Virus record (IMG/VR): IMGVR_UViG_3300042863_000390
Coordinates: 2,286 to 66,285 of that record
Source of the DNA: a virus
DNA: 64,000 nt
Strand: one strand, 5' to 3'
Numbering within the stretch: position 1 is the first letter of the stretch; every line of letters begins with the position of its first letter. This document shows, in pieces, positions 1 to 64,000 of the stretch. The translations under genes and the position numbers were made by a program. A model generated the notes under the pieces. That model had not been told where the DNA came from. It did no database searches and was given only the letters and a program-made list of their open reading frames with translations.

Positions 1-66
1 TTCTGAATTTTATTCTATTAATTATAGTACTTTATGTAGTTGGTTAAATAAATCAAGACCTAACAA

Positions 67-83
67 AAGTAATTTTATTTATA
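67..83 (+). promoter_or_regulatory. Candidate class-II (middle/late) promoter AAGTAAT-N6-TATA
   Basis: Same motif precedes several other operon starts (8666, 15826, 37320(-), 46638, 54900, 58681). Confidence 0.4.
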
Positions 84-92
84 TTTAATTTT

Positions 93-368
93 ATGGAAAT
101 AAAAAAAGCAAAACAAGCAATTATACAGGCGGGTAAAGAAGCAGTTGATGAATTAATTAAAGTGGCTAAGTCTCCAATATTAATGGGTAATGAAGATGAT
201 CCAGAACCTGAAAAATTGAAGAATGCTGCTGCCACAAAAAAGCTGGCTATATTTGATGCTTTTGAAATCCTTAGTAGGATTGAAGAGGAAGAAAGAATGT
301 TAGAAGATAGCGAAAAAGAACCAACGGCAAAAACGTTTAAAGGTTTCGCAGAAGGGAGATCCAAATAA
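93..368 (+). CDS. Putative terminase small subunit
   Basis: 91-aa helical protein whose stop overlaps the terminase large subunit start; position-based. Confidence 0.6.
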   Translation: MEIKKAKQAIIQAGKEAVDELIKVAKSPILMGNEDDPEPEKLKNAAATKKLAIFDAFEILSRIEEEERMLEDSEKEPTAKTFKGFAEGRSK

Positions 369-2587
369 TGTACGAAAATACTTTATTCAAAGTTTTACCT
401 GATTATATCAAGTCAAGTGTTTTAAAGAAAGAGAATAGGCTTAAAACATGGAAGTACGGTTATAACAAACAACACGATATAGTTGTTATAAGTAAGACCG
501 GAAAGATTGGTGAAATATACGAGATTCAAAATCTAAAGATTGCTTTACCTCTAATAGAGGATTCATACCAAAGAAGCCCGAAAAAAGAATTACAATATTG
601 GGAGCAATTAGAAGTACCTAAGGAGTTAATTAAAATAAAGAATGTATTCGATTGGAATAAATATCCGGATGCATTTAAAGAGAAGTGGTACGATTACATT
701 GACAATGAATTCAGATACAGAGACGAAGGTTTCTCATTTTATAGTAATGGAACTCCTACATATATAACAGGTACACATTACATGTACCTACAATGGAGTA
801 AAATAGATGTTGGTGCCCCAGACTTTAGAGAATCAAATAGATTGTTCTTTATATTTTGGGAAGCTTGCAAAGCGGATTACAGATGTTACGGAATGTCTTA
901 TTTAAAGAATAGACGTTCTGGATTTTCATTTATGTCTTCCGCAGAACTAGTTAACCAAGCTACTATGTCAAGTGACTCAAGATTTGGTATACTATCTAAA
1001 TCAGGTAGCGATGCTAAAACGATGTTCACTGATAAGGTTGTACCAATATCAATTAACTACCCGTTCTTCTTTAAACCTATCCAAGATGGTATGGATAGAC
1101 CTAAAACAGAGTTAGCATATAGAGTGCCAGCTTCTAAGTTTACAAGAAAGAAATTAGATAATAATGAAAACCCTGAAGAACTTGATGGTCTTGATACAAC
1201 AATTGACTGGAAGAATACAGGAGATAACTCTTATGATGGGGAAAAGCTAAAGCTTTTAGTTCATGATGAAAGTGGTAAATGGCTTAAACCTGATAACATA
1301 TTAAATAACTGGAGGGTTACTAAAACTTGTTTAAGATTAGGTAGTCGTATTATCGGTAAGTGTATGATGGGTTCGACATCAAATGCTTTAGATAAAGGAG
1401 GAGAGAATTTTAAGAAACTTTATTACAACTCAGATGTTACGAAAAGAAACGCCAATGGACAGACTAGCTCAGGATTATATAGTTTGTTCATACCTATGGA
1501 ATGGTCCTACGAGGGATTCATTGATACTTATGGCTTACCTGTCTTCCACACTCCAGAAAAACCAATCAAAGGAATCGACGGAAACGAAATTGAAATAGGT
1601 GTTATTGAGCACTGGCAGAATGAAGTTGATGGTTTAAAGTCAGATTCAGATGGTCTAAATGAATACTACCGACAGTTTCCAAGAACAGAACAACACGCAT
1701 TTAGAGATGAAACAAAACAATCGTTGTTTAATCTTACAAAAATATACGAGCAAATTGATTATAATGCAGACCTACGTTACTCTGGTGTTTTAACACGAGG
1801 GAACTTCCAATGGGATAACGGCATACTAGATACAAGAGTAAGCTTTTATCCAAATAAAGACGGTAGGTTCATAATCTCTTGGGTACCACCTAAACATATG
1901 CAAAACCGCGTAATAATAAAGGATGGGTACAAATATCCTGGTAATGAGCACTGTGGCGCATTTGGATGTGATAGTTACGATATATCCGGGACAGTTGACA
2001 ATAGAGGATCGAATGGATCTCTTCATGGGTTAACAAAGTTTTCAATGGAAGACGTACCAGCAAACCATTTCTTTTTAGAATATATTGCAAGACCTCAGAC
2101 AGCTGAAATATTCTTTGAAGAAGTTTTAATGGCTTGTGTATTTTACGGTATGCCAATACTTGCAGAGAATAACAAAGCAAGACTATTATATCATTTCAAA
2201 AGAAGAGGCTATAGAGGATTCTCAATGAATAGACCTGATAAAGTATGGAATAAGTTATCTCCAGCTGAAAAAGAAATTGGAGGTATACCAAACTCAGGAC
2301 AAGATATTATACAAGCCCACGCAGCAGCAATTGAAACTTACATAGAAAATTATGTAGGAGATTTAGGGGATTCATATGGAGATATGTATTTCCAAAAAAC
2401 ATTAGAAGATTGGGCAAGGTTCAACATAAACGATAGAACAAAGCATGATGCTTCGATAAGTTCTGGGTTAGCTATAATGGCATGTAATAAACACATGTAT
2501 ACGCCAACTAGCAATTTCCAAAAGGATAAGACTCCTTTAAACTTTAAAAGATATAATAATGAAGGTTATAGTTCAAAAATAATATAA
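368..2587 (+). CDS. terL: Terminase large subunit
   Basis: Walker A-like KNRRSGFS, Walker B LLVHDESGK, motif III GST, C-terminal RNase H-like GCDSYD...HDASIS. Confidence 0.9.
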   Translation: MYENTLFKVLPDYIKSSVLKKENRLKTWKYGYNKQHDIVVISKTGKIGEIYEIQNLKIALPLIEDSYQRSPKKELQYWEQLEVPKELIKIKNVFDWNKYPDAFKEKWYDYIDNEFRYRDEGFSFYSNGTPTYITGTHYMYLQWSKIDVGAPDFRESNRLFFIFWEACKADYRCYGMSYLKNRRSGFSFMSSAELVNQATMSSDSRFGILSKSGSDAKTMFTDKVVPISINYPFFFKPIQDGMDRPKTELAYRVPASKFTRKKLDNNENPEELDGLDTTIDWKNTGDNSYDGEKLKLLVHDESGKWLKPDNILNNWRVTKTCLRLGSRIIGKCMMGSTSNALDKGGENFKKLYYNSDVTKRNANGQTSSGLYSLFIPMEWSYEGFIDTYGLPVFHTPEKPIKGIDGNEIEIGVIEHWQNEVDGLKSDSDGLNEYYRQFPRTEQHAFRDETKQSLFNLTKIYEQIDYNADLRYSGVLTRGNFQWDNGILDTRVSFYPNKDGRFIISWVPPKHMQNRVIIKDGYKYPGNEHCGAFGCDSYDISGTVDNRGSNGSLHGLTKFSMEDVPANHFFLEYIARPQTAEIFFEEVLMACVFYGMPILAENNKARLLYHFKRRGYRGFSMNRPDKVWNKLSPAEKEIGGIPNSGQDIIQAHAAAIETYIENYVGDLGDSYGDMYFQKTLEDWARFNINDRTKHDASISSGLAIMACNKHMYTPTSNFQKDKTPLNFKRYNNEGYSSKII

Positions 2588-2590
2588 TAG

Positions 2591-4999
2591 ATGATTTATA
2601 CAAACACTAATAGTTCTTTCCCTACCCAAGTAGTATCAGATGAAGAAAAGCAAAGTCTTGAATATGGAATTCTAGTTGCTAGGGCTATTGAAAACGAATG
2701 GTTTCGTGGAGATAGAGTTGGAGCTGGAACCGGTAATAGATGGGGGTCAAATTGGCAAAACTTTCACAATTTACGTTTATATGCAAGAGGTGAACAATCT
2801 GTACAAAAATACAAAGATGAGTTGTCCGTTAATGGTGACTTATCGTATCTTAATTTAGATTGGAAACCGATTCCTATTATACCTAAGTTCGTAGACATCG
2901 TTGTTAATGGTATATCTAATAAGAACTATGAGATCAAAGCTTATGCCGAAGATCCAGAAGCTGTTCAAGCCAAAACAAAATATGCTGAAGGTATTATAAG
3001 AGATATGATGGCAAAAGACTTATTAGATAGCATCCAATCTAAATTGGGTGTTAATCTATATAATAGTCCAAACCCTAAAGACTTACCTGAAACAAAAGAA
3101 GAATTAGAAATTAAATTGCAATTAGATTACAAACAAGCGATTGAAATTGCAGAAGAAGAAGTAATAAACCAAATATTAGATCGTAATAGATATACTCTAA
3201 TTAATAGAAGACTTAATTATGATTTAACTGTATTAGGTATTGCAGCGGCTAAAACAAACTGGAATGAAGCCAATGGTGTTGTTCTTGAGTATGTTGACCC
3301 TGCTAACCTTGTTTATTCTTATACAGAGGATCCAAACTTCGAAGACATATATTATGTAGGAGAGGTTAAGTCAGTAGCATTAGAGGAGCTTAAAAAAGAA
3401 TTCCCGTATTTAACAGATGATGAATTAAGAGAAATAGAAAAATACCCGGGGAATGCTAATTATACTCGCGACTATTATGGAACTGATACAAATGATAATA
3501 CTGTTCAAGTATTATATTTTGAATATAAAACATATTCTAATCAGGTGTTTAAAATTAAACAAACCGAAAATGGATTAGAAAAAGCGCTTGAAAAACCGGA
3601 TACATTTAATCCGCCAGCCAATGACAATTTTGAAAGAATATCAAGATCAATCGAGGTATTGTATTCAGGCGCAAAAATATTAGGATTTAACAAAATGCTT
3701 AAGTGGGAACTAGCTGAGAATATGACTAGACCACTTGCGGATACTACAAGAGTAGAGATGAATTATACTATCTGTGCTCCTAGAATGTATAAAGGAAGAA
3801 TTGAATCATTAGTAAGCCGTATAACAGGGTTTGCAGATATGATACAATTAACACATTTAAAACTACAACAAGTACTATCAAGAATGGTACCTGATGGAGT
3901 ATTTGTCGATGTTGATGGATTAGCAGAAGTTGATTTGGGTAATGGTACAAACTATAATGCAGCAGAGGCATTAAATATGTATTTCCAAACGGGTAGTATT
4001 GTTGGTAGATCAATGTCTCAAGATGGGGGTCAAAATCCAGGTAAAGTGCCAATCCAGGAATTACAAACATCGTCAGGTAATGCTAAGATAAGTTCTTTAA
4101 TCAGTACTTACCAATATTACTTACAAATGATACGTGATGTAACCGGATTAAACGAAGCAAGAGATGGTAGTACGCCAGATAGAGATGCTTTAGTTGGGTT
4201 ACAGAAAATGGCAGCAGCAAGTTCAAACACTGCAACACGTCACATATTACAATCAAGTTTATTCTTAACATTAAGATTATGTGAGAATATTGCTTTAAGA
4301 ATTAAAGATTCATTAGGATTCCCATTAACTCGTAAAGCACTTATTGAAAGTATATCAGTTTCAAATGTAGAAACATTAAAAGAGATAGAGAATTTAAACT
4401 TGCATGATTTTGGTATCTTCTTAGAATTAGAACCTGAAGAAGAAGATAAAGCACAATTTGAACAAAACATTCAGATTGCTTTACAATCAGGGGGAATTGA
4501 TTTAGAAGATGTAATTGATCTAAGACAAATTAAGAATTTAAAACTAGCTAATCAATCTTTAAAATATAAGAGAAAGAAAAAGTTAGAAAGAGATCAAGCA
4601 AATCAACAAGCAAATATTGCGGCGCAGGGTCAAGCAAATGCACAAGCGTCAGAAGCAGCGGCATTAGCCGAAGTACAAAAGCAACAAGCTTTAGCGCAAA
4701 CTGAGATTCAAATATTACAATCTAAATCTCAATTTGAAATACAAAGAATGCAACAAGAATTAATGCTTGAGAAACAAAGAATGGCAGTTAAGTTTGATTA
4801 CGACATGCAGCTTGCTCAAATGCAATTAGGTGTTGCTCAACAAAAACAAGCTCAAGCAGAAGACCGTAAAGATCAAAGAACAAAGATACAAGCCACACAA
4901 CAATCAGAATTAATAGACCAAAGAAAAAATAATTCATTGCCAAAAGACTTTGAAGGAAGTGAAGATGGATTCGATCTATCACAGTTTGGTCCACAATAA
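2591..4999 (+). CDS. Portal protein
   Basis: 802 aa after terL, PIIPKFVDIVVNG motif, long Q-rich coiled-coil C-terminus typical of podoviral portals. Confidence 0.8.
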   Translation: MIYTNTNSSFPTQVVSDEEKQSLEYGILVARAIENEWFRGDRVGAGTGNRWGSNWQNFHNLRLYARGEQSVQKYKDELSVNGDLSYLNLDWKPIPIIPKFVDIVVNGISNKNYEIKAYAEDPEAVQAKTKYAEGIIRDMMAKDLLDSIQSKLGVNLYNSPNPKDLPETKEELEIKLQLDYKQAIEIAEEEVINQILDRNRYTLINRRLNYDLTVLGIAAAKTNWNEANGVVLEYVDPANLVYSYTEDPNFEDIYYVGEVKSVALEELKKEFPYLTDDELREIEKYPGNANYTRDYYGTDTNDNTVQVLYFEYKTYSNQVFKIKQTENGLEKALEKPDTFNPPANDNFERISRSIEVLYSGAKILGFNKMLKWELAENMTRPLADTTRVEMNYTICAPRMYKGRIESLVSRITGFADMIQLTHLKLQQVLSRMVPDGVFVDVDGLAEVDLGNGTNYNAAEALNMYFQTGSIVGRSMSQDGGQNPGKVPIQELQTSSGNAKISSLISTYQYYLQMIRDVTGLNEARDGSTPDRDALVGLQKMAAASSNTATRHILQSSLFLTLRLCENIALRIKDSLGFPLTRKALIESISVSNVETLKEIENLNLHDFGIFLELEPEEEDKAQFEQNIQIALQSGGIDLEDVIDLRQIKNLKLANQSLKYKRKKKLERDQANQQANIAAQGQANAQASEAAALAEVQKQQALAQTEIQILQSKSQFEIQRMQQELMLEKQRMAVKFDYDMQLAQMQLGVAQQKQAQAEDRKDQRTKIQATQQSELIDQRKNNSLPKDFEGSEDGFDLSQFGPQ

Positions 5000-5031
5000 G
5001 AATACATTAACCAATTTTATATTATCATATT

Positions 5032-6219
5032 ATGTCAGAACAAGTAAAACAAGAGGGGGAATTCAAATTACAAAAGAAGAGATCTCCCATGAAAAAGTTA
5101 GTTAATTCTAATGAAATTTCAAAAGTAGACTTAAGAACAAATAAAACACCAGAAGATGCCGTTCAAATCGAAAACACAGATGAAAGCATGTTGGGCACAA
5201 AACAATCCGAATTGGGATTGCAAGAAGTGGAGCAAGGAAACGAAGAACATCAAACAGTTACCGTTCAAGCTACAGCCCAAGAAGAAGTAACAACAGTAAT
5301 ACAAGAGATTACTCAAGAAGAAGTTGATACTACAGCCGCAACACTCGTTGAAGAGGCAAACAAAGCTATTGAGGTACAAGAAAATACAGGTAAGCCATTA
5401 CCAGAAAATATTAATAAGCTTGTTGCTTTCATGGAAGAAACAGGCGGAACAGTTGAAGACTATGTAAGACTAAGCTACGACTATTCTACTATTGACAGTG
5501 AGGCTTTACTAAAAGAATATTATAAAAAATCAAGACCACATTTAGATTCCGAAGAGATTCAATTCTTAATGGAAGATGAATTTAGTTATGATGAAGATTT
5601 AGATGATGAGCGAGACATCAGAAAAAAGAAACTCGCATTTAAAGAAGAAGTTGCAAAAGCCAAAAACTTTTTGGAAGACCTTAAAGGAAAATATTACGAC
5701 GAGATCAAGTTGAAACCGAGCGTATCTAAGGAACAACAAAAAGCAATGGACTTTTTTAACCGATATAATGAAGAACAGGCAAACGCAGAAGCACTGCATT
5801 CAAAGTTCAAGAATGAGACTAAAGGTTTTTTCTCACAAGAATTCAAAGGTTTTGATTTCAAATTAGGAGAGAAAAATTTTAGATATGGAGTTCAGAACAC
5901 AGAAGCAGTGGCTGATAAACAGTCAAATATAAACAACCTAATCAAGAAGTTCTTGAATGATAAAGGTGAGATCGTTGACATGAAAGGTTATCATAAAGCT
6001 ATGTATGCTGCCGAGAATGCGGATACTATTGCAAATCATTTTTACGAGCAAGGCAAAGCTGATGCTGTAAAAGACATTGTTGCAAAATCCAATAACATAA
6101 CCAATACGCCAAGAGTATCTCCGGCTAATACTGGTTTTATAAATGGGTTCAAAGTTAAAGCTATAAACGGCATTGATTCTTCTAAATTAAGAATACAAAC
6201 AAAAAAATTTAACAATTAA
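5032..6219 (+). CDS. Putative capsid scaffolding protein
   Basis: Acidic, helical 395-aa protein between portal and capsid genes. Confidence 0.55.
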   Translation: MSEQVKQEGEFKLQKKRSPMKKLVNSNEISKVDLRTNKTPEDAVQIENTDESMLGTKQSELGLQEVEQGNEEHQTVTVQATAQEEVTTVIQEITQEEVDTTAATLVEEANKAIEVQENTGKPLPENINKLVAFMEETGGTVEDYVRLSYDYSTIDSEALLKEYYKKSRPHLDSEEIQFLMEDEFSYDEDLDDERDIRKKKLAFKEEVAKAKNFLEDLKGKYYDEIKLKPSVSKEQQKAMDFFNRYNEEQANAEALHSKFKNETKGFFSQEFKGFDFKLGEKNFRYGVQNTEAVADKQSNINNLIKKFLNDKGEIVDMKGYHKAMYAAENADTIANHFYEQGKADAVKDIVAKSNNITNTPRVSPANTGFINGFKVKAINGIDSSKLRIQTKKFNN

Positions 6220-6230
6220 AATTAAAAATT

Positions 6231-7703
6231 ATGGCTAATGTGATTCCACAATTTGGGACAATTAAACCGTCTCAAAAACAACAAGCGCTAGAAACAAATT
6301 ACTTAAACTTTACAAATGGAAGTGGTAATGATTTCGCGCAACAATATTTACCAGAAATCTACGAAGCAGAAGTAGAGCGTTACGGAAACAGAACATTATC
6401 TGGATTCTTACGTATGGTAGGTGCTGAAATGCCTATGTCTTCTGATCAAGTAGTTTGGTCTGAACAAAATAGATTACACATTGCTTACAAAGATGTAACA
6501 TGTGCTTCAGCTACAACTTTAACTTTTTTAACTGGTGGTACTGGTGCTAACTTCGTTAACAACGTTATCTCTGTAGGACAAACCTTAGTGGTTATGAGCC
6601 CTTCTACAGGGAAAGAACTTAAAGTATATGTAACAGCTTCTACAGCAGATGCTGCTACTGGAACTGGTGGCGCTATTAGCCCTGCAGTTATTACTGTTAA
6701 ACCTTATACTCAACAAGATTTGACTCTTGCTGGCTCACCTGCCGGAACTGTTAATTTCACTGGAGCAACAGATCTTAAAATCTTTGTATACGGTTCTGAA
6801 TTTAAGAAAGGTACTACAGATGCTTCTTTAAACTCTGTAACTCCTTCTTTCACTCAATACAGTAACTCTCCAATTATCATCAAAGAAAGATACCAAATCT
6901 CTGGATCTGACACTGCTCAGATTGGATGGGTAGAAGTTGCTACTGAAGATGGAGCTAGTGGGTTCTTATGGTATTTGAAAGCTGAATCTGAAACAAGATT
7001 GCGTTTTGAGGATTATTTAGAAATGTCTGTAATTGAGGGTGAATTAGTTGGCGGAGGTTCTACTTTAGGTAGCGTTAACAGCATTAAAGGAACACAAGGT
7101 CTTTTTGCTGCTGTTAAAGAAAGAGGTAATGTTGTAAATAACTTTACTGCTGCTGCTGGTTTATCTGACTTTGATTCAATCTTGAAAAACTTAGATACTC
7201 AAGGAGCTATTGAAGAAAACATGTTCTTCTTAAACAGAGCTACTTCTCTTGACTTCGATGATATGTTGGCTTCTTTATCTTCTGGTGCTGCTGGAGGTGT
7301 TGCTTACGGTTTATTCGAAAACTCTGAGCAAATGGCATTGAACTTAGGATTCTCTGGATTCAGAAGAGGTTCTTACGATTTCTACAAAACTGACTGGAAA
7401 TACTTAAATGATGCATCTACTCGTGGAGGTATGAATAATACATCTATCGATGGTATCCTTATTCCTGCTGGAACATCTACTGTATACGATCAACAATTAG
7501 GTACTAACATCCGTAGACCTTTCTTGCACGTTCGTTACAGAGCTAGTCAAGCTGATGACAGAAGAATGAAAAACTGGATCACTGGATCTGTTGGAGGTGC
7601 TTACACTTCTGATCTTGATGCAATGCAAGTACACTTCTTGTCTGAAAGATGTTTAGTTACACAAGCAGCTAACAATTTCGTATTGTTTACTTCTTCAAAC
7701 TAA
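6231..7703 (+). CDS. Major capsid protein
   Basis: 490 aa, strongly biased codons, position after scaffold, followed by a terminator. Confidence 0.8.
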   Translation: MANVIPQFGTIKPSQKQQALETNYLNFTNGSGNDFAQQYLPEIYEAEVERYGNRTLSGFLRMVGAEMPMSSDQVVWSEQNRLHIAYKDVTCASATTLTFLTGGTGANFVNNVISVGQTLVVMSPSTGKELKVYVTASTADAATGTGGAISPAVITVKPYTQQDLTLAGSPAGTVNFTGATDLKIFVYGSEFKKGTTDASLNSVTPSFTQYSNSPIIIKERYQISGSDTAQIGWVEVATEDGASGFLWYLKAESETRLRFEDYLEMSVIEGELVGGGSTLGSVNSIKGTQGLFAAVKERGNVVNNFTAAAGLSDFDSILKNLDTQGAIEENMFFLNRATSLDFDDMLASLSSGAAGGVAYGLFENSEQMALNLGFSGFRRGSYDFYKTDWKYLNDASTRGGMNNTSIDGILIPAGTSTVYDQQLGTNIRRPFLHVRYRASQADDRRMKNWITGSVGGAYTSDLDAMQVHFLSERCLVTQAANNFVLFTSSN

Positions 7704-7708
7704 TATGT

Positions 7709-7754
7709 GGTGATATTACCCCTGTTGAATTTACGGGGGTAATTATTACCTTTT
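7709..7754 (+). terminator. Intrinsic terminator after capsid gene
   Basis: Hairpin GGTGATATTACCCCTGT/ACGGGGGTAATTATTACC followed by TTTT. Confidence 0.7.
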
Positions 7755-7782
7755 AAAACAAATTATTAAATTATATTATATT

Positions 7783-8664
7783 ATGGCAATAGCAAAAAAA
7801 CAAACAGCACCAAGTAGTGCAAAATCACAAGTTACAGTACAAGACGTTGATATGGTTAATGAAATAGAAGTTAACGAACCTACACTGGTAATTGATGAAA
7901 AAAAATACGCAAAAAAAGACTCTGCACCGACCTGGGAAATAAAAGATAGAACTTACCTGTTAGCGGATAATAATTCTCCTATAACATATACATTACAAGG
8001 TAAGCATACTCTTAGATACCCATTATTGTGGTTTGACAAAAAAACAGGTCAACAAGAAGAAATAAGATATGCGACAAATCAAAATTCGCCATTAGTTAGC
8101 GAACAAAAAGGTCAAGTAACATTAGGGCACATTATCTTTGAAGAAGGTGTTTTAAATGTTCCAAAAGAAAAGCAAAACTTACAAAAGCTATTATCTTTAT
8201 ATCACCCTGGTTTAGGAAACAAATATACAGAATTTGATCCTACAATGGAAGCTGAAGATGATTTAGATTATTTAGAAATGGAAGTTGAAGCAATGAATAT
8301 GGCTTTTGAAATGGACATCGATGCTGCAGAAGCAATTGTTCGTGTGGAAGTTGGATCTAGAGTTAATAAAATGAGTTCTAAAGAAATAAAAAGAGACTTA
8401 TTATTATTCGCTAGAAAGAATCCTTCTTTGTTCATTGAGTTAGCAAACGATGAAAATGTTCATCTTAGAAATTTAGCTATTAGAGCTACAGAATCAAATA
8501 TAATAAAACTATCACATGATCAAAGAACATTTATGTGGGGAGAGAATGATAGAAAATTGATAACTGTACCATTTGATGAAAATCCATACTCAGCGATGGC
8601 CGCATTCTTTAAAACTGATGAAGGTATTCAAGTCTTCCAGTCGATAGAGAAAAAATTAAAATAA
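7783..8664 (+). CDS. Conserved morphogenesis-region protein
   Basis: 293-aa clean ORF between capsid and tail genes. Confidence 0.6.
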   Translation: MAIAKKQTAPSSAKSQVTVQDVDMVNEIEVNEPTLVIDEKKYAKKDSAPTWEIKDRTYLLADNNSPITYTLQGKHTLRYPLLWFDKKTGQQEEIRYATNQNSPLVSEQKGQVTLGHIIFEEGVLNVPKEKQNLQKLLSLYHPGLGNKYTEFDPTMEAEDDLDYLEMEVEAMNMAFEMDIDAAEAIVRVEVGSRVNKMSSKEIKRDLLLFARKNPSLFIELANDENVHLRNLAIRATESNIIKLSHDQRTFMWGENDRKLITVPFDENPYSAMAAFFKTDEGIQVFQSIEKKLK

Positions 8665-8665
8665 T

Positions 8666-8683
8666 ACGTAATACTAATATATA
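8666..8683 (+). promoter_or_regulatory. Candidate class-II promoter ACGTAAT-N7-TATA
   Basis: Shared motif; followed by hairpin AGGCGGTGGC/GTTACCGCCT. Confidence 0.45.
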
Positions 8684-8729
8684 GGCGGTGGCTAAGGTTA
8701 CCGCCTTAATATTATAATAAAAATAACAA

Positions 8730-9425
8730 ATGGCAATAAGTGTAGATACGGTTTATAGAACCGTTTTATTAATCATAAATAAGGAGCAAAGAGGTTATAT
8801 AACTCCTGATGAATTTAATAAAACAGCAACTCAAGTACAGCTTGAAATATTTAACGATTACTTTGACAGTTTAAATCAACAAATCCGTGTACCGGATAAT
8901 GATACAGAGTATGCTGATCGTGTAAAAAATTTACAACAAAAAATTGCAATCTTCCAAACAGATGGGGTGTGTGCTCCTATAGCAGGTGGATTTAATATAC
9001 CAGCAGTAAACGACTTTTATAAGTTAGGTACTGTAATATATAATGATGACAAAGAAGTTCAATACGTTCAACCAAATGAACTATTAGAGCTTAACCTATC
9101 GCCAATTACTAAACCTACAAAGTATTGGCCAGTATATACCTTTAAAGATTTTATAATCAAGGTATACCCAACAACGATAACTTCTGGAATTACTTGTACT
9201 TATGTTAGAAAGCCCGCTGATCCGGTATGGAATTTTACTTTAGGTCCAAACCAACAATATATATACGATGCCATCTCATCAGTTCAATTTGAATTGCATC
9301 CAATAGAACAAACTAACTTAATAACTAGAATATTACTTTATTCAGGTATAGTTATTAAAGATCCACAAATTGTACAAATCGCTGCGCAACAAGTGCAAGC
9401 AGAAAGTATTAATTCAAAAAGCTAA
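8730..9425 (+). CDS. Putative head-tail adaptor / tail ring protein
   Basis: NKEQRGYITPDEFN and YVRKP motifs recalled from ring/adaptor proteins of Bacteroidota podoviruses; position. Confidence 0.6.
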   Translation: MAISVDTVYRTVLLIINKEQRGYITPDEFNKTATQVQLEIFNDYFDSLNQQIRVPDNDTEYADRVKNLQQKIAIFQTDGVCAPIAGGFNIPAVNDFYKLGTVIYNDDKEVQYVQPNELLELNLSPITKPTKYWPVYTFKDFIIKVYPTTITSGITCTYVRKPADPVWNFTLGPNQQYIYDAISSVQFELHPIEQTNLITRILLYSGIVIKDPQIVQIAAQQVQAESINSKS

Positions 9426-9431
9426 TAAAAA

Positions 9432-10676
9432 ATGCCGACACCAAATGACGGTTTAATTACCGAAACAAACAGACAATACTACGAAGGAGCACAGGGGTTT
9501 ATTGCTAGTGGTACCGAAAGAGTTTTTATTACAACATTTAATACAGATTTGATATTTGGTAGCTACGATCCAAATAATACCAACTACGCTTTAAATAACT
9601 TTAAAGTATATCAAAGCCCATACGGAACTCCTGGAACATTTAATGAAATAATTACCGCATATACAGTAGCGAATAATGTAATAACACTTCCTACTAATCC
9701 GGCGGCTGGTACTTATATTGTTGTACAATTAAAAGTTTTAACTGGCGGAAATTACGGAGATCCAAATGATCCTGCAACATTAGCTTATGGTAACACCGTA
9801 GAAGACAATTATGGAGGTTATGCCTACATATCTTTAAATGATGTTATTAATAATTTTATGGTTGCTTACGTGGGTCCTGGTAAGCTAATAACGGATGTTA
9901 AAAGAACAGATGTTATATTCCATGCTAAAAGAGGATTACAAGAATTCAGTTATGATACTTTAAAGAGTGTTAAGTCTGTAGAGTGGAATATACCTCACAG
10001 TTTAAGTTTACCAATACCACAGGATTATGTTAACTATGTAAAATGTTCATGGGTTGACAGGCATGGTATTAAACACGTTATTTACCCTACCACATTAACA
10101 AGTAACCCAACTCAACCAAATGTTCAAGATTCTTTAGGTAATCCAGTTCAGGATAACTTTGGTAATAACATTGACGGAGTATCATTAACTGATGAGCGTT
10201 GGGGACATAATAATATAGATTTTATATTAAACGATATTGTTTGGAATGGCGACGCATTTGCTTATGATGATTATGGTTATGGCTATGGCTATGGTTATGG
10301 TGGTACATATGGCAGAAGATACGGCGGAGATCCACAATATATGAACTTTAATGGAACATTCACTATAAACGAAAGAGAAAATAAATTTTCATTTAGTAGT
10401 GATCTTGTTGGAGCTTTAATAATATTAGAATATATATCTGATGGATTAGCTTATGACATGGATACTAAGGTTCCTAAAATGGCTGAGGAAGCGATGTACT
10501 TACATATTTTGCACAGTATCCTTAGCGTTAGATCAAGCAGCCCAGAATACTTAGTTCAAAGATTTAAAAGAGAAAGATTTGCGGCATTAAGAAATGCTAA
10601 GATAAGATTATCAAATATTAAGTTAGAAGAGATTACTCAGGTTATGAGAGGTAAGTCTAAATGGATTAAACACTAA
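9432..10676 (+). CDS. Putative tail ring/tubular protein
   Basis: 414 aa, LPIPQDYVNYVK and LEYISDG motifs; position. Confidence 0.55.
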   Translation: MPTPNDGLITETNRQYYEGAQGFIASGTERVFITTFNTDLIFGSYDPNNTNYALNNFKVYQSPYGTPGTFNEIITAYTVANNVITLPTNPAAGTYIVVQLKVLTGGNYGDPNDPATLAYGNTVEDNYGGYAYISLNDVINNFMVAYVGPGKLITDVKRTDVIFHAKRGLQEFSYDTLKSVKSVEWNIPHSLSLPIPQDYVNYVKCSWVDRHGIKHVIYPTTLTSNPTQPNVQDSLGNPVQDNFGNNIDGVSLTDERWGHNNIDFILNDIVWNGDAFAYDDYGYGYGYGYGGTYGRRYGGDPQYMNFNGTFTINERENKFSFSSDLVGALIILEYISDGLAYDMDTKVPKMAEEAMYLHILHSILSVRSSSPEYLVQRFKRERFAALRNAKIRLSNIKLEEITQVMRGKSKWIKH

Positions 10677-10681
10677 AATAA

Positions 10682-13600
10682 ATGGCTGAAATTAAAAATA
10701 GTTTTCTATCGTCTAAAATGAATAAAGATTTAGACGATAGACTTATACCTAATAGCGAATACAGAGATGCCTTAAATATACAAGTAGGCAAATCCGAAAC
10801 AAATAATATTGGTGTACTGCAAAATGTATATGGCAATGTTGAAATACCTATAGAAGACATCACGGATTTAGAGTGCATTGGTATGTTTATGGATAACCAA
10901 AATAATAGAATATACCAGTTCTTAACAAACTATAATGATCCAGCTCCAAACCAAATAACCTTATGTGAAACATTACCATATTCCCCTTTTCCTGAAGGCT
11001 GGGTAATGAAAATAACAGTGTATGATTTAAATACATTAACTTCATCAACATTAGTTCAGGGAACTTTCTTAAACTTTTCAAAATCAAATTTAATATTAGG
11101 GGTAAACTTAGTAGAAGGATTATTATTTTGGACTGACAATAGAAATCAACCTAGAAAAATAAACTATAATAAGGCAATAAACAACCCTAACTATTATACT
11201 ACAGAGGTACAAATTTCTGTAGCTAAATATGCACCTATTGAGCCTATATCATTAATACGTAAGGCAGTTACGAATGTTGCAACCGTTATAGATAGCAGTA
11301 CATTTGAATTAGAATCCGCAGTCGGTATAGTTGAAGGTATGACTATTGTAGCGGATGGATTGAGTTCTTGCAATTATACTTATGTTACAAGTGTAGATTA
11401 TCTTACAAATATAATAACTACGTATGCTCCGGCAGCTGCAATAACTAATGGTTTACAATTAACATTTTTAATTTCTACCATGACCAACAAATCAGATGAT
11501 ACAAGTTGGCCAGGGGATCCTGCGTTTTTAGAAGATAAATACGTAAGGTTTAGTTATAGATTTAAGTTTGATGATAACGAGTACTCTTTAATGGCTCCGT
11601 TCACTCAAATAGCATATATACCTAGGCAAAAAGGTTATTTCATTAATGGGGATGAAACTGGTGCTTATAGCAGCACAATAGTTAAATGGATGGAAAACAA
11701 TGTTAATAATATCGAGTTATTAATTCCATTACCAGATACAGGCGCAAATATAAATTCAACCTATAAAATAGTAAGTGTTGATGTATTATATAAAGAATCA
11801 GATTCATTAGCGGTAAAAGTATTAGAGACGGTGCCTTGGACAACTATAAGCAATAGTATACCTACTATAAATGTTTATAATTATCCATACCAATCGCAAA
11901 AGCCATATAAAACATTAAATGAAAATCAAACGACTAGAGTATATGATATTGTACCTACTAGAGCTTTAAGCCAAGAGATATCAGGTAATAGAGTTATATA
12001 TGGTAACTTTTACAATATGTATACTCCTCCTGCTAATATAAATTATTATACAGCGGTACAACCAAAGTCTGATGCATTTACAAACTTTATAGAATATCCT
12101 AACCATACTTTAAAACAAAACCGTAATTATCAAGTAGGGTTTATTTTAGCAGATAAGTTTGGTAGACAATCTTCTGTTTTATTATCTACTGTGGACCTTA
12201 CTAATATACAAGAAGGATCTATAAAATACGGCGGGTCAACGGTCTATGCCCCATATAAACCAGAAAGTGATTCATCAGATGTGAAATGCTGGTTTGGGGA
12301 TGCTTTATTAGTGCTGGTCAATGATCCAATAACATCGTTACGTAATATACCTGGGGGAACTCCTGGATTATACGCTGAACAAACCTCTCCTAATGGTTTT
12401 TCAATAACTGATGGAGAAATAACAGGCAATACTTATAAGTTTGTTTTAGAACCAACCGCTACAAATACTATACCATTTGCAGGGCAATCTATGCGTGGAG
12501 CCTTTACAGACTACGTGAGAATAAATAATGTTTCCGCCGGACCTTCTCCTTGGGACTATACTATAACAACTACTGCTCAAGTAAATAATTTATATTTATC
12601 AGTACCTACAGCGCCTGGAGTATTTGACACGAAGTTTGTTTATACTATAAATGAAATAGGATGGTATTCATACAGAGTAGTTGTTAAACAACAACAGCAA
12701 GATTACTACAATGCATACTTACCCGGAATGCTAGATGGTTACCCATCAGGGCAAACCTTTGGAAGTCAAGTAACATATACTGGTACCTTTGATCCAACAT
12801 TAGAGAACGGAATAAACACCACTAATTTTCCAGTAGGAGAGGAAGGTAAAACAAGCCATATTGTATTAATCAATGACAATATAAATAAAATACCAAGAGA
12901 TTTAAGTGAAGTTGGACCAGACCAAAAACAATATCGTAGTAGCGTGCAATTATTCGGTAGAGTAGAAAACACTGCTTTAACATATGAATTAGAAAGTGAA
13001 TTACCTTTTAATAATAAATACGCTACCACTATAACATATGATTTAGCGGCAAACCCACTTATATTTGATAATGTGAAACCTGGAGATGGGATACAATCTG
13101 TGGAAGCTAATGCTCCATATCCTAATCCAGATCCTTCTCCTCCTGGTCCTCCAACTATAGCAAGTCCATATGCTTGGTATGGAGATACCGTAGTGGTGTC
13201 AAATATAATTGACCCATTAGATCCAACTAAAGGTATAATAACATTCTCTCCACCAAACTGGACAAGAGAATCCGGAGGAACACCAGGTCCTGGGTTTATA
13301 AATTATATTATTACTAAAGCTGAAAACGTACAATATTTTCCTACAAGAAAAGCGGACGTGGTATCATCTATTGCTACAGCAACTGACTTCAACTTCTTAG
13401 AGAATACCGTAGACAATGTTAGAGGTTCCGCTGGGCTTAACTTTTATCAATTACAAACAAGACCATTGATAGGTAGAGTTTCTACAACAAAAACAATCGG
13501 AGTTCCTAGCGATTTAATGGTCCCTTTTTTAAGTGTTTATGAAACGGCTCCTGAGACTTCTGCTTTAGCATTGTTCTGGGAAACTGCATCAACCGGATAT

Positions 13601-15799
13601 ATATCTGATTTAAACTACGATGTTTTAAACGGCTATGATGGTCCTGCTTCTATAAGCCCTACCGAATTTGAGTTCTTTGAAGACCAAGATCCAGATGGGC
13701 CAGGTTTAGTAACTGGAGCAGAAGATTCACCATATATAACAGGAGAATTTGAGATATTAAATAATACAGGATTTCCATTAACATTAATTAGCACTCCAAT
13801 TCTTCTTGAAGTTACTAATCTTTTGGGAGATGTAGTGACAGATAAGTTTGAAATAGAAGAAACCACCCCTGGATTTTATAGACTAAAAATAACAGATTAT
13901 TTTGTATTTGATTTTAGTGCGTCTTTAGGAGGTAGCACTTTTATTTTTACACTTAATGTAGAATGGCAGCCCGGAGTATTCAATACAATAACTTATCAAA
14001 ATAGATTAGGTAATATCGCACCATCATTTGACTTGCCTTTCCCTGATTATAATACAGTTATAGATCAAACAGTTGGGCCAGTAGTAACTATGACTGCAAA
14101 GAATGGCACTAGCACTCCAGGACTAGTCGCTAATCAGATTAATTTATATTGGGATATTCTTAACGGTAATGATGATAATTATTTTTCAATAGACAATACA
14201 ACTGGAGTAATAACTTTAATCAATGCAAGTGTTCCTTTGGGAACTTATGTATTAGAAATTATAGTATATGACGCGTATCAAGCTGTTCCACCTACTCCTG
14301 TAGTCGGGGTGTCTCCTTATAGATCATTCTCTGATGATATACTAGTTAATATTACGGTTGGTCCAAAGCCGGTTAATGATTATTTACAATATTATAATAC
14401 ACAAGACTTTGTTTGGCAATATTACACAGGATCAGGCATAACTTGTGCCCCTGTTCCAGGACAAGGATACGGAGCGGTATATATTGGTAGAGGTGATTAT
14501 GAATTAGATCCAATAACACATATTAATACAAACTTACCAGACTTATTACAAACCACTCCAGCTCCGGCTACTAGAGCATATCAAGCTTATAGAAACGTTC
14601 AAATTGAAAACGGAGCAGACCCTGTAATTGATTCGCCTTCTATATTTGGACTTACAAAAGGTTCATTAGAATGGACTATAAGAACAAAAGGTATTAGTAA
14701 TTCGGTAGAAAGTAGAGAAAGCGATGTAAAGTTTATATTATATTATCGACCTTCATTTGATGCTCCTAATAATATATGGGCACCTGTTTTAGATGATAAT
14801 AATGTTGGACCGGTATTAGTTGTGCCTACAGTATGGGCAAATGGATTTGAGAATTCAGGAATATTAGATTACAAATTAGGCGTAAAAACAATATCTGCCG
14901 GTACAACTTCAGGCACGTATGTTGAAAGATCTACTTCTTTTGTAACATCAACTCCTGGAGAATATTGTTTGGTTATATGGCATCAATATAATACATTATT
15001 AGATCCAGGAGAACCGCAGCCTGCTTGTTCTGTTGAATTTGCTACTTCGGTAGAAGTTAAGGACGCTAATTATACTTATGCTGATTTGCCTCCTAATCCA
15101 ATTTCTCCAAATCCAGATTTTGTTAATCCACCAGCTATTACAACAGCTTATGAGTATAACGTTCAAATTAGAGATTATTTCAATGATCCTAACGGAGTTC
15201 CGTATGCTACTCAGGACGCAGCAAATGGATTTTATTTTACAAAGCCAGGCACATTAGCAAGCACGGCTACTATTGGCACCAACATATTAAATTTAACAAC
15301 AGCAGATCCTCAATTAGTAGATGGATTATATGTAACCTTACCAGGAGTTTCAGCTACTTTACAAATAACAAATGTTAGCGGAACAACTATTATATTATCA
15401 AACAATTTGGATGCAACTGTTGCCAGTGGAGCGATTGCTACATTTAGTTATGCGATAACAGATCCTAGAGGAACTGTATGGGCTACAACTGACAATGGAT
15501 TGCATGTGCAACAGTTTTACACGGATTCTAATCTTGCAGATGTTTGGTTACCACCATTGGCGGATAGTTTTTATTTATTCCAGAATACCGATAGAGATTA
15601 CAATATAGAAGTAACAGGCCCTTACCCATCAACCCCAGCGGTTACTAATAAACCTTTGTTCTCTGCTAAATTTGATAATTTAGGAAGAGTTACTGGTTTA
15701 CCTGTGCCTGAGAATACAAATCAAACAGCATGGGCGGAAGACGGAGACTCATTAATTAATTTCGGAAGGAATCTATCGCAATATGTGGAATTAGCATAG
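10682..15799 (+). CDS. Tail nozzle/stabilisation protein with C-terminal Ig/cadherin-like extensions
   Basis: N-terminal KMNKDLDDRL..EYRDALN and LFWTDNRNQPRKIN beta-propeller-type motifs; cadherin-like FSIDNTTGVITL. Confidence 0.6.
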   Translation: MAEIKNSFLSSKMNKDLDDRLIPNSEYRDALNIQVGKSETNNIGVLQNVYGNVEIPIEDITDLECIGMFMDNQNNRIYQFLTNYNDPAPNQITLCETLPYSPFPEGWVMKITVYDLNTLTSSTLVQGTFLNFSKSNLILGVNLVEGLLFWTDNRNQPRKINYNKAINNPNYYTTEVQISVAKYAPIEPISLIRKAVTNVATVIDSSTFELESAVGIVEGMTIVADGLSSCNYTYVTSVDYLTNIITTYAPAAAITNGLQLTFLISTMTNKSDDTSWPGDPAFLEDKYVRFSYRFKFDDNEYSLMAPFTQIAYIPRQKGYFINGDETGAYSSTIVKWMENNVNNIELLIPLPDTGANINSTYKIVSVDVLYKESDSLAVKVLETVPWTTISNSIPTINVYNYPYQSQKPYKTLNENQTTRVYDIVPTRALSQEISGNRVIYGNFYNMYTPPANINYYTAVQPKSDAFTNFIEYPNHTLKQNRNYQVGFILADKFGRQSSVLLSTVDLTNIQEGSIKYGGSTVYAPYKPESDSSDVKCWFGDALLVLVNDPITSLRNIPGGTPGLYAEQTSPNGFSITDGEITGNTYKFVLEPTATNTIPFAGQSMRGAFTDYVRINNVSAGPSPWDYTITTTAQVNNLYLSVPTAPGVFDTKFVYTINEIGWYSYRVVVKQQQQDYYNAYLPGMLDGYPSGQTFGSQVTYTGTFDPTLENGINTTNFPVGEEGKTSHIVLINDNINKIPRDLSEVGPDQKQYRSSVQLFGRVENTALTYELESELPFNNKYATTITYDLAANPLIFDNVKPGDGIQSVEANAPYPNPDPSPPGPPTIASPYAWYGDTVVVSNIIDPLDPTKGIITFSPPNWTRESGGTPGPGFINYIITKAENVQYFPTRKADVVSSIATATDFNFLENTVDNVRGSAGLNFYQLQTRPLIGRVSTTKTIGVPSDLMVPFLSVYETAPETSALALFWETASTGYISDLNYDVLNGYDGPASISPTEFEFFEDQDPDGPGLVTGAEDSPYITGEFEILNNTGFPLTLISTPILLEVTNLLGDVVTDKFEIEETTPGFYRLKITDYFVFDFSASLGGSTFIFTLNVEWQPGVFNTITYQNRLGNIAPSFDLPFPDYNTVIDQTVGPVVTMTAKNGTSTPGLVANQINLYWDILNGNDDNYFSIDNTTGVITLINASVPLGTYVLEIIVYDAYQAVPPTPVVGVSPYRSFSDDILVNITVGPKPVNDYLQYYNTQDFVWQYYTGSGITCAPVPGQGYGAVYIGRGDYELDPITHINTNLPDLLQTTPAPATRAYQAYRNVQIENGADPVIDSPSIFGLTKGSLEWTIRTKGISNSVESRESDVKFILYYRPSFDAPNNIWAPVLDDNNVGPVLVVPTVWANGFENSGILDYKLGVKTISAGTTSGTYVERSTSFVTSTPGEYCLVIWHQYNTLLDPGEPQPACSVEFATSVEVKDANYTYADLPPNPISPNPDFVNPPAITTAYEYNVQIRDYFNDPNGVPYATQDAANGFYFTKPGTLASTATIGTNILNLTTADPQLVDGLYVTLPGVSATLQITNVSGTTIILSNNLDATVASGAIATFSYAITDPRGTVWATTDNGLHVQQFYTDSNLADVWLPPLADSFYLFQNTDRDYNIEVTGPYPSTPAVTNKPLFSAKFDNLGRVTGLPVPENTNQTAWAEDGDSLINFGRNLSQYVELA

Positions 15800-15825
15800 T
15801 GGATTCGTTAAAAACATAAAAAAAC

Positions 15826-15843
15826 AAGTAATTATTAAATATG
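15826..15843 (+). promoter_or_regulatory. Candidate class-II promoter AAGTAAT-N7-TAT(G)
   Basis: Shared motif abutting the start codon at 15841. Confidence 0.4.
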
Positions 15844-17394
15844 GCAGCAACACTAGAATTAAAATATTTTAATTCATTTTGGTTAAAGAAAATGGATACT
15901 ATTGTGAATGTCACAAACGGATCTTATATTACCGATAGTGACGTTACTGTTGGTAGCAATACTATGATATTAACTACTCCTAATACTTTTTTAGGGGTAG
16001 GTCAATCTTTAGAATATACTGTTGACGATGTATTGTACATAAACGTAGTATTATATATGCTAGCCCCTAACTCAGTAGTCTTATTAAACCCAATTGAAGT
16101 AGAAATACCAGCCGGTACTACAGTTGTATTTGGCCCTATCGTTGATTTTACACATATACCAGCCGCTTATGATCCTACTCCAGTTTCTGATTGGTATGTA
16201 GAAGAAGCAAGAATTAGAGGCGGGTATAATAATACATCCGTAGATTTTGGGGTTAAAGCGTACTTAGTGGAAGATTCCATAACTCAGCAGCATCGATTTA
16301 ATTCATTAATTTATTCTGGAGTATTTAATTCAAGAACTGGAGTTAATAATACAAATCAATTTTCAGTAGCTGATGATATAACAAGAAGTTTAGACCCATC
16401 TGTTGGTTCAATACAAAAGTTATATGCAGAAGATACTAACTTAATTATATTCCAAGAATCAAAAGTAAGTAGAGCATTAATTGATAAAGATGCAATTTAT
16501 TCTGCAGAGGGACAACCAATAACTACTTCTGGTGCTCAAGTAATTGGCCAGGTTCAACAATATGCCGGTAACTACGGCATTAGTACTAACCCGGAAAGTT
16601 TTGCTGTTTATGGATACAGAAAATACTTTGTAGATAAGAATCAAAACGTTGTTTTAAGATTGTCTCAAGATGGTATAACTGAAATATCAGCATACGGAAT
16701 GATAGATTACTTTAGGGATAACCTATCGTTGATTGGTGGTACAGGTAGATTGATTGGTGGATGGGATATGTACAATAAACAATATGTATTATCATTACAA
16801 CCACCTGATACAGAAGACTACCAAACATTAGCTTTTGATGAAGATTGTAACGGTTGGACAAGTAGATTCTCGTTTAAACCAGATTTAGCGGGAAGTTTAA
16901 GAAATAACTTTTACACATTTAAGAATGCTAATATATGGAGACACTACGCGGATCCAAGTACAACATTAATAAATTATTGTAATTTTTACGGTGTACAATA
17001 TGACGCTACAGTTACTTTAATATTCAATCCTGAAGTATCAATGTCTAAGAACTTTAATACATTGAATTATGAAGGATCCACGGGTTGGGCTTTAGAAGCT
17101 TTATACTCTAATTCAGATGTTGCAATACCAATTGAAAAATCTGTTAATGCAAATAACTTAGCTGCTTTAGAAAATCAATTGTTTACGAATAATTTTAAAA
17201 GAAAAGAAAATAAATATTTTGGAACAATTATAAATAATACACCACCAACTTATGGCGAAATTATTTATGGTAATTCTATGAATGGTATAAAAGGATTTTT
17301 CTCTACAGTTAAAATGGTATTTGTAAACCCTTCAACTCCGCAAGCTGCAGAATTGTATTCTGTATCATCAAATTACGTCATGTCATCCTATTAA
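15841..17394 (+). CDS. Tail nozzle-related protein (resembles C-terminal half of stabilisation proteins)
   Basis: YGISTNPESFA, VLRLSQDGITEIS, FKRKENKYF motifs. Confidence 0.55.
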   Translation: MAATLELKYFNSFWLKKMDTIVNVTNGSYITDSDVTVGSNTMILTTPNTFLGVGQSLEYTVDDVLYINVVLYMLAPNSVVLLNPIEVEIPAGTTVVFGPIVDFTHIPAAYDPTPVSDWYVEEARIRGGYNNTSVDFGVKAYLVEDSITQQHRFNSLIYSGVFNSRTGVNNTNQFSVADDITRSLDPSVGSIQKLYAEDTNLIIFQESKVSRALIDKDAIYSAEGQPITTSGAQVIGQVQQYAGNYGISTNPESFAVYGYRKYFVDKNQNVVLRLSQDGITEISAYGMIDYFRDNLSLIGGTGRLIGGWDMYNKQYVLSLQPPDTEDYQTLAFDEDCNGWTSRFSFKPDLAGSLRNNFYTFKNANIWRHYADPSTTLINYCNFYGVQYDATVTLIFNPEVSMSKNFNTLNYEGSTGWALEALYSNSDVAIPIEKSVNANNLAALENQLFTNNFKRKENKYFGTIINNTPPTYGEIIYGNSMNGIKGFFSTVKMVFVNPSTPQAAELYSVSSNYVMSSY

Positions 17395-17438
17395 TTAGGA
17401 TTAAATAAAAATAATACGAACTTAAAAAATAAATAATT

Positions 17439-18380
17439 ATGCCAGTACCATTAGTAGCAGGTATGCTTGTAAGTGCAGGAGCCAATATAATTGGAGGAAT
17501 AATGGGGATGGGATCTGCTGATCGCGCCGCTGAAGCCGCTAGAAGGGAAAAAGCTAGATTACAAGCAGAATTAAATAGCTTAGAAAATAGCAGACAAGCC
17601 ATTATCAATCCTTATGAAACAACTAGGGATATTAGTGGGCTTGCTAAAGATTTATCTGGAATGATAAGTAATCCTTATGCTAATTTAGGTGTAGCTACCC
17701 AAGCTGCAAAAATGCAAGCTGAGGAAGCTGATATGTCTTTAGCTAATACTTTAGATACTCTTAAAGAAACTGGATCAAGTGCCGGTGGAGCAACTGCTTT
17801 AGCGCAAGCTGCATTAAAAAGCAAACAAGGTATATCTGCTAATATTGAGCAACAAGAAGCTGCTAATGAGAAATTAAGGGCTCAAGGAGAGGCTGACATG
17901 CAAAGAATGAAAATGGCAGAAGCCCAAAGAATACAAGGCGTTCAAATTAGCGAAGCGCAAAGAATACAAGGTGCTGAAGCTGCGGGTAAACAATTTATGT
18001 TTGGGGCAAGAGAAGGAAGGGAGCAACAAAAGATTGATAGAGTTGCCGGACAATTAGGAGGCGCACAAGCACAAGAGGGGCAGGCTAATGCAAATTATAC
18101 ATCGGCATTAACCGGTATGATTGGTGGAATTGCTTCTACAGCAGGATCTTATATGAGTGCTATGGGGCAATCAGCTTCGGGAGGTACTACTAATAATAAC
18201 TTTGATTGGAGTGGGTCGGTACAAAGTAGTGGTTTAAATCCAGTCAGTATGGCAACACCAGTGGGGGCTTCAATCTCTCAATTTAATCCTAATCCAATAA
18301 TACCAACTGCGGCTCCGTTATCAATACCCCCAAATTATGGGATGCCTAATTACGGGGCAGCCGGAACAAGATATAGATAA
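17439..18380 (+). CDS. Putative DNA ejection / internal virion protein
   Basis: Ala/Gly/Gln-rich helical protein with hydrophobic glycine-rich N-terminus, first of three genes after the tail. Confidence 0.55.
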   Translation: MPVPLVAGMLVSAGANIIGGIMGMGSADRAAEAARREKARLQAELNSLENSRQAIINPYETTRDISGLAKDLSGMISNPYANLGVATQAAKMQAEEADMSLANTLDTLKETGSSAGGATALAQAALKSKQGISANIEQQEAANEKLRAQGEADMQRMKMAEAQRIQGVQISEAQRIQGAEAAGKQFMFGAREGREQQKIDRVAGQLGGAQAQEGQANANYTSALTGMIGGIASTAGSYMSAMGQSASGGTTNNNFDWSGSVQSSGLNPVSMATPVGASISQFNPNPIIPTAAPLSIPPNYGMPNYGAAGTRYR

Positions 18381-18400
18381 AAAATAAATATACATAATAT

Positions 18401-19873
18401 ATGGGAGCTTACTCAAATCCAGAAACATTTATAGATACGCAATCAGCACAAGCATACCAAAGACTACAAGATACTATATCTGGTACTTTTGCTAATGTTG
18501 CGCAGTCTTATGCTACAAGGCAAAAAGAAATACGTGCACAATTAGAAGAAAATGCTAAGCAAATAAAAGCTAATGAAATGAAAGCTCAGGAATACGAGTT
18601 CTCATTATATACTGATTTAGCAAAGTCTACAGCATCAGATCCTTCTGTTGACTGGGCAAAAACATATGAACCATTGATTAATGAAGCGGTGCAAATTCGT
18701 TCTGGAATGTTAAATGGTACATTGAAAGATAAGCAAGGAGCAATGAAAAGGCTTGGTCAAATACAAGGATCAGTTGACAATGTAGTTCAATCAATCGCTA
18801 CAATGTCCGGTGCTAGCGAAACCTTTATGAAAGATATGGCTAAAGGAGTCGCTGTTCAAGGTGGAATTGCTTCAAGTAATAGTCCTAAGTTTCTTAATGC
18901 AATGAATGTATTATTGCAAAAAATTCCCGGGAAAAAAGAAGTATATTTTAAAGACGGTGATCCTTCAAAATTAATGTGGAAAGTAAGTGACGCAGAAGGT
19001 AATGTTTTACAAGAGTTTGATGCGGATCAATTAAAGAAAATTTCACAAGGTAATGGTATTATTAGAACTATACCAAATCAAATAGCGGAATTTGATAAAT
19101 TAAAATCTACAAACTCAAGCATATTTGAAACTGTTCCACCAAAACCAGGCGAAAAAGGAGATCCAATGCCTACAGGCCAAATTAACCCTCAGTTTTTAGT
19201 TAAAAAAGATGGTAAACCTAAAGTTATAGTAAATAAAATAAAAACGCCCGATGGTACCGATGTAATAACTTACACACAAGAAGTAGATCTTAAAGCAATT
19301 AGAGAGGATGGTAATTTCCAAACTACATTAACAGCTCAAGCCAATGGTCTACTAGACTCAAATCAATCCGCTGCGATTGACTTCTATAATGATATAATGA
19401 GTAATCCGCAAGGGAGATGGAAAGGCACAGGTTTATCATTTGATCCTAATAAACCATTGGATGAAGCAGGTAAGAAAAAATTTATTGAAGATTATAAGGA
19501 ATACTATATTAATACTCAAATAGTACCAACGCAACCATTACTAAGACCTGATCCAGATCAAGTAGCATTTGTAGAAAAAGCTGAAAAACCTAAAAAAGGA
19601 GAGGGTGTAAAAACCGATAAAAGCGCAAAAGCATTTTTTACCGAGGCAGAAGTTGAAAGTTATAAACAACGCTTTGTAGATTTAGTTGATGGGACAATAG
19701 AAAAAATTGAATTACCAACTAAAGGCAAAGGCAGAAGAATCTTTGAATTTAATGAAGGCAAAGTACAGGAAGTAAATGCTAAAGGTGAAATATTAAATGA
19801 TAAAGTAACGGGAGAAGAATTTAGATCATATCTTGGTATTATGCCAAAATCAAAAAAAGTTAATTTACCTTAA
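18401..19873 (+). CDS. Putative internal virion/ejection protein
   Basis: 490 aa, position between ejection-type genes. Confidence 0.5.
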   Translation: MGAYSNPETFIDTQSAQAYQRLQDTISGTFANVAQSYATRQKEIRAQLEENAKQIKANEMKAQEYEFSLYTDLAKSTASDPSVDWAKTYEPLINEAVQIRSGMLNGTLKDKQGAMKRLGQIQGSVDNVVQSIATMSGASETFMKDMAKGVAVQGGIASSNSPKFLNAMNVLLQKIPGKKEVYFKDGDPSKLMWKVSDAEGNVLQEFDADQLKKISQGNGIIRTIPNQIAEFDKLKSTNSSIFETVPPKPGEKGDPMPTGQINPQFLVKKDGKPKVIVNKIKTPDGTDVITYTQEVDLKAIREDGNFQTTLTAQANGLLDSNQSAAIDFYNDIMSNPQGRWKGTGLSFDPNKPLDEAGKKKFIEDYKEYYINTQIVPTQPLLRPDPDQVAFVEKAEKPKKGEGVKTDKSAKAFFTEAEVESYKQRFVDLVDGTIEKIELPTKGKGRRIFEFNEGKVQEVNAKGEILNDKVTGEEFRSYLGIMPKSKKVNLP

Positions 19874-19892
19874 TAATAAAATAAAATAGAAT

Positions 19893-22800
19893 ATGCCTAT
19901 ATATATTTATAACGGAACAGAATTTTCAGAAGAAGACGTAATTGCTAAGGCAAGAGAAAAAGATATGGATTTAGAATCCTATATTAATAAATTTGGTATT
20001 AAGAAGGTTGAAGATAAAATGCCGGGAAAGCCAAAACCTGTTGTAAAAAAGGATGCAGTTGCAACAGTAAAAAGTACGGCATCCAAATCGGCGGAACCTT
20101 CTTCGGCGTCACCTGTTAATCCATTTGGTAAACCTAAAACAATTGATCCGCTTGGATTAGAAAAACTTAAAAGTGCCCCTGCTCCAAAAGCAAAAAAAGA
20201 AACTGTGTTTAATCCAAAAAAATTTGCTAATGAGGTTAGCTCTCAAGCAAATGAAGGATTCTATACAAAAGGGGAAAGAAACATGCTGCTTAATAATACA
20301 AAGCAAAAAGAATTAGAGAAAAAAACTGTAGATAAGGTTTTTAATGATTTTGATAATTTAAATTACTCTAGTTTATCTCCTGAAAAAAAGCTTGAATTAG
20401 ACGATACAGCGGTAAAAATTTTAACAGCAAATCAAAAACCGGGAACACCGTATAAATTTACTACAAACGATATAGAGTTAAAATCGCAAGAGATTTTAGC
20501 TAAGGCATCGGACAAAAAGAAATCTATAGAGGGAGCGTCTTACTTGGATAGAGTCATAAGCGGTATTGCTAAAACTACTAATTATGTTGGAGAAAGCTTT
20601 GCTTCAATGCCAGAAACCATTTATAGGGTATTTGCACTGCCTCAAAATGCCGTTGCTGCTATTACGGGTAATAAAGAACTAGAAGCCACTCCTGAAAAAT
20701 TTAAAAAACAAACCGGGTTAAATAACCCTGTAATGGACTATTTTGTAGACGAACAAAAAAGAATACAAAAAGTTAATAATATATTTGACAATGCCAACTA
20801 TGACTCTCAAAGCATAACTGAGAATTTAAAAACCGGTAATTACTCAGATGCTTTTAAGCTTTTAGGGGTTGGTTTAGCGGAAAGCGCTCCAATAAGTATT
20901 GGTATGATGGCCGGAGGTGCAAATATGAGTATTGGTAAATTAGCTGCAGCGTCAACCGCTGTTATGGCTGGTCCTGAAATTAGGCAACAAAAGGAAGCAA
21001 ACCCTGATTTATTTGAAATAGAAAATGTAATGAATGGTTTTGGCATGGCTGGAGCTGAAAGTGTATTTTCCGCAATAGGCGAAGGTAGTATAGGTAAAGT
21101 ATATAAAGATATAATAAAAAAAGAGGGTCTTGAGAATGGAGCAAAAATATTTAAAGACGGCTTAATATCAACTTATCAAACAGCATTAAAAAAATATGGG
21201 GTTCCAGCAGCAATGTTAGGAGAAGGATTAGAAGAAGTTGCTACAACAGTTACACAAAATTTAATATCTAAAAAACCAGCTTTTGAGAATACAATGGACT
21301 CATTTATAGCAGGTGTTGGTGGTGGAGCTGTTTGGGGTTCTCCTATTACATTACAAAAGTCAATAGTAGGATTTAAAGACGGGCTAACCGTGCACAAAAT
21401 AAATACAGAATTAAAAACCGGTAACGCTTCCAATTTAAAAGAAGTATTTAATCCGAATACGCCTATTACCGAAACTCAAATAAAAATTGCCTCAATACCA
21501 AATTCTTATAAAATATTAACTAGCCAAATTGATAATGATATTGCGGCTGATAATATGACTGCTGAAGAAGGTGATAAAATAAAAATGGAATATGCAGCTA
21601 CTTATCACGCTGCGAATCAATTAAAGCCGTTAGAACTTCCTAATACTACTAGTGTTGAGGTTGCTAATTTATTAAAAAATAGAGATCAATTAACTAGAAT
21701 AATTAAAAATGTTAATGATCCAACTTTAACAACATTTCAATTAGATAAAGTAAAAGAAATAAACTCTAGAATAAGTGAATTAACAAGTGCTGTTGCTAAA
21801 GAAAAAATGGAAGGTACTATTAGTGCTGACATAGAAAGAACCGCGATTGCTTCTCAAGCATTAGAGGTGGAAGAAGAGATTGAATTACCTAATTTAAATA
21901 CAGCAAATGATGTAATAAATTATTTAAGTAAAAATACTGATCTTGATAAAGATACTATAAATGAAGCCGCAAATAAATACGGTGCATTTATTCCATTATC
22001 AAATGGTAAAGAAGCATTAATAATAAATAAGGAGGAAGCAGCAATGGATCAGGTAGTAACTACGGGTCAGCATGAGTTCTTACATAAACTTATATATAAA
22101 GCGGTAAAAGATAATGTTGATTTGCAAAAAAAAATAGGTGCGGATTTATATAATCACATTGAAAATTATATTGGTACTGAAACTCTAAATAATACTGAAT
22201 TTAAACAAAGATATGATACATATAAGCTTGATTTTGAAGATACAAAATTTGAATTAGAAGGTAAAATAACAAAAGCAAAAGAATATTTTAATAAAGGGCT
22301 AATATTACAAGATCAATACGATCAAACCCTTTCTCAGGCAAATTCACTTATAGCTAAAGCTGAGGGTAAGTATTTAGAAGAAACATTGCCTTTATTATCT
22401 GAAGCTTTAACTAAAGGAGATATTAAATATAATGAAACATTCTTTACTAAGATTGGTGATATATTACGTAGAATATTCCAAAAATATGGATTAAGTAAAG
22501 TAAAATTTAATACAGGTAAAGATGTATTTGATTTCGTAAGAGATTATAATAAGAGTTTTGAGAAAGGACAATTTACAAAAGCATTCAAGTCATTAGCAAA
22601 AGAAGGAGCTTATAAAGGATCTATTGCAAAAGGCAATGCTCCAGTTAGAACTGCTATTAAAACCGAAGTAAAGAAAAGTCAGGGATTATCACAAGTTGAA
22701 ACTTTAAAGAATCAACTAAAAGAAATACAAGATAATGAATTTGATTATGATCCTGATGATTTTGATCAACAAGTTGCTAACTTACAAGGTAAGATTAAAA

Positions 22801-25800
22801 AGGCAATTGAAAAGGAAAAAACCACTCCTGCTATTGAAACTAAGAAAGAAAAAGAAATCTCTGAAGAAGACGATGTAAAAGAAATTATAAAAACTGAAAG
22901 AGGTTCCGTATCTTCTGATAGAGTGCAACAAATATATAATGATAAAGGATTAAACGGAGCGGCTGAAATTATAAAACTATTTAAACCAATTACAAATAAG
23001 ATAGTTGACAAACGTAGAGATGCTCCAGGTTTTGACAAAGAATTATTAACTGATGAAATAGAAACAGGCGTTGGTGGTATTTTAGATTTAATAAAAAAAT
23101 ACAACCCAGAATCTGGTATTCCATTAGCTGCTTATATTAATAAGTATTTACCTGTTAGAGCAATCGCTACTTCAAGAAGGATACTAGATCAACAGTTTAA
23201 AAAAGATGTAACTGAAGAGAAAGGCTTAATGGCTGAAGAAACAGTTATAGAGACAAAAGAAAAGCCAAAATATAAGAATGTATTAGAATCAAAAGTTTTT
23301 GAGCCAGAGACGCTTAAAACAATCAATGATAAGATATTAACCGTTGTTAGAACTTTAAAATCAAAGATTGATGAGCCAATATCATTAAATAGGACAGTTA
23401 CGCCTATAATTGCTGAAATCAGAGATGAAATAGGTAAACTTGTTGATATTGATGTTAAAACAGCAATGGGTGGCAAAAAAGATGATCAACTTAAAAATTG
23501 GTTATTAAAGAATAAAAGATATATTCTTGAAAATATGACTACAACCTGGTTAATGGGTAAAGATGGTCAAGGAGGAATGCCTATTGCTATTCAAAAACAA
23601 ATTGATGGTAGATTTGTAAATTATCCTGAATGGGTTGGTAAAAAAATAGACAGAGAAAAAACTTCAACTGATAATGCGGGTAGAACTTCTGGGGCAGAAT
23701 TGGTTAGAAGATTGCCTAATGTAGTAAATAACATTTCTGATGCAGACTACCTTGCACAAGTTTTAGCCGCAGATGGGAATCCATTAAGAGGTAGGAAAGA
23801 GTCTTTAGCAAAAGCTATTGCTGAGGAATCATCGTTTGATATTATCAATGACGATTTAGCAAATGAAGGAGTTATATACGATGCTTTAGAAACAAATCAA
23901 AAAAGATTAGGTGTTGAGCAATTAAATAACATTGCTGTTGAAATAAATAAACAAATAGAAAGAGGTAATGTTAAATTTTCTGCAAGATTAATTAAAGGAT
24001 TTGAGATATCTAAAGATAAATTAATTAAAGATATAATAGAAGCCCCTACAGCAGAGGATGAAATAAATGTAATTAATAATTGGATAGCCAGTGATGGTAG
24101 ATCGCTGCGCACAATGGCCTCTAAAATAGGCCCTGGTGAAATATATAAATTAAGAATTAATAGAGGTTTATTTGAAAATATATTATTACCTATAATTAAG
24201 ACTGCGTCAAAATTTGAAGGAAAAATTGGAGAAGATTCTTATAAGTTAGAACCTGTTAAAGGGGGTGAATCGATATATTTTGGAGAAGAAAAAGTTCCAT
24301 TATGGGCAGATATTAATAGAATAAAAAGCAATTGGGAGTCTAGTGTTTCAATAATAGATGATGAAGCTTTAAAAGCAACTAATGATCTTATTAATATTGT
24401 AAAATATTTTAAAGACAATAACTATACTAAAGAAGATTTTGAATCTTATGTTGAATTACTTAAATTTGATCAAAGGGGATTATTCCGCAAAGTTTCTAAA
24501 GCGGGTCTTGGGGTACTAGGATTAACAAAAAAACAAGAACCTCGTTTAGAACATAATGCACCTGCTCAAACAATTGTTGATTATACTATAGATTTATTTG
24601 ACAATAAAATAACTGAACAGGAATTTAGAGCATTTATAGATGAATCAAAAGTAAATTTAGTACCTAAGGCACTGGAAGACATACTACCTGGTTATATTCA
24701 AGGTGAAAACAGAATGTATGATCCAAAAGCGGTTTCATTTATTAAAGACTTAATAGACAAAGGATATAAAGTTGTAGGTCTAGAAAAAGAATACGGAACA
24801 AAAGCAAACTTTAATGCTCTTGTTAAATTAGCAAAATCAGGTATTAATTCTAAAGAGTCCTTACAAAACATATATAATAATGATGCGGTAACAAAGTCTT
24901 TAATTTCATTTTCTAAACCGGCAAAAGGTATTTCTGTTTTTGATTTTGATGATACTGTTGGTATAACTAAAAGTAATGTGCTATACACAATGCCGGATGG
25001 GACAAAAGGAAAATTAAATGCTGAAGAGTTTGCAAAAGACGGTGCAAGACTATTGGAAGAAGGAGCTCAATTTGATTTTTCTGAATTTAGTAAGGTTACT
25101 AATGGTAAGCCAGGGCCTATGGTCGAAAAAATGAAGAAAATGATTGGCAAGTTTGGCCCAGATAATTTCTTTATACTTACTGCAAGACCTGCGAATTCAG
25201 CTGGTCCTATTCATGGATTTTTATCTTCAATAGGCATAGACATCCCATTAGAAAATATAACTGGATTAGGAAATAGCACAGCTCAAGCAAAAGCTGATTG
25301 GATGATAGCGAAAGCAACGGAAGGTTATAATGATTTTTACTTCGCTGATGATGCAATTCAAAATGTAACTGCCGTTAAAGATGCACTAAATGTTCTTGAC
25401 GTTAAGTCAAAAATTCAACAAGCAAAAATTAAGTTTAGTAAAACTATATCTCCAGAATTCAATAAGATAATTGAAGAGAATACTGGCATGGCAGACTACA
25501 AAGTATTCTCAGATATTGTTGCAAGAAGAAGAGGAGCTGACAAAAACAAATTTGATTTCTATGTTCCACCATCCGCCGCTGATTTTGAATTATTATTATA
25601 TAAATTTATAGGTAAAGGAAAACGCGGAGAAGAACAACAAAAATTCTTTTCAGATGCTTTATTAAAACCTTATGCAAATGGTAATGATTTAATGGATGCA
25701 GCAAGACAATCGATTAAGAAAGATTACAAAGCATTGACAGATCAATTCCCTGATATTAAAAACAAAATTGAGAAGTTAACGCCAGATGGGGACTTTACAT

Positions 25801-27650
25801 ATGACCAAGCAATACGTGTTGCAATGTGGACAGAAGAGGGCGTTGAAATTCCTGGTATATCGCAAAGAGACCAAAAGAAGTTAACTGAGCTTGTAAATAA
25901 TGATCCTGAGTTAGCTGCGTTTAAACAAGGGTTAATAGTTACTGGTAGACAAGGTAAAGGATGGGTTACTCCAACTGAATTCTGGGATGCAAGTACAATT
26001 ATATCTGACTTACATAACTTAACCGAGGGAGAAGGCAGAAAGAAATTCCTTGCTGAATTTATTGACAATGCCCAAGAGATGTTTGGTAAATGGGAAAATG
26101 GAAAACTTGTTGGTCCTAATATTAATAAGGTTGAAGCAGTATACGGTACAAATGTAAGAGAAGCTATTGAGGATGTCCTATGGAGAATGACTACTGGTAA
26201 AAATAGAAGTCAAGGTAAAGATAAAGAAACTTCTAGATGGGCTAACTGGGTAACTGGATCTACTGGAGCTATTATGTTCTTGAATGTAAGATCTGCTGCA
26301 TTACAATTAATTGGGGCAGTAAACTTTTTAAACTTAAGAGATAATAATCCTGTAGCTGCTGCTGCTGCATTTGCAAATCAAAAACAATATTGGACTGACT
26401 TTGCGCGTATTTGGAATTCAGATAAAATGAAAGAAAGACGTGGCGGATTAAAAGAGGATGTTGCTGCCGCAGAGATTGCTAATGCTGCTGCTGGTAGTAA
26501 AAATAAAGTTGGTGCTGTCTTATCTTACTTATTAAAAATAGGTTACACGCCAACACAAATGGCAGATAGTTTTGCTATTGCTTCAGGAGGTGCTCCGTTC
26601 TACAGAAATAGAATAAAAAGTTACTTAAAAGAAGGAATGACTGAACAAGAAGCTGAGACTGCAGCATGGAATGACTTTACTAAAGTATCAGATGAAACAC
26701 AACAGTCGGGTGATCCAAGAGATATATCAAAACAACAAGCGAGTGCAGCTGGTAGATTGCTATTAACATTCCAGAATACTGCGATGCAACAATCGCGTAT
26801 CGTTAAGAAGGCTATATTAGATCTTAAGAATAGACGTGGTAATGATAAAACAAACGTAGCCAAGATTGCTTATTATCTAGCAATTCAAAATACAATGTTT
26901 GCCGTACTACAACAAGGTTTATTTGCTGTTGCATTTGGTTATGATGATGAGGATAAAGAAAAACCTGAAAAAGAAAAGAAACTAGAAGAGAAATTAGTTG
27001 ATGTTACAGATGGTGTTATTGATACTATATTAAGAGGGACAGGATTTACTGGTGGTATTATAGCTACTCTAAAGAATATGGCTAAAAAGTATTTAGAAGA
27101 GAAAGATAAAAAATTTAAAGCTGACTATGCTAAAGTAATGTTGGAAGGCGCAAATATTTCTCCTCCAATTGGATCTAAACTTAGAAAGCTATATTCAGGA
27201 CTGCAACAAACTAAATTTGAAAAAGATCTTATAGAAGAAAGAGGGTGGGGAGTTATGCAAGACGGAACAGTTCACTTAGGGCCAATGTATGGAGTGAGCG
27301 GTAAAGTTGTTGAATCATTCACAAACGTACCAATGGATCGTTTAGTTACTAAAATAGAGAATGCTTCTCAAGCAATGAATACACAAAATGAAGCTTGGCA
27401 AAGAGTTATGGTTGGATTAGGATGGTCTCCATATAGTATTGGAATCGAAGAATCCACTGGAGATCAAGCTATAAGAGCTAAAGCTAAAGAAGTAAGAAAA
27501 GAGGAGGGTAAAATTAAATCAAAAGAAACTCGCCAACGTACTAAAGATTCTATTAATGCTTTGCCTATTGCAGAAAAAATAAAATTGCGACAAGAAAAAA
27601 GATTAAAAAGAAGAGAAGAAAGATTAAAGAAACGTAGAAAAATGGGTTGA
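19893..27650 (+). CDS. Giant polyvalent internal virion protein (hydrophobic segment, HExxH zincin, sigma70 region-2-like domain, HAD phosphatase)
   Basis: 2585 aa; HEFLH at 22071; GILDLIKKYNPESGIPLAAYINKYL near 23076-23150; HAD motifs VFDFDDT, ILTAR, K, FADD at about 24930-25360. Confidence 0.7.
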   Translation: MPIYIYNGTEFSEEDVIAKAREKDMDLESYINKFGIKKVEDKMPGKPKPVVKKDAVATVKSTASKSAEPSSASPVNPFGKPKTIDPLGLEKLKSAPAPKAKKETVFNPKKFANEVSSQANEGFYTKGERNMLLNNTKQKELEKKTVDKVFNDFDNLNYSSLSPEKKLELDDTAVKILTANQKPGTPYKFTTNDIELKSQEILAKASDKKKSIEGASYLDRVISGIAKTTNYVGESFASMPETIYRVFALPQNAVAAITGNKELEATPEKFKKQTGLNNPVMDYFVDEQKRIQKVNNIFDNANYDSQSITENLKTGNYSDAFKLLGVGLAESAPISIGMMAGGANMSIGKLAAASTAVMAGPEIRQQKEANPDLFEIENVMNGFGMAGAESVFSAIGEGSIGKVYKDIIKKEGLENGAKIFKDGLISTYQTALKKYGVPAAMLGEGLEEVATTVTQNLISKKPAFENTMDSFIAGVGGGAVWGSPITLQKSIVGFKDGLTVHKINTELKTGNASNLKEVFNPNTPITETQIKIASIPNSYKILTSQIDNDIAADNMTAEEGDKIKMEYAATYHAANQLKPLELPNTTSVEVANLLKNRDQLTRIIKNVNDPTLTTFQLDKVKEINSRISELTSAVAKEKMEGTISADIERTAIASQALEVEEEIELPNLNTANDVINYLSKNTDLDKDTINEAANKYGAFIPLSNGKEALIINKEEAAMDQVVTTGQHEFLHKLIYKAVKDNVDLQKKIGADLYNHIENYIGTETLNNTEFKQRYDTYKLDFEDTKFELEGKITKAKEYFNKGLILQDQYDQTLSQANSLIAKAEGKYLEETLPLLSEALTKGDIKYNETFFTKIGDILRRIFQKYGLSKVKFNTGKDVFDFVRDYNKSFEKGQFTKAFKSLAKEGAYKGSIAKGNAPVRTAIKTEVKKSQGLSQVETLKNQLKEIQDNEFDYDPDDFDQQVANLQGKIKKAIEKEKTTPAIETKKEKEISEEDDVKEIIKTERGSVSSDRVQQIYNDKGLNGAAEIIKLFKPITNKIVDKRRDAPGFDKELLTDEIETGVGGILDLIKKYNPESGIPLAAYINKYLPVRAIATSRRILDQQFKKDVTEEKGLMAEETVIETKEKPKYKNVLESKVFEPETLKTINDKILTVVRTLKSKIDEPISLNRTVTPIIAEIRDEIGKLVDIDVKTAMGGKKDDQLKNWLLKNKRYILENMTTTWLMGKDGQGGMPIAIQKQIDGRFVNYPEWVGKKIDREKTSTDNAGRTSGAELVRRLPNVVNNISDADYLAQVLAADGNPLRGRKESLAKAIAEESSFDIINDDLANEGVIYDALETNQKRLGVEQLNNIAVEINKQIERGNVKFSARLIKGFEISKDKLIKDIIEAPTAEDEINVINNWIASDGRSLRTMASKIGPGEIYKLRINRGLFENILLPIIKTASKFEGKIGEDSYKLEPVKGGESIYFGEEKVPLWADINRIKSNWESSVSIIDDEALKATNDLINIVKYFKDNNYTKEDFESYVELLKFDQRGLFRKVSKAGLGVLGLTKKQEPRLEHNAPAQTIVDYTIDLFDNKITEQEFRAFIDESKVNLVPKALEDILPGYIQGENRMYDPKAVSFIKDLIDKGYKVVGLEKEYGTKANFNALVKLAKSGINSKESLQNIYNNDAVTKSLISFSKPAKGISVFDFDDTVGITKSNVLYTMPDGTKGKLNAEEFAKDGARLLEEGAQFDFSEFSKVTNGKPGPMVEKMKKMIGKFGPDNFFILTARPANSAGPIHGFLSSIGIDIPLENITGLGNSTAQAKADWMIAKATEGYNDFYFADDAIQNVTAVKDALNVLDVKSKIQQAKIKFSKTISPEFNKIIEENTGMADYKVFSDIVARRRGADKNKFDFYVPPSAADFELLLYKFIGKGKRGEEQQKFFSDALLKPYANGNDLMDAARQSIKKDYKALTDQFPDIKNKIEKLTPDGDFTYDQAIRVAMWTEEGVEIPGISQRDQKKLTELVNNDPELAAFKQGLIVTGRQGKGWVTPTEFWDASTIISDLHNLTEGEGRKKFLAEFIDNAQEMFGKWENGKLVGPNINKVEAVYGTNVREAIEDVLWRMTTGKNRSQGKDKETSRWANWVTGSTGAIMFLNVRSAALQLIGAVNFLNLRDNNPVAAAAAFANQKQYWTDFARIWNSDKMKERRGGLKEDVAAAEIANAAAGSKNKVGAVLSYLLKIGYTPTQMADSFAIASGGAPFYRNRIKSYLKEGMTEQEAETAAWNDFTKVSDETQQSGDPRDISKQQASAAGRLLLTFQNTAMQQSRIVKKAILDLKNRRGNDKTNVAKIAYYLAIQNTMFAVLQQGLFAVAFGYDDEDKEKPEKEKKLEEKLVDVTDGVIDTILRGTGFTGGIIATLKNMAKKYLEEKDKKFKADYAKVMLEGANISPPIGSKLRKLYSGLQQTKFEKDLIEERGWGVMQDGTVHLGPMYGVSGKVVESFTNVPMDRLVTKIENASQAMNTQNEAWQRVMVGLGWSPYSIGIEESTGDQAIRAKAKEVRKEEGKIKSKETRQRTKDSINALPIAEKIKLRQEKRLKRREERLKKRRKMG

Positions 27651-27684
27651 TAATAAAATAGGCACCATACCTAATAATCCATTA

Positions 27685-27721
27685 AAGAGAAAGGGACACT
27701 AATTATAGTGCCCCTTTTCTT
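27685..27721. terminator. Bidirectional intrinsic terminator between convergent arms
   Basis: AAGAGAAAGGGACACTA-ATTA-TAGTGCCCCTTTTCTT. Confidence 0.75.
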
Positions 27722-27727
27722 ATTTAA

Positions 27728-27952
27728 TTAAATTTCTAATTTTGGCTCGTCTTCAAGTTTTTCTTCAAGACTTTCCTTTGCGCGGTCTGTTAAAGTTTGT
27801 ATTGCTTCTTCATAACCTGGCATAAGTTTCACAGCTTCTAATGTACCTGCTGCTAACGTAGTTAAATGTTGTTGTTCATTCATAACTTGTTGGATAATTC
27901 TTACAACAGCATCCAATTTGTTTTTCATTTCAACTAAAGTTTGTTCTTTCAT
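27728..27952 (-). CDS. Hypothetical protein
   Basis: 74-aa ORF packed behind nrdJ. Confidence 0.6.
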   Translation of the reverse strand: MKEQTLVEMKNKLDAVVRIIQQVMNEQQHLTTLAAGTLEAVKLMPGYEEAIQTLTDRAKESLEEKLEDEPKLEI

Positions 27953-27956
27953 TTTA

Positions 27957-29825
27957 TTAAGTTATTTCGCAACCAGCTGGACCACAGGCAACTGATTCGC
28001 TAAAGTTAGTATTATCTTGAATTTCGATTACTTTTGATAGATCAACATCTTTTAATGTTGCCATCATTTGATCGTACATTTCCTTTGTACAATCTTCAAA
28101 TGGTGTTTGTTTATATGTACCTCCGTGATACGGTAAAACAGATAATCCATTATAGTAATCTTTGTTTGCCCACATCCATTCACCAATAATCTTCCACTCA
28201 TCATCTCTTACCGAAACAGTACACGAAACGTTGTGTGTATTATTACCTTTGTTGTGACCTTGCTTAACCCAATCCTTAGATACAAGCTTAACTCTTTCTA
28301 ATAGATCTAATGTAGACTCATGTCTTGTTATGGCACCATTTGGAGCTTTCTGAGGCACAGATATGACTGACTGTAATGTTGGATTAAAATATTCATCTTC
28401 AATCAATTCTGGATGATTTATTGCAAGATAAGAATAGATTGCTTCATTCTTGCCTAAGCGCATGCGACGTATGTAATAATCATTATGCCAAGCATGAATA
28501 CCACTGCTAGTACCCAACACCAAAGAAGTAGTTCCAGCGGGCTTGACGGCCGTCGTTCTAGCTGCCCTGTTGATGTTAAGGGCGGCAGAAATGACATTAT
28601 TTGTATCTTTAACCACTTGAGCAGCTTCTTCATAGTTTAAATTTAAATTAGATTCTGATGCAATACCTGTCATTGATACACCAAGTAATGCGTCTTTTTC
28701 TGTATTCTTTCTCCATATATCTCGCAGATAATGGAAGTCCGAATACGATGCCTGCAATGTTCCTAAGAATGATGCCGCTGATGCTCTTGCATTAAAGTCC
28801 TCCTGGCTTTCAATATTAGCCATATTAATTTCAGTTAAATTACAAAACTGATAAGGACGTAAAGCAATCTCACAACAAGGATTAGTACCCCAATCTTTAT
28901 CATTAGTAAGGTAAATGCCTGGCTCACCCGATCCAGAAGCCTCAATACGTTCCCAAACTTTGTCAAATGTTTTCTTGTCAATTTTATGTCTTAAAAGTAC
29001 TACTGAATTATTTGCTCTACCTCTTTGAGGATTTTCTTCCCACCAGTTTCCGGCCTTACAATTTAACATTGCATTACTATCAAGATCAAACAATGAAATC
29101 ATTGCAGCGCGTCTGATACCGCCCGCTAAAACAGCATCGGCGATATGACACTGAATATCATGACACTCAATATCGGTTAATTTAGATCTATCTTCTTTAC
29201 TTCTTAATATAGCCTCTACTTTAACTAATGCAATTCTTAATGGCTCTGGCCCTGGCGCTTTACCACCTGCTGTTACAAGCAATGCACCCTTCTGTCTTAT
29301 GTCAGATAGATCAAACTCGATATGCGAAGTTAATCCTCCTGTGTATGACTTGAAGAGGGTTTTGATTGCGTCTGCCCATCCGATAATACTGTCTTGAACA
29401 ACATACCTTTTCTTACGATCATAATTAGGTTTTCTAATCTCAGGTAATTTGTCAATCTGATGTTGCTGGACCGAATAGCCAACTCCAGTACCTCCAAGCA
29501 ATAAAAACATAGTCTCAGAAAAACTATGGATACTATCAACAGGTAAGAAAGCGCAGTTATAAATGCGAGCGTTATTAAGCTCAATAGCTTTACCACCAAA
29601 CTGTAAGCTTCGCATCGAAGGTAAAACTTTTTTAGTGAATACAAAATTTTCATATACGGCTTCTATTGATTCTTTCATTGTAGGAAACTTAGCAACGTGC
29701 ATTTCCATATTCCTTGTTACTAATTCATGCCAGGTCTCACGCCTTTCCTTGTTTGGCAAATACTTAGCATATTTAGTGTACACTGTTATGTCACTTAAAA
29801 TCTGCTTATCTAATGTTAAACTCAT
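27957..29825 (-). CDS. nrdJ: Class II (B12-dependent) ribonucleoside-triphosphate reductase
   Basis: YNCAF, GTGVG, GGIRRAA, TNPCCEI, VKPAGTTS, C-terminal CGPAGC; no beta subunit gene nearby. Confidence 0.9.
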   Translation of the reverse strand: MSLTLDKQILSDITVYTKYAKYLPNKERRETWHELVTRNMEMHVAKFPTMKESIEAVYENFVFTKKVLPSMRSLQFGGKAIELNNARIYNCAFLPVDSIHSFSETMFLLLGGTGVGYSVQQHQIDKLPEIRKPNYDRKKRYVVQDSIIGWADAIKTLFKSYTGGLTSHIEFDLSDIRQKGALLVTAGGKAPGPEPLRIALVKVEAILRSKEDRSKLTDIECHDIQCHIADAVLAGGIRRAAMISLFDLDSNAMLNCKAGNWWEENPQRGRANNSVVLLRHKIDKKTFDKVWERIEASGSGEPGIYLTNDKDWGTNPCCEIALRPYQFCNLTEINMANIESQEDFNARASAASFLGTLQASYSDFHYLRDIWRKNTEKDALLGVSMTGIASESNLNLNYEEAAQVVKDTNNVISAALNINRAARTTAVKPAGTTSLVLGTSSGIHAWHNDYYIRRMRLGKNEAIYSYLAINHPELIEDEYFNPTLQSVISVPQKAPNGAITRHESTLDLLERVKLVSKDWVKQGHNKGNNTHNVSCTVSVRDDEWKIIGEWMWANKDYYNGLSVLPYHGGTYKQTPFEDCTKEMYDQMMATLKDVDLSKVIEIQDNTNFSESVACGPAGCEIT

Positions 29826-29841
29826 ATTTGGTTTTTAATTA

Positions 29842-30024
29842 TTAATTATCTATTTCTAATGCAATATCTACAAATGGTAAGTACAAAACATGTGTGTTAA
29901 AATCCCTTTCCTCATAAGTTCTAAACCCAAATAATATTCCTGGATAAAGCCCTATTGTGATACTCCAATATTTTTCATTTGGTTCTTCTGGTACTTCTAC
30001 TAACTTTGGTTTCTTTTTTGTCAT
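29842..30024 (-). CDS. Hypothetical protein
   Basis: 60-aa ORF in operon. Confidence 0.55.
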   Translation of the reverse strand: MTKKKPKLVEVPEEPNEKYWSITIGLYPGILFGFRTYEERDFNTHVLYLPFVDIALEIDN

Positions 30025-30466
30025 TTGTTTTGGTTTTTAAAATTAATTCAACAGTTTTTAAGCACTCAGCTTGATTTTGGGGTTTATATAGTGTTCTATT
30101 GTCACATGCTAAAGTCATCCAGTATTTAAACATTTTCCAGCGCAATGGGAAAGCATCATTTGCTCTACCTTTAGTTTCAATTATAAAACTATCACCAACA
30201 AAGTCCGGAGTGTATTTTAAATTCAATACTTTTTTATTACCTCTATTTATAAAATCACCTTTACTATTAGCTTGTCTTTCTATACAATCATTTAAGAATG
30301 TAAATGACGGTAGTAATTCAAATGTGTGCTTTTCATATTCAGCAGGTATGTTGGCATCTTTCAATGCTTTATACATGTATTTTTCTAATCCAGATTTAAA
30401 GGTGATACCATCATATGATACCACCTTAGAAGTTACTGGTCCTTTTTTTCTGCTAATTTTCCTCAT
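29975..30466 (-). CDS. T7 endonuclease I-like resolvase (PD-(D/E)xK)
   Basis: FKSGLE, YTPDF, IIETKG motifs. Confidence 0.8.
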   Translation of the reverse strand: MRKISRKKGPVTSKVVSYDGITFKSGLEKYMYKALKDANIPAEYEKHTFELLPSFTFLNDCIERQANSKGDFINRGNKKVLNLKYTPDFVGDSFIIETKGRANDAFPLRWKMFKYWMTLACDNRTLYKPQNQAECLKTVELILKTKTNDKKETKVSRSTRRTK

Positions 30467-30523
30467 TTGTGAGTTATTGGTCTTTTTTTCCGTTAATTTG
30501 CAGTTGTTGGTCTTTTTTTTCCA

Positions 30524-30973
30524 TTAGTCGTTATCCTGTGGATGCAACAAATCAAAATGGCTTCTAGTTGTATTTGAAACATATCTTGCTTGAGAATTGT
30601 AAGCAGGTTCATCTATTGTAAAAGTAAAATGATCACCACGACCAAGCTTCTGCCCCGAAGATTTTTTCTGCTTCAGTTTCTTCTCTTTTTTTTTAGGTAT
30701 GAATACAAACTCATCTATAATATCGATTTCATTTAATTCATTTATCAAAGCTTTTTCTTCTCGTAGATCAGATATTTCTTCTTTTAAACGTTGAAGATAC
30801 AATGTAGCATCCATTAATTCTTCTTGTAAATGATTAAGCCAAACAAAAACGTCAGACTTATCATCTCGCATAGTCTTGCCGTATTTAGCAAAGCCAACAT
30901 CGGAACGATCTACAAATTTATTTACTACTGATTGTACAACTGGGTCTCTAAATTCAATTTCTTGTTTTCTCAT
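30524..30973 (-). CDS. Putative all-alpha nucleotide pyrophosphohydrolase-like protein
   Basis: GFAKYG...WLNHLQEELMDATLY. Confidence 0.5.
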   Translation of the reverse strand: MRKQEIEFRDPVVQSVVNKFVDRSDVGFAKYGKTMRDDKSDVFVWLNHLQEELMDATLYLQRLKEEISDLREEKALINELNEIDIIDEFVFIPKKKEKKLKQKKSSGQKLGRGDHFTFTIDEPAYNSQARYVSNTTRSHFDLLHPQDND

Positions 30974-30974
30974 A

Positions 30975-31826
30975 TTATAGTGTGTTTGTTACGTCGTATT
31001 TTGATTTTGTAATTACAACTGGTCTTTCTTTAACAAAAGTTCCATTAATCATTGATCCTTGTCTTGATTTAATTACTTCATAAGCTGATGTAACACAATC
31101 TTCAATCTTTAATCCTTCTAATGCGGCAAGATTAGTTAATACAACTACAGCATCTCCAATTGCATCAATAAATTCTTCGCGATTATTTTTTAATATAGCT
31201 CTGGCAAGTTCACCAGTTTCTTCTTGAAGCTTTATAAACTGTGTTTTAGAATCTCCATTTCTATATATGCCCCGTTCATCAGCCCATTGTCTAATAAGAT
31301 CATACACATTAGGATTTTCAACTTTTACTTCTTCAGGTTGATTATAATGTTCCATAGCCATTGATTTTTTACCTAATGATTGAGCAAACTCATCTAATGC
31401 TTTGTTATAAACATAGGATCTTGCTGGATTGAACATTGAGGTGCTAGCATTATTAATTATCCAATCAGATAATTCTTGGGTTAAAACATATTTGCCAAAC
31501 CCAGTTTCTATTTTAATACCTAAATTATCCAATAAATTGCCTTTAAGCTTATTAAGTGGGCATGGGAATGTGGTTGTTTGTTCTGTAACATTTAATTTCA
31601 TTTTATTTGATTTTTTTTGAGTTAAATTCTTATATGATTGCCGATCTAGTTTGTAGCCGTAGATAGATTGAAGTTCTAGTTCCCGTTCAGATACATAATC
31701 TATATCGTCACTGGTTTCTAAAACTTCATATTCATCTTCTTTGTAACCTTGCTGGCTTGTAACCCTATTATTAAGATTACGTGTAACTCCGATCTTTTTA
31801 CCAAAAATGTGATAGATATAATACAT
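30975..31826 (-). CDS. MazG-like NTP pyrophosphohydrolase with N-terminal GIY-YIG-like segment
   Basis: KLQEETGEL...DAIGD MazG core; N-terminal YYIYHIFGKKIGVT..R. Confidence 0.75.
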   Translation of the reverse strand: MYYIYHIFGKKIGVTRNLNNRVTSQQGYKEDEYEVLETSDDIDYVSERELELQSIYGYKLDRQSYKNLTQKKSNKMKLNVTEQTTTFPCPLNKLKGNLLDNLGIKIETGFGKYVLTQELSDWIINNASTSMFNPARSYVYNKALDEFAQSLGKKSMAMEHYNQPEEVKVENPNVYDLIRQWADERGIYRNGDSKTQFIKLQEETGELARAILKNNREEFIDAIGDAVVVLTNLAALEGLKIEDCVTSAYEVIKSRQGSMINGTFVKERPVVITKSKYDVTNTL

Positions 31827-31834
31827 AATTTAGA

Positions 31835-32602
31835 TTAAATGGCCACTTTTGCTGAAATTACTGGACCGTGTTTATAATTTATTAAGGTTAATGCTCCGTT
31901 TTTGTAAAAGTACTGTGGCGACTGAAAAGTTTCCTGATCAAGATATTTGTGTATAGCATCGTGTTGATTATTGTAAACGTGGGCATCTACGATTTGTATG
32001 TCAATGAAGTTAGCTTGTAAAGCGACTTTGTCAGCAACATACAAAAGTATTTTTGAAAACAAAGCTACATCATAAGGTATGCCTAAGAACATATCGCCAG
32101 ATCTTTGTACAACAAACATATTAAGATCTAATCCATCAACGAAAAATTGAAAATACAAATAACAAGGAGGCAATGCCATTTGATTTGTTTGAGCCGGATT
32201 CCATAAACTTATAATGTGTCTACGGCTGTCTGGATCCTCAATTAAGTCATCAATAAGCATTTGCATCTGATCTATATTTTGATCGTTAAAATTGCGCATT
32301 TGATGCCCATATACAGGACCAAGATCGCCATTCTCATCTGCCCAAGCATCCCATATCTTTACATTAGCATCTCGGAATCTTTGTACATTGGTTTCGCCAT
32401 TCATAAACCATTCGAATTCTGTATCGAAAGTTTTTTGAAACATTTTTCTACCAGTTAATAAAGGGAAACCTTCTTTAAGATCTATTCTTAAGTTAGCATT
32501 AAAAATAGAATTGCAGCCCACCCCAGTACGGTCATTACGCTTAACCCCGCTAGCAAGACACTTATATAGTAATTCTTTGTATTGTGATTCATACTTTGTC
32601 AT
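31835..32602 (-). CDS. thyA: Thymidylate synthase
   Basis: DRTGVG, LGPVYG.Q.R, SRR, ALPPC, QRSGD.FLG.P, DAHVY. Confidence 0.92.
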   Translation of the reverse strand: MTKYESQYKELLYKCLASGVKRNDRTGVGCNSIFNANLRIDLKEGFPLLTGRKMFQKTFDTEFEWFMNGETNVQRFRDANVKIWDAWADENGDLGPVYGHQMRNFNDQNIDQMQMLIDDLIEDPDSRRHIISLWNPAQTNQMALPPCYLYFQFFVDGLDLNMFVVQRSGDMFLGIPYDVALFSKILLYVADKVALQANFIDIQIVDAHVYNNQHDAIHKYLDQETFQSPQYFYKNGALTLINYKHGPVISAKVAI

Positions 32603-32603
32603 A

Positions 32604-32942
32604 TTAAAATAATTGTTTATCGTTTGATTGTTGTTTTACTTTTACTACTTTCTTTTTATCTTCCAGCATTGGATTGATCTTTATATCTGTATTGTATTTG
32701 TTATAATAATAAAGATAGAATAAATACATTTGCTTCCATATATCAACTTTCTTATAAGTCTTAGGGCTTTTGTTTTCTTTACCGTTCATTACAATACAGA
32801 CATACCATTCTAAAGTATTAAATGCTTTTGGTGATATATTGATTCCGTTATTAATACACCAACGTCTAGCAGCTTCTTCAGCTTCACTTGCTGCATAAAA
32901 ACCCATATCAATTTTACTTTTATTATTAAATCCACTGCCCAT
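32604..32942 (-). CDS. Hypothetical protein
   Basis: 112-aa ORF in operon. Confidence 0.6.
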   Translation of the reverse strand: MGSGFNNKSKIDMGFYAASEAEEAARRWCINNGINISPKAFNTLEWYVCIVMNGKENKSPKTYKKVDIWKQMYLFYLYYYNKYNTDIKINPMLEDKKKVVKVKQQSNDKQLF

Positions 32943-33142
32943 TACTTTTCTTCAATTAATTTTAATCCATAAGATTTATCTTTTATTCTCAAAGTATGGC
33001 AATCATATTCAGGTATATTACGCATCATACCTGGCTGAGTAAAACCTATATCTTTATATTCCTCACCATAAATTTTAAATTTTGGCCATGGTGGGGTTTC
33101 TATAAGTTCATATTCCTTTCCGTTAAATACTAATTTATCCAT
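32942..33142 (-). CDS. Hypothetical protein
   Basis: 66-aa coupled ORF. Confidence 0.55.
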   Translation of the reverse strand: MDKLVFNGKEYELIETPPWPKFKIYGEEYKDIGFTQPGMMRNIPEYDCHTLRIKDKSYGLKLIEEK

Positions 33143-33159
33143 ATTATTTGTTTTTATTA

Positions 33160-33480
33160 TTAAGGTCTATATCCGTTATAGCCCATTAAATGTAATTGAG
33201 TTTCCATTAAATGCGCCCTTATTGGGTTTTCAAAACACATTAATACTTCCCAGTCGTCAATAATTTTTCCTAAATGTTTATGCTTAGACATACGAGAATG
33301 AATATCGTTACTCATGCCAACATAGTGTTCTTCTGGTATATAATATACTGCATATCCTGGATATTCATTTGCTCTTTTTTCTCTATAAGCTTTTGAATAA
33401 TCTTTATGTCTTTGTTTTTGTTTTTCAGTATATTCGTTTTTATATTGATTTCTTTTCATATATATATCTATTTTTCCCAA
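33160..33480 (-). CDS. Small GIY-YIG-like nuclease
   Basis: YAVY...YVGMS..IHSRMSKH...E...GYN. Confidence 0.55.
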   Translation of the reverse strand: MGKIDIYMKRNQYKNEYTEKQKQRHKDYSKAYREKRANEYPGYAVYYIPEEHYVGMSNDIHSRMSKHKHLGKIIDDWEVLMCFENPIRAHLMETQLHLMGYNGYRP

Positions 33481-35177
33481 GGCATCAAATCGTTATTAAT
33501 ATTAACAGGTTCGTGAGGTATAAAACAACCGGAAGCTGGATCCCATTTGAAATGACATTCAGCACCATTCTCTCCAAGATTCTGAAACTTACATTTAAGC
33601 ACTTTTACTTTAACGGTTTTATCTTCATAGTTTCTATGAACTAATAATCCGTGATAGGAAGCATCGTACCATTCACCACCACCTTTAATGTTGTACATAG
33701 TAGGCTCTTCAATATTACCCTTAGCATCTTTATACATTTTTGTAGGGTGGGCAACAACCATTACCAGTACATCGTACTTTTTAGCAAAGATTTCAATCTT
33801 ACTTAGATATTCTAATGTATAAACATTAACATCACCTGAAGCATCGTTGTCTCTTACTTTGTTGAATGGATCAATAACTAAGCATTTAATACCTTTACGT
33901 TTAACTAGCTCAGCTCCTTTTCTAAGTACTGAATCTAAAGTATAACGTTCCATATCAATAAAGAAGTAATTGTCGTTAACATGATCGGCAACTTGATTCC
34001 ATTTGTCACTATTAATATCAGCAACAGTAGGCATACCTTGCCAAGTTTTGCGCATTAACTTGTGAGCATGTAAATATGTAGGAGTATTCTCAGGTGATGC
34101 ATATGCAGTCTTCCAACCGTACTTTTCATTATAACCAATAATCATTTGATCTACAAAGTCAGATTTTCCCGAACTAGGGATACCAGTAACAGTAATAAAC
34201 TGGCCAGTATACGTAGAAAAAATACTGTCAAAATTATCCAGGCCAACTTGAAACCCAGGTTTGAAACCGTTTCTAACAAAATCGGTAACCTCATCTTCAA
34301 TGTCTCTAAACGTTGTAACATTTTCAAGTGGAACTGGCTTAGCCCTTGAAATTCTTTGGGATAATGCTTCTTTTCCATATTTTAATAAGTATTCATTTGC
34401 GTCTTTACATTCTTCAAACGATGCTAAGTAACAAATTTCAGATCCTAACCTTCTTACCAGCTCAGCCTGTAAAGCTTGCCCGGCAGAGTCGGAATCAACA
34501 GCAATAATGATTCTATCTTTATCATCAAAATAGTCAATACAATTATCAAGATATTCCAGGTTATTTGTACCCAATGTAGCGCCATTAGGCACAGATATTG
34601 CATTAGTAATTCCAGCCTCATGTAATGCAAGGACATCCATTTCGCCTTCCACAATAACACAATACTCGAAACCAACAATACTATTAATATTATAAAATAC
34701 TTTTTCAGCCCCTTTATAAAGTTTAAAGTTTTTACGCCCATCTCTGTATTTTACATTTGTAAGTTGATCGCCAACATAATAATTAAAGTTGATTACATTT
34801 TCTTGTTTACCTGTTTGAGGCATGAACTCTTGGCCTTCAGTAACGCTAAGCTCGTTTAATGTTTGTTCTGAAATACCACGTGTTGCAAACCATTCAACAA
34901 CTTTTGAGCTTGGAGGAGTGTGTATAGCAACGTCAGGTTTAACGTATACTTTTTCGCTTTTGCCTTTGCGTTGGTATGTATGTAGTTGAAAAGTTTTATT
35001 ACAGTTATGGCAAGTACCTATACCTCGTTCCCAATCGTAAGAGGCACACTTTGCTTTCTCATTCTGAGGTTTTCTATCTGGCGAGCATATTGGACAAATG
35101 CCTTGAGACTTACCTTCTTCAAGCTTGTATTGATTGAATTGGTCAATCAAAAAACCATTTATCTCTATTGTTTGCAT
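33468..35177 (-). CDS. Primase-helicase (T7 gp4/Twinkle-like)
   Basis: Zn finger CPIC...CHNC, TOPRIM VEGEMD/DSD, KDANE, Walker A GIPSSGKS, LVIDP, VAHP. Confidence 0.92.
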   Translation of the reverse strand: MQTIEINGFLIDQFNQYKLEEGKSQGICPICSPDRKPQNEKAKCASYDWERGIGTCHNCNKTFQLHTYQRKGKSEKVYVKPDVAIHTPPSSKVVEWFATRGISEQTLNELSVTEGQEFMPQTGKQENVINFNYYVGDQLTNVKYRDGRKNFKLYKGAEKVFYNINSIVGFEYCVIVEGEMDVLALHEAGITNAISVPNGATLGTNNLEYLDNCIDYFDDKDRIIIAVDSDSAGQALQAELVRRLGSEICYLASFEECKDANEYLLKYGKEALSQRISRAKPVPLENVTTFRDIEDEVTDFVRNGFKPGFQVGLDNFDSIFSTYTGQFITVTGIPSSGKSDFVDQMIIGYNEKYGWKTAYASPENTPTYLHAHKLMRKTWQGMPTVADINSDKWNQVADHVNDNYFFIDMERYTLDSVLRKGAELVKRKGIKCLVIDPFNKVRDNDASGDVNVYTLEYLSKIEIFAKKYDVLVMVVAHPTKMYKDAKGNIEEPTMYNIKGGGEWYDASYHGLLVHRNYEDKTVKVKVLKCKFQNLGENGAECHFKWDPASGCFIPHEPVNINNDLMPWEK

Positions 35178-35193
35178 TTATTAAATTTAATTT

Positions 35194-35237
35194 GTTACAT
35201 ATATATTATCAATAAACAATCGTGTTTAGATTGTAAG
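35194..35237 (-). promoter_or_regulatory. Class-I 44-bp promoter-like motif, copy 1
   Basis: TACA-N8-ACGA-N8-TGATAATA-N4-TGTA on minus strand, upstream of primase-helicase. Confidence 0.7.
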
Positions 35238-35302
35238 AGCTCACTATTATAGATAATTAAACCCCAACTTGTGGGGCTTAACTATTCTATAAATTTATAA
35301 TA

Positions 35303-35617
35303 TTAAAATGGTAGATCATCTTCTACTACTGCGGCCACTCTTTGTTGCGGGGCAGACTGCCCATCAGTTCTGGGTGCTGCAGCAACATTACTGCCATTCG
35401 TCCATACCACTTTAACATTTCCAAGATATGTTTTAGCTGCTTTAGATTCACGTTCTTCTTTTGATTGTTCTACTTGTATTGGTCCTTGATTTCCAAATTG
35501 ATCTACTTCATCATTCAATGTAATTGTAATGGGAAGGTACTTTCCTTTAGCCCCGTCAATTATTTTGTGTTTTGGAATTGCATTAAGATTAATGCTCGCT
35601 TTAATTATACTTGCCAT
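35303..35617 (-). CDS. Putative single-stranded DNA-binding protein
   Basis: Small beta protein with acidic DDLPF C-terminal tail. Confidence 0.7.
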   Translation of the reverse strand: MASIIKASINLNAIPKHKIIDGAKGKYLPITITLNDEVDQFGNQGPIQVEQSKEERESKAAKTYLGNVKVVWTNGSNVAAAPRTDGQSAPQQRVAAVVEDDLPF

Positions 35618-35621
35618 TTTT

Positions 35622-35981
35622 TTATAGTTTTAATTGATTATTATTAGTTAAATAGTTTACTGCTTTTAATACCCCCTCGAGATTATCACCTAAAAATCCT
35701 ATACCAGAATTACAAGACATACATAGTATTCCTCTTATCTTATTTGTTTCATGGCAATGATCAATATATGTTGATCTCTTATCAAGTATTTCTTTACCGC
35801 AACAATGGCAATTAGTACTATCCATTAATGATTGGGCTTGATCTAATGTTATTTTATAATTTCTTGCCCTGGAATATAAACACTCGCAAGTTTTACATCT
35901 TGATTTTAATCTACCCGTATCTGTTCTGTTATAGAATTCTGTTAATGGTAATTCTAATTTGCAATAGGTGCATTTTTTCAT
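35622..35981 (-). CDS. Endonuclease VII-family HNH nuclease
   Basis: CxxC pairs, IDHCH...RGILC..CN.GIG. Confidence 0.85.
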   Translation of the reverse strand: MKKCTYCKLELPLTEFYNRTDTGRLKSRCKTCECLYSRARNYKITLDQAQSLMDSTNCHCCGKEILDKRSTYIDHCHETNKIRGILCMSCNSGIGFLGDNLEGVLKAVNYLTNNNQLKL

Positions 35982-35982
35982 G

Positions 35983-36714
35983 TTATAATGTACGTGTTAA
36001 TAGGTGCTGTTGAGGGTCAAAGTCCTCGGTCTTGTAAAATAACTCGTATGCTTCGGCAGCTCTTTTGACTTTGTCTTCGCCTGCTTGTAAGAACTTGTCG
36101 GAGCAATCAAATATACCAATTTGATTTGTGCCTTTATCTATTGCAATGAAAATAAGATCATATCCGAATAGATTTTTGTAAATGTATGCTTGACTATCAT
36201 AATTATATTTTCGTGCTGAATATGCAAAGTCTGCTATGTTAGAAGTTGTTTTAAGATCTATGATAAGGCCTTCATCGTGGTTAACAATATCTGCTTTACC
36301 TTTCCACATCACGTTAAATAATTCTGTAATACCAGGCTTTTCATATTCAACATTGAAACCTCGTATTAGATCTTTACAAATGTTATTAGCTAACATTGTA
36401 TCCTTCATTAGTTCGATCTTGTCTGCTTCATGTTGCAGCAAACAGATTTCACCGCCAGATAATTCTTTATATACATTAGTATTCCTGGTTGTTGCTTTAA
36501 TAATCTTGTACTTATCTAACTTATCAGGCTCCAAGATTGCTGTATGAAAATAACCACCAATAACAAAGTTTGGATTCGGAGGCTGAGGTTCATACAACAA
36601 TAAAGGATTAGTAAGCAATGCAGATATGTTTGAATTACTTAAGAAATTTCTGCCGAATTGGCCGTAATATTCTTGATCATCTTTTAACTTCTCTAAGATT
36701 TCTTCTTTAGTCAT
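35983..36714 (-). CDS. PD-(D/E)xK exonuclease (RecE/DUF3799-like)
   Basis: G.YFHTAILEP, KGKAD, IIDLKTT, Y..QAY.Y. Confidence 0.8.
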   Translation of the reverse strand: MTKEEILEKLKDDQEYYGQFGRNFLSNSNISALLTNPLLLYEPQPPNPNFVIGGYFHTAILEPDKLDKYKIIKATTRNTNVYKELSGGEICLLQHEADKIELMKDTMLANNICKDLIRGFNVEYEKPGITELFNVMWKGKADIVNHDEGLIIDLKTTSNIADFAYSARKYNYDSQAYIYKNLFGYDLIFIAIDKGTNQIGIFDCSDKFLQAGEDKVKRAAEAYELFYKTEDFDPQQHLLTRTL

Positions 36715-36715
36715 A

Positions 36716-37276
36716 TTATAATGATTGTAATGCTACAGCAACATTGTCAGCTAGTTCATACTTCTTTTTGATTGTATCAATCGATCCTCCTTTAGCAATA
36801 AAGTCTTTAGCTTTTTCAAACGCAGGATCTGTTAATGTTAATAAAGCTTTTTTAGTTTCAGGTTCTGCTTTGCCATGATCAGGATCTTGAGTGTCATCAA
36901 TTAAGAATAGATTACCTAATGCATACTTCTTACCATAACTTGATGCTGACCCAAACTTCTGAGGCATTTGCATACCTTTTTGATCAAGATCAACACCAAC
37001 GATTGCTACTGCATGTAAAGCACCATTCCCATCGGAAATTGTTGCAGTGGACTTTAAGATGGGGAAACCTTGACTAGATTCTATTAGATCCTCTGTTACC
37101 GTAACTGATACACCAAGCCGTAATAAGAATGGTTTAGTTGCTTCAAGAATATCTTCAGCTGATCTAAAGTTATACTTACCAAATGAATTGAATCTAGACT
37201 TCTTAGATTTAAATTCTGTTTGAATTACCGCTAACTTATCATTAAGCGTTAATCCTGTTTCTTTTTTTTCTGCCAT
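36716..37276 (-). CDS. ERF-family single-strand annealing protein
   Basis: FGKYNFRSAEDI, Q..GSASSYGKKYAL..LF.IDD..DPD. Confidence 0.85.
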   Translation of the reverse strand: MAEKKETGLTLNDKLAVIQTEFKSKKSRFNSFGKYNFRSAEDILEATKPFLLRLGVSVTVTEDLIESSQGFPILKSTATISDGNGALHAVAIVGVDLDQKGMQMPQKFGSASSYGKKYALGNLFLIDDTQDPDHGKAEPETKKALLTLTDPAFEKAKDFIAKGGSIDTIKKKYELADNVAVALQSL

Positions 37277-37301
37277 ATATTTGATTTAATTGTTTAGTTT
37301 C

Positions 37302-37320
37302 TATATTAATATAATTACGT
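37302..37320 (-). promoter_or_regulatory. Candidate class-II promoter ACGTAAT-N8-TATA
   Basis: Shared motif upstream of the ERF operon. Confidence 0.45.
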
Positions 37321-37367
37321 ATTTTGTAACATATTTAGTCAATTTATGCTACAAATTTTGATTTAAC

Positions 37368-38132
37368 TTATAGGTAATCAAGGACTTGCGAGGAATCAAC
37401 ATTATCAATTAACTTCTTAATTGCTTGCTTTTTTATCTCTGAAATTCTAACATAAGCGCTTGCTCCTTCAATTCCTAAATAGTCTGCAATATCATTTGCT
37501 GAATGTTTATCACAGTCTAAACCATAACTTAATCTTAATACTTCAAACTCACGATCATCTAAATGTTTCTTCAATAAACTTGTTAGATATAAATTCATTA
37601 AACCTACATTGTAAACTTCTGATTGATCAGGAATTTGATACAACATATTATCTTCATCATCATCGTTGATTTGTTCATCAATGCTTAAGAATATTGAATT
37701 GAAAAACATTGCAACTAATGTATGATCCTTGCTGTTATCTTTTCTAATTTCATTAAGCTTATGCTCTGGAATCTTAATTGATCCTCTATTAATATCAATA
37801 GCTCTTCTAATGGATCCTTTAATTCTTTTAGATAAGAATGATTTCAATGTGCTTTCTTGATGATCGCTGTCTCTGATTGTATCCCATTCAATTTTGTCAA
37901 TTGCCTGCACTAAACCGATAGATCCATATTGAATAAGATCTGTAATGTCTAATACACCACATGCCTGCGTAGTTGTAGAAAACTTCTTTGCAATGTTCTC
38001 AACTAATGGTAAAAACCTAGCAATCAACTTATCCCTGGGGTATGATTTAAAGTCAATTGATTCGCTATCTTTATTAGTTTGTTTAATATCTTCTTTATAC
38101 CTGATATAATTTGGTATGTTGTAACTTTTCAT
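37368..38132 (-). CDS. Phage sigma70-family RNA polymerase sigma factor
   Basis: Region 2 LPLVENIAKKF...DLIQYGSIGLVQAIDK...RIKGSIRRAI; region 4 LDDREFEVLRLSYGL...IADYLG. Confidence 0.88.
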   Translation of the reverse strand: MKSYNIPNYIRYKEDIKQTNKDSESIDFKSYPRDKLIARFLPLVENIAKKFSTTTQACGVLDITDLIQYGSIGLVQAIDKIEWDTIRDSDHQESTLKSFLSKRIKGSIRRAIDINRGSIKIPEHKLNEIRKDNSKDHTLVAMFFNSIFLSIDEQINDDDEDNMLYQIPDQSEVYNVGLMNLYLTSLLKKHLDDREFEVLRLSYGLDCDKHSANDIADYLGIEGASAYVRISEIKKQAIKKLIDNVDSSQVLDYL

Positions 38133-38136
38133 AATC

Positions 38137-38442
38137 TTATTTGTTTTTAAATTGTTCTAAATATTTACCTTCAAAATGAGCCATTCTATCATCAGAATAT
38201 TGACCAACATTTTTAATTAAGAACCAAGCAAAGTTTAGCATATCTTCCTCACTATAACTTCTTTCTTGTTGCCATTTAATTATTTCTTTACAAACAGCAA
38301 TCATTAACATTCCATTTGGAGTAGTAGTTTCAAATGATTTTGTATCTGCTCTTGTTTCATAACCAAAATTTGGTGCTAAATTCTCATAAGTATTATGAAA
38401 TAAAATAGCTAATTGAACTTCTTCAAGTGTTTCTTGTTTCAT
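38137..38442 (-). CDS. MKQETLEE/KWQQERSYSEE-type small protein, copy 2
   Basis: Shares three identical blocks with the adjacent gene. Confidence 0.7.
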   Translation of the reverse strand: MKQETLEEVQLAILFHNTYENLAPNFGYETRADTKSFETTTPNGMLMIAVCKEIIKWQQERSYSEEDMLNFAWFLIKNVGQYSDDRMAHFEGKYLEQFKNK

Positions 38443-38446
38443 AATC

Positions 38447-38701
38447 TTATTTGTTTTTAAATTGTTCTAACAGTTCTTTAATAACATATTCGCTTTCATT
38501 ATCTAAATTATTAAATTCAGATAACCATTGTCCAAATTTTATAACTTCTTCCTCACTATAACTTCTTTCTTGTTGCCATTTAGTACCAAATTTTACTGCT
38601 GATATAATATCGTGTCTGCAATATTCATTTTTATTCGTTGCAGGACATCTATATATTTCTGAATATTGCTCTATAGCTTCTTCAAGTGTTTCTTGTTTCA
38701 T
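38447..38701 (-). CDS. MKQETLEE/KWQQERSYSEE-type small protein, copy 1
   Basis: Shares three identical blocks with the adjacent gene. Confidence 0.7.
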   Translation of the reverse strand: MKQETLEEAIEQYSEIYRCPATNKNEYCRHDIISAVKFGTKWQQERSYSEEEVIKFGQWLSEFNNLDNESEYVIKELLEQFKNK

Positions 38702-38898
38702 ATCTTATTTGTTTTTATATTGTTTTTCCACTCTATCCAAAATCCTATAGCTACTAATATATTCAGCCAAAAGGAGGTAATAATTTCATAAATATCTTCA
38801 TATATATTAAATGTTAAATGTACATGACCTACAACCCAGAAGGGTATTGTTAAGTTACTAGCTATCCAAGTTATAGTGAATATTACAAAACGTTTCAT
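38698..38898 (-). CDS. Small membrane protein
   Basis: 66 aa, two hydrophobic segments. Confidence 0.6.
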   Translation of the reverse strand: MKRFVIFTITWIASNLTIPFWVVGHVHLTFNIYEDIYEIITSFWLNILVAIGFWIEWKNNIKTNKI

Positions 38899-39515
38899 AA
38901 TGATCGATTTAATAATTCTTTTTCTTTTTTAAGTTCATTGCTCATGTTTCTATGTATTGTTCGTGACGTACAACCAAAATGATCAGCAAGGTTTTTAATT
39001 GTAATTTTTTTGCCGAGGTCATTCGTGTATAGCATTGCTTCGTAAATGTCAGATTCACTAACTTTCTTAGTTTTGCCAATCATCTTTCCTACTATAGATA
39101 ACTTCTCAGTGACAGTTAACTTACAGTTATCCTTAAATATAATCTTACGAGTTTTATTATAAGGAGGTTCATCAAGATCTTTTAAAGATACTTCGTACAT
39201 CATGCTTTGTAATAGCTGTTCACTTACATTGAACGTTACAAAACCATTATTCTTTTCACATATAAACCTAGCGATAGCTTCAAATGCATTCTGATCCATA
39301 TCAGGATTTAAATACCATATAACATATAAATGCCACTTTAAAGACTTATATGTTGGAATTTTAGCTTTACTCCTGAATAATTCATAACATTCGTTTGTAC
39401 CTGATTCATAGAAGTTACCCCATTCAAACTCTTCACTTGGTTTATCATTAACTGGTCCACGCCTATATATCACTCGTTTTTTATTTAAATATTCTAGGTT
39501 TCTACTATGCGACAT
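38895..39515 (-). CDS. HTH DNA-binding protein, possible replication initiator (PriCT/HTH-like)
   Basis: C-terminal HTH ITIKNLADHFGCTSRTIHR; start codon lies inside a conserved palindrome. Confidence 0.55.
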   Translation of the reverse strand: MSHSRNLEYLNKKRVIYRRGPVNDKPSEEFEWGNFYESGTNECYELFRSKAKIPTYKSLKWHLYVIWYLNPDMDQNAFEAIARFICEKNNGFVTFNVSEQLLQSMMYEVSLKDLDEPPYNKTRKIIFKDNCKLTVTEKLSIVGKMIGKTKKVSESDIYEAMLYTNDLGKKITIKNLADHFGCTSRTIHRNMSNELKKEKELLNRSL

Positions 39516-39554
39516 TAGCTTGCTATTTTATTATATTAATTAGCTAACGTCACA
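39508..39554 (-). promoter_or_regulatory. Quasi-palindromic site, copy C
   Basis: TGTGACGTTAG-N24-GCTAATGTCGCA on minus strand. Confidence 0.75.
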
Positions 39555-39574
39555 TTTATTCACATTAGCATTTT

Positions 39575-39772
39575 TTATTTATTATCTTGTTCTATTAACT
39601 GGAATATATAACTCCACACTTTAACTTCACGTTTATGTGATTCAATCATATCTTTTACTGTATCGCTGCTTATGCCCCAATTGACATACTTATCCATATC
39701 TTCACGTAATAATACCTGAAGTTTAGATCCAATTTTGTTACTCGCTAATTCATTTAATTCTTCTCTTGTCAT
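39575..39772 (-). CDS. Hypothetical protein
   Basis: 65-aa ORF. Confidence 0.55.
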   Translation of the reverse strand: MTREELNELASNKIGSKLQVLLREDMDKYVNWGISSDTVKDMIESHKREVKVWSYIFQLIEQDNK

Positions 39773-40248
39773 AATATTGCAGGTCTTGTTATTATAGATT
39801 CGTTTGCATTTTTTACATTAACTTTTTCAGCTTCATAATAATTCCAGTATGCTTCAACACTATTGCCAGGAACTTTGTATTGATCGGGCATGCATTGTGG
39901 CATTGGAGTTAATTCAGATTTAGTTACATTAGTTGGTACTTTACTTAGTACGCCACTACATTTTAATATTGTTAAATGTTTTTTGCCGTAACGTCTAGTA
40001 TATTCTTCACCAAGCGCCATCATATGATCATATAACCATTTGTAATTAGACTTTGATTCACGTGCCCATATGGCAGAAGGATGGTTTTTGTGAGTAACTT
40101 TATAAGGTACGTCAGCATCAGGACCGTCAGATATTACATGAGCGGTACATAATAATTGTGCGGATTCTAAGATCATCTTTACTACATGCTTGTTATACAT
40201 GTACTTAGCGGCTTTTGTAGGATCTGTAGACAGATAAAATATATTCAT
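39769..40248 (-). CDS. Pyrimidine-dimer DNA glycosylase (DenV/endonuclease V-like)
   Basis: MNIFYL..DP, KHVVKMILESAQLLCTAH, HKNHPSAIW, EY..RYGK.H. Confidence 0.8.
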   Translation of the reverse strand: MNIFYLSTDPTKAAKYMYNKHVVKMILESAQLLCTAHVISDGPDADVPYKVTHKNHPSAIWARESKSNYKWLYDHMMALGEEYTRRYGKKHLTILKCSGVLSKVPTNVTKSELTPMPQCMPDQYKVPGNSVEAYWNYYEAEKVNVKNANESIITRPAIL

Positions 40249-40263
40249 AATTTGATTTGATTG

Positions 40264-40307
40264 GTTACATTAATATTATCATTCTTTAATCGTGTTTAGA
40301 CTGTAAG
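40264..40307 (-). promoter_or_regulatory. Class-I 44-bp promoter-like motif, copy 2
   Basis: Same consensus and spacing; upstream of DenV-like/HTH/sigma operon. Confidence 0.7.
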
Positions 40308-40431
40308 CAGCTAATCTTTTATAATGCTTATGTAAACGGTTGTCTCTACAATAAGAGCATGCTCCATTGTTTCTGCATGTTTTATCAAACACTCTTGATT
40401 TTCTGTACGCTTGTTTTACTGTTCTGCTCAT
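40279..40431 (-). CDS. Small basic Cys-rich protein (50 aa, not in ORF track)
   Basis: MSRTVKQAYRKSRVFDKTCRNNGACSYCRDNRLHKHYKRLAAYSLNTIKE, translated by hand. Confidence 0.6.
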   Translation of the reverse strand: MSRTVKQAYRKSRVFDKTCRNNGACSYCRDNRLHKHYKRLAAYSLNTIKE

Positions 40432-40445
40432 AATCTTTAATTTAG

Positions 40446-40511
40446 TAGTCAGGCAAGGACTCGAACCTCCTCCGCTTTATCAGTGCGGTGCTTCCATTCA
40501 GCTACCTGACT
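40446..40511 (-). tRNA. Truncated tRNA-like element (Ile-GAT-like loop)
   Basis: Acceptor AGTCAGG/CCTGACT+A, T-loop GGTTCGAGTCC, loop CTGATAA; only 66 nt, variable loop almost absent. Confidence 0.55.
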
Positions 40512-40578
40512 TATAGTTAATTACCACCACTAAGCGTGTAACTGGGTGGATTACTGAACTCACGCCTTATTAACTATA
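40512..40578 (-). ncRNA. Predicted pseudoknotted small RNA (RNA-C)
   Basis: Outer stem TATAGTTAAT/ATTAACTATA, inner stem AGGCGTG/CACGCTT, loop CCACC complementary to downstream GGTGG. Confidence 0.5.
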
Positions 40579-40584
40579 TATATT

Positions 40585-40675
40585 TGGAACTAAAAGGGGA
40601 ATCGAACCCCAAAACCCGTCGGTTGTGACAATGCCCGGAGACTGAAACAGATCCATTTAGCCCAGCACTTAGTTC
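40585..40675 (-). ncRNA. tRNA-like element with non-canonical central part
   Basis: Acceptor GAACTAA/TTAGTTC, T-arm GGGG-TTCGATT-CCCC, 3' end TTCCA; no canonical anticodon arm. Confidence 0.5.
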
Positions 40676-40676
40676 T

Positions 40677-40774
40677 TGTTAATCCGAGGACCGGTTATTT
40701 TCTTTATCCCATATTTCGGTTGCAACCAGCTAGCTAAGCTTGGTATGACTCCACGCAACCCCGAGTGATTAACA
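40677..40774 (-). ncRNA. Predicted multi-stem small RNA (RNA-B)
   Basis: Closing stem TGTTAATC..CGGGG/CCTCG-GATTAACA; inner GCTGGTT/AACCGGT and TGG/CCA hairpins. Confidence 0.45.
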
Positions 40775-40782
40775 TTTTGAAC

Positions 40783-40873
40783 AGTTCTTATTTAACGAAC
40801 TCACTGCTCCCTGAGTCGAACACGATTGCCAGCTGCTCGAGCACTACATGCATGAACAACCGTGTATAGCAAC
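40783..40873 (-). ncRNA. Predicted structured small RNA (RNA-A)
   Basis: ACACGGTTG/CAATCGTGT stem, ACTCA/TGAGT hairpin whose loop GAGCA can pair with TGCTC, AGTTC/GAACT hairpin. Confidence 0.45.
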
Positions 40874-41100
40874 TACAGTTTCTTAAATCTGTATTGAGCT
40901 AATACGTATTTGTTTAAGAATTTACCTTTAGAAGGGGCTTCTCTTAAACCATTCATTACATGGTTAGGTACGTTTAAATATTCGTACGCTTTACCGCTAA
41001 TGAATAGAACAATTAATTTTTCAACACTTGGATAGTAAGCGACTTCAGAAATTGCGCTACTGTCAACCGTTAGTGATTCCACTAAGTTTACATTTGTCAT
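40873..41100 (-). CDS. KTSC domain protein
   Basis: VDSSAISEVAY...LIVLF.SG..YEY..VP........APSKGKF.N. Confidence 0.85.
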   Translation of the reverse strand: MTNVNLVESLTVDSSAISEVAYYPSVEKLIVLFISGKAYEYLNVPNHVMNGLREAPSKGKFLNKYVLAQYRFKKL

Positions 41101-41110
41101 AGTTATTATA

Positions 41111-41443
41111 TTAGATAGTTAAAAAATATTCTTCATCAAATTTATCTTTGAAACCTACATGCTTGATACCGTATACTAATATATCAAATTGATCAGAGCT
41201 AATAGGTATGCATTCTTGTTCAAATACAGAACATAAATTTTCTACAGTAGCCACAACATTACTTAATAATTTATAATTAGTTTCAAGTTCAGCAACAATG
41301 GTAGGCTCAATCAAATCATGATAGCTACCGCTGCTTTCTGTTAATTGTAATAATGTATAACCACGTAGGTTTTTTAGATAATCCATTACTTCTTGGGCTG
41401 AATAAGGATTGTTAAGCAGCCCGATATTGATTGTAAAAGTCAT
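41111..41443 (-). CDS. Hypothetical early protein
   Basis: 110-aa ORF; INIGL, EPT.V, QECI motifs. Confidence 0.6.
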   Translation of the reverse strand: MTFTINIGLLNNPYSAQEVMDYLKNLRGYTLLQLTESSGSYHDLIEPTIVAELETNYKLLSNVVATVENLCSVFEQECIPISSDQFDILVYGIKHVGFKDKFDEEYFLTI

Positions 41444-41455
41444 ATTATTTATTTA

Positions 41456-41707
41456 TTATTGGTTATATATATCGTAATAATCACTCATTGTATTTATTAA
41501 TTCTCTTCCGTATGCAGTATGAAAACCATAACTATGTGTATAATTATTTATTGGTGCATTTTCTAATAACAAATACAACATATCAAATTCATTCTGATCA
41601 AACTTTTTACTCGCTCTTGTTATAGCTTTAGCCAAGGCACTACAACTGTGTCGAGGCGTTTGATTAAGGGTATTTTCTATATAATCTTTTACTTGCTTAG
41701 CCTTCAT
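41456..41707 (-). CDS. Hypothetical early protein
   Basis: 83-aa ORF. Confidence 0.6.
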   Translation of the reverse strand: MKAKQVKDYIENTLNQTPRHSCSALAKAITRASKKFDQNEFDMLYLLLENAPINNYTHSYGFHTAYGRELINTMSDYYDIYNQ

Positions 41708-42062
41708 TTTCTTCAGGATTAAGTTTAAAATAGTCAGTTAATTCGCTAACGAATGATCTTGTAAATTGGTATGCATCGAATGAAGTATTTAACTCAAGAG
41801 TAAAACTATTGCCATATGATCCGCATAATTCAGGCTCACTCATTATAAATTCTTCAAAGTCAAAGTTATCTAATAAATCTTCAACAGAATCAGTAATATA
41901 TTTAGGCGTCAATCCAGAAGGTTTTAATTCTGATACTTCCATTAATACATTAGTACGTAGTGCACTTAATAAGTTAACAACATCATCTTTAGAAAAAATA
42001 CTTGGGTATGCATCTACAGTTTTTGTAATTTCCTGATCGAACAGGTTGTTTATATTTTCCAT
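41697..42062 (-). CDS. Hypothetical early protein
   Basis: Acidic 121-aa ORF directly after promoter copy 3. Confidence 0.6.
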   Translation of the reverse strand: MENINNLFDQEITKTVDAYPSIFSKDDVVNLLSALRTNVLMEVSELKPSGLTPKYITDSVEDLLDNFDFEEFIMSEPELCGSYGNSFTLELNTSFDAYQFTRSFVSELTDYFKLNPEENEG

Positions 42063-42079
42063 TTTATTATATTTTATTG

Positions 42080-42123
42080 GTTACATTTATATTATCATTT
42101 ATTGATCGTATTCAGACTGTAAG
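42080..42123 (-). promoter_or_regulatory. Class-I 44-bp promoter-like motif, copy 3
   Basis: Same consensus and spacing. Confidence 0.7.
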
Positions 42124-42320
42124 ATTCCATTTTCTTCAACAACTTCGCAGAATAAGGTGTATAGCAAACTTTCTATTTGCTGCAATCTATGTAATTGATG
42201 TACGGTTAAAAGCGATCTTTCTATTCTAAAATCCGTATTTAGGTTTTCTTCAATTGTTAATGTTCCTTCAAAGACTGCTAGCTTAATTAAGTCTAGTTCT
42301 TTATCGCTTAGTACTCTCAT
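42099..42320 (-). CDS. Hypothetical early protein
   Basis: 73-aa ORF. Confidence 0.5.
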   Translation of the reverse strand: MRVLSDKELDLIKLAVFEGTLTIEENLNTDFRIERSLLTVHQLHRLQQIESLLYTLFCEVVEENGILQSEYDQ

Positions 42321-42468
42321 ATATTTTTATTTCTAATGCATTGTTAAACACTCGATCGTATGCTTCTGCCATTTTATTATTATCGGCATAGTGTACAGTC
42401 TTTACTATTTCGCGCATCCACACTTCAAATGCTAATGCTTCTTGATGAGCTAATCTTTCTTTTGTCAT
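42301..42468 (-). CDS. Hypothetical early protein (55 aa, not in ORF track)
   Basis: MTKERLAHQEALAFEVWMREIVK... fills the gap in the operon. Confidence 0.5.
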   Translation of the reverse strand: MTKERLAHQEALAFEVWMREIVKTVHYADNNKMAEAYDRVFNNALEIKIYESTKR

Positions 42469-42470
42469 AA

Positions 42471-42713
42471 TTAATCTGTTAAAACTATTCTTAATGATCC
42501 ATCTTCGTTTTCGCCGGTAAAATTACCAGTTGATTCATTGTATACTAATACTATATCGAAAGCTTTAGCTACTTTAACGGCTGCAATACCAATCTCGCCT
42601 TGTAATGTTAATTCGCCGCGTCTAGGATAATACTGTATACTATAGAATACTTCAAACTCTACTTGCTCATTTACATATCTTAATTTTTCTAATAACCACA
42701 TTCTTCTATCCAT
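42471..42713 (-). CDS. Hypothetical early protein
   Basis: 80-aa ORF after promoter copy 4. Confidence 0.6.
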   Translation of the reverse strand: MDRRMWLLEKLRYVNEQVEFEVFYSIQYYPRRGELTLQGEIGIAAVKVAKAFDIVLVYNESTGNFTGENEDGSLRIVLTD

Positions 42714-42732
42714 CTTGTTATATTTTTTATTT

Positions 42733-42776
42733 GTTACATATATATTATCAATTGTTAATCGTATTTTGATTGTAGG
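42733..42776 (-). promoter_or_regulatory. Class-I 44-bp promoter-like motif, copy 4
   Basis: Same consensus and spacing. Confidence 0.7.
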
Positions 42777-42995
42777 CTACTCAATTACCTTCATAAAATC
42801 ACCATTTTTATTATATAATATGGTTAATTCAAACTTATGGTCTAGGTGACATATCATTTCGTTGATGTTAGCAAATGATAAGGCCATTGAGAATTGATCA
42901 GGAGCGGCGGTTAAACCTTCCGCTTGAGCAAGCGTGTATAGCAAACCGACGTCGAGTTGGTTACTATTACGCATTTTAATATACTCTGCTTTCAT
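42777..42995 (-). CDS. Hypothetical early protein
   Basis: 72-aa ORF. Confidence 0.6.
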   Translation of the reverse strand: MKAEYIKMRNSNQLDVGLLYTLAQAEGLTAAPDQFSMALSFANINEMICHLDHKFELTILYNKNGDFMKVIE

Positions 42996-43186
42996 TATTT
43001 TTGTTTTAAGGTTAATGCTTTAATCTTTTCGATTGTTTCAGATACAACCATGTCTACATAATCCGCAGTCATCAAAGCATTTTTACCTTGTGCTTCAACT
43101 TCTTTAATATCTTTCTTCCATTCATTCCTAATTGCATTCAATCCTTCGATTACTAAATAACTTTCAAATCCGTTTAATTTTTTCAT
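42995..43186 (-). CDS. Hypothetical early protein
   Basis: 63-aa ORF. Confidence 0.6.
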   Translation of the reverse strand: MKKLNGFESYLVIEGLNAIRNEWKKDIKEVEAQGKNALMTADYVDMVVSETIEKIKALTLKQK

Positions 43187-43187
43187 A

Positions 43188-43436
43188 CTAATATTTATCT
43201 TTAATTTCTGTTAATGTTAAGTGATAGTGATTCCAATATCCGCTTCTACTGTGTGCTTTTGCTTTTGCACCAAAGGATGATTTCATTTTAGTCTTGATTT
43301 GTTTATAGTCATTACTATTAAAACTTTTACACAAGCCATCAATATTCACCGCATTTATACGGTTCGCTCTATTACGTGCTTTCTTTTCTTCAAGATATTG
43401 ACACGCTTCTTTCATATTGTTTGCTATTGTTATCAT
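43188..43436 (-). CDS. Hypothetical early protein
   Basis: 82-aa basic ORF. Confidence 0.6.
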   Translation of the reverse strand: MITIANNMKEACQYLEEKKARNRANRINAVNIDGLCKSFNSNDYKQIKTKMKSSFGAKAKAHSRSGYWNHYHLTLTEIKDKY

Positions 43437-43437
43437 A

Positions 43438-43620
43438 TTATTTTATTAAAGTTAAACCTAATTCATTTGCCACATAATTCACATGCTTTGTAGTTGTTCT
43501 TGACCACCAACCCAATACTTTAAGGGTATCGCCATCTCGTCTTGCAACGATTGTAGAGTAACTCCATACGTCATTACCAACCATTCTTAAATTGTCTTTG
43601 TATCTATTGAACTTTCTCAT
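43438..43620 (-). CDS. Hypothetical early protein
   Basis: 60 aa, SYSTIVA...WSRTTTKHVN motif. Confidence 0.6.
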   Translation of the reverse strand: MRKFNRYKDNLRMVGNDVWSYSTIVARRDGDTLKVLGWWSRTTTKHVNYVANELGLTLIK

Positions 43621-43621
43621 A

Positions 43622-43804
43622 TTACTTTTTGATTATATAAGTTAAACCTTTAAAATTAAACCACTCACTTGTGCCGTCGGATTCTTTATTAGCATCGTAG
43701 ATAAAACCAAAACTTGGGGGTAGATCGCCGATTAAGTAAGGTGTGTATAGCAAACCGTTTAATAAGATTTGATTGTACTTTAGGAATTTAATTGAATTTG
43801 TCAT
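43622..43804 (-). CDS. Hypothetical early protein
   Basis: 60-aa ORF after promoter copy 5. Confidence 0.6.
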   Translation of the reverse strand: MTNSIKFLKYNQILLNGLLYTPYLIGDLPPSFGFIYDANKESDGTSEWFNFKGLTYIIKK

Positions 43805-43819
43805 AGTTAATTTGTTTTA

Positions 43820-43863
43820 GTTACATTTATATTATCAATTTTGAATCGTATTTATTTTGTAAA
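43820..43863 (-). promoter_or_regulatory. Class-I 44-bp promoter-like motif, copy 5
   Basis: Same consensus and spacing. Confidence 0.7.
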
Positions 43864-43870
43864 TACTTTG

Positions 43871-43942
43871 TAGTTAGGGTAGGAATCGAACCTACATTGC
43901 GGGCGCCTGATCGGCCTGAGTTTACCATTACTCCTCCTAACT
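43871..43942 (-). tRNA. tRNA-like element with defective anticodon arm
   Basis: Acceptor AGTTAGG/CCTAACT+A, D-arm GAGT-AATGGTAA-ACTC, T-arm GTAGG-TTCGATT-CCTAC; positions 27-43 do not form a canonical stem-loop. Confidence 0.6.
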
Positions 43943-43949
43943 CCTATTA

Positions 43950-44177
43950 TTAATCTTTGTACTTAACATCCGCCATGAATCTTTCAATTATACCGGCTTC
44001 AAAAGCTTCTTGTTCTTTATAGTATTTTGCACGTACTATTCTATCTAATAACCATTCAACAATCACTTCATAATCCGTGTGATGTTTAGTCATACCGTTT
44101 TCTATAATCGCTTTATAATATGTGCGCTCAGGAAAGTACGGGTTTTTATACTCTATAATTTCATAATCTCCTATCAT
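43950..44177 (-). CDS. Hypothetical early protein
   Basis: 75-aa ORF. Confidence 0.55.
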   Translation of the reverse strand: MIGDYEIIEYKNPYFPERTYYKAIIENGMTKHHTDYEVIVEWLLDRIVRAKYYKEQEAFEAGIIERFMADVKYKD

Positions 44178-44179
44178 AA

Positions 44180-44347
44180 TTAATCGTTATATATTTCAAA
44201 TTCAACATCATCAAAGTCGTTAGCGTCCAACACTATTTCTTCACCACAATACATTTCTTCCGCTAATAATCTTGCATCGACTTCATCATCGGCTTCAACT
44301 TCAATTATCTTACTTAAATACTCGGTTATTTTTACTTGATATTTCAT
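44180..44347 (-). CDS. DpnD/PcfM-like small acidic protein (55 aa, not in ORF track)
   Basis: MKYQVKITEYLSKIIEVEADDEVDARLLAEEMYCGEEIVLDANDFDDVEF. Confidence 0.65.
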   Translation of the reverse strand: MKYQVKITEYLSKIIEVEADDEVDARLLAEEMYCGEEIVLDANDFDDVEFEIYND

Positions 44348-44363
44348 ACTTTACTTTTTAATA

Positions 44364-44480
44364 TTAATCTTCATTTTCTCCATCCCAATCGGTAAACTCG
44401 CAATGTTCTAAACAATCACCACACAACTCATCATATATATGGTGTCTACTCGCGCCACAACAATCACTATATTCTTCCAT
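44364..44480 (-). CDS. Small zinc-finger protein (38 aa, not in ORF track)
   Basis: SDCCGA...CGDCLEHC. Confidence 0.6.
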   Translation of the reverse strand: MEEYSDCCGASRHHIYDELCGDCLEHCEFTDWDGENED

Positions 44481-44484
44481 ACTT

Positions 44485-44784
44485 TTATTTATTTAAATTA
44501 AACAATCTTTCACACTTTCTATTACAGTACTCAAAGTGAGCCCATATCGCCGCATTAATTTTACCAACTTCGTCGTTTCTCGCATCTAAATACGGTTCAA
44601 TCGAGTGATAAAAGTCGGTTAACTCTTCGTCAATATAATTAAAATCTCGTTTAAACATATCAAGTTCATCACCTTGCATGTAATTTAACCCAATTATATC
44701 TTCATCTTCTTTAATGATTAAAATATATCTATCATCGCCATCACACCACACTATTTCTCTACTTTCTACTACTTTATAATTCAT
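44485..44784 (-). CDS. Hypothetical early protein
   Basis: 99-aa ORF. Confidence 0.6.
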   Translation of the reverse strand: MNYKVVESREIVWCDGDDRYILIIKEDEDIIGLNYMQGDELDMFKRDFNYIDEELTDFYHSIEPYLDARNDEVGKINAAIWAHFEYCNRKCERLFNLNK

Positions 44785-44808
44785 ATTGTATTTTTTTACT
44801 TATTAATA

Positions 44809-44907
44809 TTAGTTTCTTAGGGCCATAGAGGCGTATTTCGCTTGAATTAAGAACTCTTTTTTTACTTTTAATAATACCACTCTAAAGGCACTTGAATAAC
44901 GTCTCAT
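44809..44907 (-). CDS. Micro-ORF (32 aa)
   Basis: MRRYSSAFRVVLLKVKKEFLIQAKYASMALRN directly after promoter copy 6. Confidence 0.4.
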   Translation of the reverse strand: MRRYSSAFRVVLLKVKKEFLIQAKYASMALRN

Positions 44908-44931
44908 ATTTACTTGTTTTAGTTTGTTTTT

Positions 44932-44975
44932 GTTACACTTATATTATCATTTCACAATCGTATTTTTATTGTAAA
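44932..44975 (-). promoter_or_regulatory. Class-I 44-bp promoter-like motif, copy 6
   Basis: Same consensus and spacing. Confidence 0.7.
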
Positions 44976-45080
44976 GAGGTTGAACTCTATTTGCTTACTT
45001 TTAACTAAGAGCAGGTATTACAGAGTATCCCTTTGTTTGCAAGCCTTTTCAACCATTTTACCATCGATTATTGTTATTTT

Positions 45081-45124
45081 GTTACATATATATTATCAAA
45101 TTGAGTTCGTGTTGATATTGTAAG
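45081..45124 (-). promoter_or_regulatory. Class-I 44-bp promoter-like motif, copy 7
   Basis: Same consensus and spacing. Confidence 0.7.
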
Positions 45125-45203
45125 CACTTTTTGAGTGAAAATAGAAAATAGTTAACTATAGTGTAGGACGGAGTCTACTCTTTCGACAGTGTTTCAGTGC
45201 CAG

Positions 45204-45247
45204 ACTACACATATATTATCAAATTACCGTCGTAATGTTATTGTAAG
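45204..45247 (-). promoter_or_regulatory. Class-I 44-bp promoter-like motif, copy 8
   Basis: Same consensus and spacing. Confidence 0.7.
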
Positions 45248-45314
45248 GGGTTTTTAGGTGGATGCTATACGCGTTGCTATACACTTTGTGTAAGGTTCCG
45301 ATGGAACACTTTGT

Positions 45315-45371
45315 AAAAGTGTGACATTAGCTCATTAAGTTAATAATATAGTAGGCTAACGTCGCACTTTT
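45315..45371 (+). promoter_or_regulatory. Quasi-palindromic site, copy A
   Basis: AAAAGTGTGACATTAG-N24-GCTAACGTCGCACTTTT. Confidence 0.75.
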
Positions 45372-45373
45372 TA

Positions 45374-45574
45374 TTATAGGTTTTCTATCTCTTTTTTAAC
45401 TTCGTTCCAATTTATATCCTGACCGTAGCATTCGTATTTACTGCATCCGCTTTTTTCTTTAATTATCTCAGTAACCACTATCAATGCGCATTGTTTAGCA
45501 TCTAACATTAAATAATGTTTTGATTCATAATTAAACTTATTTACTAACTCTTCTGCTTTTTCTTTTGGTGTCAT
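45374..45574 (-). CDS. MTPKEKA-type small protein
   Basis: MTPKEKAEELV.KF...AKQCALI.V.EI...W.EVKKEIENL. Confidence 0.65.
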   Translation of the reverse strand: MTPKEKAEELVNKFNYESKHYLMLDAKQCALIVVTEIIKEKSGCSKYECYGQDINWNEVKKEIENL

Positions 45575-45586
45575 AATCTTATTTGT

Positions 45587-45630
45587 TTTACATTATTATT
45601 ATCATTATTCACTCGTATTTAGATTGTAGA
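45587..45630 (-). promoter_or_regulatory. Class-I 44-bp promoter-like motif, copy 9
   Basis: Same consensus and spacing. Confidence 0.7.
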
Positions 45631-45636
45631 AGAGAC

Positions 45637-45987
45637 TTATTCAGCCTCAACTACTTCTAAAACCTCAACCGTAGCCAAATGTCTTACATTACTTGGCATA
45701 TCGGTAGATTGCGACCAATATTCACGTTTAATCCAACATGGCATAAGGTTTAACTTTGGCAACATAACTTTTAGAACCTCGTCATGATTGTAAGTTATAC
45801 GTTGATTCTTGTTATTCACGAATGTGATTACTTGATTACGACCCAACCAAGACTTTCTTACTACAAAGTTAGCTCTTTCGATTGGTGGATAGATTAAAGC
45901 CAAGTCTTCAGGAGACAGTTTAGCAATGGCTTCAGCGATTAATTCTTTAGATGATTTTACAACTTCGTTTGTTACTTGATTTTTCAT
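45637..45987 (-). CDS. Hypothetical protein, first gene of the minus-strand arm
   Basis: 116-aa ORF after two tandem promoter motifs. Confidence 0.65.
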   Translation of the reverse strand: MKNQVTNEVVKSSKELIAEAIAKLSPEDLALIYPPIERANFVVRKSWLGRNQVITFVNNKNQRITYNHDEVLKVMLPKLNLMPCWIKREYWSQSTDMPSNVRHLATVEVLEVVEAE

Positions 45988-46015
45988 ATTATTATATTTA
46001 ATTTGTTATTACTTA

Positions 46016-46059
46016 GTTACACTTATATTATCAATTAGACTTCGTATTCTTATTGTAAG
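46016..46059 (-). promoter_or_regulatory. Class-I 44-bp promoter-like motif, copy 10
   Basis: Same consensus and spacing. Confidence 0.7.
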
Positions 46060-46086
46060 AACTTCTTAACCATTTGGTGCTTGTTG

Positions 46087-46130
46087 CTTACATATATATT
46101 ATCAAATACCATTCGTACTCAGACTGTAGG
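46087..46130 (-). promoter_or_regulatory. Class-I 44-bp promoter-like motif, copy 11
   Basis: Same consensus and spacing. Confidence 0.7.
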
Positions 46131-46133
46131 GAA

Positions 46134-46222
46134 TGCTATACGCAAATGCTATACATTTGCTATACGCTTCGCGTGTTACCACGCTCCACGTATCGGTCTC
46201 CATACGCATCACGTATCGGTTC
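46134..46222 (+). repeat. TGCTATAC x3 and CACGTATCGGT x2 short direct repeats
   Basis: Seen at 46134, 46147, 46158; CACGTATCGGT twice within 46187-46222. Confidence 0.8.
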
Positions 46223-46423
46223 ATTATAATAAACACACAGCAATACATTATAACAAACAAACGGTGCTCACAGCAGCTCCAGTGTTCTCCTAGCAATAGC
46301 CAGATCATACGCCATGCGTACCGGAAAAGGCAAAACATTTCGAAAAGAACCAAAAAAAATACGGGGGGTGGGTAAAATCAAAGTCGTTTTCTTTCTGGGC
46401 GGTGCAGGCCAAAACAGGTGTAT

Positions 46424-46528
46424 AACCCCTTGCTTTATTATTTGTAATGTACTTTTATAAAATCAACCCCTTACTTTATTATTTGTGATATAATTTTTTA
46501 ATTTACCCCTTTATTATATATTTGTAAT
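46424..46528 (+). repeat. Three iteron-like repeats ACCCCTT...TTATTAT..TTGTRAT at about 40-bp period
   Basis: Copies at 46424, 46465, 46505. Confidence 0.75.
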
Positions 46529-46565
46529 ACAAATTTAAAAGAACGTGTACATATTATTATTATAT

Positions 46566-46619
46566 AAAAGTGTGACGTTAGGTAGTTATATTAAATAAAT
46601 AGCAGGCTAATGTCGCACT
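46566..46619 (+). promoter_or_regulatory. Quasi-palindromic site, copy B
   Basis: AAAAGTGTGACGTTAG-N24-GCTAATGTCGCACT. Confidence 0.75.
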
Positions 46620-46672
46620 GTAAGATTGGTTAACTATGCGTGATTGTATATACTATATTAAACGTTCAGATT

Positions 46673-46948
46673 ATGGAATATACTTTTGGTATACAGTCAC
46701 CTTTATTGAAGCAGAAACTATCTCCTATTGCGGCTAAGGCAAAGGCGAAGAGAGATTTGGCGTATGCTAAGACGGATGATAGAACGGCGAAGAAGGCACA
46801 TGCTCAAAGAATGCATCGTAAGAATCCCGGTAAGAAAGGTATGGACTATGATCATGAAGACGGTAGGTTTGAATCTGTGAAACAGAACAGAGGAAATGAG
46901 GGTGAGGGTACAAAAAAAGAAAGTGGTAAAGATTATAAAATAAAGTAA
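46673..46948 (+). CDS. Small basic protein with HNH-like remnant
   Basis: Likely start MEYTFG; DYDH...NRG; SPLLKQK tag. Confidence 0.6.
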   Translation: MEYTFGIQSPLLKQKLSPIAAKAKAKRDLAYAKTDDRTAKKAHAQRMHRKNPGKKGMDYDHEDGRFESVKQNRGNEGEGTKKESGKDYKIK

Positions 46949-46949
46949 T

Positions 46950-47276
46950 ATGAACGCAAGAGGAATAGGGCCGCAAGGTCTAGGAACAAGTAAGAATAAT
47001 GGGTATACGATTGGCGAAGCCAAAGGAGGATGTAAATGCAAAGGTATGTGCCAATGCGGTAAAAGCCCAATGAAGAAGTTAAAAGATTTAAGCGGTGACG
47101 GTAAAGTTACTCAGAAGGATGTTTTAATCGGCAGAGGTGTTATTGAATCGCCAATGAAGCAGAAGTCTCCGTTGAAGCTTAAAGATGCATGTTATAATAA
47201 AGTGAAAGCAAGTTATAAGGTATTCCCTTCGGCATATGCTTCAGGAGCTATCGCTAAATGCAGAAAAAATAAATAA
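46950..47276 (+). CDS. Small basic modular protein
   Basis: SPMK/SPLK tags, EF-hand-like DLSGDGKVTQKD, DACY.KVK..Y.VFPSAYASG..AKCRK module. Confidence 0.65.
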   Translation: MNARGIGPQGLGTSKNNGYTIGEAKGGCKCKGMCQCGKSPMKKLKDLSGDGKVTQKDVLIGRGVIESPMKQKSPLKLKDACYNKVKASYKVFPSAYASGAIAKCRKNK

Positions 47277-47548
47277 TGTATACTTCACCTTTACAAGCCG
47301 TGCGCAAGACTAAAGAGGGAGCGTCGTTGAAAAGATGGTTTGCCGAGAAGTGGACTGATGAGAAAGGTAATGAATGTGGATCGGCGGATAGAAAAGGAGT
47401 GAAAGCTTGTAGACCTTCAGTGAGGGTTAATAGCGAGTCGCCAAAGCCTTGGAGCCAAATGTCACAAGGTGAAAAAGCAAAGGTAGTATCAGCTAAGAAA
47501 AAAGTTGGTATGGGTGCTAGAAGATCTAGCAAAAGTAATGTATCTTAA
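47276..47548 (+). CDS. Small basic protein
   Basis: SLKRWFAEKW...CG...CRP motif common in aquatic phages. Confidence 0.65.
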   Translation: MYTSPLQAVRKTKEGASLKRWFAEKWTDEKGNECGSADRKGVKACRPSVRVNSESPKPWSQMSQGEKAKVVSAKKKVGMGARRSSKSNVS

Positions 47549-47558
47549 ATAATAAAAT

Positions 47559-47909
47559 ATGAGACCAAGTATATTAAATCGTTTTGCAACGAACAATGAC
47601 ATGCTGAAAGACAATTGTGGATGCGATCATTCACCTTTAAAGAAAACTGCTGCGTGGACACGTAAAGAAGGCAAAGATCCTAAAGGAGGGTTGAATGCTA
47701 AAGGTGTTGCAAGTTACAGAAGAGAGAACCCTGGATCAAAGCTGCAAACGGCTGTGACAAAAAAACCATCGGAATTGAAAGCGGGTAGTAAAGATGCTAA
47801 AAGACGTAAGTCGTTTTGTGCTAGAATGTCTGGTATGCCAGGACCTATGAAGAAACCAAATGGAGAACCAACAAGAAAAAAGCTTGCCTTAGACAAGTGG
47901 AACTGTTAA
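47559..47909 (+). CDS. Small basic protein (DUF6321-like)
   Basis: AWTRKEGK.P.GGLNAKG...RRKSFCARM...ALDKWNC. Confidence 0.7.
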   Translation: MRPSILNRFATNNDMLKDNCGCDHSPLKKTAAWTRKEGKDPKGGLNAKGVASYRRENPGSKLQTAVTKKPSELKAGSKDAKRRKSFCARMSGMPGPMKKPNGEPTRKKLALDKWNC

Positions 47910-47922
47910 TAAATAAAAAGAC

Positions 47923-48579
47923 ATGTCAATAATCCCAGCAACAGATAAAGTTTATATGGTCCGTGAAGATGTTAATACCACTTACGGGGGTAGTGCGGCT
48001 TTAAAGGTTTTGCAAAATTGGTATACAATGCAAGACATCGTTGATACAGTAGGTTTTATAAGTTATGCGGGCGGCATATATGCTCAAACAGCAAACTCAA
48101 CCGCTGTAACAGGAACTACCGTAGAAACAACATTGATAAATGGGGGCGTTGGTACATTAACTATTCCCGCAAATGGATTTCAAATAGGAGATAGTTTTAG
48201 AGCTGTATTTGGCGGTGTTATGAATGCTGCTAATAATCAAACTATTAGAATTAGAGTTAAAGCAGGAAATGTTACGTTATTAGACAGTGGAGTGCAATCT
48301 TTAACTAATAGTATTGTAAATGACATTTGGAGTTTAAACATAGACTTCACTGTAAGACAAATTGGAGGTGTTGGTACAGCGTCTATTGTTTCTTTAGGAT
48401 CATTTCATTATATTAAAACATCTAATGCTTCTACACAAGGATTTGCGTTTAATGTAGTGAACAACACAACATTCAATACAACAATTAGCACTACATTAAA
48501 TGTTACAGTTGAATGGGGAAGTAATAACGCGGGTAATTCTATATATAGTGACCTCTTCGTATTAAACAAAACATATTAA
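47923..48579 (+). CDS. Putative virion structural/fibre-associated protein
   Basis: Thr/Gly-rich beta-sandwich-type sequence ahead of the fibre gene. Confidence 0.55.
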   Translation: MSIIPATDKVYMVREDVNTTYGGSAALKVLQNWYTMQDIVDTVGFISYAGGIYAQTANSTAVTGTTVETTLINGGVGTLTIPANGFQIGDSFRAVFGGVMNAANNQTIRIRVKAGNVTLLDSGVQSLTNSIVNDIWSLNIDFTVRQIGGVGTASIVSLGSFHYIKTSNASTQGFAFNVVNNTTFNTTISTTLNVTVEWGSNNAGNSIYSDLFVLNKTY

Positions 48580-48589
48580 AAAATAAAAC

Positions 48590-48907
48590 ATGGCAATATT
48601 ATACAGCTATCCAATAGCATCACCTGCACTTACAGATTTATTATTAGGAACTCATATAGATCCTGAGAGACCGCAAGACGGGAATCCTACTAAATCTTTT
48701 CACATATCAGACGTGGTAAACTTAGTATCTAACACAACTGTTAGTAATCCAACAGCTACAGCACTTAGCCTAGCTACATTGAATGCATTGTATCCAAGTG
48801 CAATGATAGGGTTCAAAGTGCAATGTGCAAACCCTGCTGTATTAAAAATATATGAAAAAACTAATACTACTGCTTGGGTATCTTATACTATAGCAATAGT
48901 AGCATAA
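48590..48907 (+). CDS. Putative small structural protein
   Basis: N-terminus (MAI..YP...D.LLGT) resembles that of the following fibre. Confidence 0.55.
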   Translation: MAILYSYPIASPALTDLLLGTHIDPERPQDGNPTKSFHISDVVNLVSNTTVSNPTATALSLATLNALYPSAMIGFKVQCANPAVLKIYEKTNTTAWVSYTIAIVA

Positions 48908-48916
48908 AACAAATAA

Positions 48917-51900
48917 ATGGCAATAGGTAATTATTATCCAGTAAGCGGTACTGTCGTAGATCAGGATTTATTTTTAGGTACAAAAGCGGGTAATAACAAT
49001 ACTGTTAACTATACTGCGCAGACTGTAGCTAATTATTTAAATACTAATTCTAAGGTAGCCATTGGAGGACAAATATCATTTAGATTTGATATATCCCCAA
49101 ATATACCTAAAACAATATCTTTCAGCGGTGGAGGAGGAAGTGGAACTCCTTTCTCTAGCATAACGCAATTAATAGTTTCTGGAATAGATTTATCCAGTAC
49201 AGATATAACTATTTTCTTAAATTATTTAAATGGTAGTGAAATACTATTAGCACAACAAAATCAACCAAATTTATTTGGTAACTATAAAATAACCAGTTAC
49301 ACTCAAATTGGTACTTCAAACTTTTATACTCTAGGGTTACAATTTATAGGCGGTAATGGAACTATTACAGAGAACACTTATTATAATTTAAGTTCTTTTG
49401 TTTTATCAAGTGGTATTGACGTACCTACATTAAACCAAGTATTAACTGCTGGTAATACGTCTATAATCGATGCTAAAGTTGGTAACTTGTATTCTTACGA
49501 CAACGTTAATGCTGACTATGGTATAGTTCAGTTTTACGATAGTGGGGTTGCTTTAAAAGGGGCATCGACAAATAATCTATTATTTTACAATGACGATACT
49601 GGTACTGTAAAATTTAGCAATGGAACTTACGCGCCAACACTAAACTTTGCAGGGGTTGGTAATAATGTATACACATTCCAAAATGCAAATGGTACTTTAG
49701 CTTTCTTAAGTGATATACCTTCATTGAGTGGATATGTACCTTATACTGGCGCTACTCAAGCGGTAAACTTAGGAGCGTTTAATTTGCTTGTAAATGGAGT
49801 ATCTGTTGGTATAGGTGCGGGGAGTATAACTAGTAACACAGCGATGGGTAATTTAGCTTTAAGTTCAAATACAACAGGCACATTTAATAGCGCTTTTGGA
49901 TCCCAATCAATGTTAAGTAATACAGAGGGTAGGTATAATTCAGCTTATGGGCACGGGTCTTTGCAAAATAATACTACAGGGCAATACAACACGGCGGTTG
50001 GATTAACGGCTTTACTTAATAATACTTCAGCTCTTTATAATACTGCGTGTGGTTTCCAAGCTTTACTTCTTACTACTACTGGTGGTGAAAACTCAGCTTA
50101 TGGTAGACAGGCTTTAAGAAATAATACAACGGGTATACAAAACGTAGGCCTTGGGGCATTTAGTTCTTTATTAAATGCGACTGATTCAAATTGCATAGTA
50201 ATAGGTTATAATGCGACAGGAGCAGGTAGTAATACCGTTACTTTAGGAAACACATCTATAGTTACTACTATATTAAGAGGCAGCGTAGGTATCGGAACAA
50301 CAGCTCCAAGTCAAAATTTACACGTTAGCGGAAATGCAAGAATAACAGGGGCAATATACGATTCAACCAATTCGCCGGGAACAGCTGGACAAGTTTTAGC
50401 TTCTACTGTAACAGGTACAGACTGGGTAAGCCTTTCTGAGATTACAGGTGTTGACGGAACAGGTACAGCTAACTATGTACCAAAATGGTTAGATGCTAAT
50501 ACCATTACAAATAGTTTAATCTATGATAATGGAATAAGAGTTGGAATTGGAACAATTAATACTTCTGCAAATTCTGTTTTGACACTTGGTAATGATATTA
50601 CCTCTAGCGCAACTATTGGGTTGTCATTTAGTACTGTAGGTGTTGAAAAAGGTTTCTTAGGAATGTTTGGTTCTAGTGGTGAAATGCGTTTAAGTTCTGG
50701 TTATTCAGGGTATGGTGGCTTTTTAACATTTTTTGCCAATGGCTCCCAAAGAATGGTTATTACTCAATCAGGGGATGTTGGAATTGGAAATATAAATCCT
50801 ACGCAAAAGCTTCAAGTTAATGGAAATGGATTATTTGGTGTAGCTAAAATAGGGAATTGGGCTATAAACTCAGATTTTGCAAGGTTTGGGCATGCCTCTT
50901 ATGATGGGGCTACTAACTTTGGATTTTTACAATATTCAAATGGTGAAACTTATATTGAGGGTGCAACAAATAATTTTTATGCAACAACTTCAAATATATT
51001 TTCTACTGCTGGTATAGAGCGTATGCGCATAACATCAGCAGGTAATGTTGGAATTGGCCTGAATAACCCTTCATCTTTATTAGAAATTGCTGGACCTGCT
51101 CCAGTGTTAACAATGAATAGGACTTCTGGTTCATTCACAAATACAATAGATTTTAAAACAGGCGGTTCAAGTGTTGGTTCAATTTTATCAAACGCTGGAA
51201 ATGGAGAGCAAAGATATAGTATTGGACCTTCAGCTGGATGGGGCGGTTATCATACATTTTATACTGATACTTCAGAACGCATGCGTATCACCTCAGCTGG
51301 CAACGTAGGTATTGGAACAACAAGTCCTAACAATAAGTTATCTGTTTCAGGAGGAAGTATTGAAATACAAAGTGGGGCAGGTAAAATAGGCTTTAATGTT
51401 AATGATGCTTTTACAGCATACGGAGGTTCAATAGCACAATATGGAATATCGAGAGCCAACGGAACAGACCCTGTGGCTATTTCAGGATATTATGGAGTAA
51501 GTGTTTTTACAAATGGAGCCGAAAGAATGAGAATCTTAAGAGCTGGTAACGTTGGAATAGGGACTACAAGTCCTGTATCAAAACTAGATTTAGGTGCAAC
51601 TGAAAATCAAGAACTTGCAATAAAGAGTGCTACTTCTAACAGGGCTTATTACGCGGGTTGGCAAGATGAGGCAATCATGTCGGTCAATAGACAAGTTTCA
51701 GATGGAACTTTTGCAGATATAACGAAAGGAGCTGGCAGTATAAATATAAACTCTAACGCTGGAGGTTCAAATATAAAATTCCTTACATCAAATGTAGTTA
51801 ACACGCTTCAAACAGAAAAAATGCGTATTACTGAAACAGGAAATGTAGGTATTGGGACTACTACTCCAGGACAATTGTTGGATGTTTCTGGAACTGGAAT

Positions 51901-53176
51901 GGTAAGGCAATTGTATATTAATTATGGAAATAACGACTTTATTTCAAACATAAATTTTCCTGCTATTTATGGAACTTTCAATGGTGGCGCAGCCTATCCT
52001 TTTCTTACAGCCGGAAATTTAATAATTCAACCTCGCACAACTTTAGGGCGAGATATTGTCTTTGCTAATGGAGCTACAACTCCTACAGTAAAAATGGTAA
52101 TAGATAGCACGGGTAACGTAGGTATTGGAACAACTGCTCCAAGCACTAAACTTCACGTATCTGGAGACGCAAATGGTATTCTAGCTCTTGGGCGTTTTGA
52201 AAATACAAATGTAGGGACTGCAGCGCAATCAAGGATTCAATTAGGCGCTGGAACGGCAACCTCATTAATTCAAATGTTTGGTTCAGGACACTCAACTACA
52301 CCACGTTTGTTTAGAATAAGCGGTTCTAGTGACGGAGGGGATATGTATTTAGCAACAGGTGGAGTTGATAGACTTGCTATTACCTTAGCAGGTAATGTAG
52401 GTATTGGCACAACAAGTCCGATATCCCCATTGCAGGTGACTGGTGATTTTACTGGAGTATCACTCAATCCACAATTAACAGTATCAGGGAAAACAAATGA
52501 CGCAAAGCGATTAAGATTTGGAGTTGATACAGGAGCTGCTACAATGTACAGCTGGATCCAATCTGTTGAAAATAGCGTAAGCGTTAGAAATTTAATTCTT
52601 CAGCCTGAAGGTGGCAACGTTGGGATTGGAACGGCAGCACCAATAGCAAAGCTTCATGTAGCAAACACATTAGAGACTGAGATTAGAGCTTCAGAGAACA
52701 CTAATAATAATTTTATAGGACTAACTCAACAAGCAACAACTTCTTATTTAATAGCAGGAAGAGCAGGAGCTACTCCTACACAACCTTTGGCGATATATAC
52801 TGGTGGCTCTGAAAGAATGCGTATTACCTCAACAGGCGACGTAGGTATTGGAACAACTGCGCCAGTTGGTAGACTTGACGTAAGAGCGCCTGGCGCATTA
52901 TCAATTGACACTGCTTTTAGAGTTAGAAACAGTGCGGATAGTAATAACTTGATGATTATCAATGGGGCAGGAGGAATAGGAGTTGGAACAACATCTCCAC
53001 TACCATCTGCAGTATTGGATATTAATTCAACAACACAAGGTTTCCTTCCTCCAAGAATGACAAACGCGCAAAGGCTAGCAATATCATTGCCCGCAGTTGG
53101 TTTAATGGTGTATTGTACAGACGTAGTAGAAGGATTATATATATACAAATCCACAGGGTGGACATTCATAATTTAA
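48917..53176 (+). CDS. Tail fibre protein
   Basis: About 12 (ERMRIT..)GNVGIGT..P repeats, NT.G/NTTG repeats, C-terminal GFLPPRMT..QR.AI..PA.GL.VY.TD. Confidence 0.85.
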   Translation: MAIGNYYPVSGTVVDQDLFLGTKAGNNNTVNYTAQTVANYLNTNSKVAIGGQISFRFDISPNIPKTISFSGGGGSGTPFSSITQLIVSGIDLSSTDITIFLNYLNGSEILLAQQNQPNLFGNYKITSYTQIGTSNFYTLGLQFIGGNGTITENTYYNLSSFVLSSGIDVPTLNQVLTAGNTSIIDAKVGNLYSYDNVNADYGIVQFYDSGVALKGASTNNLLFYNDDTGTVKFSNGTYAPTLNFAGVGNNVYTFQNANGTLAFLSDIPSLSGYVPYTGATQAVNLGAFNLLVNGVSVGIGAGSITSNTAMGNLALSSNTTGTFNSAFGSQSMLSNTEGRYNSAYGHGSLQNNTTGQYNTAVGLTALLNNTSALYNTACGFQALLLTTTGGENSAYGRQALRNNTTGIQNVGLGAFSSLLNATDSNCIVIGYNATGAGSNTVTLGNTSIVTTILRGSVGIGTTAPSQNLHVSGNARITGAIYDSTNSPGTAGQVLASTVTGTDWVSLSEITGVDGTGTANYVPKWLDANTITNSLIYDNGIRVGIGTINTSANSVLTLGNDITSSATIGLSFSTVGVEKGFLGMFGSSGEMRLSSGYSGYGGFLTFFANGSQRMVITQSGDVGIGNINPTQKLQVNGNGLFGVAKIGNWAINSDFARFGHASYDGATNFGFLQYSNGETYIEGATNNFYATTSNIFSTAGIERMRITSAGNVGIGLNNPSSLLEIAGPAPVLTMNRTSGSFTNTIDFKTGGSSVGSILSNAGNGEQRYSIGPSAGWGGYHTFYTDTSERMRITSAGNVGIGTTSPNNKLSVSGGSIEIQSGAGKIGFNVNDAFTAYGGSIAQYGISRANGTDPVAISGYYGVSVFTNGAERMRILRAGNVGIGTTSPVSKLDLGATENQELAIKSATSNRAYYAGWQDEAIMSVNRQVSDGTFADITKGAGSININSNAGGSNIKFLTSNVVNTLQTEKMRITETGNVGIGTTTPGQLLDVSGTGMVRQLYINYGNNDFISNINFPAIYGTFNGGAAYPFLTAGNLIIQPRTTLGRDIVFANGATTPTVKMVIDSTGNVGIGTTAPSTKLHVSGDANGILALGRFENTNVGTAAQSRIQLGAGTATSLIQMFGSGHSTTPRLFRISGSSDGGDMYLATGGVDRLAITLAGNVGIGTTSPISPLQVTGDFTGVSLNPQLTVSGKTNDAKRLRFGVDTGAATMYSWIQSVENSVSVRNLILQPEGGNVGIGTAAPIAKLHVANTLETEIRASENTNNNFIGLTQQATTSYLIAGRAGATPTQPLAIYTGGSERMRITSTGDVGIGTTAPVGRLDVRAPGALSIDTAFRVRNSADSNNLMIINGAGGIGVGTTSPLPSAVLDINSTTQGFLPPRMTNAQRLAISLPAVGLMVYCTDVVEGLYIYKSTGWTFII

Positions 53177-53187
53177 AAATAAAAAAA

Positions 53188-53565
53188 ATGGCAAAACAAG
53201 CAACAGGAGTTATTTACGATTGGAATTGCAAAACAGTAGACGCATACCCAAAGGATGGGGAATACACGGACGTAGTGTACAATGTGCATTGGATTGTAAC
53301 AGGAACAGATGATTCTGTACCGCCAGTACAAGCAACTGTATATGGAACACAAACTTTAAATGTAGAAGACATTACAACATTTATTCCTTTTGAGGATTTA
53401 ACAAATGAGGAAGTTGTAGCATGGACACAAGCAGCAATGGGTGAAGAACAAGTAGCATCAATAGAAGCTAATATTGTAGGTCAAATTGAGCTTTTGATTA
53501 ACCCTACGTCCGTAACATTAACAATTGGAGAGCCTGTACCAGGACCAACACCACCGGCTGAATAA
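53188..53565 (+). CDS. Fibre-associated small protein
   Basis: Likely start MAKQATG; VVYNVHW, FIPFEDLT.E.V..W motifs. Confidence 0.65.
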   Translation: MAKQATGVIYDWNCKTVDAYPKDGEYTDVVYNVHWIVTGTDDSVPPVQATVYGTQTLNVEDITTFIPFEDLTNEEVVAWTQAAMGEEQVASIEANIVGQIELLINPTSVTLTIGEPVPGPTPPAE

Positions 53566-53747
53566 TGAGTAAGGAGCAATTAGACATACTATTAAATAAA
53601 TGGATTAGTAGAAAACTAATGGTGTTTATTGTGGCTTGTGGCGGCTTATTCTCTGGATATTTAGGTTCATCAGATTGGGTTATAATAGCAACAGCATATA
53701 TAGGCATTCAAGGATTTACGGACATTGTTAATAAACTTAAAAGATAA
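53565..53747 (+). CDS. Putative holin
   Basis: 60 aa, SRKL followed by two transmembrane segments, upstream of lysin. Confidence 0.65.
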   Translation: MSKEQLDILLNKWISRKLMVFIVACGGLFSGYLGSSDWVIIATAYIGIQGFTDIVNKLKR

Positions 53748-53947
53748 TGGATCAATGTAGCATTCGTGTTTATGGTTTAAACACATTAACCCTCATAATG
53801 AGTCTAACAAATTTGGAAGCAAGCCTAAAAATACTATTATTGATAATATCAATAGTGTATACCTCAATGAAAATATTCGATTGGTTAATAATTAAAATAA
53901 AAGGAAATAAAAATGCAGATAACAGTAAAGAGACTACACAAGACTGA
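53747..53947 (+). CDS. Small membrane protein (holin/antiholin-like)
   Basis: Hydrophobic 66 aa in the lysis cassette. Confidence 0.55.
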   Translation: MDQCSIRVYGLNTLTLIMSLTNLEASLKILLLIISIVYTSMKIFDWLIIKIKGNKNADNSKETTQD

Positions 53948-54299
53948 TACATCTACAATAGGTGAACTATCGATCGATGGGCTATTCGAATGTTACACAT
54001 TAGAGGATGTTGAACGCCCAGTAAAGATTAAGAATGAAACAGCAATACCTAAAGGTACTTATAAAGTAATAATAAATCAATCTAATAGATTCAAAAGATT
54101 ATTGCCTTTATTAATTGATGTGCCTGGTTTTGAGGGGGTTCGTATACATAGTGGTAATTCAAACCATGATACAGAAGGTTGTATACTTGTTGGAAGAACA
54201 CGCTCTAAAGATTTTATAGGGCAATCAAGAAAAGCATTTGAAAAATTATTTAAAAAAATGCAAGCGGCCAAAAATATAACCATAACTATATTATCATAA
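53913..54299 (+). CDS. Endolysin candidate (DUF5675, L,D-transpeptidase-like)
   Basis: STIG.L, CYTLE, AIPKGTY, VPGFEGVRIHSGN...TEGCILVG. Confidence 0.8.
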   Translation: MQITVKRLHKTDTSTIGELSIDGLFECYTLEDVERPVKIKNETAIPKGTYKVIINQSNRFKRLLPLLIDVPGFEGVRIHSGNSNHDTEGCILVGRTRSKDFIGQSRKAFEKLFKKMQAAKNITITILS

Positions 54300-54787
54300 T
54301 GAAAAAGATTATATTATTATTTTTAATCATATTAACATCTTGCGCAAGTAGACAAGTTCAAGTAGATAAATTAGACGTAAAGAAAGATAGTGTAGCTGAA
54401 ACAAAAGTTACAGTTACAACTATAGAAAACAAAATAAAAACAGATTCTACAAACATAGTTACAACTATTGATAATAGTGAAATTACGATCACCCCGATTG
54501 ATACATGTAAAGAAATTATCGTAGAAGGCAAAGTTTATAAAAACGTTGTTTTAAAGATAAAAAAAAATAAAGTTAATACTTTATATACAAATAACAAAAC
54601 AGAGTCTAATAATAAGCGTACGGACTCCGTAGCGACTGTTAAGGTGCAAGAAAAAGAACACGTTGTTGCAAAAGGAAAAAAAATAGATAAACCAGCTAAT
54701 TATTGGTGGATTCTATGGTTACTTTTATTAATATTAACATTATATCAATTATGGCGAAACAAACTGTCGTTGCTAAAATTATTGTAA
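54299..54787 (+). CDS. Putative unimolecular spanin
   Basis: Lipobox LTSC at the N-terminus plus a C-terminal transmembrane helix. Confidence 0.65.
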   Translation: MKKIILLFLIILTSCASRQVQVDKLDVKKDSVAETKVTVTTIENKIKTDSTNIVTTIDNSEITITPIDTCKEIIVEGKVYKNVVLKIKKNKVNTLYTNNKTESNNKRTDSVATVKVQEKEHVVAKGKKIDKPANYWWILWLLLLILTLYQLWRNKLSLLKLL

Positions 54788-54882
54788 AAGACATATCTAG
54801 ACCAGGTGTTCACGCTAAAACAAAAACATCTAAAATTAAAACCTCTAAACTTTACAAAAAGAAATACAGAGGACAAGGTTAG
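54751..54882 (+). CDS. Small basic protein ending KKYRGQG (43 aa, not in ORF track)
   Basis: MAKQTVVAKIIVKDISRPGVHAKTKTSKIKTSKLYKKKYRGQG. Confidence 0.55.
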   Translation: MAKQTVVAKIIVKDISRPGVHAKTKTSKIKTSKLYKKKYRGQG

Positions 54883-54899
54883 TAAAAATTTGTAAAAAC

Positions 54900-54918
54900 A
54901 AGTAATATATTAACTATA
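54900..54918 (+). promoter_or_regulatory. Candidate class-II promoter AAGTAAT-N8-TATA
   Basis: Shared motif upstream of groEL. Confidence 0.45.
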
Positions 54919-54939
54919 TCAATTTAATCAAATAAAATT

Positions 54940-56487
54940 ATGTCAGACGCAATAGTCAAAAACTTAAGTTTCGGAAAAGAAGCTAGTGATAAAGTATTTG
55001 CTGGAATAGAAAAATTATCTAAAGCAGTTAGCTCTACTTTAGGAGCCAGCGGTAAATGTGTTTTATTAGAAGACGCTGCAGGAAGACCTGTTATTACTAA
55101 AGACGGTGTTTCAGTTGCTGATTCAATTATTCTTTTAGATCCTGTTGAAAATATGGGAGCTACTCTTTTAAAAGAAGCAGCTAGAAAAACGGTTAGAGAA
55201 GCAGGCGATGGAACAACAACAGCAACGGTATTAGCTCATGCAATTTTAAAAAGTGCATACGCTATTGAAAACCCTAACGCAAGGAAAATTAAAGAAGGCA
55301 TTAATAAAGCAGTTGAAAACGTAATAAAGTATCTTGAGGATATGTCTATAAAAGTAGACGATAATATGTTAGACCAAATTGCTACTATTTCAACCAATAA
55401 CGATCCTGTATTAGGCAAGTTAGTTGGAGACGCTTTTAGATCTGTTGGGAATACAGGTATTGTAATGATGGAAACATCAGCAGAACCAGAATGTAGTTTA
55501 CAAGTAGTTGAAGGGGTACAATGCTCAATGGGTTTAAAAAATTCACACTTCATTACTAATCAAAAGAATAAAACTGCAGAATTAGATAATCCTTTAGTAT
55601 TGCTAGTTGAATCTCCAATAGAGAATATAAGACAGATACAATCTGTTTTAGAATATGTTATAAAGAACAATAAATCTTTACTTATAATAGCCGATATGGA
55701 GCAAGTGCCTTTAGCAGCTTTGGCAATGAATAAGTCTAAAGGTAATATAAAAATAAATGTTATTGATGCACCGGTTTACGGTGTTAATAGAAAAGAGATA
55801 TTTGATGATCTTGCTTTATTAACTGGTGCAACTTTAATAAACGAAGATCTCGGTGATGATTTAGATTTAATCCAACCAGAAGTATTAGGTAGTTGTATTA
55901 AGAGCATAACTAATCATGAAGAAACAATTCTTCACGTTGGTGAAACATCAGAGGAAATATTAGCGATTATTGAAGATGTTAAAAAGTCTTTAACAGAACC
56001 TAATAACAGTCACCAAGTAATAAAATTAGAAAAAAGATTAGCAAGACTAACAGCTAAGATTGCTGTTGTAAAAGTTGGTGCTAATTCAGAGATAGAATTA
56101 AAAGAGAAAGCAGATAGAATAGAAGATGCGATTTGCGCAACTAAAGCAGCGATAAAAGAAGGTATTGTACCTGGAGGAGGAATTGCTTTATTGAACGCTT
56201 CACATAACATAGATACTTTTTCCATTGGGGAAGAAATATTAATGGAATCTATTAAAGCACCTTTTCATACTATATTAGATAACGCGGGTATTGAATATGC
56301 TCCACTGGAAACAATATCAAAAATTGGGTATGGGCTTAATGTTATAACAGGCGAAACTGTAGATATGATTAAAGCGGGTATTATTGATCCTTTATTGGTT
56401 ACAAAAAGTGCTTTAAGAAATGCTGCATCAGTCGCAACTACTATATTGTCAACAGATTGTGTAATTAATAACTTACGCGTATCATGA
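54940..56487 (+). CDS. groEL: Chaperonin GroEL
   Basis: ITKDGVSVA, AGDGTTTATVLA, EGIVPGGG, GIIDP; no GGM tail. Confidence 0.95.
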   Translation: MSDAIVKNLSFGKEASDKVFAGIEKLSKAVSSTLGASGKCVLLEDAAGRPVITKDGVSVADSIILLDPVENMGATLLKEAARKTVREAGDGTTTATVLAHAILKSAYAIENPNARKIKEGINKAVENVIKYLEDMSIKVDDNMLDQIATISTNNDPVLGKLVGDAFRSVGNTGIVMMETSAEPECSLQVVEGVQCSMGLKNSHFITNQKNKTAELDNPLVLLVESPIENIRQIQSVLEYVIKNNKSLLIIADMEQVPLAALAMNKSKGNIKINVIDAPVYGVNRKEIFDDLALLTGATLINEDLGDDLDLIQPEVLGSCIKSITNHEETILHVGETSEEILAIIEDVKKSLTEPNNSHQVIKLEKRLARLTAKIAVVKVGANSEIELKEKADRIEDAICATKAAIKEGIVPGGGIALLNASHNIDTFSIGEEILMESIKAPFHTILDNAGIEYAPLETISKIGYGLNVITGETVDMIKAGIIDPLLVTKSALRNAASVATTILSTDCVINNLRVS

Positions 56488-56744
56488 AAGCAATAGGTAG
56501 AAATTTGATTATAGAGAAATTAAAAGAGGGTACAACCGTCACTAAAGGCGGTTTAATGCTCTCCGAGAATCAAAGAGAAGATATTAGGTATATACAGGCT
56601 AAAGTATTGGAAATTGGCGATGAGGTTGTAGGAGTTAAAAAGAATGATGAAATATTTTATGATAGACATGCTGGTCATAAAATCGAAATAGATAAGGATA
56701 CTTATCACGTTATAAAGTTAGCCGATGTAGTTATTGTTTTATGA
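56484..56744 (+). CDS. groES: Co-chaperonin GroES
   Basis: TKGGLML mobile loop, V..IG..V..VK..D, coupled to groEL. Confidence 0.85.
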   Translation: MKAIGRNLIIEKLKEGTTVTKGGLMLSENQREDIRYIQAKVLEIGDEVVGVKKNDEIFYDRHAGHKIEIDKDTYHVIKLADVVIVL

Positions 56745-57199
56745 AACGATTAGAAGCCTCAGATGTTAAAGAACTTGGGTTATTAAAGCATTATAGAATA
56801 ATACGCAGATGGGCATGCAAGAACAATGATTTAACAGATGCTGATTTAGAACTGTTAATTTATTTTGATTGTATGGATTTCTTTACAAAACAGGATTATA
56901 AAATAGGTACATACGCATATAGTTGGGACAATAAACGCTGGAACAGTTTATTAAAAGAAGGTTGGATAGTGGTTTGGAGAAATAGAAACCATACAACTCA
57001 AAAATACAATATATATAAAGTTTCATTTAAGTGTAAACAACTAATAAATAAAATGTACCGTATAATGCTGGGCAAAGAAGATATACCAACTGGCCGCAGA
57101 AATACAATAATGAAAGGAAAAACATATATGGATACGGTAGCAATAACGGCCATAGAAAATGTAAATAATGATAAAACAAGAAACAATAATGGATATTAA
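56741..57199 (+). CDS. Putative winged-helix DNA-binding protein
   Basis: LTDADLELLIY...L.KEGWI.VW pattern. Confidence 0.5.
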   Translation: MKRLEASDVKELGLLKHYRIIRRWACKNNDLTDADLELLIYFDCMDFFTKQDYKIGTYAYSWDNKRWNSLLKEGWIVVWRNRNHTTQKYNIYKVSFKCKQLINKMYRIMLGKEDIPTGRRNTIMKGKTYMDTVAITAIENVNNDKTRNNNGY

Positions 57200-57425
57200 T
57201 ACACAGCCGCAATTACCGTATAATAATATTAACCCTAAAGCTTTTTCAAATCAAGAAGCTATAGTTGGTATGTATGGAACAGCAAACCCTGGAACTTTTA
57301 CTAGAACAGTTGGGAACAATACTATGACTAAACCTGCTGATATGATGGCAAGTCAAGATGCACCAATTCCACCACCGGCTGGTATTCAAACGCCAATAAC
57401 ACCTAACTACGACTTAAACTATTAA
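57189..57425 (+). CDS. Low-complexity small protein
   Basis: Pro/Thr/Asn-rich ORF in operon. Confidence 0.5.
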   Translation: MDINTQPQLPYNNINPKAFSNQEAIVGMYGTANPGTFTRTVGNNTMTKPADMMASQDAPIPPPAGIQTPITPNYDLNY

Positions 57426-57427
57426 TC

Positions 57428-57646
57428 ATGGATTTAAACATCAAAAAACACCCAAACGACATACACGATAAGACTGCTGCTGAATCAGGAGTTGGAGCAA
57501 ATGCTTTGTGGAATGGTCCTTTTAATACTAATTCTTTACCAAAAGGAAAAGGATCAAGCTCTGGAATAACTGGAATTATATTAAACAATGATAAGCCGGT
57601 ATATAGTGCGTTACCAATAACTGAAAAAGCTAAAGGTAGAATTTAA
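57428..57646 (+). CDS. Small protein
   Basis: GVGANALWNGP...PKGKGSSSG. Confidence 0.55.
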   Translation: MDLNIKKHPNDIHDKTAAESGVGANALWNGPFNTNSLPKGKGSSSGITGIILNNDKPVYSALPITEKAKGRI

Positions 57647-57691
57647 TATTATTACTTTATAACTAAAAATAAACAAACTAAAAATTTTAAA

Positions 57692-57973
57692 ATGAAAAAA
57701 CCAGTAGCTAAAAAAATTGTAGAAAAGAAAACAGGTGAAAAGTATGTTTCTAAAGCAGCGATGATGAAACATGAAAAAGGTGAATCAAAAGCTGAGATGA
57801 AAAAAGAATACGGTAAAGTTAAACCTGCTGCAAAGCAAATGAAAACTCCTGCTAAGATGAATTCACCAATGCAAATGAAATCTGCAGCTTATATGAAAAT
57901 GGCAGATAAAATGGCTCCGACTAAAATGAAGGCAGCTGATAAAAAAGCTCCTATGAAAATGAAAAAATGTTAG
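57692..57973 (+). CDS. Lys/Met-rich basic protein ending APMKMKKC
   Basis: Repeated P-x-K-M units. Confidence 0.65.
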   Translation: MKKPVAKKIVEKKTGEKYVSKAAMMKHEKGESKAEMKKEYGKVKPAAKQMKTPAKMNSPMQMKSAAYMKMADKMAPTKMKAADKKAPMKMKKC

Positions 57974-58023
57974 TAATAACATTCTTTATATATATATAAC
58001 AAACAAAAAAACAAAAACAAAAA

Positions 58024-58296
58024 ATGGCAAAATTTATCCAAATCCCAACCACTGTAGCTGGTTCACCAAACATCTTATTTAACGCGGACACTGTTAGCTC
58101 TGTTGCTTATTTAACAGCTACCACGTTTGCAGTTTACGCTCAAGCAAAAGTATTTACATTTACAACTAGTGCTGCTGGTGCTGCTGGAACTGTAGCTGCG
58201 GTTATCAAAGCTATCTTGGCTCAGAATGGACCAGTTTTAGTAGATGTTGTAATGCCTACTGGTGTTACTATCGCTGCTCTACCTGTAGTATCCTAA
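58024..58296 (+). CDS. Small structural protein (possible capsid decoration)
   Basis: Ala/Thr/Val-rich, biased codons, followed by a terminator. Confidence 0.55.
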   Translation: MAKFIQIPTTVAGSPNILFNADTVSSVAYLTATTFAVYAQAKVFTFTTSAAGAAGTVAAVIKAILAQNGPVLVDVVMPTGVTIAALPVVS

Positions 58297-58304
58297 TTAT
58301 TTAT

Positions 58305-58343
58305 TTTAAATCCCCTATAGAGTAATTTATAGGGGAATTTAAT
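58305..58343 (+). terminator. Hairpin terminator
   Basis: TTAAATCCCCTATAG/TTATAGGGGAATTTAA inverted repeat. Confidence 0.55.
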
Positions 58344-58361
58344 AATTTAAACCGTATAAGA

Positions 58362-58676
58362 ATGGCATTTAAAATGACAGGTCCTCCTTATAATGTGGAC
58401 AACACACCTATTTATAGTACGGACATGGATGACAATATTTTAGGTATGGCTCAAAACAATGGAACTATATTGATTAATAAAGATATATCTCCATTGGAAT
58501 TAAAAAAGAATAAGACAATAGAACATGAAAAAGTTCATATTGATCAAATGAAAAGAGGCGATCTGGATTACACAGACACTCACGTAATTTGGAAAGGAAA
58601 AAAATACAAAAGATCTTCTATGAAAGAAGGGTCTAAAAAGTTACCATGGGAAATGGAAGCTTATAAAAAACAGTAA
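58362..58676 (+). CDS. Small zincin metallopeptidase
   Basis: HEKVH.DQ and LPWEMEAY; N-terminal MAFKM. Confidence 0.7.
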   Translation: MAFKMTGPPYNVDNTPIYSTDMDDNILGMAQNNGTILINKDISPLELKKNKTIEHEKVHIDQMKRGDLDYTDTHVIWKGKKYKRSSMKEGSKKLPWEMEAYKKQ

Positions 58677-58680
58677 ATAC

Positions 58681-58699
58681 ACGTAATAATAATATTATA
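58681..58699 (+). promoter_or_regulatory. Candidate class-II promoter ACGTAAT-N8-TATA
   Basis: Shared motif upstream of the exported protein gene. Confidence 0.45.
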
Positions 58700-58720
58700 T
58701 AAATCTAATATTATTTAATT

Positions 58721-59080
58721 ATGAAAAAAGTATTTTTGATTATCGCAATTGCATTATTTAGTTTAAGCACTTTCGCTCAACAAAAGATTAATGTTGATGA
58801 TTTAATTGGATATTGGAAACCAAATGAAGAATTATCAGAATTGTTTTTTTGGAAGAACACTAAAGGCGAATTACAAACGCAAGAAATAAGTAGTACATCT
58901 GGTAGAGTAATTGATTTAGTTGAATTAAAAATTAATAAAGATTCAATTTTTATTAAAACAATATTTATCCCAAACAACTGGGTAACAGAAAATACTTATA
59001 CATTTATAGACAGTAATACTTTAAAGCGCATTACAACTGGAGATGGACAAGGGACTACAATATATACAAAAGTTAAATAA
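58721..59080 (+). CDS. Exported lipocalin-like beta protein
   Basis: Sec signal MKKVFLIIAIALFSLSTFA-Q, LIGYW motif. Confidence 0.6.
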   Translation: MKKVFLIIAIALFSLSTFAQQKINVDDLIGYWKPNEELSELFFWKNTKGELQTQEISSTSGRVIDLVELKINKDSIFIKTIFIPNNWVTENTYTFIDSNTLKRITTGDGQGTTIYTKVK

Positions 59081-59098
59081 CAATAAAAAATAAAAAAG

Positions 59099-60043
59099 AT
59101 GGCATTTAAAATGAAACCTGGAAGATTGCCTTTTATGCAAACTGGGCGTGGTATTCCTACTCCTTTTATGCAACAAAAAACAAATGCAGGAACCGGAGAA
59201 GACTTAAGCGCTCAAGCTAGAGCTCAGGCCGAAGCTAAAGCAAAAGAAAAATTAGCAGCGTTAGGCGAAAATACAGGTACATCTAAAGACGTTAGGAATG
59301 TAGAGGCTACTGCTACCGTAACAAGAGAAGGCAAAAAGGTTGAAAAAATTGCTAAGACTCCAGAAGAAATTAGAAAATGGAAAGCGGCTTCGGAAGAAAG
59401 CAAAGCTAAGTATAAAAAACAATCTGCAACTGAAACGGTAAAATTATCTGATGTTGGTAAAGATAAACCAGTAACCCCTACACCTGAACCTAAACCAGAG
59501 GAGCCTAAAAGTTACGGTATGTGGCATAAAAATGTTACCGGTTCAAATAGTAATAACTTTGGCGGATCAACAATAACAGGTCGTGTTGACCAGTCAAATT
59601 CCGCAGACGCTAAATTTATTGAAGCTTCTCAATTAAAAGATTATACCGATAAATACCAAGGTAAAGATGTTATAAATAGAAACATTGCATCTAGTAGCAA
59701 AAATAGTTTTGAATTAAAACCAATAACAGAAGAAGAAAATCGTGTGTCTCGTTTACTTGGGAATAATGTAGTTAGTCCTTATGATAAACAATGGGCCGAT
59801 AAAAAAGGGGAAAATGCCGGCACTGGAGAAATTAGAAGACAAAATTTTATTGCTGGGCGTGTAAATTATATAAAAGAAAAAGAAGCTCAAGATAAAACAA
59901 GACAAGAAGCTAAAGATAAAATAATTGCTGAAGGTAAACGAAAAGCAGAAGAATTTAAAAATTCAAAAGCAAAAAAACCCGCTCCAGTTGCAATGCAATT
60001 AAAAAAGAAAGCAAAGGCTCCAATTAAAATGAAAAAATGCTAA
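59099..60043 (+). CDS. Basic protein with MAFKM N-terminus and APIKMKKC C-terminus
   Basis: Tags shared with 58362 and 57692 proteins. Confidence 0.65.
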   Translation: MAFKMKPGRLPFMQTGRGIPTPFMQQKTNAGTGEDLSAQARAQAEAKAKEKLAALGENTGTSKDVRNVEATATVTREGKKVEKIAKTPEEIRKWKAASEESKAKYKKQSATETVKLSDVGKDKPVTPTPEPKPEEPKSYGMWHKNVTGSNSNNFGGSTITGRVDQSNSADAKFIEASQLKDYTDKYQGKDVINRNIASSSKNSFELKPITEEENRVSRLLGNNVVSPYDKQWADKKGENAGTGEIRRQNFIAGRVNYIKEKEAQDKTRQEAKDKIIAEGKRKAEEFKNSKAKKPAPVAMQLKKKAKAPIKMKKC

Positions 60044-60292
60044 ATGAAAAATCTATCAACAACAGGTTATAAAAAGAATAGCCCGGATAAAGATAGACCT
60101 TATAACGTAATACCTAGCGGGGAAATCACAATGAAAAACGTAGGTTTCCCCGTTTTGGGTATTGATAATGAAGGCAATTCTAAATTGATGGAACCAGGTG
60201 AAGATTATTCTTTTCCTGGTAACACTGTATTAGAATTCAAACTTAATACAAAAAACAAAAGAAAGATATACAATAAAATATTTAAAAAATAA
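60044..60292 (+). CDS. Conserved small phage protein
   Basis: GYK.NSPD, IPSG.ITMKNV.FPVLG.D..G....M.PG.DY.F.G..V.E. Confidence 0.65.
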   Translation: MKNLSTTGYKKNSPDKDRPYNVIPSGEITMKNVGFPVLGIDNEGNSKLMEPGEDYSFPGNTVLEFKLNTKNKRKIYNKIFKK

Positions 60293-60294
60293 TT

Positions 60295-60561
60295 ATGGGA
60301 CAATACGGAAATCAACCAGACTTTGCAACTACTGTTGGTACAGTGGCTAGCTTACCATTAACAGGCATTAAATCAGCAGCTATATATATTGGAGCGGTAG
60401 TTGATCCATTGCTTAATACTACAATAACAGTAAGACCAGTTGGTAATACTACAGATGTAACATTCTCAGGTTTAACTAGTGGCACATTTCTGCCGGTTAT
60501 TGTTTCGGGTATTACATCGGCAACTAACGTTTCTGCTGCAAATATTTTATTAGTATACTAA
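60295..60561 (+). CDS. Small structural protein
   Basis: IYIG...V.F.GL..GTFLPV.V beta-rich pattern. Confidence 0.55.
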   Translation: MGQYGNQPDFATTVGTVASLPLTGIKSAAIYIGAVVDPLLNTTITVRPVGNTTDVTFSGLTSGTFLPVIVSGITSATNVSAANILLVY

Positions 60562-60562
60562 T

Positions 60563-62512
60563 ATGATAAATATAGGGATTGGGGTAGCTTGGGCTAAGTC
60601 TTTATATAGCGTGGCTAATAATATTATTGCTAACTTTAGAGCAAGAGTATTATCATATCCAAATAGTATATTTGAAGCGGGGCCTTGCTTAGACGCAACA
60701 TTGGAAGAATTAAATGCGGTAGGATTATTAGACGATGCTTCACTTATTGTTACCCCTAATGCGTACAATGAAGGAGTATTATATGACGTTATCCCTAACA
60801 CGCCACTTGGTGATATGAATGTTGTTCGTGCTACAACTGCAACGAGAGTAAATAGTGCGGGATTGATTGAAGTAGTACCGAGAAATTTAATAGGGTATTC
60901 AGACACTTTAAATGATTTTAGTGTTATTAATGCGACTAAAACAAATAATGTTACAACTTCGCCATTTGGATTAAATAACGCAAGTAGTTTAATGGAAACT
61001 GCAACTACTGTTTTTGACCATTACGTTACAAATGATGGGTTTGGTAGTTATAACAATTCTTTAACATATAGTGTTTATTTAAAACAAAACGGACGCAGAT
61101 ATGTTCAATTAGCAACAGTTTCAAGTCAAGGTGTTGCAAGACCTATTTTTGATTTACAAAATGGAGTTTATATAAATAACGTTGGCTCAAATACGGGTAT
61201 AACTACTGCTATTGAAAATGTTGGAAATGGTTGGTTTCGTTGTTCAGTAATTCATCCGTCTAATACAACTAATTTAGACCAAGTAACGGTTATTTTACAA
61301 AAAACTGCAACATACGAAAGTTATTTAGGGGATGTTACAAAAGGTTGTTTTGTTTTTGGCGCTCAATTAGAACAAGGCTCAACAGCAACAGAATATTTCC
61401 CTACAACAACACGTTTAAATATACCTCGTATTGATTACACAAACGGAAGTTGTCCGAGTTTATTGGTAGAGCCACAAAGAACGAACTTAGTTACTTATAG
61501 TCAAAACTTAAATACAAATTGGGTAAAATCTGCTTCAACAGTTGAAACTAATTCAATTATAAGTCCCGACGGAACTCAAAATGCAACTAAATTAAATGTT
61601 ACTACTTCAGGTTATTCAGGTTTATATCAATTAGGAAATTCATCTGTAGCTAAATTTAGTTCATCAATATTTGCTAAAAAAGGTAATAAGGATTGGTTGT
61701 ATTTTGTTGATGCTAATGGAAGTGCAAATGCAGCTTTTTTTAATTTGTCTAATGGAACTTTAGGTACAGTCAGTAACGGAACTGCAAAAATAGAAGATTA
61801 CGGCAATGGTTGGTATCGTTGTACTTATTCAGACGCAAACAATGTAACAAATTCTTATTTTCAAATAGGTTTAAGCGATGCAAATAATTCAACTTTACCA
61901 AGTTCAAGTGGTTATGGTTATGTTTGGGGTGCTCAAAGAGAAGTAGGAAGTTATGCCACTTCACTGATACCGACCCAAGCATCTTCAGTAACTCGTAACG
62001 CTGATGTTATTTCTAAAACAGGAATAAGTAGTTTAATAGGGCAAACAGAGGGTACTGTTTTTGTTGATGTTAATGTTGATTTGTCTTATACTCAAGCTGA
62101 TATGAGTTTTATTAATATATCAGATGGTTCAACAACAAATAGATGGTTTATAGGAACAAACGTTTCAAATCAATTTAGATTTTATTATAAAACAGGAGCT
62201 ACAACTTATGTTTCACAATTAATAACACTGACAAGCGGAAGGCATAAACTTGCTTTTGCTTATAAAAGTAATGATTATGTCGCTTATATTGATGGTACGC
62301 AAGTTTATAGTTTAAATTCTTTAGTTGTTGGGGCAACTTCACAAGTTGATTTAGGGAATAATTTTGCTGGTGGTAATGTTTCAAAACAATTTATAAACTC
62401 AGTTCAACTATACAAAACACGTTTAACAAACGAACAATTAACTTTACTTACAGGAGACTTATACGATAGTTATGCTGAAATGGCGAATAGTTTAAATTAT
62501 ATCTTAGAATAA
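60563..62512 (+). CDS. Head/tail fibre-spike protein with carbohydrate-binding and LamG-like domains
   Basis: RATTATRVN..GLI, two GNGW.RC / WGAQ.E.G modules, PRIDY, LLVEPQRTN, TRNADV. Confidence 0.7.
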   Translation: MINIGIGVAWAKSLYSVANNIIANFRARVLSYPNSIFEAGPCLDATLEELNAVGLLDDASLIVTPNAYNEGVLYDVIPNTPLGDMNVVRATTATRVNSAGLIEVVPRNLIGYSDTLNDFSVINATKTNNVTTSPFGLNNASSLMETATTVFDHYVTNDGFGSYNNSLTYSVYLKQNGRRYVQLATVSSQGVARPIFDLQNGVYINNVGSNTGITTAIENVGNGWFRCSVIHPSNTTNLDQVTVILQKTATYESYLGDVTKGCFVFGAQLEQGSTATEYFPTTTRLNIPRIDYTNGSCPSLLVEPQRTNLVTYSQNLNTNWVKSASTVETNSIISPDGTQNATKLNVTTSGYSGLYQLGNSSVAKFSSSIFAKKGNKDWLYFVDANGSANAAFFNLSNGTLGTVSNGTAKIEDYGNGWYRCTYSDANNVTNSYFQIGLSDANNSTLPSSSGYGYVWGAQREVGSYATSLIPTQASSVTRNADVISKTGISSLIGQTEGTVFVDVNVDLSYTQADMSFINISDGSTTNRWFIGTNVSNQFRFYYKTGATTYVSQLITLTSGRHKLAFAYKSNDYVAYIDGTQVYSLNSLVVGATSQVDLGNNFAGGNVSKQFINSVQLYKTRLTNEQLTLLTGDLYDSYAEMANSLNYILE

Positions 62513-64000
62513 TGGCACAGACAAGTTTAATAATAGGAGATACAAATTGGGCAGTAAAAGAAGATAGCCTATTGGGATATAATGTTATTCAAAATAAGTA
62601 TTTACCAATACCTATCGATACCGTACGTGCTACTACAGCTACAAGAGTAAATGAACAAGGGTTAATTGAGATTGTACCAAGGAATTTACTTTTATATTCA
62701 GAACAATTTGATAATGCTAACTGGGGTAAAATTAATGCGACTGTTACAACAAATACTACAACAGCTCCAAACGGAACTTTAACAGCTGATAAATTAATAG
62801 CTACTGCTGTAAATGGAACACACCTTGTTTTACAAATAGGTGCAGGAGCAGTACTCGGGCAAAATTTAACTTTAAGTGTATATGCAAAATCAGCAGGTTT
62901 AACAAGATTACAGTTTGTTAATAATGGTGGAGGTTCAGGAATTTCAAGTTATGATTTAACAACAGGAGTTGCTACTTTAAGCAGTGGAGTTTCTGCAAGC
63001 ATGCAAGACGTTGGAAATGGTTGGTACAGATGTGTTTTAACTTTCGTTCCTAGTGCAACCGGTAATTTTAATATACAAATTAGACTGCTTGACTCTTCAG
63101 GAAATTCTACATTTACAGGAAATGATATTGATGGTATTTTTGCTTGGGGCGCTCAAATTGATAATGGCTCAGTTGCTACTGAATACTTCCCTACAACTGA
63201 TAGATTAGATATACCTCGTATTGACTATTCAACAGGTACTGCTTCGTTATTGGTGGAACCTCAGCGAACAAATTTATTAACTTATTCGGAACAATTTAAC
63301 GATGCAAGCTGGGCAGTTAATGCCACAATAACTCCAAATACTACTATTTCACCTGACGGAACTCAAGACGCAGACACTATATTGGGCACGGGGTTTATTG
63401 GTAAAAATATTTTACAATCGGGAATACATACATTTTCAGTTTTTGCAAAAGCAGGAACTTCAAACGAAATAAGATTAAATGTTTTTGATGGCACAACTGA
63501 TAGAGGTGTTTATTATAATTTATCAAACGGAACTATTACATCAAGTTACGGAACTATAATTGCGAGTAATATTGTGCTTTATAGCAATGGTTGGTATAGG
63601 ATAAGCATTACAACAAATAACGCTACAAGGTCTTATGTTCAAATACATATGGATTCTGCTCAAACTTGTTTTATCTGGGGGGCGCAATTAGAAGTAGGAA
63701 CTTACGCCACAAGTTATATCCCAACAATAGCTTCATCTGTAACTCGTAATGCTGATGTTCTTAGTAGAACAGGGATTAGTGGACTTATAGGTCAGACTGA
63801 AGGGACTTTGTTTTTAGATATAAATTTAAAAGTTGGTTTAAATAGTGGTTTTATTGCGCAATTAAGTGATGGAACGCAAAATAATAGAGTTCAAATTGGA
63901 TTAGATAATATTTCTAATAATACTATTTATTATCAAATGAATGGTAATGGAAATCTTGGTATGAATGGACAAACAAATTTTACTGATAATCAAAGATTAA
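62512..64000 (+). CDS. Paralogous fibre-spike protein, truncated by window end
   Basis: Starts MAQTSLIIGDTNWAVK overlapping the previous stop; same RATTATRVN, PRIDY, LLVEPQRTN, TRNADV motifs; appears open to the window end. Confidence 0.7.
   Translation, partial: MAQTSLIIGDTNWAVKEDSLLGYNVIQNKYLPIPIDTVRATTATRVNEQGLIEIVPRNLLLYSEQFDNANWGKINATVTTNTTTAPNGTLTADKLIATAVNGTHLVLQIGAGAVLGQNLTLSVYAKSAGLTRLQFVNNGGGSGISSYDLTTGVATLSSGVSASMQDVGNGWYRCVLTFVPSATGNFNIQIRLLDSSGNSTFTGNDIDGIFAWGAQIDNGSVATEYFPTTDRLDIPRIDYSTGTASLLVEPQRTNLLTYSEQFNDASWAVNATITPNTTISPDGTQDADTILGTGFIGKNILQSGIHTFSVFAKAGTSNEIRLNVFDGTTDRGVYYNLSNGTITSSYGTIIASNIVLYSNGWYRISITTNNATRSYVQIHMDSAQTCFIWGAQLEVGTYATSYIPTIASSVTRNADVLSRTGISGLIGQTEGTLFLDINLKVGLNSGFIAQLSDGTQNNRVQIGLDNISNNTIYYQMNGNGNLGMNGQTNFTDNQRL

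Follow-up and report, generated by a model that had tools for sequence, protein, structure and literature searches.

A cassette at residues ~1004-1104 of a 2585-residue phage protein is shown here, in a predicted rather than a solved structure, to have the fold of sigma-factor domain 2. The protein is encoded by the last gene of the terminase-portal-structural block of an uncultured podophage. We tentatively favor the reading that it is a polyvalent, probably ejected protein carrying an RNA polymerase-docking cassette that is not itself the reader of the phage's 44-bp promoters. The sigma-like part lies in the giant protein that closes the particle genes, and the phage may therefore bring a polymerase-hijacking module into the cell with its DNA. 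The window, the whole stretch of DNA that was analyzed, comprises 64,000 nucleotides of IMG/VR record IMGVR_UViG_3300042863_000390, and its relevant features are collected in Table 1.

Table 1. Features of the giant gene and of the putative transcription system of the phage.
Feature	Position in window	Strand	Basis
Giant ORF P0001, 2585 aa	19893..27650	+	ORF list and translation
HExxH motif HEFLH, aa 727-731, possible zincin-like peptidase site	22071..22085	+	motif position
Sigma-factor domain-2-like module, aa ~1004-1104	22902..23204	+	regions 1.2 to 2.4 by structural alignment
Low-confidence linker with conserved DVTEEKG...E motif, aa 1105-1134	23205..23294	+	pLDDT, conservation
Conserved module 2, aa 1135-1365	23295..23987	+	AF2 model, pLDDT 85.8
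HAD-phosphatase-like motif set FDFDDT, ILTARP, FADDA, aa 1683-1821	24939..25355	+	motif positions
44-bp motif, eleven co-oriented copies	35181..46143	-	repeat families D1 and D2, regex listing, consensus
44-bp motif, core starts (numbered on the + strand)	35197, 40267, 42083, 42736, 43823, 44935, 45084, 45207, 45590, 46019, 46090		
Stand-alone sigma-70-family gene, 254 aa	37368..38132	-	Pfam Sigma70_r2, E 5.9e-6, 26.4 bits against a cut-off of 24

Genes upstream of the giant ORF match PHROGs for terminase, portal and 'virion structural protein', and giant genes occupy the equivalent position in NC_055853.1, MW202828.1 and KC821614.1. Among 8000 candidates scored, 1401 homologues of the giant protein were found at E<=1e-3, and the family forms 409 clusters at 50% identity. 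Its HMM matches two syntenic giant genes annotated 'structural protein' in cultured phages, Flavobacterium phage elemo gp18 (E 2.7e-20) and Cellulophaga phage phi38:1 gp101 (E 7.2e-22; phi38:1 gp101 is not mentioned in the passages of PMC13288928 retrieved by a term search). Both matches are confined to the N-terminal ~800-900 positions, the N-terminal third, and the sigma-like module lies outside this common part. The whole giant protein matched no Pfam peptidase, MPTase, LPD or polyvalent family, and an ejectosome role is not evident from its sequence because it contains just one weakly hydrophobic segment. Portal relatives of the source phage all infect Flavobacteriia; going by these relatives only for the host class, the phage appears to be a member of an abundant uncultured podophage clade of Flavobacteriia. 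The giant ORF is a candidate polyvalent virion/ejection protein, in which the N-terminal structural part is followed by the HExxH motif, the sigma-domain-2-like module, module 2, the HAD-like region and a conserved C-terminal region.

An earlier reading of this DNA, made from the sequence only, had placed an HExxH protease in the same chain as the sigma-like module. The motif is indeed there and is conserved across the family, its H, E and H each being kept in at least 90% of 34 aligned members. In the ESM Atlas, the nearest clusters for aa 640-960 carry LPD23, LPD1 and ART-PolyVal (best score 0.94), with LPD23 on 18-20% of members in the top clusters, which we treat as a lead only. Between the sigma-like module and module 2, pLDDT falls below 50 at residues 117-140 of the AF2 model of aa 985-1365, and the linker residues D1105, E1108, A1114 and E1116 are at least 91% conserved; the linker might serve as a cleavage site. 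Module 2, present in 172 of 262 family proteins, returned nothing from Foldseek at E<=1e-3, and its best structural match in VIA-align was the DpnI C-terminal domain (Z 5.7). Its modelled fold seems to be one without a clear known relative and, by the searches run, is not sigma region 3 or 4. The HAD-like motifs, assigned from the general motif definitions, are conserved in the family consensus, and this region gave no Pfam match.

The peptide that the sequence-only reading had aligned by eye to sigma regions 2.1-2.4 is real, corresponding to aa 1025-1095 of the giant ORF (nt 22965-23177) and lying within the module, although the span first given for it (22957-23180) is a few bases too wide and starts out of frame, so that its direct translation contains stops. 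Its likeness to sigma factors holds beyond chance in both the fold search and learned features. We aligned an AF2 model of aa 985-1365 (mean pLDDT 79.9) to 48,161 PDB chains with VIA-align, and sigma domain 2 topped the search: the best 14 chains are all sigma factors or RNA polymerase initiation complex chains (Z 6.8-8.5), aligned over model residues ~20-120. Sigma is named in 10 of these 14 titles; rows 4, 8, 11 and 13, where the title does not name the chain, are presumably sigma or gp55. Among the 50 rows listed, 23 name a sigma factor and 8 further ones are initiation-complex chains, and the module superimposes on SigB (8x6g_H) with an rmsd of 2.6 A and on sigma70 (1sig_A) with an rmsd of 2.2 A, each over 86 residues. 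Module 2, run identically as a control, gave no sigma among 50 rows and a best Z of 5.7. None of the Z values for the sigma-like module clears the level below which the tool advises caution with helical bundles, since a Z under ~8-13 may reflect a common arrangement only.

Other searches point to the same family. Foldseek against the PDB returned the SigE N-terminal domain (8b3z_C; probability 0.94, TM 0.65, rmsd 2.9 A over 74 columns, 23% identity) and RpoS (5h6x_B; probability 0.89), with E-values of 1.6-2.2 for the PDB matches, and the best BFVD match was a phage 'Sigma70-ECF' (E 0.053, probability 0.99); no match in PDB or BFVD reached E 1e-3. For aa 1000-1110, 27 of 30 ESM Atlas matches were clusters bearing Sigma70_r2, with scores of 0.96-0.97 and 172-176 shared features. 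Ten concordant top matches in the Atlas are also obtained for a third of shuffled proteins, and scores of at least 0.95 for about 1 in 100. Together with NCBIfam matches in homologues, the fold search and the Atlas support the proposed sigma-2-like fold for this segment of the giant protein that ends the structural block.

At the level of sequence profiles the proposal fared unevenly. Sigma HMMs do match some homologues, NCBIfam SigI hitting 5 of 33 (best E 6.9e-5) and SigK 4 of 33, but the source phage's own module segment and four full-length homologues had no NCBIfam match. Pfam Sigma70_r2 (PF04542) gave no match at E<=10 on the whole protein, on aa 975-1145 or aa 901-1350, on the 33 homologous segments or on four divergent full-length homologues. 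Comparison by hhalign was not significant either with the phage's own sigma family (E 0.17) or with ten bacterial sigmas plus the phage sigma (E 0.32); the register was correct, but a control comparison reached an equal E at an unrelated place. A module profile run against PDB sequences found SigE 8b3z_A at E 0.12, with residues paired as in the alignment made by eye, and this weak HMM alignment shares with sigma domain 2 the register of D..I...G..G[IL] and of the F/Y-containing helices. In 231 homologues, 46 of 111 positions (aa 1008-1105) are at least 90% conserved, and the near-invariant ones include exposed polar and aromatic residues in the equivalents of regions 2.2-2.4. We regard the module as a very diverged copy of the part of a sigma factor that grips RNA polymerase.

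To our knowledge, the beta' clamp helices are the site used by every sigma factor. A single co-fold of the module with RPOC_FLAJ1 240-400, a stand-in beta' chain for a host class taken from portal relatives only, scored 0.43 against 0.01 for the best control, with a verdict of 'weak support'. In calibration, 58 of 80 solved complexes attained the mark, as did 2 of 110 mismatched pairs; both of these mismatches, but only 7 of the 80 complexes, did so with values of 0.60 or below. The runs, for which our own alignment was used, agree in at least 48% of contacts, with a partner pLDDT of at least 65. Because sigma2/beta' complexes have been solved, this outcome may reflect structures memorized by the model. 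The sequence of events that we envisage begins with packaging of the giant protein, which would then exit the capsid along with the DNA. Inside the cell, the sigma-2-like cassette would dock on the beta' clamp helices of the host core polymerase, either capturing the enzyme at the entering DNA or keeping the host sigma off. The cassette might dock while still part of the uncut protein, or once cleavage at flexible linkers has released it.

Across relatives the module is always embedded, and it can be swapped. It lies within a giant frame in all 80 IMG/VR loci; the 55 complete module-bearing frames are all 2189-3323 aa long, the other 25 being cut by contig ends, and no small free-standing version was found among the 80. 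At least three strongly diverged versions of the cassette occur at the same position in the giant protein. In the close relatives G039-G042, which we term type A, the canonical module is absent and is replaced by a version only 28% identical (27/95). The adjacent module 2 is still 74% identical in these phages and the stand-alone sigma 81-91% identical, and they carry 12, 8, 2 and 1 copies of the 44-bp motif with its full consensus unchanged. Positions equivalent to the sigma residues that read the -10 element differ between the two versions, N-K-Y versus S-S-R (A1 alignment).

An alternative that we judge rather unlikely is that the sigma-2 fold has been reused without RNA polymerase, as a helical spacer or adaptor in the capsid or ejection channel or as a binder of the phage DNA end. 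Such reuse would fit plain sequence profiles that do not put the module in the sigma family, Z scores that, by the tool's own guidance, helical bundles commonly reach, and the weak outcome of the co-fold. The 28% identity between close relatives would also be unusual for a surface fitted to the very conserved beta' clamp helices, but genuine sigma factors as divergent as this module still bind beta'. The results of the unbiased fold search, topped exclusively by sigma or initiation-complex chains, argue against reuse, as do language-model features and HMM matches that name the sigma family, and the 46 near-invariant positions with exposed residues among them.

The phage has a complete sigma factor besides the module. 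The stand-alone gene is the only PF04542 match in a six-frame search of the genome, and 15 of 16 relatives with at least 90% completeness carry it. In transcribed orientation, the conserved blocks of the 44-bp motif are TTACArT, AyACGA, TGATAATATA and TGTAAC. Of 17 relatives at least 90% complete, 13 have the motif on a single strand, and reversed-pattern controls gave 0-1 matches. As the sequence-only reading had stated, the motif precedes the stand-alone sigma gene: the nearest upstream copy is at ~40267-40310, with four ORFs between. The same reading held that the early promoters are not host-like, and the canonical Bacteroidota-type promoter pattern is not enriched (7 matches versus 4.6 expected). 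Its statement that the phage has no RNA polymerase also agrees with our searches: PF00623 had no match in the complete 66,285-bp genome, its control being positive in 14 of 14 genomes, and DxDGD is absent from the giant protein. PF00940 had no match in the genome either, but its control was silent throughout, which makes this search uninformative.

From these parts the sequence-only reading had built a cascade, in which a sigma-2-like domain enters with the DNA, is perhaps released by the HExxH protease and makes host core polymerase read the 44-bp promoters first, including that of the stand-alone sigma, which then takes over. We now consider this improbable. The sigma-2 fold, the weak co-fold support, the apparent lack of a polymerase gene and the location of the stand-alone sigma gene would all suit it. 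The motif also holds an extended -10-like element, TGATAATAT, and a factor consisting of domain 2 only could in principle read it, as T4 gp55 reads late promoters. However, the cascade is left unsupported because the module can be swapped for a 28%-identical version, with different residues at the -10-reading positions, while the 44-bp motif and the stand-alone sigma persist. Neither region 3 nor region 4 was found downstream of the module in the aa 1135-1365 model (no sigma among 50 rows; no Foldseek match at E<=1e-3). Conservation of the motif moreover spans 44 bp in three upstream blocks, presumably out of reach of a domain 2 acting alone. In favor of the cascade, module, stand-alone sigma and motif occur together in the clade and all three are absent from the outgroup podophages NC_055853.1 and MW202828.1, but this pattern, resting on two outgroups, may reflect one evolutionary event. 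The module alone is probably not the factor that recognizes the 44-bp promoters; these most likely belong to the stand-alone sigma, whose gene looks to sit behind a promoter type resembling its own.

We give only a slim chance to the idea that the delivered cassette is a split specificity subunit that starts the first phage transcription before any phage protein is made. It would clamp the beta' clamp helices of host core polymerase as the DNA enters, and the adjacent module 2 may pair with it as a DNA-binding partner. If this were true, it would be a third way of bringing transcription start into the cell, beside injected polymerases and injected modifying enzymes, and the existence of three diverged cassette types would then point to variation for host range or counter-defence.

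Two further explanations have still less in their favor. Chance resemblance, or a structure-prediction artefact on a helical segment, could account for the non-significant Pfam, hhalign and Foldseek statistics and for the concordance that shuffled proteins also show in the ESM Atlas, but it is very improbable given four kinds of evidence that agree on family and register, Atlas scores rarely reached by shuffled proteins, and a module-2 control that gave no such matches. Least probable of all is a role in the producing cell, where the late-made, processed giant protein would yield a gp55-like factor for late transcription or for shut-off of earlier classes: the gene has a late, structural orientation, the flanking linkers are predicted to be disordered and 7d7d_F, if that chain is gp55, is among the structural matches, but a late factor existing only as the third cassette of a structural-block protein in 55 of 55 complete frames, with no small version among the 80 loci and a complete sigma gene already in the phage, would be an odd design.

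The docking reading matters for how phages take over transcription at entry. Two routes are known, injection of a whole RNA polymerase (N4-like, crAss-like and phiKZ-like phages) or of a modifying enzyme (T4 Alt). A particle-borne copy of the core-gripping part of sigma would be a further variant, carried by a large family from common uncultured phages. Full-text literature searches and the main text of PMC5512222 yielded no description of such a particle-borne part. Were its role limited to blocking or tethering polymerase, the domain would still offer a concrete, clonable test object of ~110 residues.

Among known systems, the predicted fold is closest to sigma-70 domain 2 as seen in SigB (8x6g_H), sigma32 (8hkc_E), SigE (8b3z), RpoS (5h6x) and sigma70 (1sig), with Z 6.4-8.5 over 80-99 aligned residues, whereas in sequence the module falls below every curated threshold for that domain (PF04542). 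Unlike free sigma factors, it is an internal cassette of a 2585-aa chain, with no region 3 or 4 found adjoining it. T4 gp55, which we take to be chain F of 7d7d, matches the module with Z 7.5 and an rmsd of 2.7 A over 90 aa, and it is likewise a phage sigma-2-like unit without region 4. It is the late sigma of T4, consists of a sigma-2-like domain only, and works as a small free protein with gp33 and the sliding clamp. The module, in contrast, is embedded in a giant structural-block protein at every one of the 80 loci.

The giant protein as a whole resembles the polyvalent proteins of phages and conjugative elements, a group that includes the N4 virion RNA polymerase and for which delivery with DNA and self-processing are proposed by Iyer, Burroughs, Anand, de Souza and Aravind (2017; PMC5512222). 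As in those proteins, several unrelated cassettes and a conserved HExxH occur in a giant multidomain chain beside virion genes. Members of the group are marked by a zincin-like metallopeptidase (HExxH with a downstream Glu) or by other family-defining domains; here there is an HExxH and an Atlas lead scoring at most 0.94, with no Pfam match. The word 'sigma' is absent from the main text of that paper. Unlike the virion RNA polymerases of N4-like and crAss-like phages, the giant ORF has no DxDGD and the genome no PF00623 match. Free-standing phage sigma factors, such as phiEco32 gp36 and that of phage 7-11 (PMC8948821), would share with the proposed module the role of a phage-encoded specificity subunit for host core polymerase. 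Like the phage's own 254-aa sigma, however, they contain both region 2 and region 4 and are encoded on their own among early or middle genes. A parallel in concept to a particle-borne protein acting on host RNA polymerase at entry, as proposed here, is T4 Alt, a virion-packaged ADP-ribosyltransferase that is injected with the DNA and modifies host RNA polymerase (PMC5512222). Alt acts enzymatically on the alpha subunit, whereas the module would be a non-enzymatic domain docking on beta'.

The sigma70 region-2-like peptide that a sequence-only reading had placed at 22957-23180, inside the 2585-aa giant protein, is present at aa 1025-1095; the earlier bounds are a few bases wider and out of frame at their start. 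We aligned 33 diverse homologous segments (A1) and obtained an AF2 model of aa 985-1365; its mean pLDDT was 79.9, and residues 1-5 and 117-140 of the model are linkers of low confidence. When the model was compared with 48,161 PDB chains, independently of Foldseek, the top 14 rows were all sigma factors or chains of RNA polymerase (RNAP) initiation complexes, and the sigma rows all aligned on model residues ~20-120, that is, aa ~1004-1104 (the module). These matches include SigB (8x6g_H; Z 8.5, rmsd 2.6 Å over 86 aa), sigma32 (Z 8.2), ShbA (Z 7.6), pro-sigmaK and sigma28 (both Z 7.3), and sigma70 (1sig_A; Z 6.8, rmsd 2.2 Å over 86 aa), and since Z scores under about 8-13 may reflect an arrangement common among helical bundles, what counts is that the top of the list contains nothing else, rather than Z itself. 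A sigma factor is named in 23 of the best 50 rows, and another 8 are initiation-complex chains, identity inferred. Foldseek with the same model matched the SigE N-terminal domain (probability 0.94, TM 0.65) and RpoS (probability 0.89) in the PDB and ranked a phage "Sigma70-ECF" first in BFVD (E 0.053), with no match at E<=1e-3 in either database. Foldseek thus points to the same kind of structure, with E-values that are not significant. ESM Atlas features for aa 1000-1110 led to viral ~120-aa clusters in which 14-63% of members carry Sigma70_r2 (scores 0.96-0.97), and 27 of the 30 matches fall within the Sigma70_r2-carrying set.

Among NCBIfam models searched on the 33 homologues, SigI (5/33, best E 6.9e-5), SigK (4/33), and FliA and WhiG (one each) were the commonest matches; four other full-length homologues gave no sigma match. 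Pfam Sigma70_r2 matched neither the giant protein nor the homologues searched, 33 segments and four divergent full-length proteins, and PHROGs returned no family for the whole giant protein. Against PDB sequences, phmmer with aa 975-1145 found yeast SIR4 only (E 0.087), the module profile reached SigE only at E 0.12, and a broader profile from 35 shorter family members gave low-complexity matches only, such as Mediator 15. Neither megablast nor tblastn of the gene, aa 901-1350, and aa 1850-2585 matched any of 50,697 phage records. The hhalign comparisons of the module with the phage's own sigma family and with a diverse bacterial sigma set (E 0.17 and 0.32) both fell on sigma regions 2.1-2.4, but a control that used the full-length family reached an identical E against the sigma alignment in an unrelated region, so we count hhalign as evidence neither way. 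Support for the assignment comes from the predicted fold, from learned features, and from a small number of HMM matches, and not from standard profile statistics. We consider it very likely that aa ~1004-1104 have the fold of sigma domain 2, and true homology to that domain, though very remote, is likely.

The adjacent region, module 2 (aa 1135-1365), was folded alone as an internal control (pLDDT 85.8) and gave no sigma row among its best 50 PDB chains (best Z 5.7). Neither the PDB comparison nor Foldseek yielded a match to sigma region 3 or 4 or another convincing relative; the DpnI C-terminal domain (Z 5.7) and scattered small DNA-binding domains (Z 4-5) are at background level. The linker 3´ of the sigma-like module is predicted to be disordered and keeps a nearly invariant D-V-T-E...A-x-E; such conservation is unusual for a mere spacer, and a processing site is one possibility. 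Farther downstream, the giant protein has a full HAD-phosphatase-like motif set (FDFDDT, ILTARP, FADDA), which is kept in the family consensus and drew no Pfam match.

The family is large: 1401 giant proteins were recovered at E<=1e-3 (8000 candidates scored), and clustering at 50% identity gave 409 clusters. Their central region is strongly conserved, with 46 of 111 module positions at least 90% conserved across 231 sequences. The canonical module was found in 240 of 262 family proteins and module 2 in 172 (both in 150), leaving 22 with apparently only module 2. Enough upstream sequence was available for 21 of these, and 19 of the 21 have a diverged module in the same place (module HMM, E<1e-3). 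The diverged modules are of two types, A (loci L098, L106, L108, L129, L130, and L138) and B (L134 and L156-L167), both of which retain F-[DN]-P-x-K...L..[FY]I...L..R. This cassette thus occupies one position in giant proteins that otherwise resemble each other, in at least three strongly diverged versions (P0148 and P0188 were compared with the window for the diverged versions). Between type A and the window, the cassette is 28% identical (27/95) and module 2 is 74% identical (167/225), as would be seen after a swap, or very rapid evolution, of the cassette by itself. In IMG/VR, the module lies inside the giant frame at 80 of 80 loci, 55 of them with complete frames of 2189-3323 aa, and none of the 80 has a free-standing module.

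The best mechanism we can offer, which we regard as possible and put forward tentatively, is a delivered cassette that would dock on RNAP and thereby capture or block the host core polymerase. The sequence-only reading had proposed co-folding with host RpoC, and a single co-fold of the module with residues 240-400 of Flavobacterium johnsoniae beta´, a stand-in host, gave weak support: its score was 0.43, and the highest of three controls reached 0.01, but it mainly restates the sigma likeness, because sigma/beta´ complexes have already been solved. In calibration, 58 of 80 solved complexes reached the mark, as did 2 of 110 mismatches; at 0.60 or under, it was reached by only 7 of those 80 complexes plus both passing mismatches. 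The input was our own module alignment, runs agreed in at least 48% of contacts, and partner pLDDT was at least 65.

A more specific proposal was a two-sigma cascade, in which the injected domain would read the 44-bp promoters before the stand-alone sigma takes over. The 44-bp motif is real, with eleven co-oriented copies whose blocks in the transcribed orientation are TTACArT, AyACGA, TGATAATATA, and TGTAAC. Of 17 near-complete relatives, 13 have it on one strand (controls 0-1), 15 of 16 have the stand-alone sigma, and two outgroup podophages have neither these nor the module. TTTG-N16-21-TAnnTTTG is the canonical Bacteroidota promoter consensus. Scanning for this pattern gave 7 matches where 4.56 were expected, a number that 21 of 100 shuffles also reached, and no match precedes early genes, in agreement with the claim that the early promoters are not host-like. 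Co-variation of motif and module among ordinary relatives is uninformative, because all 80 loci were retrieved by the module's own PLAAYINK word, and we relied instead on the type-A swap. The canonical module is undetectable at E<=1 in the type-A genomes G039 (100% complete), G040, and G041 (compare 1e-71 in G000 and 1e-67 in G001). Even so, the same four blocks recur in these genomes, in 12, 8, and 2 copies of the motif, respectively, and their stand-alone sigma shares 81-91% identity with the window's. Where the module differs, motif and stand-alone sigma are thus still found together, which argues against the module as motif reader and weakens the cascade. Type-B carriers add nothing clear: their records are fragmentary (42-79% complete), their sigma has diverged further (59% identity in G045), and two of the records have just one variant copy of the motif each.

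That the giant protein is a disguised RNAP can be rejected, since it lacks DxDGD and its two D.D.D strings both lie in low-complexity linkers; the RNAP family PF00623 is also absent from the genome, consistent with the earlier view that this phage has no RNAP (PF00940 gave no match either, but its control also found nothing).

Coordinates of features in the window
Position	Strand	Feature
19893..27650	+	Giant ORF, 2585 aa (ORF list and translation)
22902-23204	+	Sigma-2-like module (cassette)
22965-23177	+	Sigma region-2-like peptide
23205-23294	+	Linker 3´ of module
24939-25355	+	HAD-phosphatase-like motif set
35.2-46.1 kb		44-bp motif copies
37368-38132	-	Stand-alone sigma-70-family gene, 254 aa (family match)
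38127-38728		Identical 34-bp blocks across start codons of successive small early genes and the sigma gene (D5, D12)
39502-39556, 45314-45368, 46565-46619		Quasi-palindrome (D8)
46160-46420		GC-richer ~260 bp
46424-46540		Three tandem ~40-bp repeats
48917-53176		1419-aa late protein
54940-56487		GroEL-type chaperonin (Pfam Cpn60_TCP1, E 2e-55)
60563-62512, 62512-63999		Neighboring late genes

The window covers bases 2286-66285 of its parent record (66,285 bp, direct terminal repeats), which is rated complete. The giant gene is the last of a co-oriented block whose products match PHROGs large terminase, portal, and several "virion structural proteins", and the opposite arm encodes a class II-like ribonucleotide reductase, thymidylate synthase, primase-helicase, ERF recombinase, and the stand-alone sigma. 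Of 87 records matched by portal similarity, 86 name a host, in every case a member of Flavobacteriia (Flavobacterium 68, Cellulophaga 15, Tenacibaculum 2, Maribacter 1). Among 185,579 species genomes scanned, the only matches were two small MAG contigs, labeled Arcobacter and Parvibaculum, which are probably mis-binned and so give no host clue. The tandem repeats (AACCCCTT.CTTTATTATTTGT.AT...) directly precede the first genes of the late (+) arm, and the GC-richer stretch before them has for the most part no listed ORF of at least 80 aa on either strand; together they could serve as an origin or as a late promoter. The three-copy quasi-palindrome (GTGTGACATTAGC...GCTAACGTCGCAC), with its AT-rich spacer, looks operator-like. 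The 1419-aa late protein, in which a ~270-bp unit with GNVGIGT-like motifs at its end is repeated at least 7 times (D3, D4), had no Pfam match and is presumably a fiber, and the two neighboring late genes, which have in common several 70-80% identical blocks spaced ~1.75-1.8 kb apart (D6, D7, D9, D10, D16), resemble paralogs encoding tail or receptor-binding proteins.

Cultured relatives have giant genes in the same slot: elemo gp18 (3694 aa) and phi38:1 gp101 (1691 aa), both annotated "structural protein", and a ~3859-aa product in MW202828.1 annotated "reticulocyte binding/rhoptry protein"; elemo and MW202828.1 also carry GroEL/GroES genes. The full-length family HMM matched elemo gp18 (E 2.7e-20) and phi38:1 gp101 (E 7.2e-22), with both matches confined to the first ~800-900 positions, so that the N-terminal third is common to these proteins and the cassettes behind it differ. 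Plain phmmer detected nothing. The phi38:1 GenBank notes (KC821614.1, locus L174) base the "structural protein" label on similarity to "phi18:1_gp91-gp101". Phi18:1 is described as a 39.2-kb phage in the available text of PMC11946311, and the "phi18:1_gp101" reference therefore looks wrong and is not trusted. Our literature search found no proteomic proof of phi38:1 gp101 in particles, "gp101" occurring 0 times in the available text of PMC13288928. By analogy, from position, distant homologues, and the precedent of polyvalent proteins, it is nonetheless reasonable to infer that the giant protein bearing the candidate docking cassette is virion-delivered. For polyvalent proteins, packaging, delivery with the DNA, and self-processing have been proposed (Iyer et al., 2017, PMC5512222), in an article whose main text nowhere contains the word "sigma". 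In its layout the giant protein fits that group, as do its conserved HExxH and the ESM Atlas lead from its features to LPD and ART-PolyVal clusters.

Follow-up and report, generated by a model that had tools for sequence, protein, structure and literature searches.

Nearly the whole genome of an uncultured 66-kb lake phage is contained in the 64,000-nucleotide stretch of DNA analysed here (the window), and it carries a polar decamer, TGCTATACAC, that recurs at even, graded intervals along the early arm and is inherited patchily among relatives together with the gene of a 91-aa basic protein. The explanation that we tentatively prefer is that the decamers are recognition sites of this protein, and that they probably mark where one particular strand is nicked, as happens in tf and T5 phages. 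Its two components differ in strength: recognition of the motif by the 91-aa protein is, on balance, slightly favoured, and cutting at the motif is possible and appreciably less likely.

Occurrence, polarity and constraint of the decamer

Exact copies of TGCTATACAC number nine in the window, compared with a mean of 0.19 in dinucleotide shuffles (maximum 2; none of 100 shuffles reached nine), which bears out the estimate of the first-pass annotation that well under one exact copy is expected by chance. With the pattern relaxed to TGCTATACRY, 13 copies were counted against 0.51 expected, and the four variants are all on the plus strand. The earlier scan had been made by eye, and the program search recovered each of its positions and added no further copy of either pattern (Table 1). 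A logo of the motif is informative only over T-GCTATAC-A-C; the flanks are not conserved and there is no -35 box. No enrichment of variants with one or two mismatches was found. The decamer is a sharp, asymmetric word with many copies and rare near-variants, as expected of nick sites. In full-text literature, the decamer was encountered only in primer lists among the matches listed.

Table 1. Decamer sites and the candidate reader gene in the window
Feature	Coordinates	Strand	Remarks
Single TGCTATACAC in 2585-aa late gene	24979..24988	+	same polarity as the arrays
Sense copy in thymidylate synthase gene	31949..31958	-	encodes DAIH
Sense copy in hypervariable linker of primase-helicase	34920..34929	-	encodes VAIH
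Sense copy in 206-aa gene with C-terminal HTH	39025..39034	-	encodes MLYT
Intergenic sense copy	40862..40871	-	2 nt past KTSC gene stop
Sense copy	42157..42166	-	encodes LLYT; 34 nt before upstream block of early promoter element 42097
Sense copy in 72-aa ORF	42934..42943	-	encodes LLYT
Sense copy in 60-aa ORF	43743..43752	-	encodes LLYT; first of the sense series
Tandem pair	45263..45284	+	12-bp period; variant at 45263
Tandem triple at divergent junction	46134..46167	+	13- and 11-bp periods; variants at 46134, 46147 and 46158
Gene of 91-aa basic protein, phrog_6437	46673..46948	+	first gene of the plus arm; candidate motif reader

The copies in the window, seven on the minus and six on the plus strand, form two polarity domains. 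The flip, which had been placed near 44-45 kb, lies between 43743 (minus) and 45263 (plus). The density of copies indeed climbs toward the start of the early arm, with successive gaps from 43743 of 809, 777, 1295, 1837, 4105 and 2971 bases, and this 18-kb arm holds seven of the eight single copies, an uneven distribution of the kind looked for in nick sites. Spacing of the sense copies is even, at intervals of about 1 kb close to the early-arm start and of 2-8 kb further on, and the same graded layout was observed in relatives and in Maribacter phage Panino. Across nine genomes the mean absolute log ratio of adjacent gaps equals 0.44 (n = 42); a Poisson process would give 1.386, and a value this low did not arise in any of 20,000 simulations; the same statistic is 0.56 in Panino (P = 1e-4) and 0.66 in Cellulophaga phage phi38:1 (P = 0.003). 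Among the in-ORF copies of 11 motif-rich genomes, 87 are in sense and 15 in antisense orientation; in G151, G135 and G154 the late-arm copies are antisense to genes.

The proposal that selection acts at the nucleotide level, made originally because coding copies fall in different frames, withstood a codon-aware null model. Four minus-strand copies encode (L/M)LYT and two encode (V/D)AIH, and the remaining one is intergenic. Synonymous codons were permuted within 40 early-arm ORFs, with proteins and codon usage kept. The six in-ORF sense copies observed compare with a mean of 0.27 and a maximum of 3 in the shuffles (0 of 2000 reached six), so the constraint acts on nucleotides. Conservation at orthologous sites, which the same annotation had named as a check, is modest: the motif is at the same place in 12/20, 11/32 and 4/11 distinct orthologous sequences for three sites, with third-position conservation of 0.70, 0.71 and 0.64 inside the motif against 0.63, 0.54 and 0.61 outside. 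Site number and spacing are preserved while single sites turn over. In the primase-helicase linker, for instance, other lineages have formed the motif anew in different registers. Intergenic copies make up 11.5% of 165 distinct copies in relatives. The distance to the next gene peaks at 120-140 nt (30/165 copies), but this peak stems from orthologous sites, and a fixed distance was rejected.

Tandem arrays occupy spacers upstream of early promoters and are antisense to them. Element 45221, an early promoter element on the minus strand, has its upstream block 18 and 30 nt from the copies of the pair; that of the first early promoter element (46104) is 6, 19 and 30 nt from the copies of the triple. 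The architecture of the triple is conserved in relatives, and several distant ones have arrays and early promoter elements placed back to back. The pair is followed by a short hairpin and then a terminator-like long hairpin, a unit of roughly 90 nt after 45275, and the intergenic copy at 40862 directly precedes an array of about 430 nt of tRNA-like and structured RNA.

Inheritance with the 91-aa protein

Among 40 related records, TGCTATACR occurs in 7-28 copies in 21 and in 0-2 copies in 11, the reversed control giving 0-4. On a primase tree of 22 rows the motif state changes at least four times, two of these changes being forced by well-supported branches. Near-variants of the motif are not enriched in motif-less relatives, whose top k-mers are coding repeats, such as a GC-rich repeat in G131 that would read GNVGIGT. 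One relative, L081, may carry GGTTATACA (4 vs 0). Four RNA-labelled public runs contain only contigs of relatives, which carry no information on starts, ends or strand; joints near motif copies in them most likely reflect chaining across relatives.

Genes that track the motif were sought by iterated HMM searches with window ORFs of up to 700 aa in 11 motif-rich and 11 motif-poor whole records. The 91-aa protein was the best tracker among the ORFs tested (10/11 motif-rich, 1/11 motif-poor), and both exceptions to the pairing sit at contig ends. A 65-aa accessory family (39575-39772) did nearly as well (10/11 and 2/11). Two further candidates were set aside: a 99-aa family (44485-44784; 8/11 and 0/11) is missing from G142, G151 and G154, and the KTSC family reached 6/11 motif-rich against 0/11 motif-poor records. 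An ATP-dependent DNA ligase family was found in 7/11 motif-poor records vs only 1/11 motif-rich ones, which counts in favour of the explanation that we prefer. Over the 40 records, the 91-aa protein is encoded in 18 of the 21 with at least seven copies, the three misses being 82-96% complete contigs, and in one of the 11 with at most two copies (Fisher P = 4e-5, with kinship ignored). Three sister contrasts on the primase tree agree with the pairing (G154 vs G133; G151 vs G153, G156 and G134; G142 and G135 vs G149); the nearly complete relatives G146 and G148 are counterexamples, with four copies each and no 91-aa protein. Since about 500 bp separate the 91-aa gene from the largest array, physical linkage accounts for part of the co-occurrence. 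The motif is an accessory system, inherited with the gene of the 91-aa HNH-like protein that adjoins this array.

PHROGs assigns the 91-aa protein to phrog_6437, a family annotated as function unknown. The protein is extremely basic, and cultured Cellulophaga phages have homologues that bear virion structural annotations. Residues D58, H61, N72 and R73 are invariant, and D60 nearly so, among 14 homologues down to 39% identity. In an AlphaFold2 model (mean pLDDT 72.7), two helices are followed by a beta hairpin (57-68) and a further helix; the predicted strands 57-60 and 65-68 and helix 69-72 would form a beta-beta-alpha finger. The D-H...N triad on this predicted finger resembles that of HNH (His-Me) nucleases. 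Among named ESM Atlas clusters, HNH and HNH_3 come nearest (score 0.91); they serve as a lead only. Pfam gave no HNH match at E <= 0.1 and only a chance-level TPR_18 hit, Foldseek returned no solved structural neighbour at E <= 0.001 (VIA-align Z <= 3.3), and comparing its profile with that of the neighbouring DUF5872 protein gave a negative result.

The pairing of a motif with phrog_6437 extends beyond the lake phage group. The family was found in Panino (E = 5.5e-18) and, as gp080, in phi38:1 (E = 1.8e-23), neither of which is enriched in TGCTATAC. A different word, CACTATCA, is present in both and lies almost wholly on a single strand. Its strand counts are 24 vs 2 in Panino, whose first 20 kb holds 17 copies against 0.66 expected, and 15 vs 1 in phi38:1, of which one 20-kb piece holds 9 against 0.54 expected. 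The layout of this word is even in both phages and graded in Panino, where it keeps to the same strand even across a 38-kb gene block of opposite orientation, with copies between 28.5 and 56 kb. In phi38:1, 8 of the 15 copies are within 30 nt upstream of an ORF start. The Panino paper does not mention termini, nicks or motifs, and the word 'promoter' is not found in the available part of the phi38:1 infection paper.

Transcription, binding, RNA and host factors

A somewhat unlikely alternative is that the decamer is a compact promoter or promoter-proximal element for a phage-redirected host RNA polymerase or an unrecognised phage polymerase, the arrays being tandem promoters that fire away from the early promoters. 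The sense bias of in-ORF copies, the back-to-back position of the arrays in several distant relatives and the proximity of phi38:1 copies to ORF starts would all accord with this, as would the non-coding RNA that follows intergenic copies. Folding energy over the 30 nt that follow a copy is -5.0 kcal/mol for intergenic and -2.6 for in-ORF copies, compared with -2.1 for random 30-mers; the last four motif bases pair with a downstream arm in 7/36 intergenic vs 4/60 in-ORF copies, which is not significant (P = 0.09). A sharp word with dense-then-sparse spacing also resembles T7 class II and III promoters. Against a promoter, Panino copies keep to one strand despite the opposite-strand genes, late-arm copies can be antisense, few copies are intergenic, and single sites turn over.

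Further points against a promoter concern the transcription machinery. Eleven intergenic promoter-like elements with an extended -10 are already present in the early arm. That the decamer itself might be an extended -10-like promoter read by the phage sigma factor (37368-38132) was considered and rejected: this sigma factor and the 11-copy promoter class also occur in motif-less relatives, so the decamer is not the promoter of this factor. The sigma factor and the 206-aa HTH protein are core genes, and their alignments have 0 and 1 perfectly discriminating columns, respectively. No RNA polymerase was found among the ORFs searched with PHROGs, Pfam and PDB sequences. A crAss-like virion RNA polymerase was rejected for the 2585-aa late protein, which has no credible DFDxD catalytic motif, the sole pattern match being DYDPD in an acidic stretch. 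This protein has no Pfam, PHROG or PDB-sequence match. A sigma region-2-like domain in it was also rejected, since its residues 901-1300 have neither a Pfam match at E <= 10 nor BLASTP similarity to the phage sigma factor; as the protein is without any match, a cryptic polymerase may reside there. The available part of a phi14:2 preprint reports early transcripts without a common motif.

It is unlikely that the 91-aa protein, or another accessory protein, binds the decamers without cutting. Such binding could organise or protect the first-entering arm, form a polar roadblock that stops early transcription, or regulate the adjacent promoters and the protein's own gene, with the arrays as cooperative nucleation sites or origin-like iterons. 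Tandem periods of 11-13 bp, about one helical turn, would suit a bound protein, and copies of both arrays keep the same register to an early promoter element, at 18/19 and 30 nt from its upstream block. A strongly basic protein with homologues annotated as structural is likewise compatible, and the co-occurrence data count equally for binding and for our preferred explanation. However, the invariant D-H...N triad suggests from sequence that catalysis is retained, and simple binding needs neither strict polarity nor even spacing. The arrays, with these periods, lie at the divergent junction; the dispersed, polar in-ORF copies are atypical of replication-origin iterons, and no initiator was identified for the arrays.

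An RNA-level signal in early transcripts, whether a boxA-like antitermination site, an endoribonuclease site or a site for an RNA-binding protein, is very improbable. The sense polarity in the early arm, the boxA-boxB-like order of some intergenic copies and their hairpins, and the loose resemblance of UGCU.U..A to boxA speak for it. The arrays, however, are antisense to the early promoters in spacers upstream of them, and the candidate reader resembles a DNA nuclease rather than an RNA-binding protein. Antitermination, one of the readings in the first-pass annotation, fits poorly, as does any RNA-level reading, because the Panino word stays on one strand, antisense to the 38-kb gene block.

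The same annotation had proposed an oriented site read by a protein or enzyme, and this general idea stands; its host-factor versions found no support in 126 Bacteroidota genomes, although the host of the phage may lie outside them. Counts of TGCTATACAC per genome range from 0 to 18 in 121 genomes of the phylum and from 1 to 12 in five candidate Bacteroidota MAGs, both similar to the reversed control, and raised counts in host-type genomes fall on binned phage contigs. A Chi- or KOPS-like site for a host translocase or exonuclease, which the polar motif, its density toward one arm end and its polarity flip might suggest, is therefore extremely improbable: these counts are at chance level, equally distant related phages are without the word altogether, and in phages that infect other flavobacteria a different word accompanies a homologue of the protein.

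Putative nick sites and known systems

In the explanation that we prefer, the 91-aa accessory phage protein would recognise the decamer in DNA and act on a single strand at each site, leaving localized single-strand interruptions as in tf, T5 and phiKMV. These would lie on the mRNA-sense strand of the early arm, about 1 kb apart and widening with distance, and opposite-polarity tandem sites would lie in untranscribed spacers beside two early promoters. A more specific version, which we rate as less likely, is that a virion-carried, minimal HNH-type phrog_6437 protein writes an evenly spaced, widening ruler of strand-specific nicks or marks, and that protein and word co-evolve, lake phages having TGCTATACAC and the marine flavobacterial phages phi38:1 and Panino having CACTATCA. 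The ruler marks would widen away from the genome end that bears the early genes. A nick reading is opposed by the presence of window copies on both strands; copies near ORF starts in phi38:1 and copies before structured RNA fit transcription start better than a nick.

Phages whose genomes bear site-specific nicks were recognised decades ago, first T5 and later phiKMV-like phages and tf. A named enzyme for them was not found in the literature searched, and the HNH-type ruler, if true, would to our knowledge be the first enzyme family named behind localized phage-genome nicks. It would also offer a cultured model for nick function (DNA entry, topology, transcription-replication coupling). The finding supplies a widespread motif-protein pairing in phages of Flavobacteriia and a measurable design rule of even, graded spacing and strand polarity. 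Both phi38:1 and Panino are cultured, which opens nicking, binding and promoter activity to direct test. Should the sites prove to be promoters or binding sites, an accessory, co-evolving cis/trans system that runs through coding sequence at synonymous and linker positions would still be unusual.

Chi (RecBCD/AddAB) and KOPS (FtsK) are likewise short oriented words whose polarity switches at defined replicon points, whereas the decamer is phage-specific, ten bases long, evenly spaced and inherited with a phage protein gene. The copies of T7-type promoters are almost identical, lie close together in class II and far apart in class III, and in some cases are inside genes. The decamers resemble them in being near-identical, co-oriented with early and middle genes, dense then sparse, and in part tandem near the putative origin region. 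In contrast, no phage RNA polymerase was found among the scanned ORFs of the lake phage, the decamers are mostly in ORFs at no fixed distance from start codons, and the Panino copies ignore gene orientation. T4 late transcription is enhanced in a nick-dependent manner, the clamp being loaded at a nick in the non-transcribed strand. By pure analogy, this parallel would give a reason for non-template-strand breaks in a transcribed arm; no clamp, clamp loader or gp33/gp55-type genes were identified in the lake phage.

The closest likeness is to the nick sites of tf, T5 and phiKMV-like phages. Both sets are sharp, asymmetric words of 8-10 bp with 10-28 copies and almost no near-variants. As to strand, the copies in Panino and phi38:1 keep to one strand strictly or nearly so, and those in the lake phage do so by arm. 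A further shared trait is that the sites are densest early in a podovirus-type genome that has two convergent arms and terminal repeats. In tf, the nick consensus 5'-TACT/RTGMC-3' is a sharp 9-bp word with 14 sites on one strand, 11 of them in the left half of a genome with two convergent gene arms and terminal repeats (PMC3517423). The available part of that report calls the function of the nicks unknown, and does not describe for tf the regular, graded spacing seen in the lake phage (PMC3517423). The lake-phage sites differ further in being known from sequence rather than mapped as nicks, in having two polarity domains with tandem arrays beside promoters, and in accompanying phrog_6437, a homologue of which was found in none of tf, T5 and phiKMV.

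A polar, evenly spaced decamer

The decamer is a real, conserved, strand-polar and evenly spaced word that is constrained at the nucleotide level, and no account of such a system was found within the literature searched. The copies listed in the first-pass annotation were recovered at their positions, with nine occurrences of TGCTATACAC in the window versus 0.19 expected and 13 of TGCTATACRY versus 0.51 expected. Its description of two coding frames and one intergenic copy also held: four coding copies encode (L/M)LYT and two encode (V/D)AIH. Synonymous shuffling with proteins and codon usage fixed gave 0.27 in-ORF copies versus six observed, and none of 2000 shuffles reached six, which bears out the proposed nucleotide-level constraint. 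Over 11 motif-rich genomes (at least seven copies of TGCTATACR), which are not all independent since the window and G136, as well as G143 and G144, are near-duplicates, there are 41 and 44 copies in the two frames and two in the third (CYT). Information is confined to T-GCTATAC-A-C in 240 distinct instances, with no second conserved block beside this compact word and no enrichment of its near-variants.

Using the primase as a query, we found 249 related IMG/VR loci and kept 80. By a hand sum, the 8-mer occurs on the primase strand about four times as often as on the opposite strand. Among 40 whole relative records, 21 contain 7-28 copies of TGCTATACR, eight contain 3-6 and 11 contain 0-2; a reversed control word occurs 0-4 times. 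The conserved architecture consists of single sense copies strung through the early arm and of tandem pairs or triples of opposite polarity that adjoin early promoter elements at the divergent junction. Individual sites turn over, orthologous sites being retained in 12 of 20, 11 of 32 and 4 of 11 sequences. For instance, the decamer of the primase-helicase gene lies after the zinc-binding part in a linker (approximately residues 75-95), hypervariable across the 80 relatives in both sequence and length, that hosts the word repeatedly in different registers; it is re-created in another register at loci L053, L064 and L068 and as the reverse complement in L055. Copies follow one another at regular, graded intervals, with a mean absolute log ratio of adjacent gaps of 0.44 (n = 42, nine genomes) versus 1.386 for random placement, using hand-set arm limits and omitting G136, which nearly duplicates the window, and G139, whose arm wraps the contig end. 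In the relative G001, the gaps are 1108, 1106, 1102, 1173, 1022, 772, 1741 and 3492 bases.

The orientation flip reported near 44-45 kb is shared by the window's clade, where polarity diverges from about that point and late-arm copies have array polarity (window 24979; G136 56709; G001 15808, 63293 and 54148; G005 50826; G142 58309). Late copies in G151, G135 and G154 lie on the early-arm strand, and no single model considered accounts for both patterns. The suggested host word is very improbable, as counts are at chance level in the Bacteroidota sets searched (121 genomes and five MAGs); the excess in host-type genome sets falls on binned phage contigs.

Genome layout and the early promoter element

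The source record (66,285 bp, of which the window covers bases 2286-66285) has a terminal overlap, and the window DNA was found repeatedly in lake-water metagenomes. By primase, the nearest cultured relative is Cellulophaga phage phi10:1 (42% identity). The plus arm starts at 46.6 kb, continues across the record's ends and stops at 27.65 kb; it encodes terminase, portal, virion proteins, a tail fibre and a 2585-aa protein that is kept in all relatives at 34-70% identity. This large protein matches nothing in Pfam, PHROGs or PDB sequences and lacks a credible DFDxD catalytic motif; a sigma region-2 domain in it was not borne out either. The minus arm (46.0 to 27.7 kb) begins with small early genes followed by a sigma-70-family factor, and also carries ERF, a PDDEXK nuclease, primase-helicase, thymidylate synthase, a MazG-type protein and ribonucleotide reductase. 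Among the window ORFs scanned, we saw no DNA polymerase, despite the primase-helicase, ERF and nuclease, and found no RNA polymerase. Of the two Rfam tRNAs, ARAGORN calls only 43871-43942, with a two-base anticodon.

The early arm has its own promoter-like element of ~44 bp, cTTACAaT-N5-aTACGA-N8-9-tTGATAATATA-N-TGTAAC, located 15-30 nt before start codons. It includes an extended -10-like TGaTAATAT and is unlike the -7/-33 Bacteroidota promoter consensus. Given this separate intergenic element with 11 copies, the decamer was rejected as the promoter of the phage sigma factor. A variant of the element, TGGATAATA, occurs in relatives that lack the decamer. Both the sigma factor and an HTH protein are core genes, with no residues that discriminate motif-rich from motif-less relatives.

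Features of the window and of the motif-poor relative G131 (locus L171)
Feature	Position	Strand	Remarks
2585-aa protein	19893-27650		end of virion arm
Thymidylate synthase, canonical	31835-32602		Pfam E = 3e-74
Primase-helicase	33468-35177		
65-aa accessory family	39575-39772		no family match
tRNAs	40446-40511, 43871-43942	minus	Rfam
Structured, tRNA-like sequence, ~350 nt more	40512-40861	minus	T-arm GGGGTTCGATTCCCC; KTSC-domain gene precedes
99-aa accessory family	44485-44784		no family match
Early element cores TGATAATA	46104, 46033, 45604, 45221, 45098, 44949, 43837, 42750, 42097, 40281, 35211	minus	span 35211-46128
Long-loop hairpin AAAAGTGTGAC...GTCGCACT, two copies	45314-45371, 46565-46619		each after a decamer array; T-run after first copy
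Three direct repeats AACCCCTTnCTTTATTATTTGTAAT, ~40 bp each	46424-46540		ahead of late arm
91-aa protein	46673-46948	plus	first gene of plus arm; ~500 bp beyond triple array
GroEL-type chaperonin	54940-56487		PHROG E = 6e-136
Divergent thymidylate synthase family member	L171:8467-9111		G131
ATP-dependent DNA ligase family	L171:14900-15751		G131

Genes inherited with the decamer

The window and 21 relatives obtained whole comprise 11 motif-rich and 11 motif-poor genomes (at most two copies), and the motif state requires at least four changes on the primase tree. After BLAST clustering, window ORFs up to 700 aa were put through iterated HMM searches, and a 91-aa protein stood out, present in 10 of the motif-rich genomes versus one motif-poor genome. 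The motif-rich exception, G143, has its contig cut where the gene would be; in the motif-poor one, G147, the gene begins at base 7 of the contig, which therefore lacks the stretch of the early arm that bears the motif. In the 40 records the protein occurs in 18 of 21 motif-rich and one of 11 motif-poor; in those at least 95% complete, it occurs in 15 of 16 with at least seven copies and none of six with four or fewer. Fisher P values for this pairing ignore kinship. Two relatives, G146 (98% complete) and G148 (96% complete), have four TGCTATACR copies each and no gene of this family; they may count against the pairing, or the system may have been lost there and its sites be decaying.

Canonical thymidylate synthase is found in 10 of 11 motif-rich genomes. 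A divergent family member of 212-254 aa (Pfam E = 3e-25, partial) occurs in all 11 motif-poor genomes and in G154; a hydroxymethylase activity is possible and would imply modified DNA. For the ATP-dependent DNA ligase family, the counts are 7/11 motif-poor and 1/11 motif-rich genomes. Two accessory families follow the motif, the 99-aa one in 8/11 motif-rich and 0/11 motif-poor genomes and the 65-aa one in 10/11 and 2/11, respectively. Twelve GC-rich coding repeats of 20-23 bp in G131 (973-3874 and 64005-64971), the top k-mer there, are unrelated to the decamer; they would read GNVGIGT and lie in a probable tail-fibre-like gene.

A candidate reader and its possible action

The 91-aa protein is very basic, has no Pfam family and matches phrog_6437, a PHROGs family without assigned function. 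Fourteen homologues share the invariant residues Q14, L16, A20, K24, R27, D28, A32, K41, Q45, D58, H61, N72, R73 and K81. Its AlphaFold2 model (mean pLDDT 72.7) shows two helices, a beta hairpin (57-68) and a short helix, a predicted beta-beta-alpha arrangement that would bear D60-H61...N72 in the style of HNH enzymes, by comparison with the triads of Cas9 and T4 endonuclease VII. No solved structural neighbour of the model was found, and HNH_3 and HNH clusters in the ESM Atlas (score 0.91) serve as a lead only. None of 337 database homologues is named; those in Cellulophaga phages Calle_1-3, phi38:1 and phi40:1 are labelled 'structural protein', by similarity according to the records. The decamer, inherited with this small HNH-like protein, probably belongs to a system that nicks or marks DNA at specific sites.

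Members of phrog_6437 were found in Maribacter phage Panino and in phi38:1, and not in tf, T5 or phiKMV. TGCTATAC is not enriched in Panino or phi38:1; both carry CACTATCA, which has the core CTAT in common with the decamer and is regularly spaced. Panino has 24 plus and two minus copies, fifteen of them in the first 14 kb at intervals of 0.2-1.7 kb and nine more every 3-14 kb to 69 kb. In phi38:1, 15 copies are minus and one is plus, with thirteen in the minus arm 0.9-3.0 kb apart. Such a layout, kept while both word and homologue differ, would be expected if reader and site co-evolve. The system can be tested in cultured phages.

A transcription start signal is an unlikely reading, although it would fit the sense polarity of the copies, the structured RNA after intergenic ones, the arrays back-to-back with early promoters and the phi38:1 copies of CACTATCA, 8/15 of which precede an ORF start by no more than 30 nt. 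However, the CACTATCA copies in Panino remain on the plus strand through a minus-gene block (28-66 kb) and are thus antisense to genes, decamer sites turn over, and no polymerase was found among the ORFs scanned. Binding of the sites without cutting is placed just after it as similarly improbable; sequence alone would fit binding and nicking alike.

Recognition of the decamer by the 91-aa protein, which would cut one strand there, is ranked first as a tentative reading by analogy, because the closest described counterpart is the localized nick set of phage tf. Placing the sites on the sense strand may leave the template intact in an arm that is heavily transcribed. As far as described for tf, the nicks fall at 14 sites with a sharp 9-bp word on one strand only and are of unknown function; 11 of the 14 are in the left half of a genome with two convergent arms and terminal repeats (PMC3517423).

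What the first reader, a model, noticed from the sequence alone, without database searches (positions are those of the whole stretch)
38895..46619. Three quasi-palindromes with an invariant 24-nt AT spacer, one containing the start codon of an HTH/Rep-like gene
Seen: TGTGACRTTAG-N24-GCTAAYGTCGCA at 45320-45366 (+), 46571-46617 (+) and 39508-39554 (-). The spacer is exactly 24 nt, AT-rich and ends TAGYAR; the TGTGAC versus GTCGCA asymmetry is kept in all copies. In copy C the right arm supplies ATG-TCG-CAT, the start of the 206-aa protein with a C-terminal HTH. Established: plasmid and phage initiators often bind inverted half-sites around a melting region and autoregulate through a site at their own gene start. 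Inference: the 206-aa protein (reminiscent of the PriCT+HTH half of primase-type Reps) binds these sites, and copies A and B are origins loading the primase-helicase in a phage with no visible DNA polymerase.
Basis: partly seen in the sequence, partly recalled or inferred. Interest (0 to 1): 0.78.

Follow-up and report, generated by a model that had tools for sequence, protein, structure and literature searches.

The report
Conserved palindromic control sites in phage
Three 47-base near-palindromes in an uncultured lake phage are a real, family-wide DNA signal that sits at the boundaries of the phage's gene blocks and travels with a small DNA-binding protein and a phage sigma factor, so it is most likely a gene-control site rather than a proven replication origin.

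Summary
The three sites are exact at the stated coordinates, none is expected by chance, and they are the only copies in the 66-kb genome. The element is family-wide: 77 of 80 relatives of the 206-aa gene carry it over the start codon, and 32 of 32 related records hold 1-4 copies against 0 in a reversed control. Copies fall in three syntenic classes: at the ATG of the 206-aa/sigma operon, at the strand switch before the structural genes, and inside the leftward early genes.

The arms show no compensatory covariation, so they read as double-stranded protein half-sites (tGTGAC-RWT-AG), not as a hairpin. None of 78 distinct sites is a perfect palindrome.

The 206-aa protein has a confident C-terminal helix-turn-helix. 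Its N-domain has no clear fold match; resemblance to primase helix bundles is at noise level. Two related phages lack the gene, the sigma factor and the sites together.

Best reading: an operator-type control site, probably bound by the 206-aa protein (0.42). An origin or a phage-specific promoter is not excluded. Other first readers of this scan noted the same element in related genomes.

The parts
39508..39554 (-). Site C: quasi-palindrome whose gene-proximal arm (GCTAATGTCGCA) contains the ATG of the 206-aa gene. It heads the operon 206 aa / small ORFs / sigma / Erf / exonuclease.
   Evidence: The same arrangement is found in 77 of 80 relatives and in a more distant clade, L139-L142.
45320..45366 (+). 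Site A: lies 7 nt after the stop of the leftward 66-aa early gene and just before a class-1 promoter-like element. Its internal asymmetry points rightward, opposite to the surrounding genes.
   Evidence: (28 A-type sites in relatives).
46571..46617 (+). Site B: at the strand switch, about 55 nt before the first rightward gene (ATG 46673) of the block that runs into tail, terminase, portal and capsid genes.
   Evidence: 15 B-type sites, 9-159 nt before the first + ORF.
38895..39515 (-). 206-aa protein: N-domain without a clear known fold plus a C-terminal three-helix HTH with a nearly invariant recognition helix (RTI-Y/H-RNM). Candidate binder of the sites.
37368..38132 (-). Phage sigma-70-family factor (254 aa), in the same operon as the 206-aa gene.
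   Evidence: TIGR02937, 55.9 bits against a cut-off of 42.9. Found after the 206-aa gene in 77 of 80 loci.
46424..46540 (+). Context: three 37-40-nt repeats upstream of B; the last carries TATATTTG, a Bacteroidota-type -7 box. B would then lie in the leader of a rightward transcript.
   Evidence: family D7; TAnnTTTG on the + strand within 200 nt upstream of B-type sites in 8 of 17, against 1 of 17 on the other strand.
45204..45233 (-). Context: one of 11 class-1 promoter-like elements (ACGA-N8-TGATAATATA-NN-TGTAAC), all on the minus strand. This one lies immediately downstream (leftward) of site A.

Best explanation
The three elements are double-stranded DNA binding sites of an operator type. 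Each has two inverted half-sites (tGTGAC-RWT-AG-S-nnn-TTA) about 33 bp apart around an AT-rich centre. They belong to a phage-encoded transcription-control module made of the 206-aa HTH protein and the adjacent sigma factor. The most likely binder is the 206-aa protein, as a dimer or higher oligomer. Site C, over its own start codon, would give autoregulation of the 206-aa/sigma/recombination operon. Site B, between a rightward host-type promoter-like box and the first rightward gene, would gate the block that runs into the structural genes. Site A, right after the first leftward early genes, would mark or block the boundary to the next unit. SHOWN: the sites are real, non-random, conserved in sequence, position and orientation, do not covary as a hairpin, and co-occur with the gene pair. 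INFERRED: which protein binds, and that the effect is on transcription.
For: 1. Reality and conservation: (32 of 32 related records, 0 in the reversed-pattern control).
2. Synteny in 33 genomes: class C at the gene start, class B at the strand switch, class A inside the leftward early genes.
3. Shared internal asymmetry. A-R-T-A-R-n-a-G-G-CT lies next to one arm; TA is invariant in 31 of 31 C and 47 of 47 A/B sites; GG precedes CT in 42-45 of 47 A/B sites. By this asymmetry C points into its gene and all A/B sites point towards the rightward block.
4. No pairing selection. 76.4% of cells are paired against 77.1 +/- 0.7 in shuffles (442 of 500 shuffles at least as high), and double changes are fewer than in shuffles. 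The base next to AG on the left arm is C or G while its partner on the right is fixed G. Both arms therefore fit one consensus half-site, as protein sites do.
5. The gene's HTH recognition helix is nearly invariant across 34 homologues of 58-95% identity, matching the invariant GAC/AG/TA bases of the sites.
6. Co-occurrence. The sigma gene follows the 206-aa gene in 77 of 80 loci. MW202828.1 (terminase 65% identical) and elemoA (45%) lack the 206-aa gene (elemoA has only a weak 60-residue hit), the sigma factor, this motif and the class-1 motif. The sigma search worked in 3 of 3 family control genomes.
7. No class-1 element lies on the + strand, so B and A are the only family-specific conserved signals in front of the rightward block.
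Against: No binding data exist. Half-sites 33 bp apart are unusual for a simple HTH dimer. The consistent orientation of A-type sites and the fixed place of the ATG would be explained more directly by a promoter with its transcription start in the arm. None of 78 sites is a perfect palindrome, and a plain symmetric operator does not predict that. The N-domain gives weak echoes of primase helix bundles and ColE2 Rep, and the gene heads a block that includes the primase-helicase, so an initiator role remains possible. Co-absence in only two outgroup phages cannot separate the 206-aa protein from the sigma factor as the reader of the sites.
Confidence: 0.42

Rival explanations
1. The element is itself a phage-specific promoter, read by the phage sigma factor with or without the 206-aa protein. 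Transcription would start in the arm next to A-R-T-A-R-n-GGCT. At C this gives a leaderless or near-leaderless mRNA that begins at the ATG. A and B would be tandem rightward promoters for the structural block, with A transcribing antisense through the first leftward early genes.
For: The orientation of the asymmetry fits the downstream operon for C and B, and A is co-oriented with B. With the A of the ATG as +1, the invariant TA sits at -10/-9 and GTGACA (5 of 6 letters of TTGACA, a consensus I recall) lies 18-21 bp upstream. The ATG has GGCT, not the A-rich leader seen at other genes of this phage. In A/B sites the same arm carries ATG in only 8 of 47, while the opposite arm carries it on the other strand in 30 of 47; the 8 give only short ORFs of 3-45 codons. 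No class-1 promoter exists on the + strand.
Against: The spacing is long for sigma-70-type promoters and the -11 and -7 positions are not conserved. The symmetry of the far arm is unexplained. In the HNH-insertion lineage the 206-aa gene sits 1.1 kb downstream with a new start. One metatranscriptome contig covers the whole of C and ends at 39553, not at the ATG; this is contig data and only a weak hint. The class-1 elements look more like the sigma factor's natural targets (-10-like TGATAATATA, 15-17-nt leaders).
Confidence: 0.22
2. The sites are replication origins, or origin-type initiator sites. The 206-aa protein binds the arms, the AT-rich spacer melts, and the primase-helicase is loaded. 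C would double as an autoregulatory site.
For: Inverted sites flank a 20-24-nt AT-rich spacer. The genome has no family A or B DNA polymerase, so it must recruit host enzymes. The gene heads the block that holds Erf, exonuclease, an SSB-like protein and the primase-helicase. N-domain matches at Z 4.1-4.6 include the pRN1, RepB' and NrS-1 primase helix bundles and ColE2 Rep. Known initiators with a site in or beside their own gene plus a distant second origin exist (lambda O, SPP1 G38P; recalled).
Against: Those Z values are below the tool's stated noise level (typical best Z is 7-8 for unmatched models). There is no Rep, PriCT or initiator hit in Pfam, PHROGs, NCBIfam, PDB sequences or the Atlas. 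There are 2-4 sites per genome, always at transcription-unit boundaries with conserved orientation. The tightest gene partner is a sigma factor. ElemoA has a homologous primase-helicase (E 7.5e-77) without the gene or the sites. GC skew turns at 28 kb and 46 kb together with gene orientation, so it cannot decide.
Confidence: 0.17
3. The element works as RNA or single-stranded DNA: a long irregular hairpin that acts as a terminator or attenuator, an RNase III-type processing site whose cut in the internal loop frees an mRNA starting at AUG, or an antitermination signal.
For: In this genome the sense strands fold well (A -22.1/-19.6, B -21.4, C -18.0 kcal/mol; z -4.3 to -5.9). A-type sites are flanked by AAAAG...CTTTT and lie right after a stop codon and before a promoter-like element. 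All 78 sites keep at least one non-Watson-Crick position in the three bases that hold the ATG. There is a weak strand bias in mismatches (35 against 16 sites).
Against: No covariation: pairing is no better than in shuffles. The mean MFE of C-type sites is only -12.8 kcal/mol and shows no strand preference (17 against 14). Loops of 20 nt or more and short U-runs are unlike intrinsic terminators. The loop asymmetry of A-type sites lies on the strand opposite to the local genes. No Rfam family matches.
Confidence: 0.09

Closest known systems
Palindromic operators of phage repressors and regulators that also control their own gene (lambda/P22 CI-Cro operators; recalled, not tested)
   Same: Inverted half-sites in several copies per genome, one at the regulator's own gene, next to promoters at a divergent early region. 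The arms fit a consensus without covarying.
   Different: The half-sites are about 33 bp apart with a 20-24-bp AT-rich centre and extra conserved inner bases (TTA ... ARTAR-n-GG). The whole site is 44-47 bp and the start codon lies inside an arm. The protein's N-domain has no recognised fold, and there is no sequence homology to CI or Cro.
Phage phi29 p4 early-to-late switch (recalled)
   Same: A small phage DNA-binding protein with inverted-repeat sites placed between divergent early and late units. It represses one set and activates the other.
   Different: No homology was tested or seen. Here a phage sigma factor is part of the module, and one site overlaps the regulator's own start codon.
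Initiator-bound phage origins (lambda O/ori-lambda, SPP1 G38P oriL/oriR; recalled)
   Same: Binding sites in or at the initiator gene plus distant copies, with AT-rich DNA beside them. The phage depends on a helicase or primase-helicase.
   Different: There are no iterons. The sites sit at operon heads with fixed orientation. There is no detectable homology to initiators, and the partner gene is a sigma factor.
Phage sigma-factor or activator-dependent middle/late promoters (T4 MotA boxes, SPO1 gp28 and gp33/34; recalled)
   Same: A family-specific motif in front of delayed gene blocks, encoded together with a phage sigma factor.
   Different: Palindromic architecture and only 2-4 copies. A second motif of 11 copies (class 1) is the better candidate for the sigma factor's promoters.

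Membership tests
HTH regulator with palindromic operator | Inverted half-sites conserved as a consensus, not by pairing | tested here: met
   half-site tGTGAC-RWT-AG; paired cells 76.4% against 77.1% in shuffles.
HTH regulator with palindromic operator | A gene for a DNA-binding protein is linked to the sites and co-occurs with them | tested here: met
   HTH shown.
HTH regulator with palindromic operator | The protein binds the sites and changes transcription | not testable with these tools
   No protein-DNA modelling or assay was available.
Primase-type Rep / PriCT-containing initiator | PriCT or Rep domain recognisable by profile | tested here: not met
   Pfam at E <= 0.01 gives only HTH_11 and SpoIIID, both below cut-off. 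PHROGs gives none. NCBIfam gives only a weak IS256 HTH hit. The PDB profile search gives nothing at E < 0.1. The Atlas neighbours carry HTH names only.
Primase-type Rep / PriCT-containing initiator | Fold of the helix-bundle domain | tested here: inconclusive
   pRN1 primase 3m1m Z 4.6 (76 aligned), RepB' 3h20 Z 4.6 (66), pRN1 HBD 6gt7 Z 4.3, ColE2 Rep 3vw4 Z 4.2, NrS-1 6a9w Z 4.1. All lie within the tool's noise range.
Initiator-type replication origin | Initiator sites beside an AT-rich unwinding element | tested here: inconclusive
   The spacer is AT-rich, but the whole genome is 29-38% GC and the spacer holds conserved bases.
Initiator-type replication origin | Replication starts there | not testable with these tools
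   Only Logan contigs were on offer, with no read depth along the genome.
Sigma-70-type promoter | -35 and -10 hexamers 16-18 bp apart, with the start 6-8 nt after the -10 | tested here: inconclusive
   GTGACA and ARTARn are 18-21 bp apart and the -11 and -7 positions are not conserved. No transcript-start data.
Intrinsic terminator / structured RNA | Stem kept by compensatory changes; short loop; U-tract | tested here: not met
   (no covariation); loops of 20-24 nt; U-runs of 3-5; no Rfam match.

The most novel reading that the evidence does not exclude
Lake Flavobacteriia phages of this family may carry a self-contained two-part transcription system: a sigma factor reading the 11 class-1 promoters, and the 206-aa protein reading the 2-4 bipartite palindromes. 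In this reading the palindrome is both operator and start point. Transcription begins in the arm, so the regulator's own mRNA is leaderless in a host group that lacks Shine-Dalgarno use, and the rule that no site is a perfect palindrome sets direction. Alternatively the same sites double as transcription-primed origins, as in T4.
Probability: 0.2. Interest if true: 0.65.

Novelty: new variant of a known kind. Interest (0 to 1): 0.45.

Why it matters
Gene timing in phages of Bacteroidota is almost unstudied, and their hosts use unusual promoters and no Shine-Dalgarno pairing. This element gives a precise, testable cis-signal of 44-47 bp with 2-4 copies and fixed positions. It comes with two candidate trans-factors, conserved across at least about 90 uncultured lake-phage genomes. 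If the 206-aa protein binds it, a virus-only protein family of several hundred members with no annotation gains a function and a defined DNA target. If it proves to be a promoter or an origin, it would mark the switch point of the infection cycle and could help annotate this phage group.

Tried and rejected
What led nowhere, or was considered and dropped:

- RNA evidence. One search found only Logan contigs; the RNA runs share 5-7% of the words. laid four runs. No starts or ends can be read from contigs. One 549-nt contig ends at 39553 and another reads through C. Neither is used as evidence.
- Complex of the 206-aa protein with the sigma factor. The tool returned no verdict (score 0.01). This says nothing either way.
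- Whole-protein Foldseek against the PDB: no match at E <= 0.001.
- BFVD search with the N-domain: one unnamed viral homologue only.
- Testing whether site and HTH change together in distant homologues. The representative search found 363 homologues (alignment). P0009 gave four new contigs that still carry the motif, too few to test co-change.
- Isolated half-sites and right halves are at chance level.
- TTTG-N18-22-TAnnTTTG across the window is at chance level.
- My first class-1 pattern had the wrong spacing and found 0. It was corrected.
- ElemoA 'replication protein' gp19 is not related to the 206-aa protein (probability 0.4%). ElemoA gp57 shows a weak 60-column similarity (probability 47%), which I did not follow. 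No comparable inverted repeat lies in elemoA's divergent region.
- Rows dropped before counts. Three regex hits (L109:2711, L112:2746, L134:2843) were removed by me because they lack the inner conserved bases. Sites closer than 20 nt to a locus end were dropped, and identical sites were counted once (33 to 31 C sites, 51 to 47 A/B sites). Four A/B sites could not be classed as A or B.
- Literature. One search (search listing only) found nothing on such phage promoters. One search, searching four 10-mers of the motif, returned 137 papers; the 10 listed are all unrelated by title. No paper was read beyond these listings, and supplements were not asked for. The claim that the motif is undescribed rests on these two searches only.
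- Consensus sequences and systems used for comparison are recalled, not tested: the Bacteroidota promoter TTTG/TAnnTTTG, the E. coli -35/-10 hexamers, the SSB tail DDDIPF, and the behaviour of lambda, phi29, SPP1, T4, T7 and RSF1010.
This call repeats it with that field added.

Full report
**1. Observation**

The pattern TGTGACRTTAG-N24-GCTAAYGTCGCA occurs without mismatch at 39508-39554 (-), 45320-45366 (+) and 46571-46617 (+). No match occurred in 100 shuffles. The window is bases 2286-66285 of a 66,285-bp IMG/VR phage record with terminal repeats, and these are the only three places in it. Single arms or single right halves do not occur elsewhere above chance. Copy C contains the ATG of ORF 38895-39515 (-), 206 aa.

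**2. Genome setting**

- Minus-strand genes run from about 46.0 kb down to 28 kb. First come many small ORFs. Then come the 206-aa gene, three small ORFs, a sigma-70-family factor (254 aa; TIGR02937 55.9 bits against a cut-off of 42.9), Erf, a PD-(D/E)XK exonuclease, a Toprim/DnaB-type primase-helicase, ThyA, MazG and a ribonucleotide reductase.
- Plus-strand genes start at 46.67 kb with small proteins and run into tail fibre, GroEL, tail, terminase, portal and virion proteins.
- No family A or B DNA polymerase is found.
- The terminase is 65% identical to that of MW202828.1 and 45% identical to those of the Flavobacterium 'elemo' phages. Cellulophaga, Tenacibaculum and Maribacter phages also match. 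The DNA is found in lake-water runs. A Flavobacteriia host is therefore likely.
- Genes have A-rich leaders without a Shine-Dalgarno sequence. This fits what the abstract of PMC7797042 says of Bacteroidetes (seen only as the start of the abstract in the listing).

**3. The element is family-wide**

- 104 IMG/VR stretches encode a relative of the 206-aa protein, and the best 80 (58-94% identity) were kept.
- In 77 of the 80, the motif overlaps the start codon. GCTAATGTC is almost invariant, and a TA lies 9-10 nt before the ATG in 62 of 62 distinct sequences.
- The three exceptions (L029-L031) carry a roughly 1.1-kb insert with an HNH-endonuclease gene between the site and the gene. The site keeps its ATG, now followed by a 7-codon ORF, and the 206-aa homologue has a new start.
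- A degenerate pattern was found in 32 of 32 related records, at 1-4 places each, with 0 hits for the pattern read backwards.
- A more distant clade (L139-L142) still has it at the ATG and at the strand switch.
- Two first-reader notes of this scan describe the same element in other genomes (e1-5325505, e1-6245868). I did not check which genomes those are.

**4. Anatomy**

I oriented regions of 33 genomes alike. This gave 31 distinct C sites and 47 distinct A/B sites.

- The common form is (AAAA)-n-tGTGAC-RWT-AG-S-nnn-TTA-[AT-rich]-A-R-T-A-R-n-a-G-G-CT-AWY-GTCRC-a-c-(TTTT).
- The distance from GAC to GTC is 39-42 bp.
- Both halves fit one half-site. The side with ARTAR-n-GG is distinct, which gives each site a direction.
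- By that direction, C points into its gene and all A/B sites point to the right.
- Of the A/B sites, 28 lie inside the leftward early genes (A-type) and 15 lie at the strand switch (B-type), 9-159 nt before the first rightward ORF. Four could not be classed.
- Some genomes have two A-type copies 135-170 bp apart.

**5. DNA site or hairpin?**

- On an alignment of 76 sites, the 15-pair stem is paired in 76.4% of cells, against 77.1 +/- 0.7 when the 3' letters are shuffled among sites (442 of 500 shuffles at least as high). Changes on both sides are fewer than in shuffles.
- Five pairs never vary and so say nothing.
- In this genome the sense strands fold well. Across relatives, C-type sites average only -12.8 kcal/mol with no strand preference. 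B-type sites prefer the + strand in 11 of 15. A-type sites fold equally on both strands.
- No Rfam family matches.

I conclude that the arms are kept as sequence-specific half-sites in duplex DNA. An RNA role is unlikely but not excluded.

**6. An unexplained rule**

The three bases between GAC and AG are never the same in the two arms, in 0 of 78 sites.

- In C sites the ATG-side arm is ATT in 30 of 31, and the other arm is never ATT.
- In A/B sites the far arm is ATT in 30 of 47, and the ARTAR-side arm is GTT (23), AAT (13) or ATT (8).
- Two readings are open. Either the site needs one strong arm and one weaker arm, or an ATG is avoided at the place where C has its start codon.
- The second reading would mean that this place lies at or near a transcript's 5' end. 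The 8 A/B sites that do have an ATG there open only ORFs of 3-45 codons.

**7. The protein**

- Thirty-four homologues align over 206 positions. The helix KIT-x-x-x-LA...C-S/T-x-RTI-Y/H-RNM...ELKKEKELLN is nearly invariant.
- The model is confident (pLDDT 91.9).
- Residues about 148-206 match the HTH domains of TetR-type and other regulators (Z 5-6, 40-58 residues aligned).
- The N-domain, modelled alone (pLDDT 89.5), has a best Z of 5.4. Among rows at Z 4.1-4.6 are the pRN1, RepB' and NrS-1 primase helix bundles and ColE2 Rep. The tool puts such values inside its noise range.
- Pfam, PHROGs, NCBIfam, PDB sequences, BFVD and the ESM Atlas give nothing beyond HTH labels.
- The family is virus-only with several hundred members.

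**8. Which factor goes with which signal?**

- A second motif, ACGA-N8-TGATAATATA-NN-TGTAAC, occurs 11 times, all on the minus strand between 35.2 and 46.1 kb (noted earlier as e1-6181371). Where checked it lies 15-17 nt before start codons.
- Nothing like it lies on the plus strand.
- Upstream of B lie three repeats with a Bacteroidota-type -7 box. TAnnTTTG is found on the + strand within 200 nt upstream of B-type sites in 8 of 17 genomes, against 1 of 17 on the other strand.
- The sigma gene follows the 206-aa gene in 77 of 80 loci and often abuts it. The other three loci end within 1.6 kb of the gene.
- MW202828.1 and elemoA lack the sigma factor (controls positive in 3 of 3 family genomes), lack the 206-aa gene (elemoA has a weak 60-residue hit in gp57), and lack both motifs.
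- ElemoA nevertheless has a homologous primase-helicase (33% identity, E 7.5e-77) next to an unrelated 'replication protein'.
- The simplest pairing is sigma factor with the class-1 elements and 206-aa protein with the palindromes. That pairing is an inference.

**9. Verdict**

- The sites are best read as operator-type duplex sites of a phage transcription-control module, probably bound by the 206-aa protein. That gives autoregulation at C, gating of the rightward block at B, and a boundary in the leftward early unit at A. Confidence 0.42.
- A phage-specific promoter with a start in the arm (0.22) explains the orientation and the embedded ATG better, but fits promoter geometry poorly.
- An origin (0.17) is not excluded, but has no specific support.
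- An RNA element (0.09) is disfavoured by the lack of covariation.
- About 0.10 remains for something else, such as a recombination or module-boundary signal.

The element is a new variant of a known kind, of moderate interest.

Noticed in passing
L121:1100-2960 (same contig as L031); also L029, L030: In one lineage a cassette of about 1.1 kb with an HNH-endonuclease gene sits between site C and the 206-aa gene. The site keeps ATG plus a 7-codon ORF (MSHLLYT), and the 206-aa homologue has an 11-codon N-terminal extension that overlaps the end of the HNH gene.
   Followed up: partly
window 35194-46116, minus strand: Eleven copies of ACGA-N8-TGATAATATA-NN-TGTAAC, with CTTACA further upstream, lie 15-17 nt before start codons where checked. 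None is on the plus strand. The core is absent from the sigma-less relatives MW202828.1 and elemoA. They are candidate promoters of the phage sigma factor.
   Followed up: partly
window 46320-46420 and the matching places in L098, L100, L101, L105, L118, L127, L128: A conserved GC-rich stretch (…GAAAAGGCAAAAC…GGGGGGTGGG…TCGTTTTC…) lies in the divergent region between the leftward promoters and site B. It has no good ORF and no Rfam match at E <= 1.
   Followed up: no
window 46424-46540 (+): Three tandem 37-40-nt repeats (AACCCCTTnCTTTATTATTTGTnAT…), the last with TATATTTG, a Bacteroidota-type -7 box. Similar single or double boxes lie upstream of B-type sites in relatives.
   Followed up: partly
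window 45262-45290, 46135-46170, and upstream of most A-type sites in relatives: The decamer GCTATACRC/GYGTATAGC clusters between A-type sites and the next class-1 element. Other notes of the scan treat it as an oriented signal (e1-6181377, e1-6188479).
   Followed up: no
window 35303-35617 (-): A 104-aa ORF ends in ...VVEDDLPF, like the acidic C-terminal tip of bacterial SSB (recalled: DDDIPF). It is a possible SSB-like adaptor to host replication proteins in a phage without its own polymerase.
   Followed up: no
window 40446-40511 (-) and 43871-43942 (-): Two tRNA matches in Rfam (45.9 and 40.1 bits). ARAGORN reports only the second, with an undetermined anticodon.
   Followed up: no
NC_055852.1 20173-21039 (elemoA gp57; L148:14674-15540): The first sizeable rightward gene after elemoA's strand switch shows a weak 60-column similarity to the N-domain of the 206-aa family (hhalign probability 47%, E 2e-4).
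   Followed up: partly
window 39005-39553: A 549-nt metatranscriptome contig (run X24) covers the 5' part of the 206-aa gene and the whole of site C, and ends 1 nt inside the site's outer edge. It is contig data and no proof of a transcript end.
   Followed up: no
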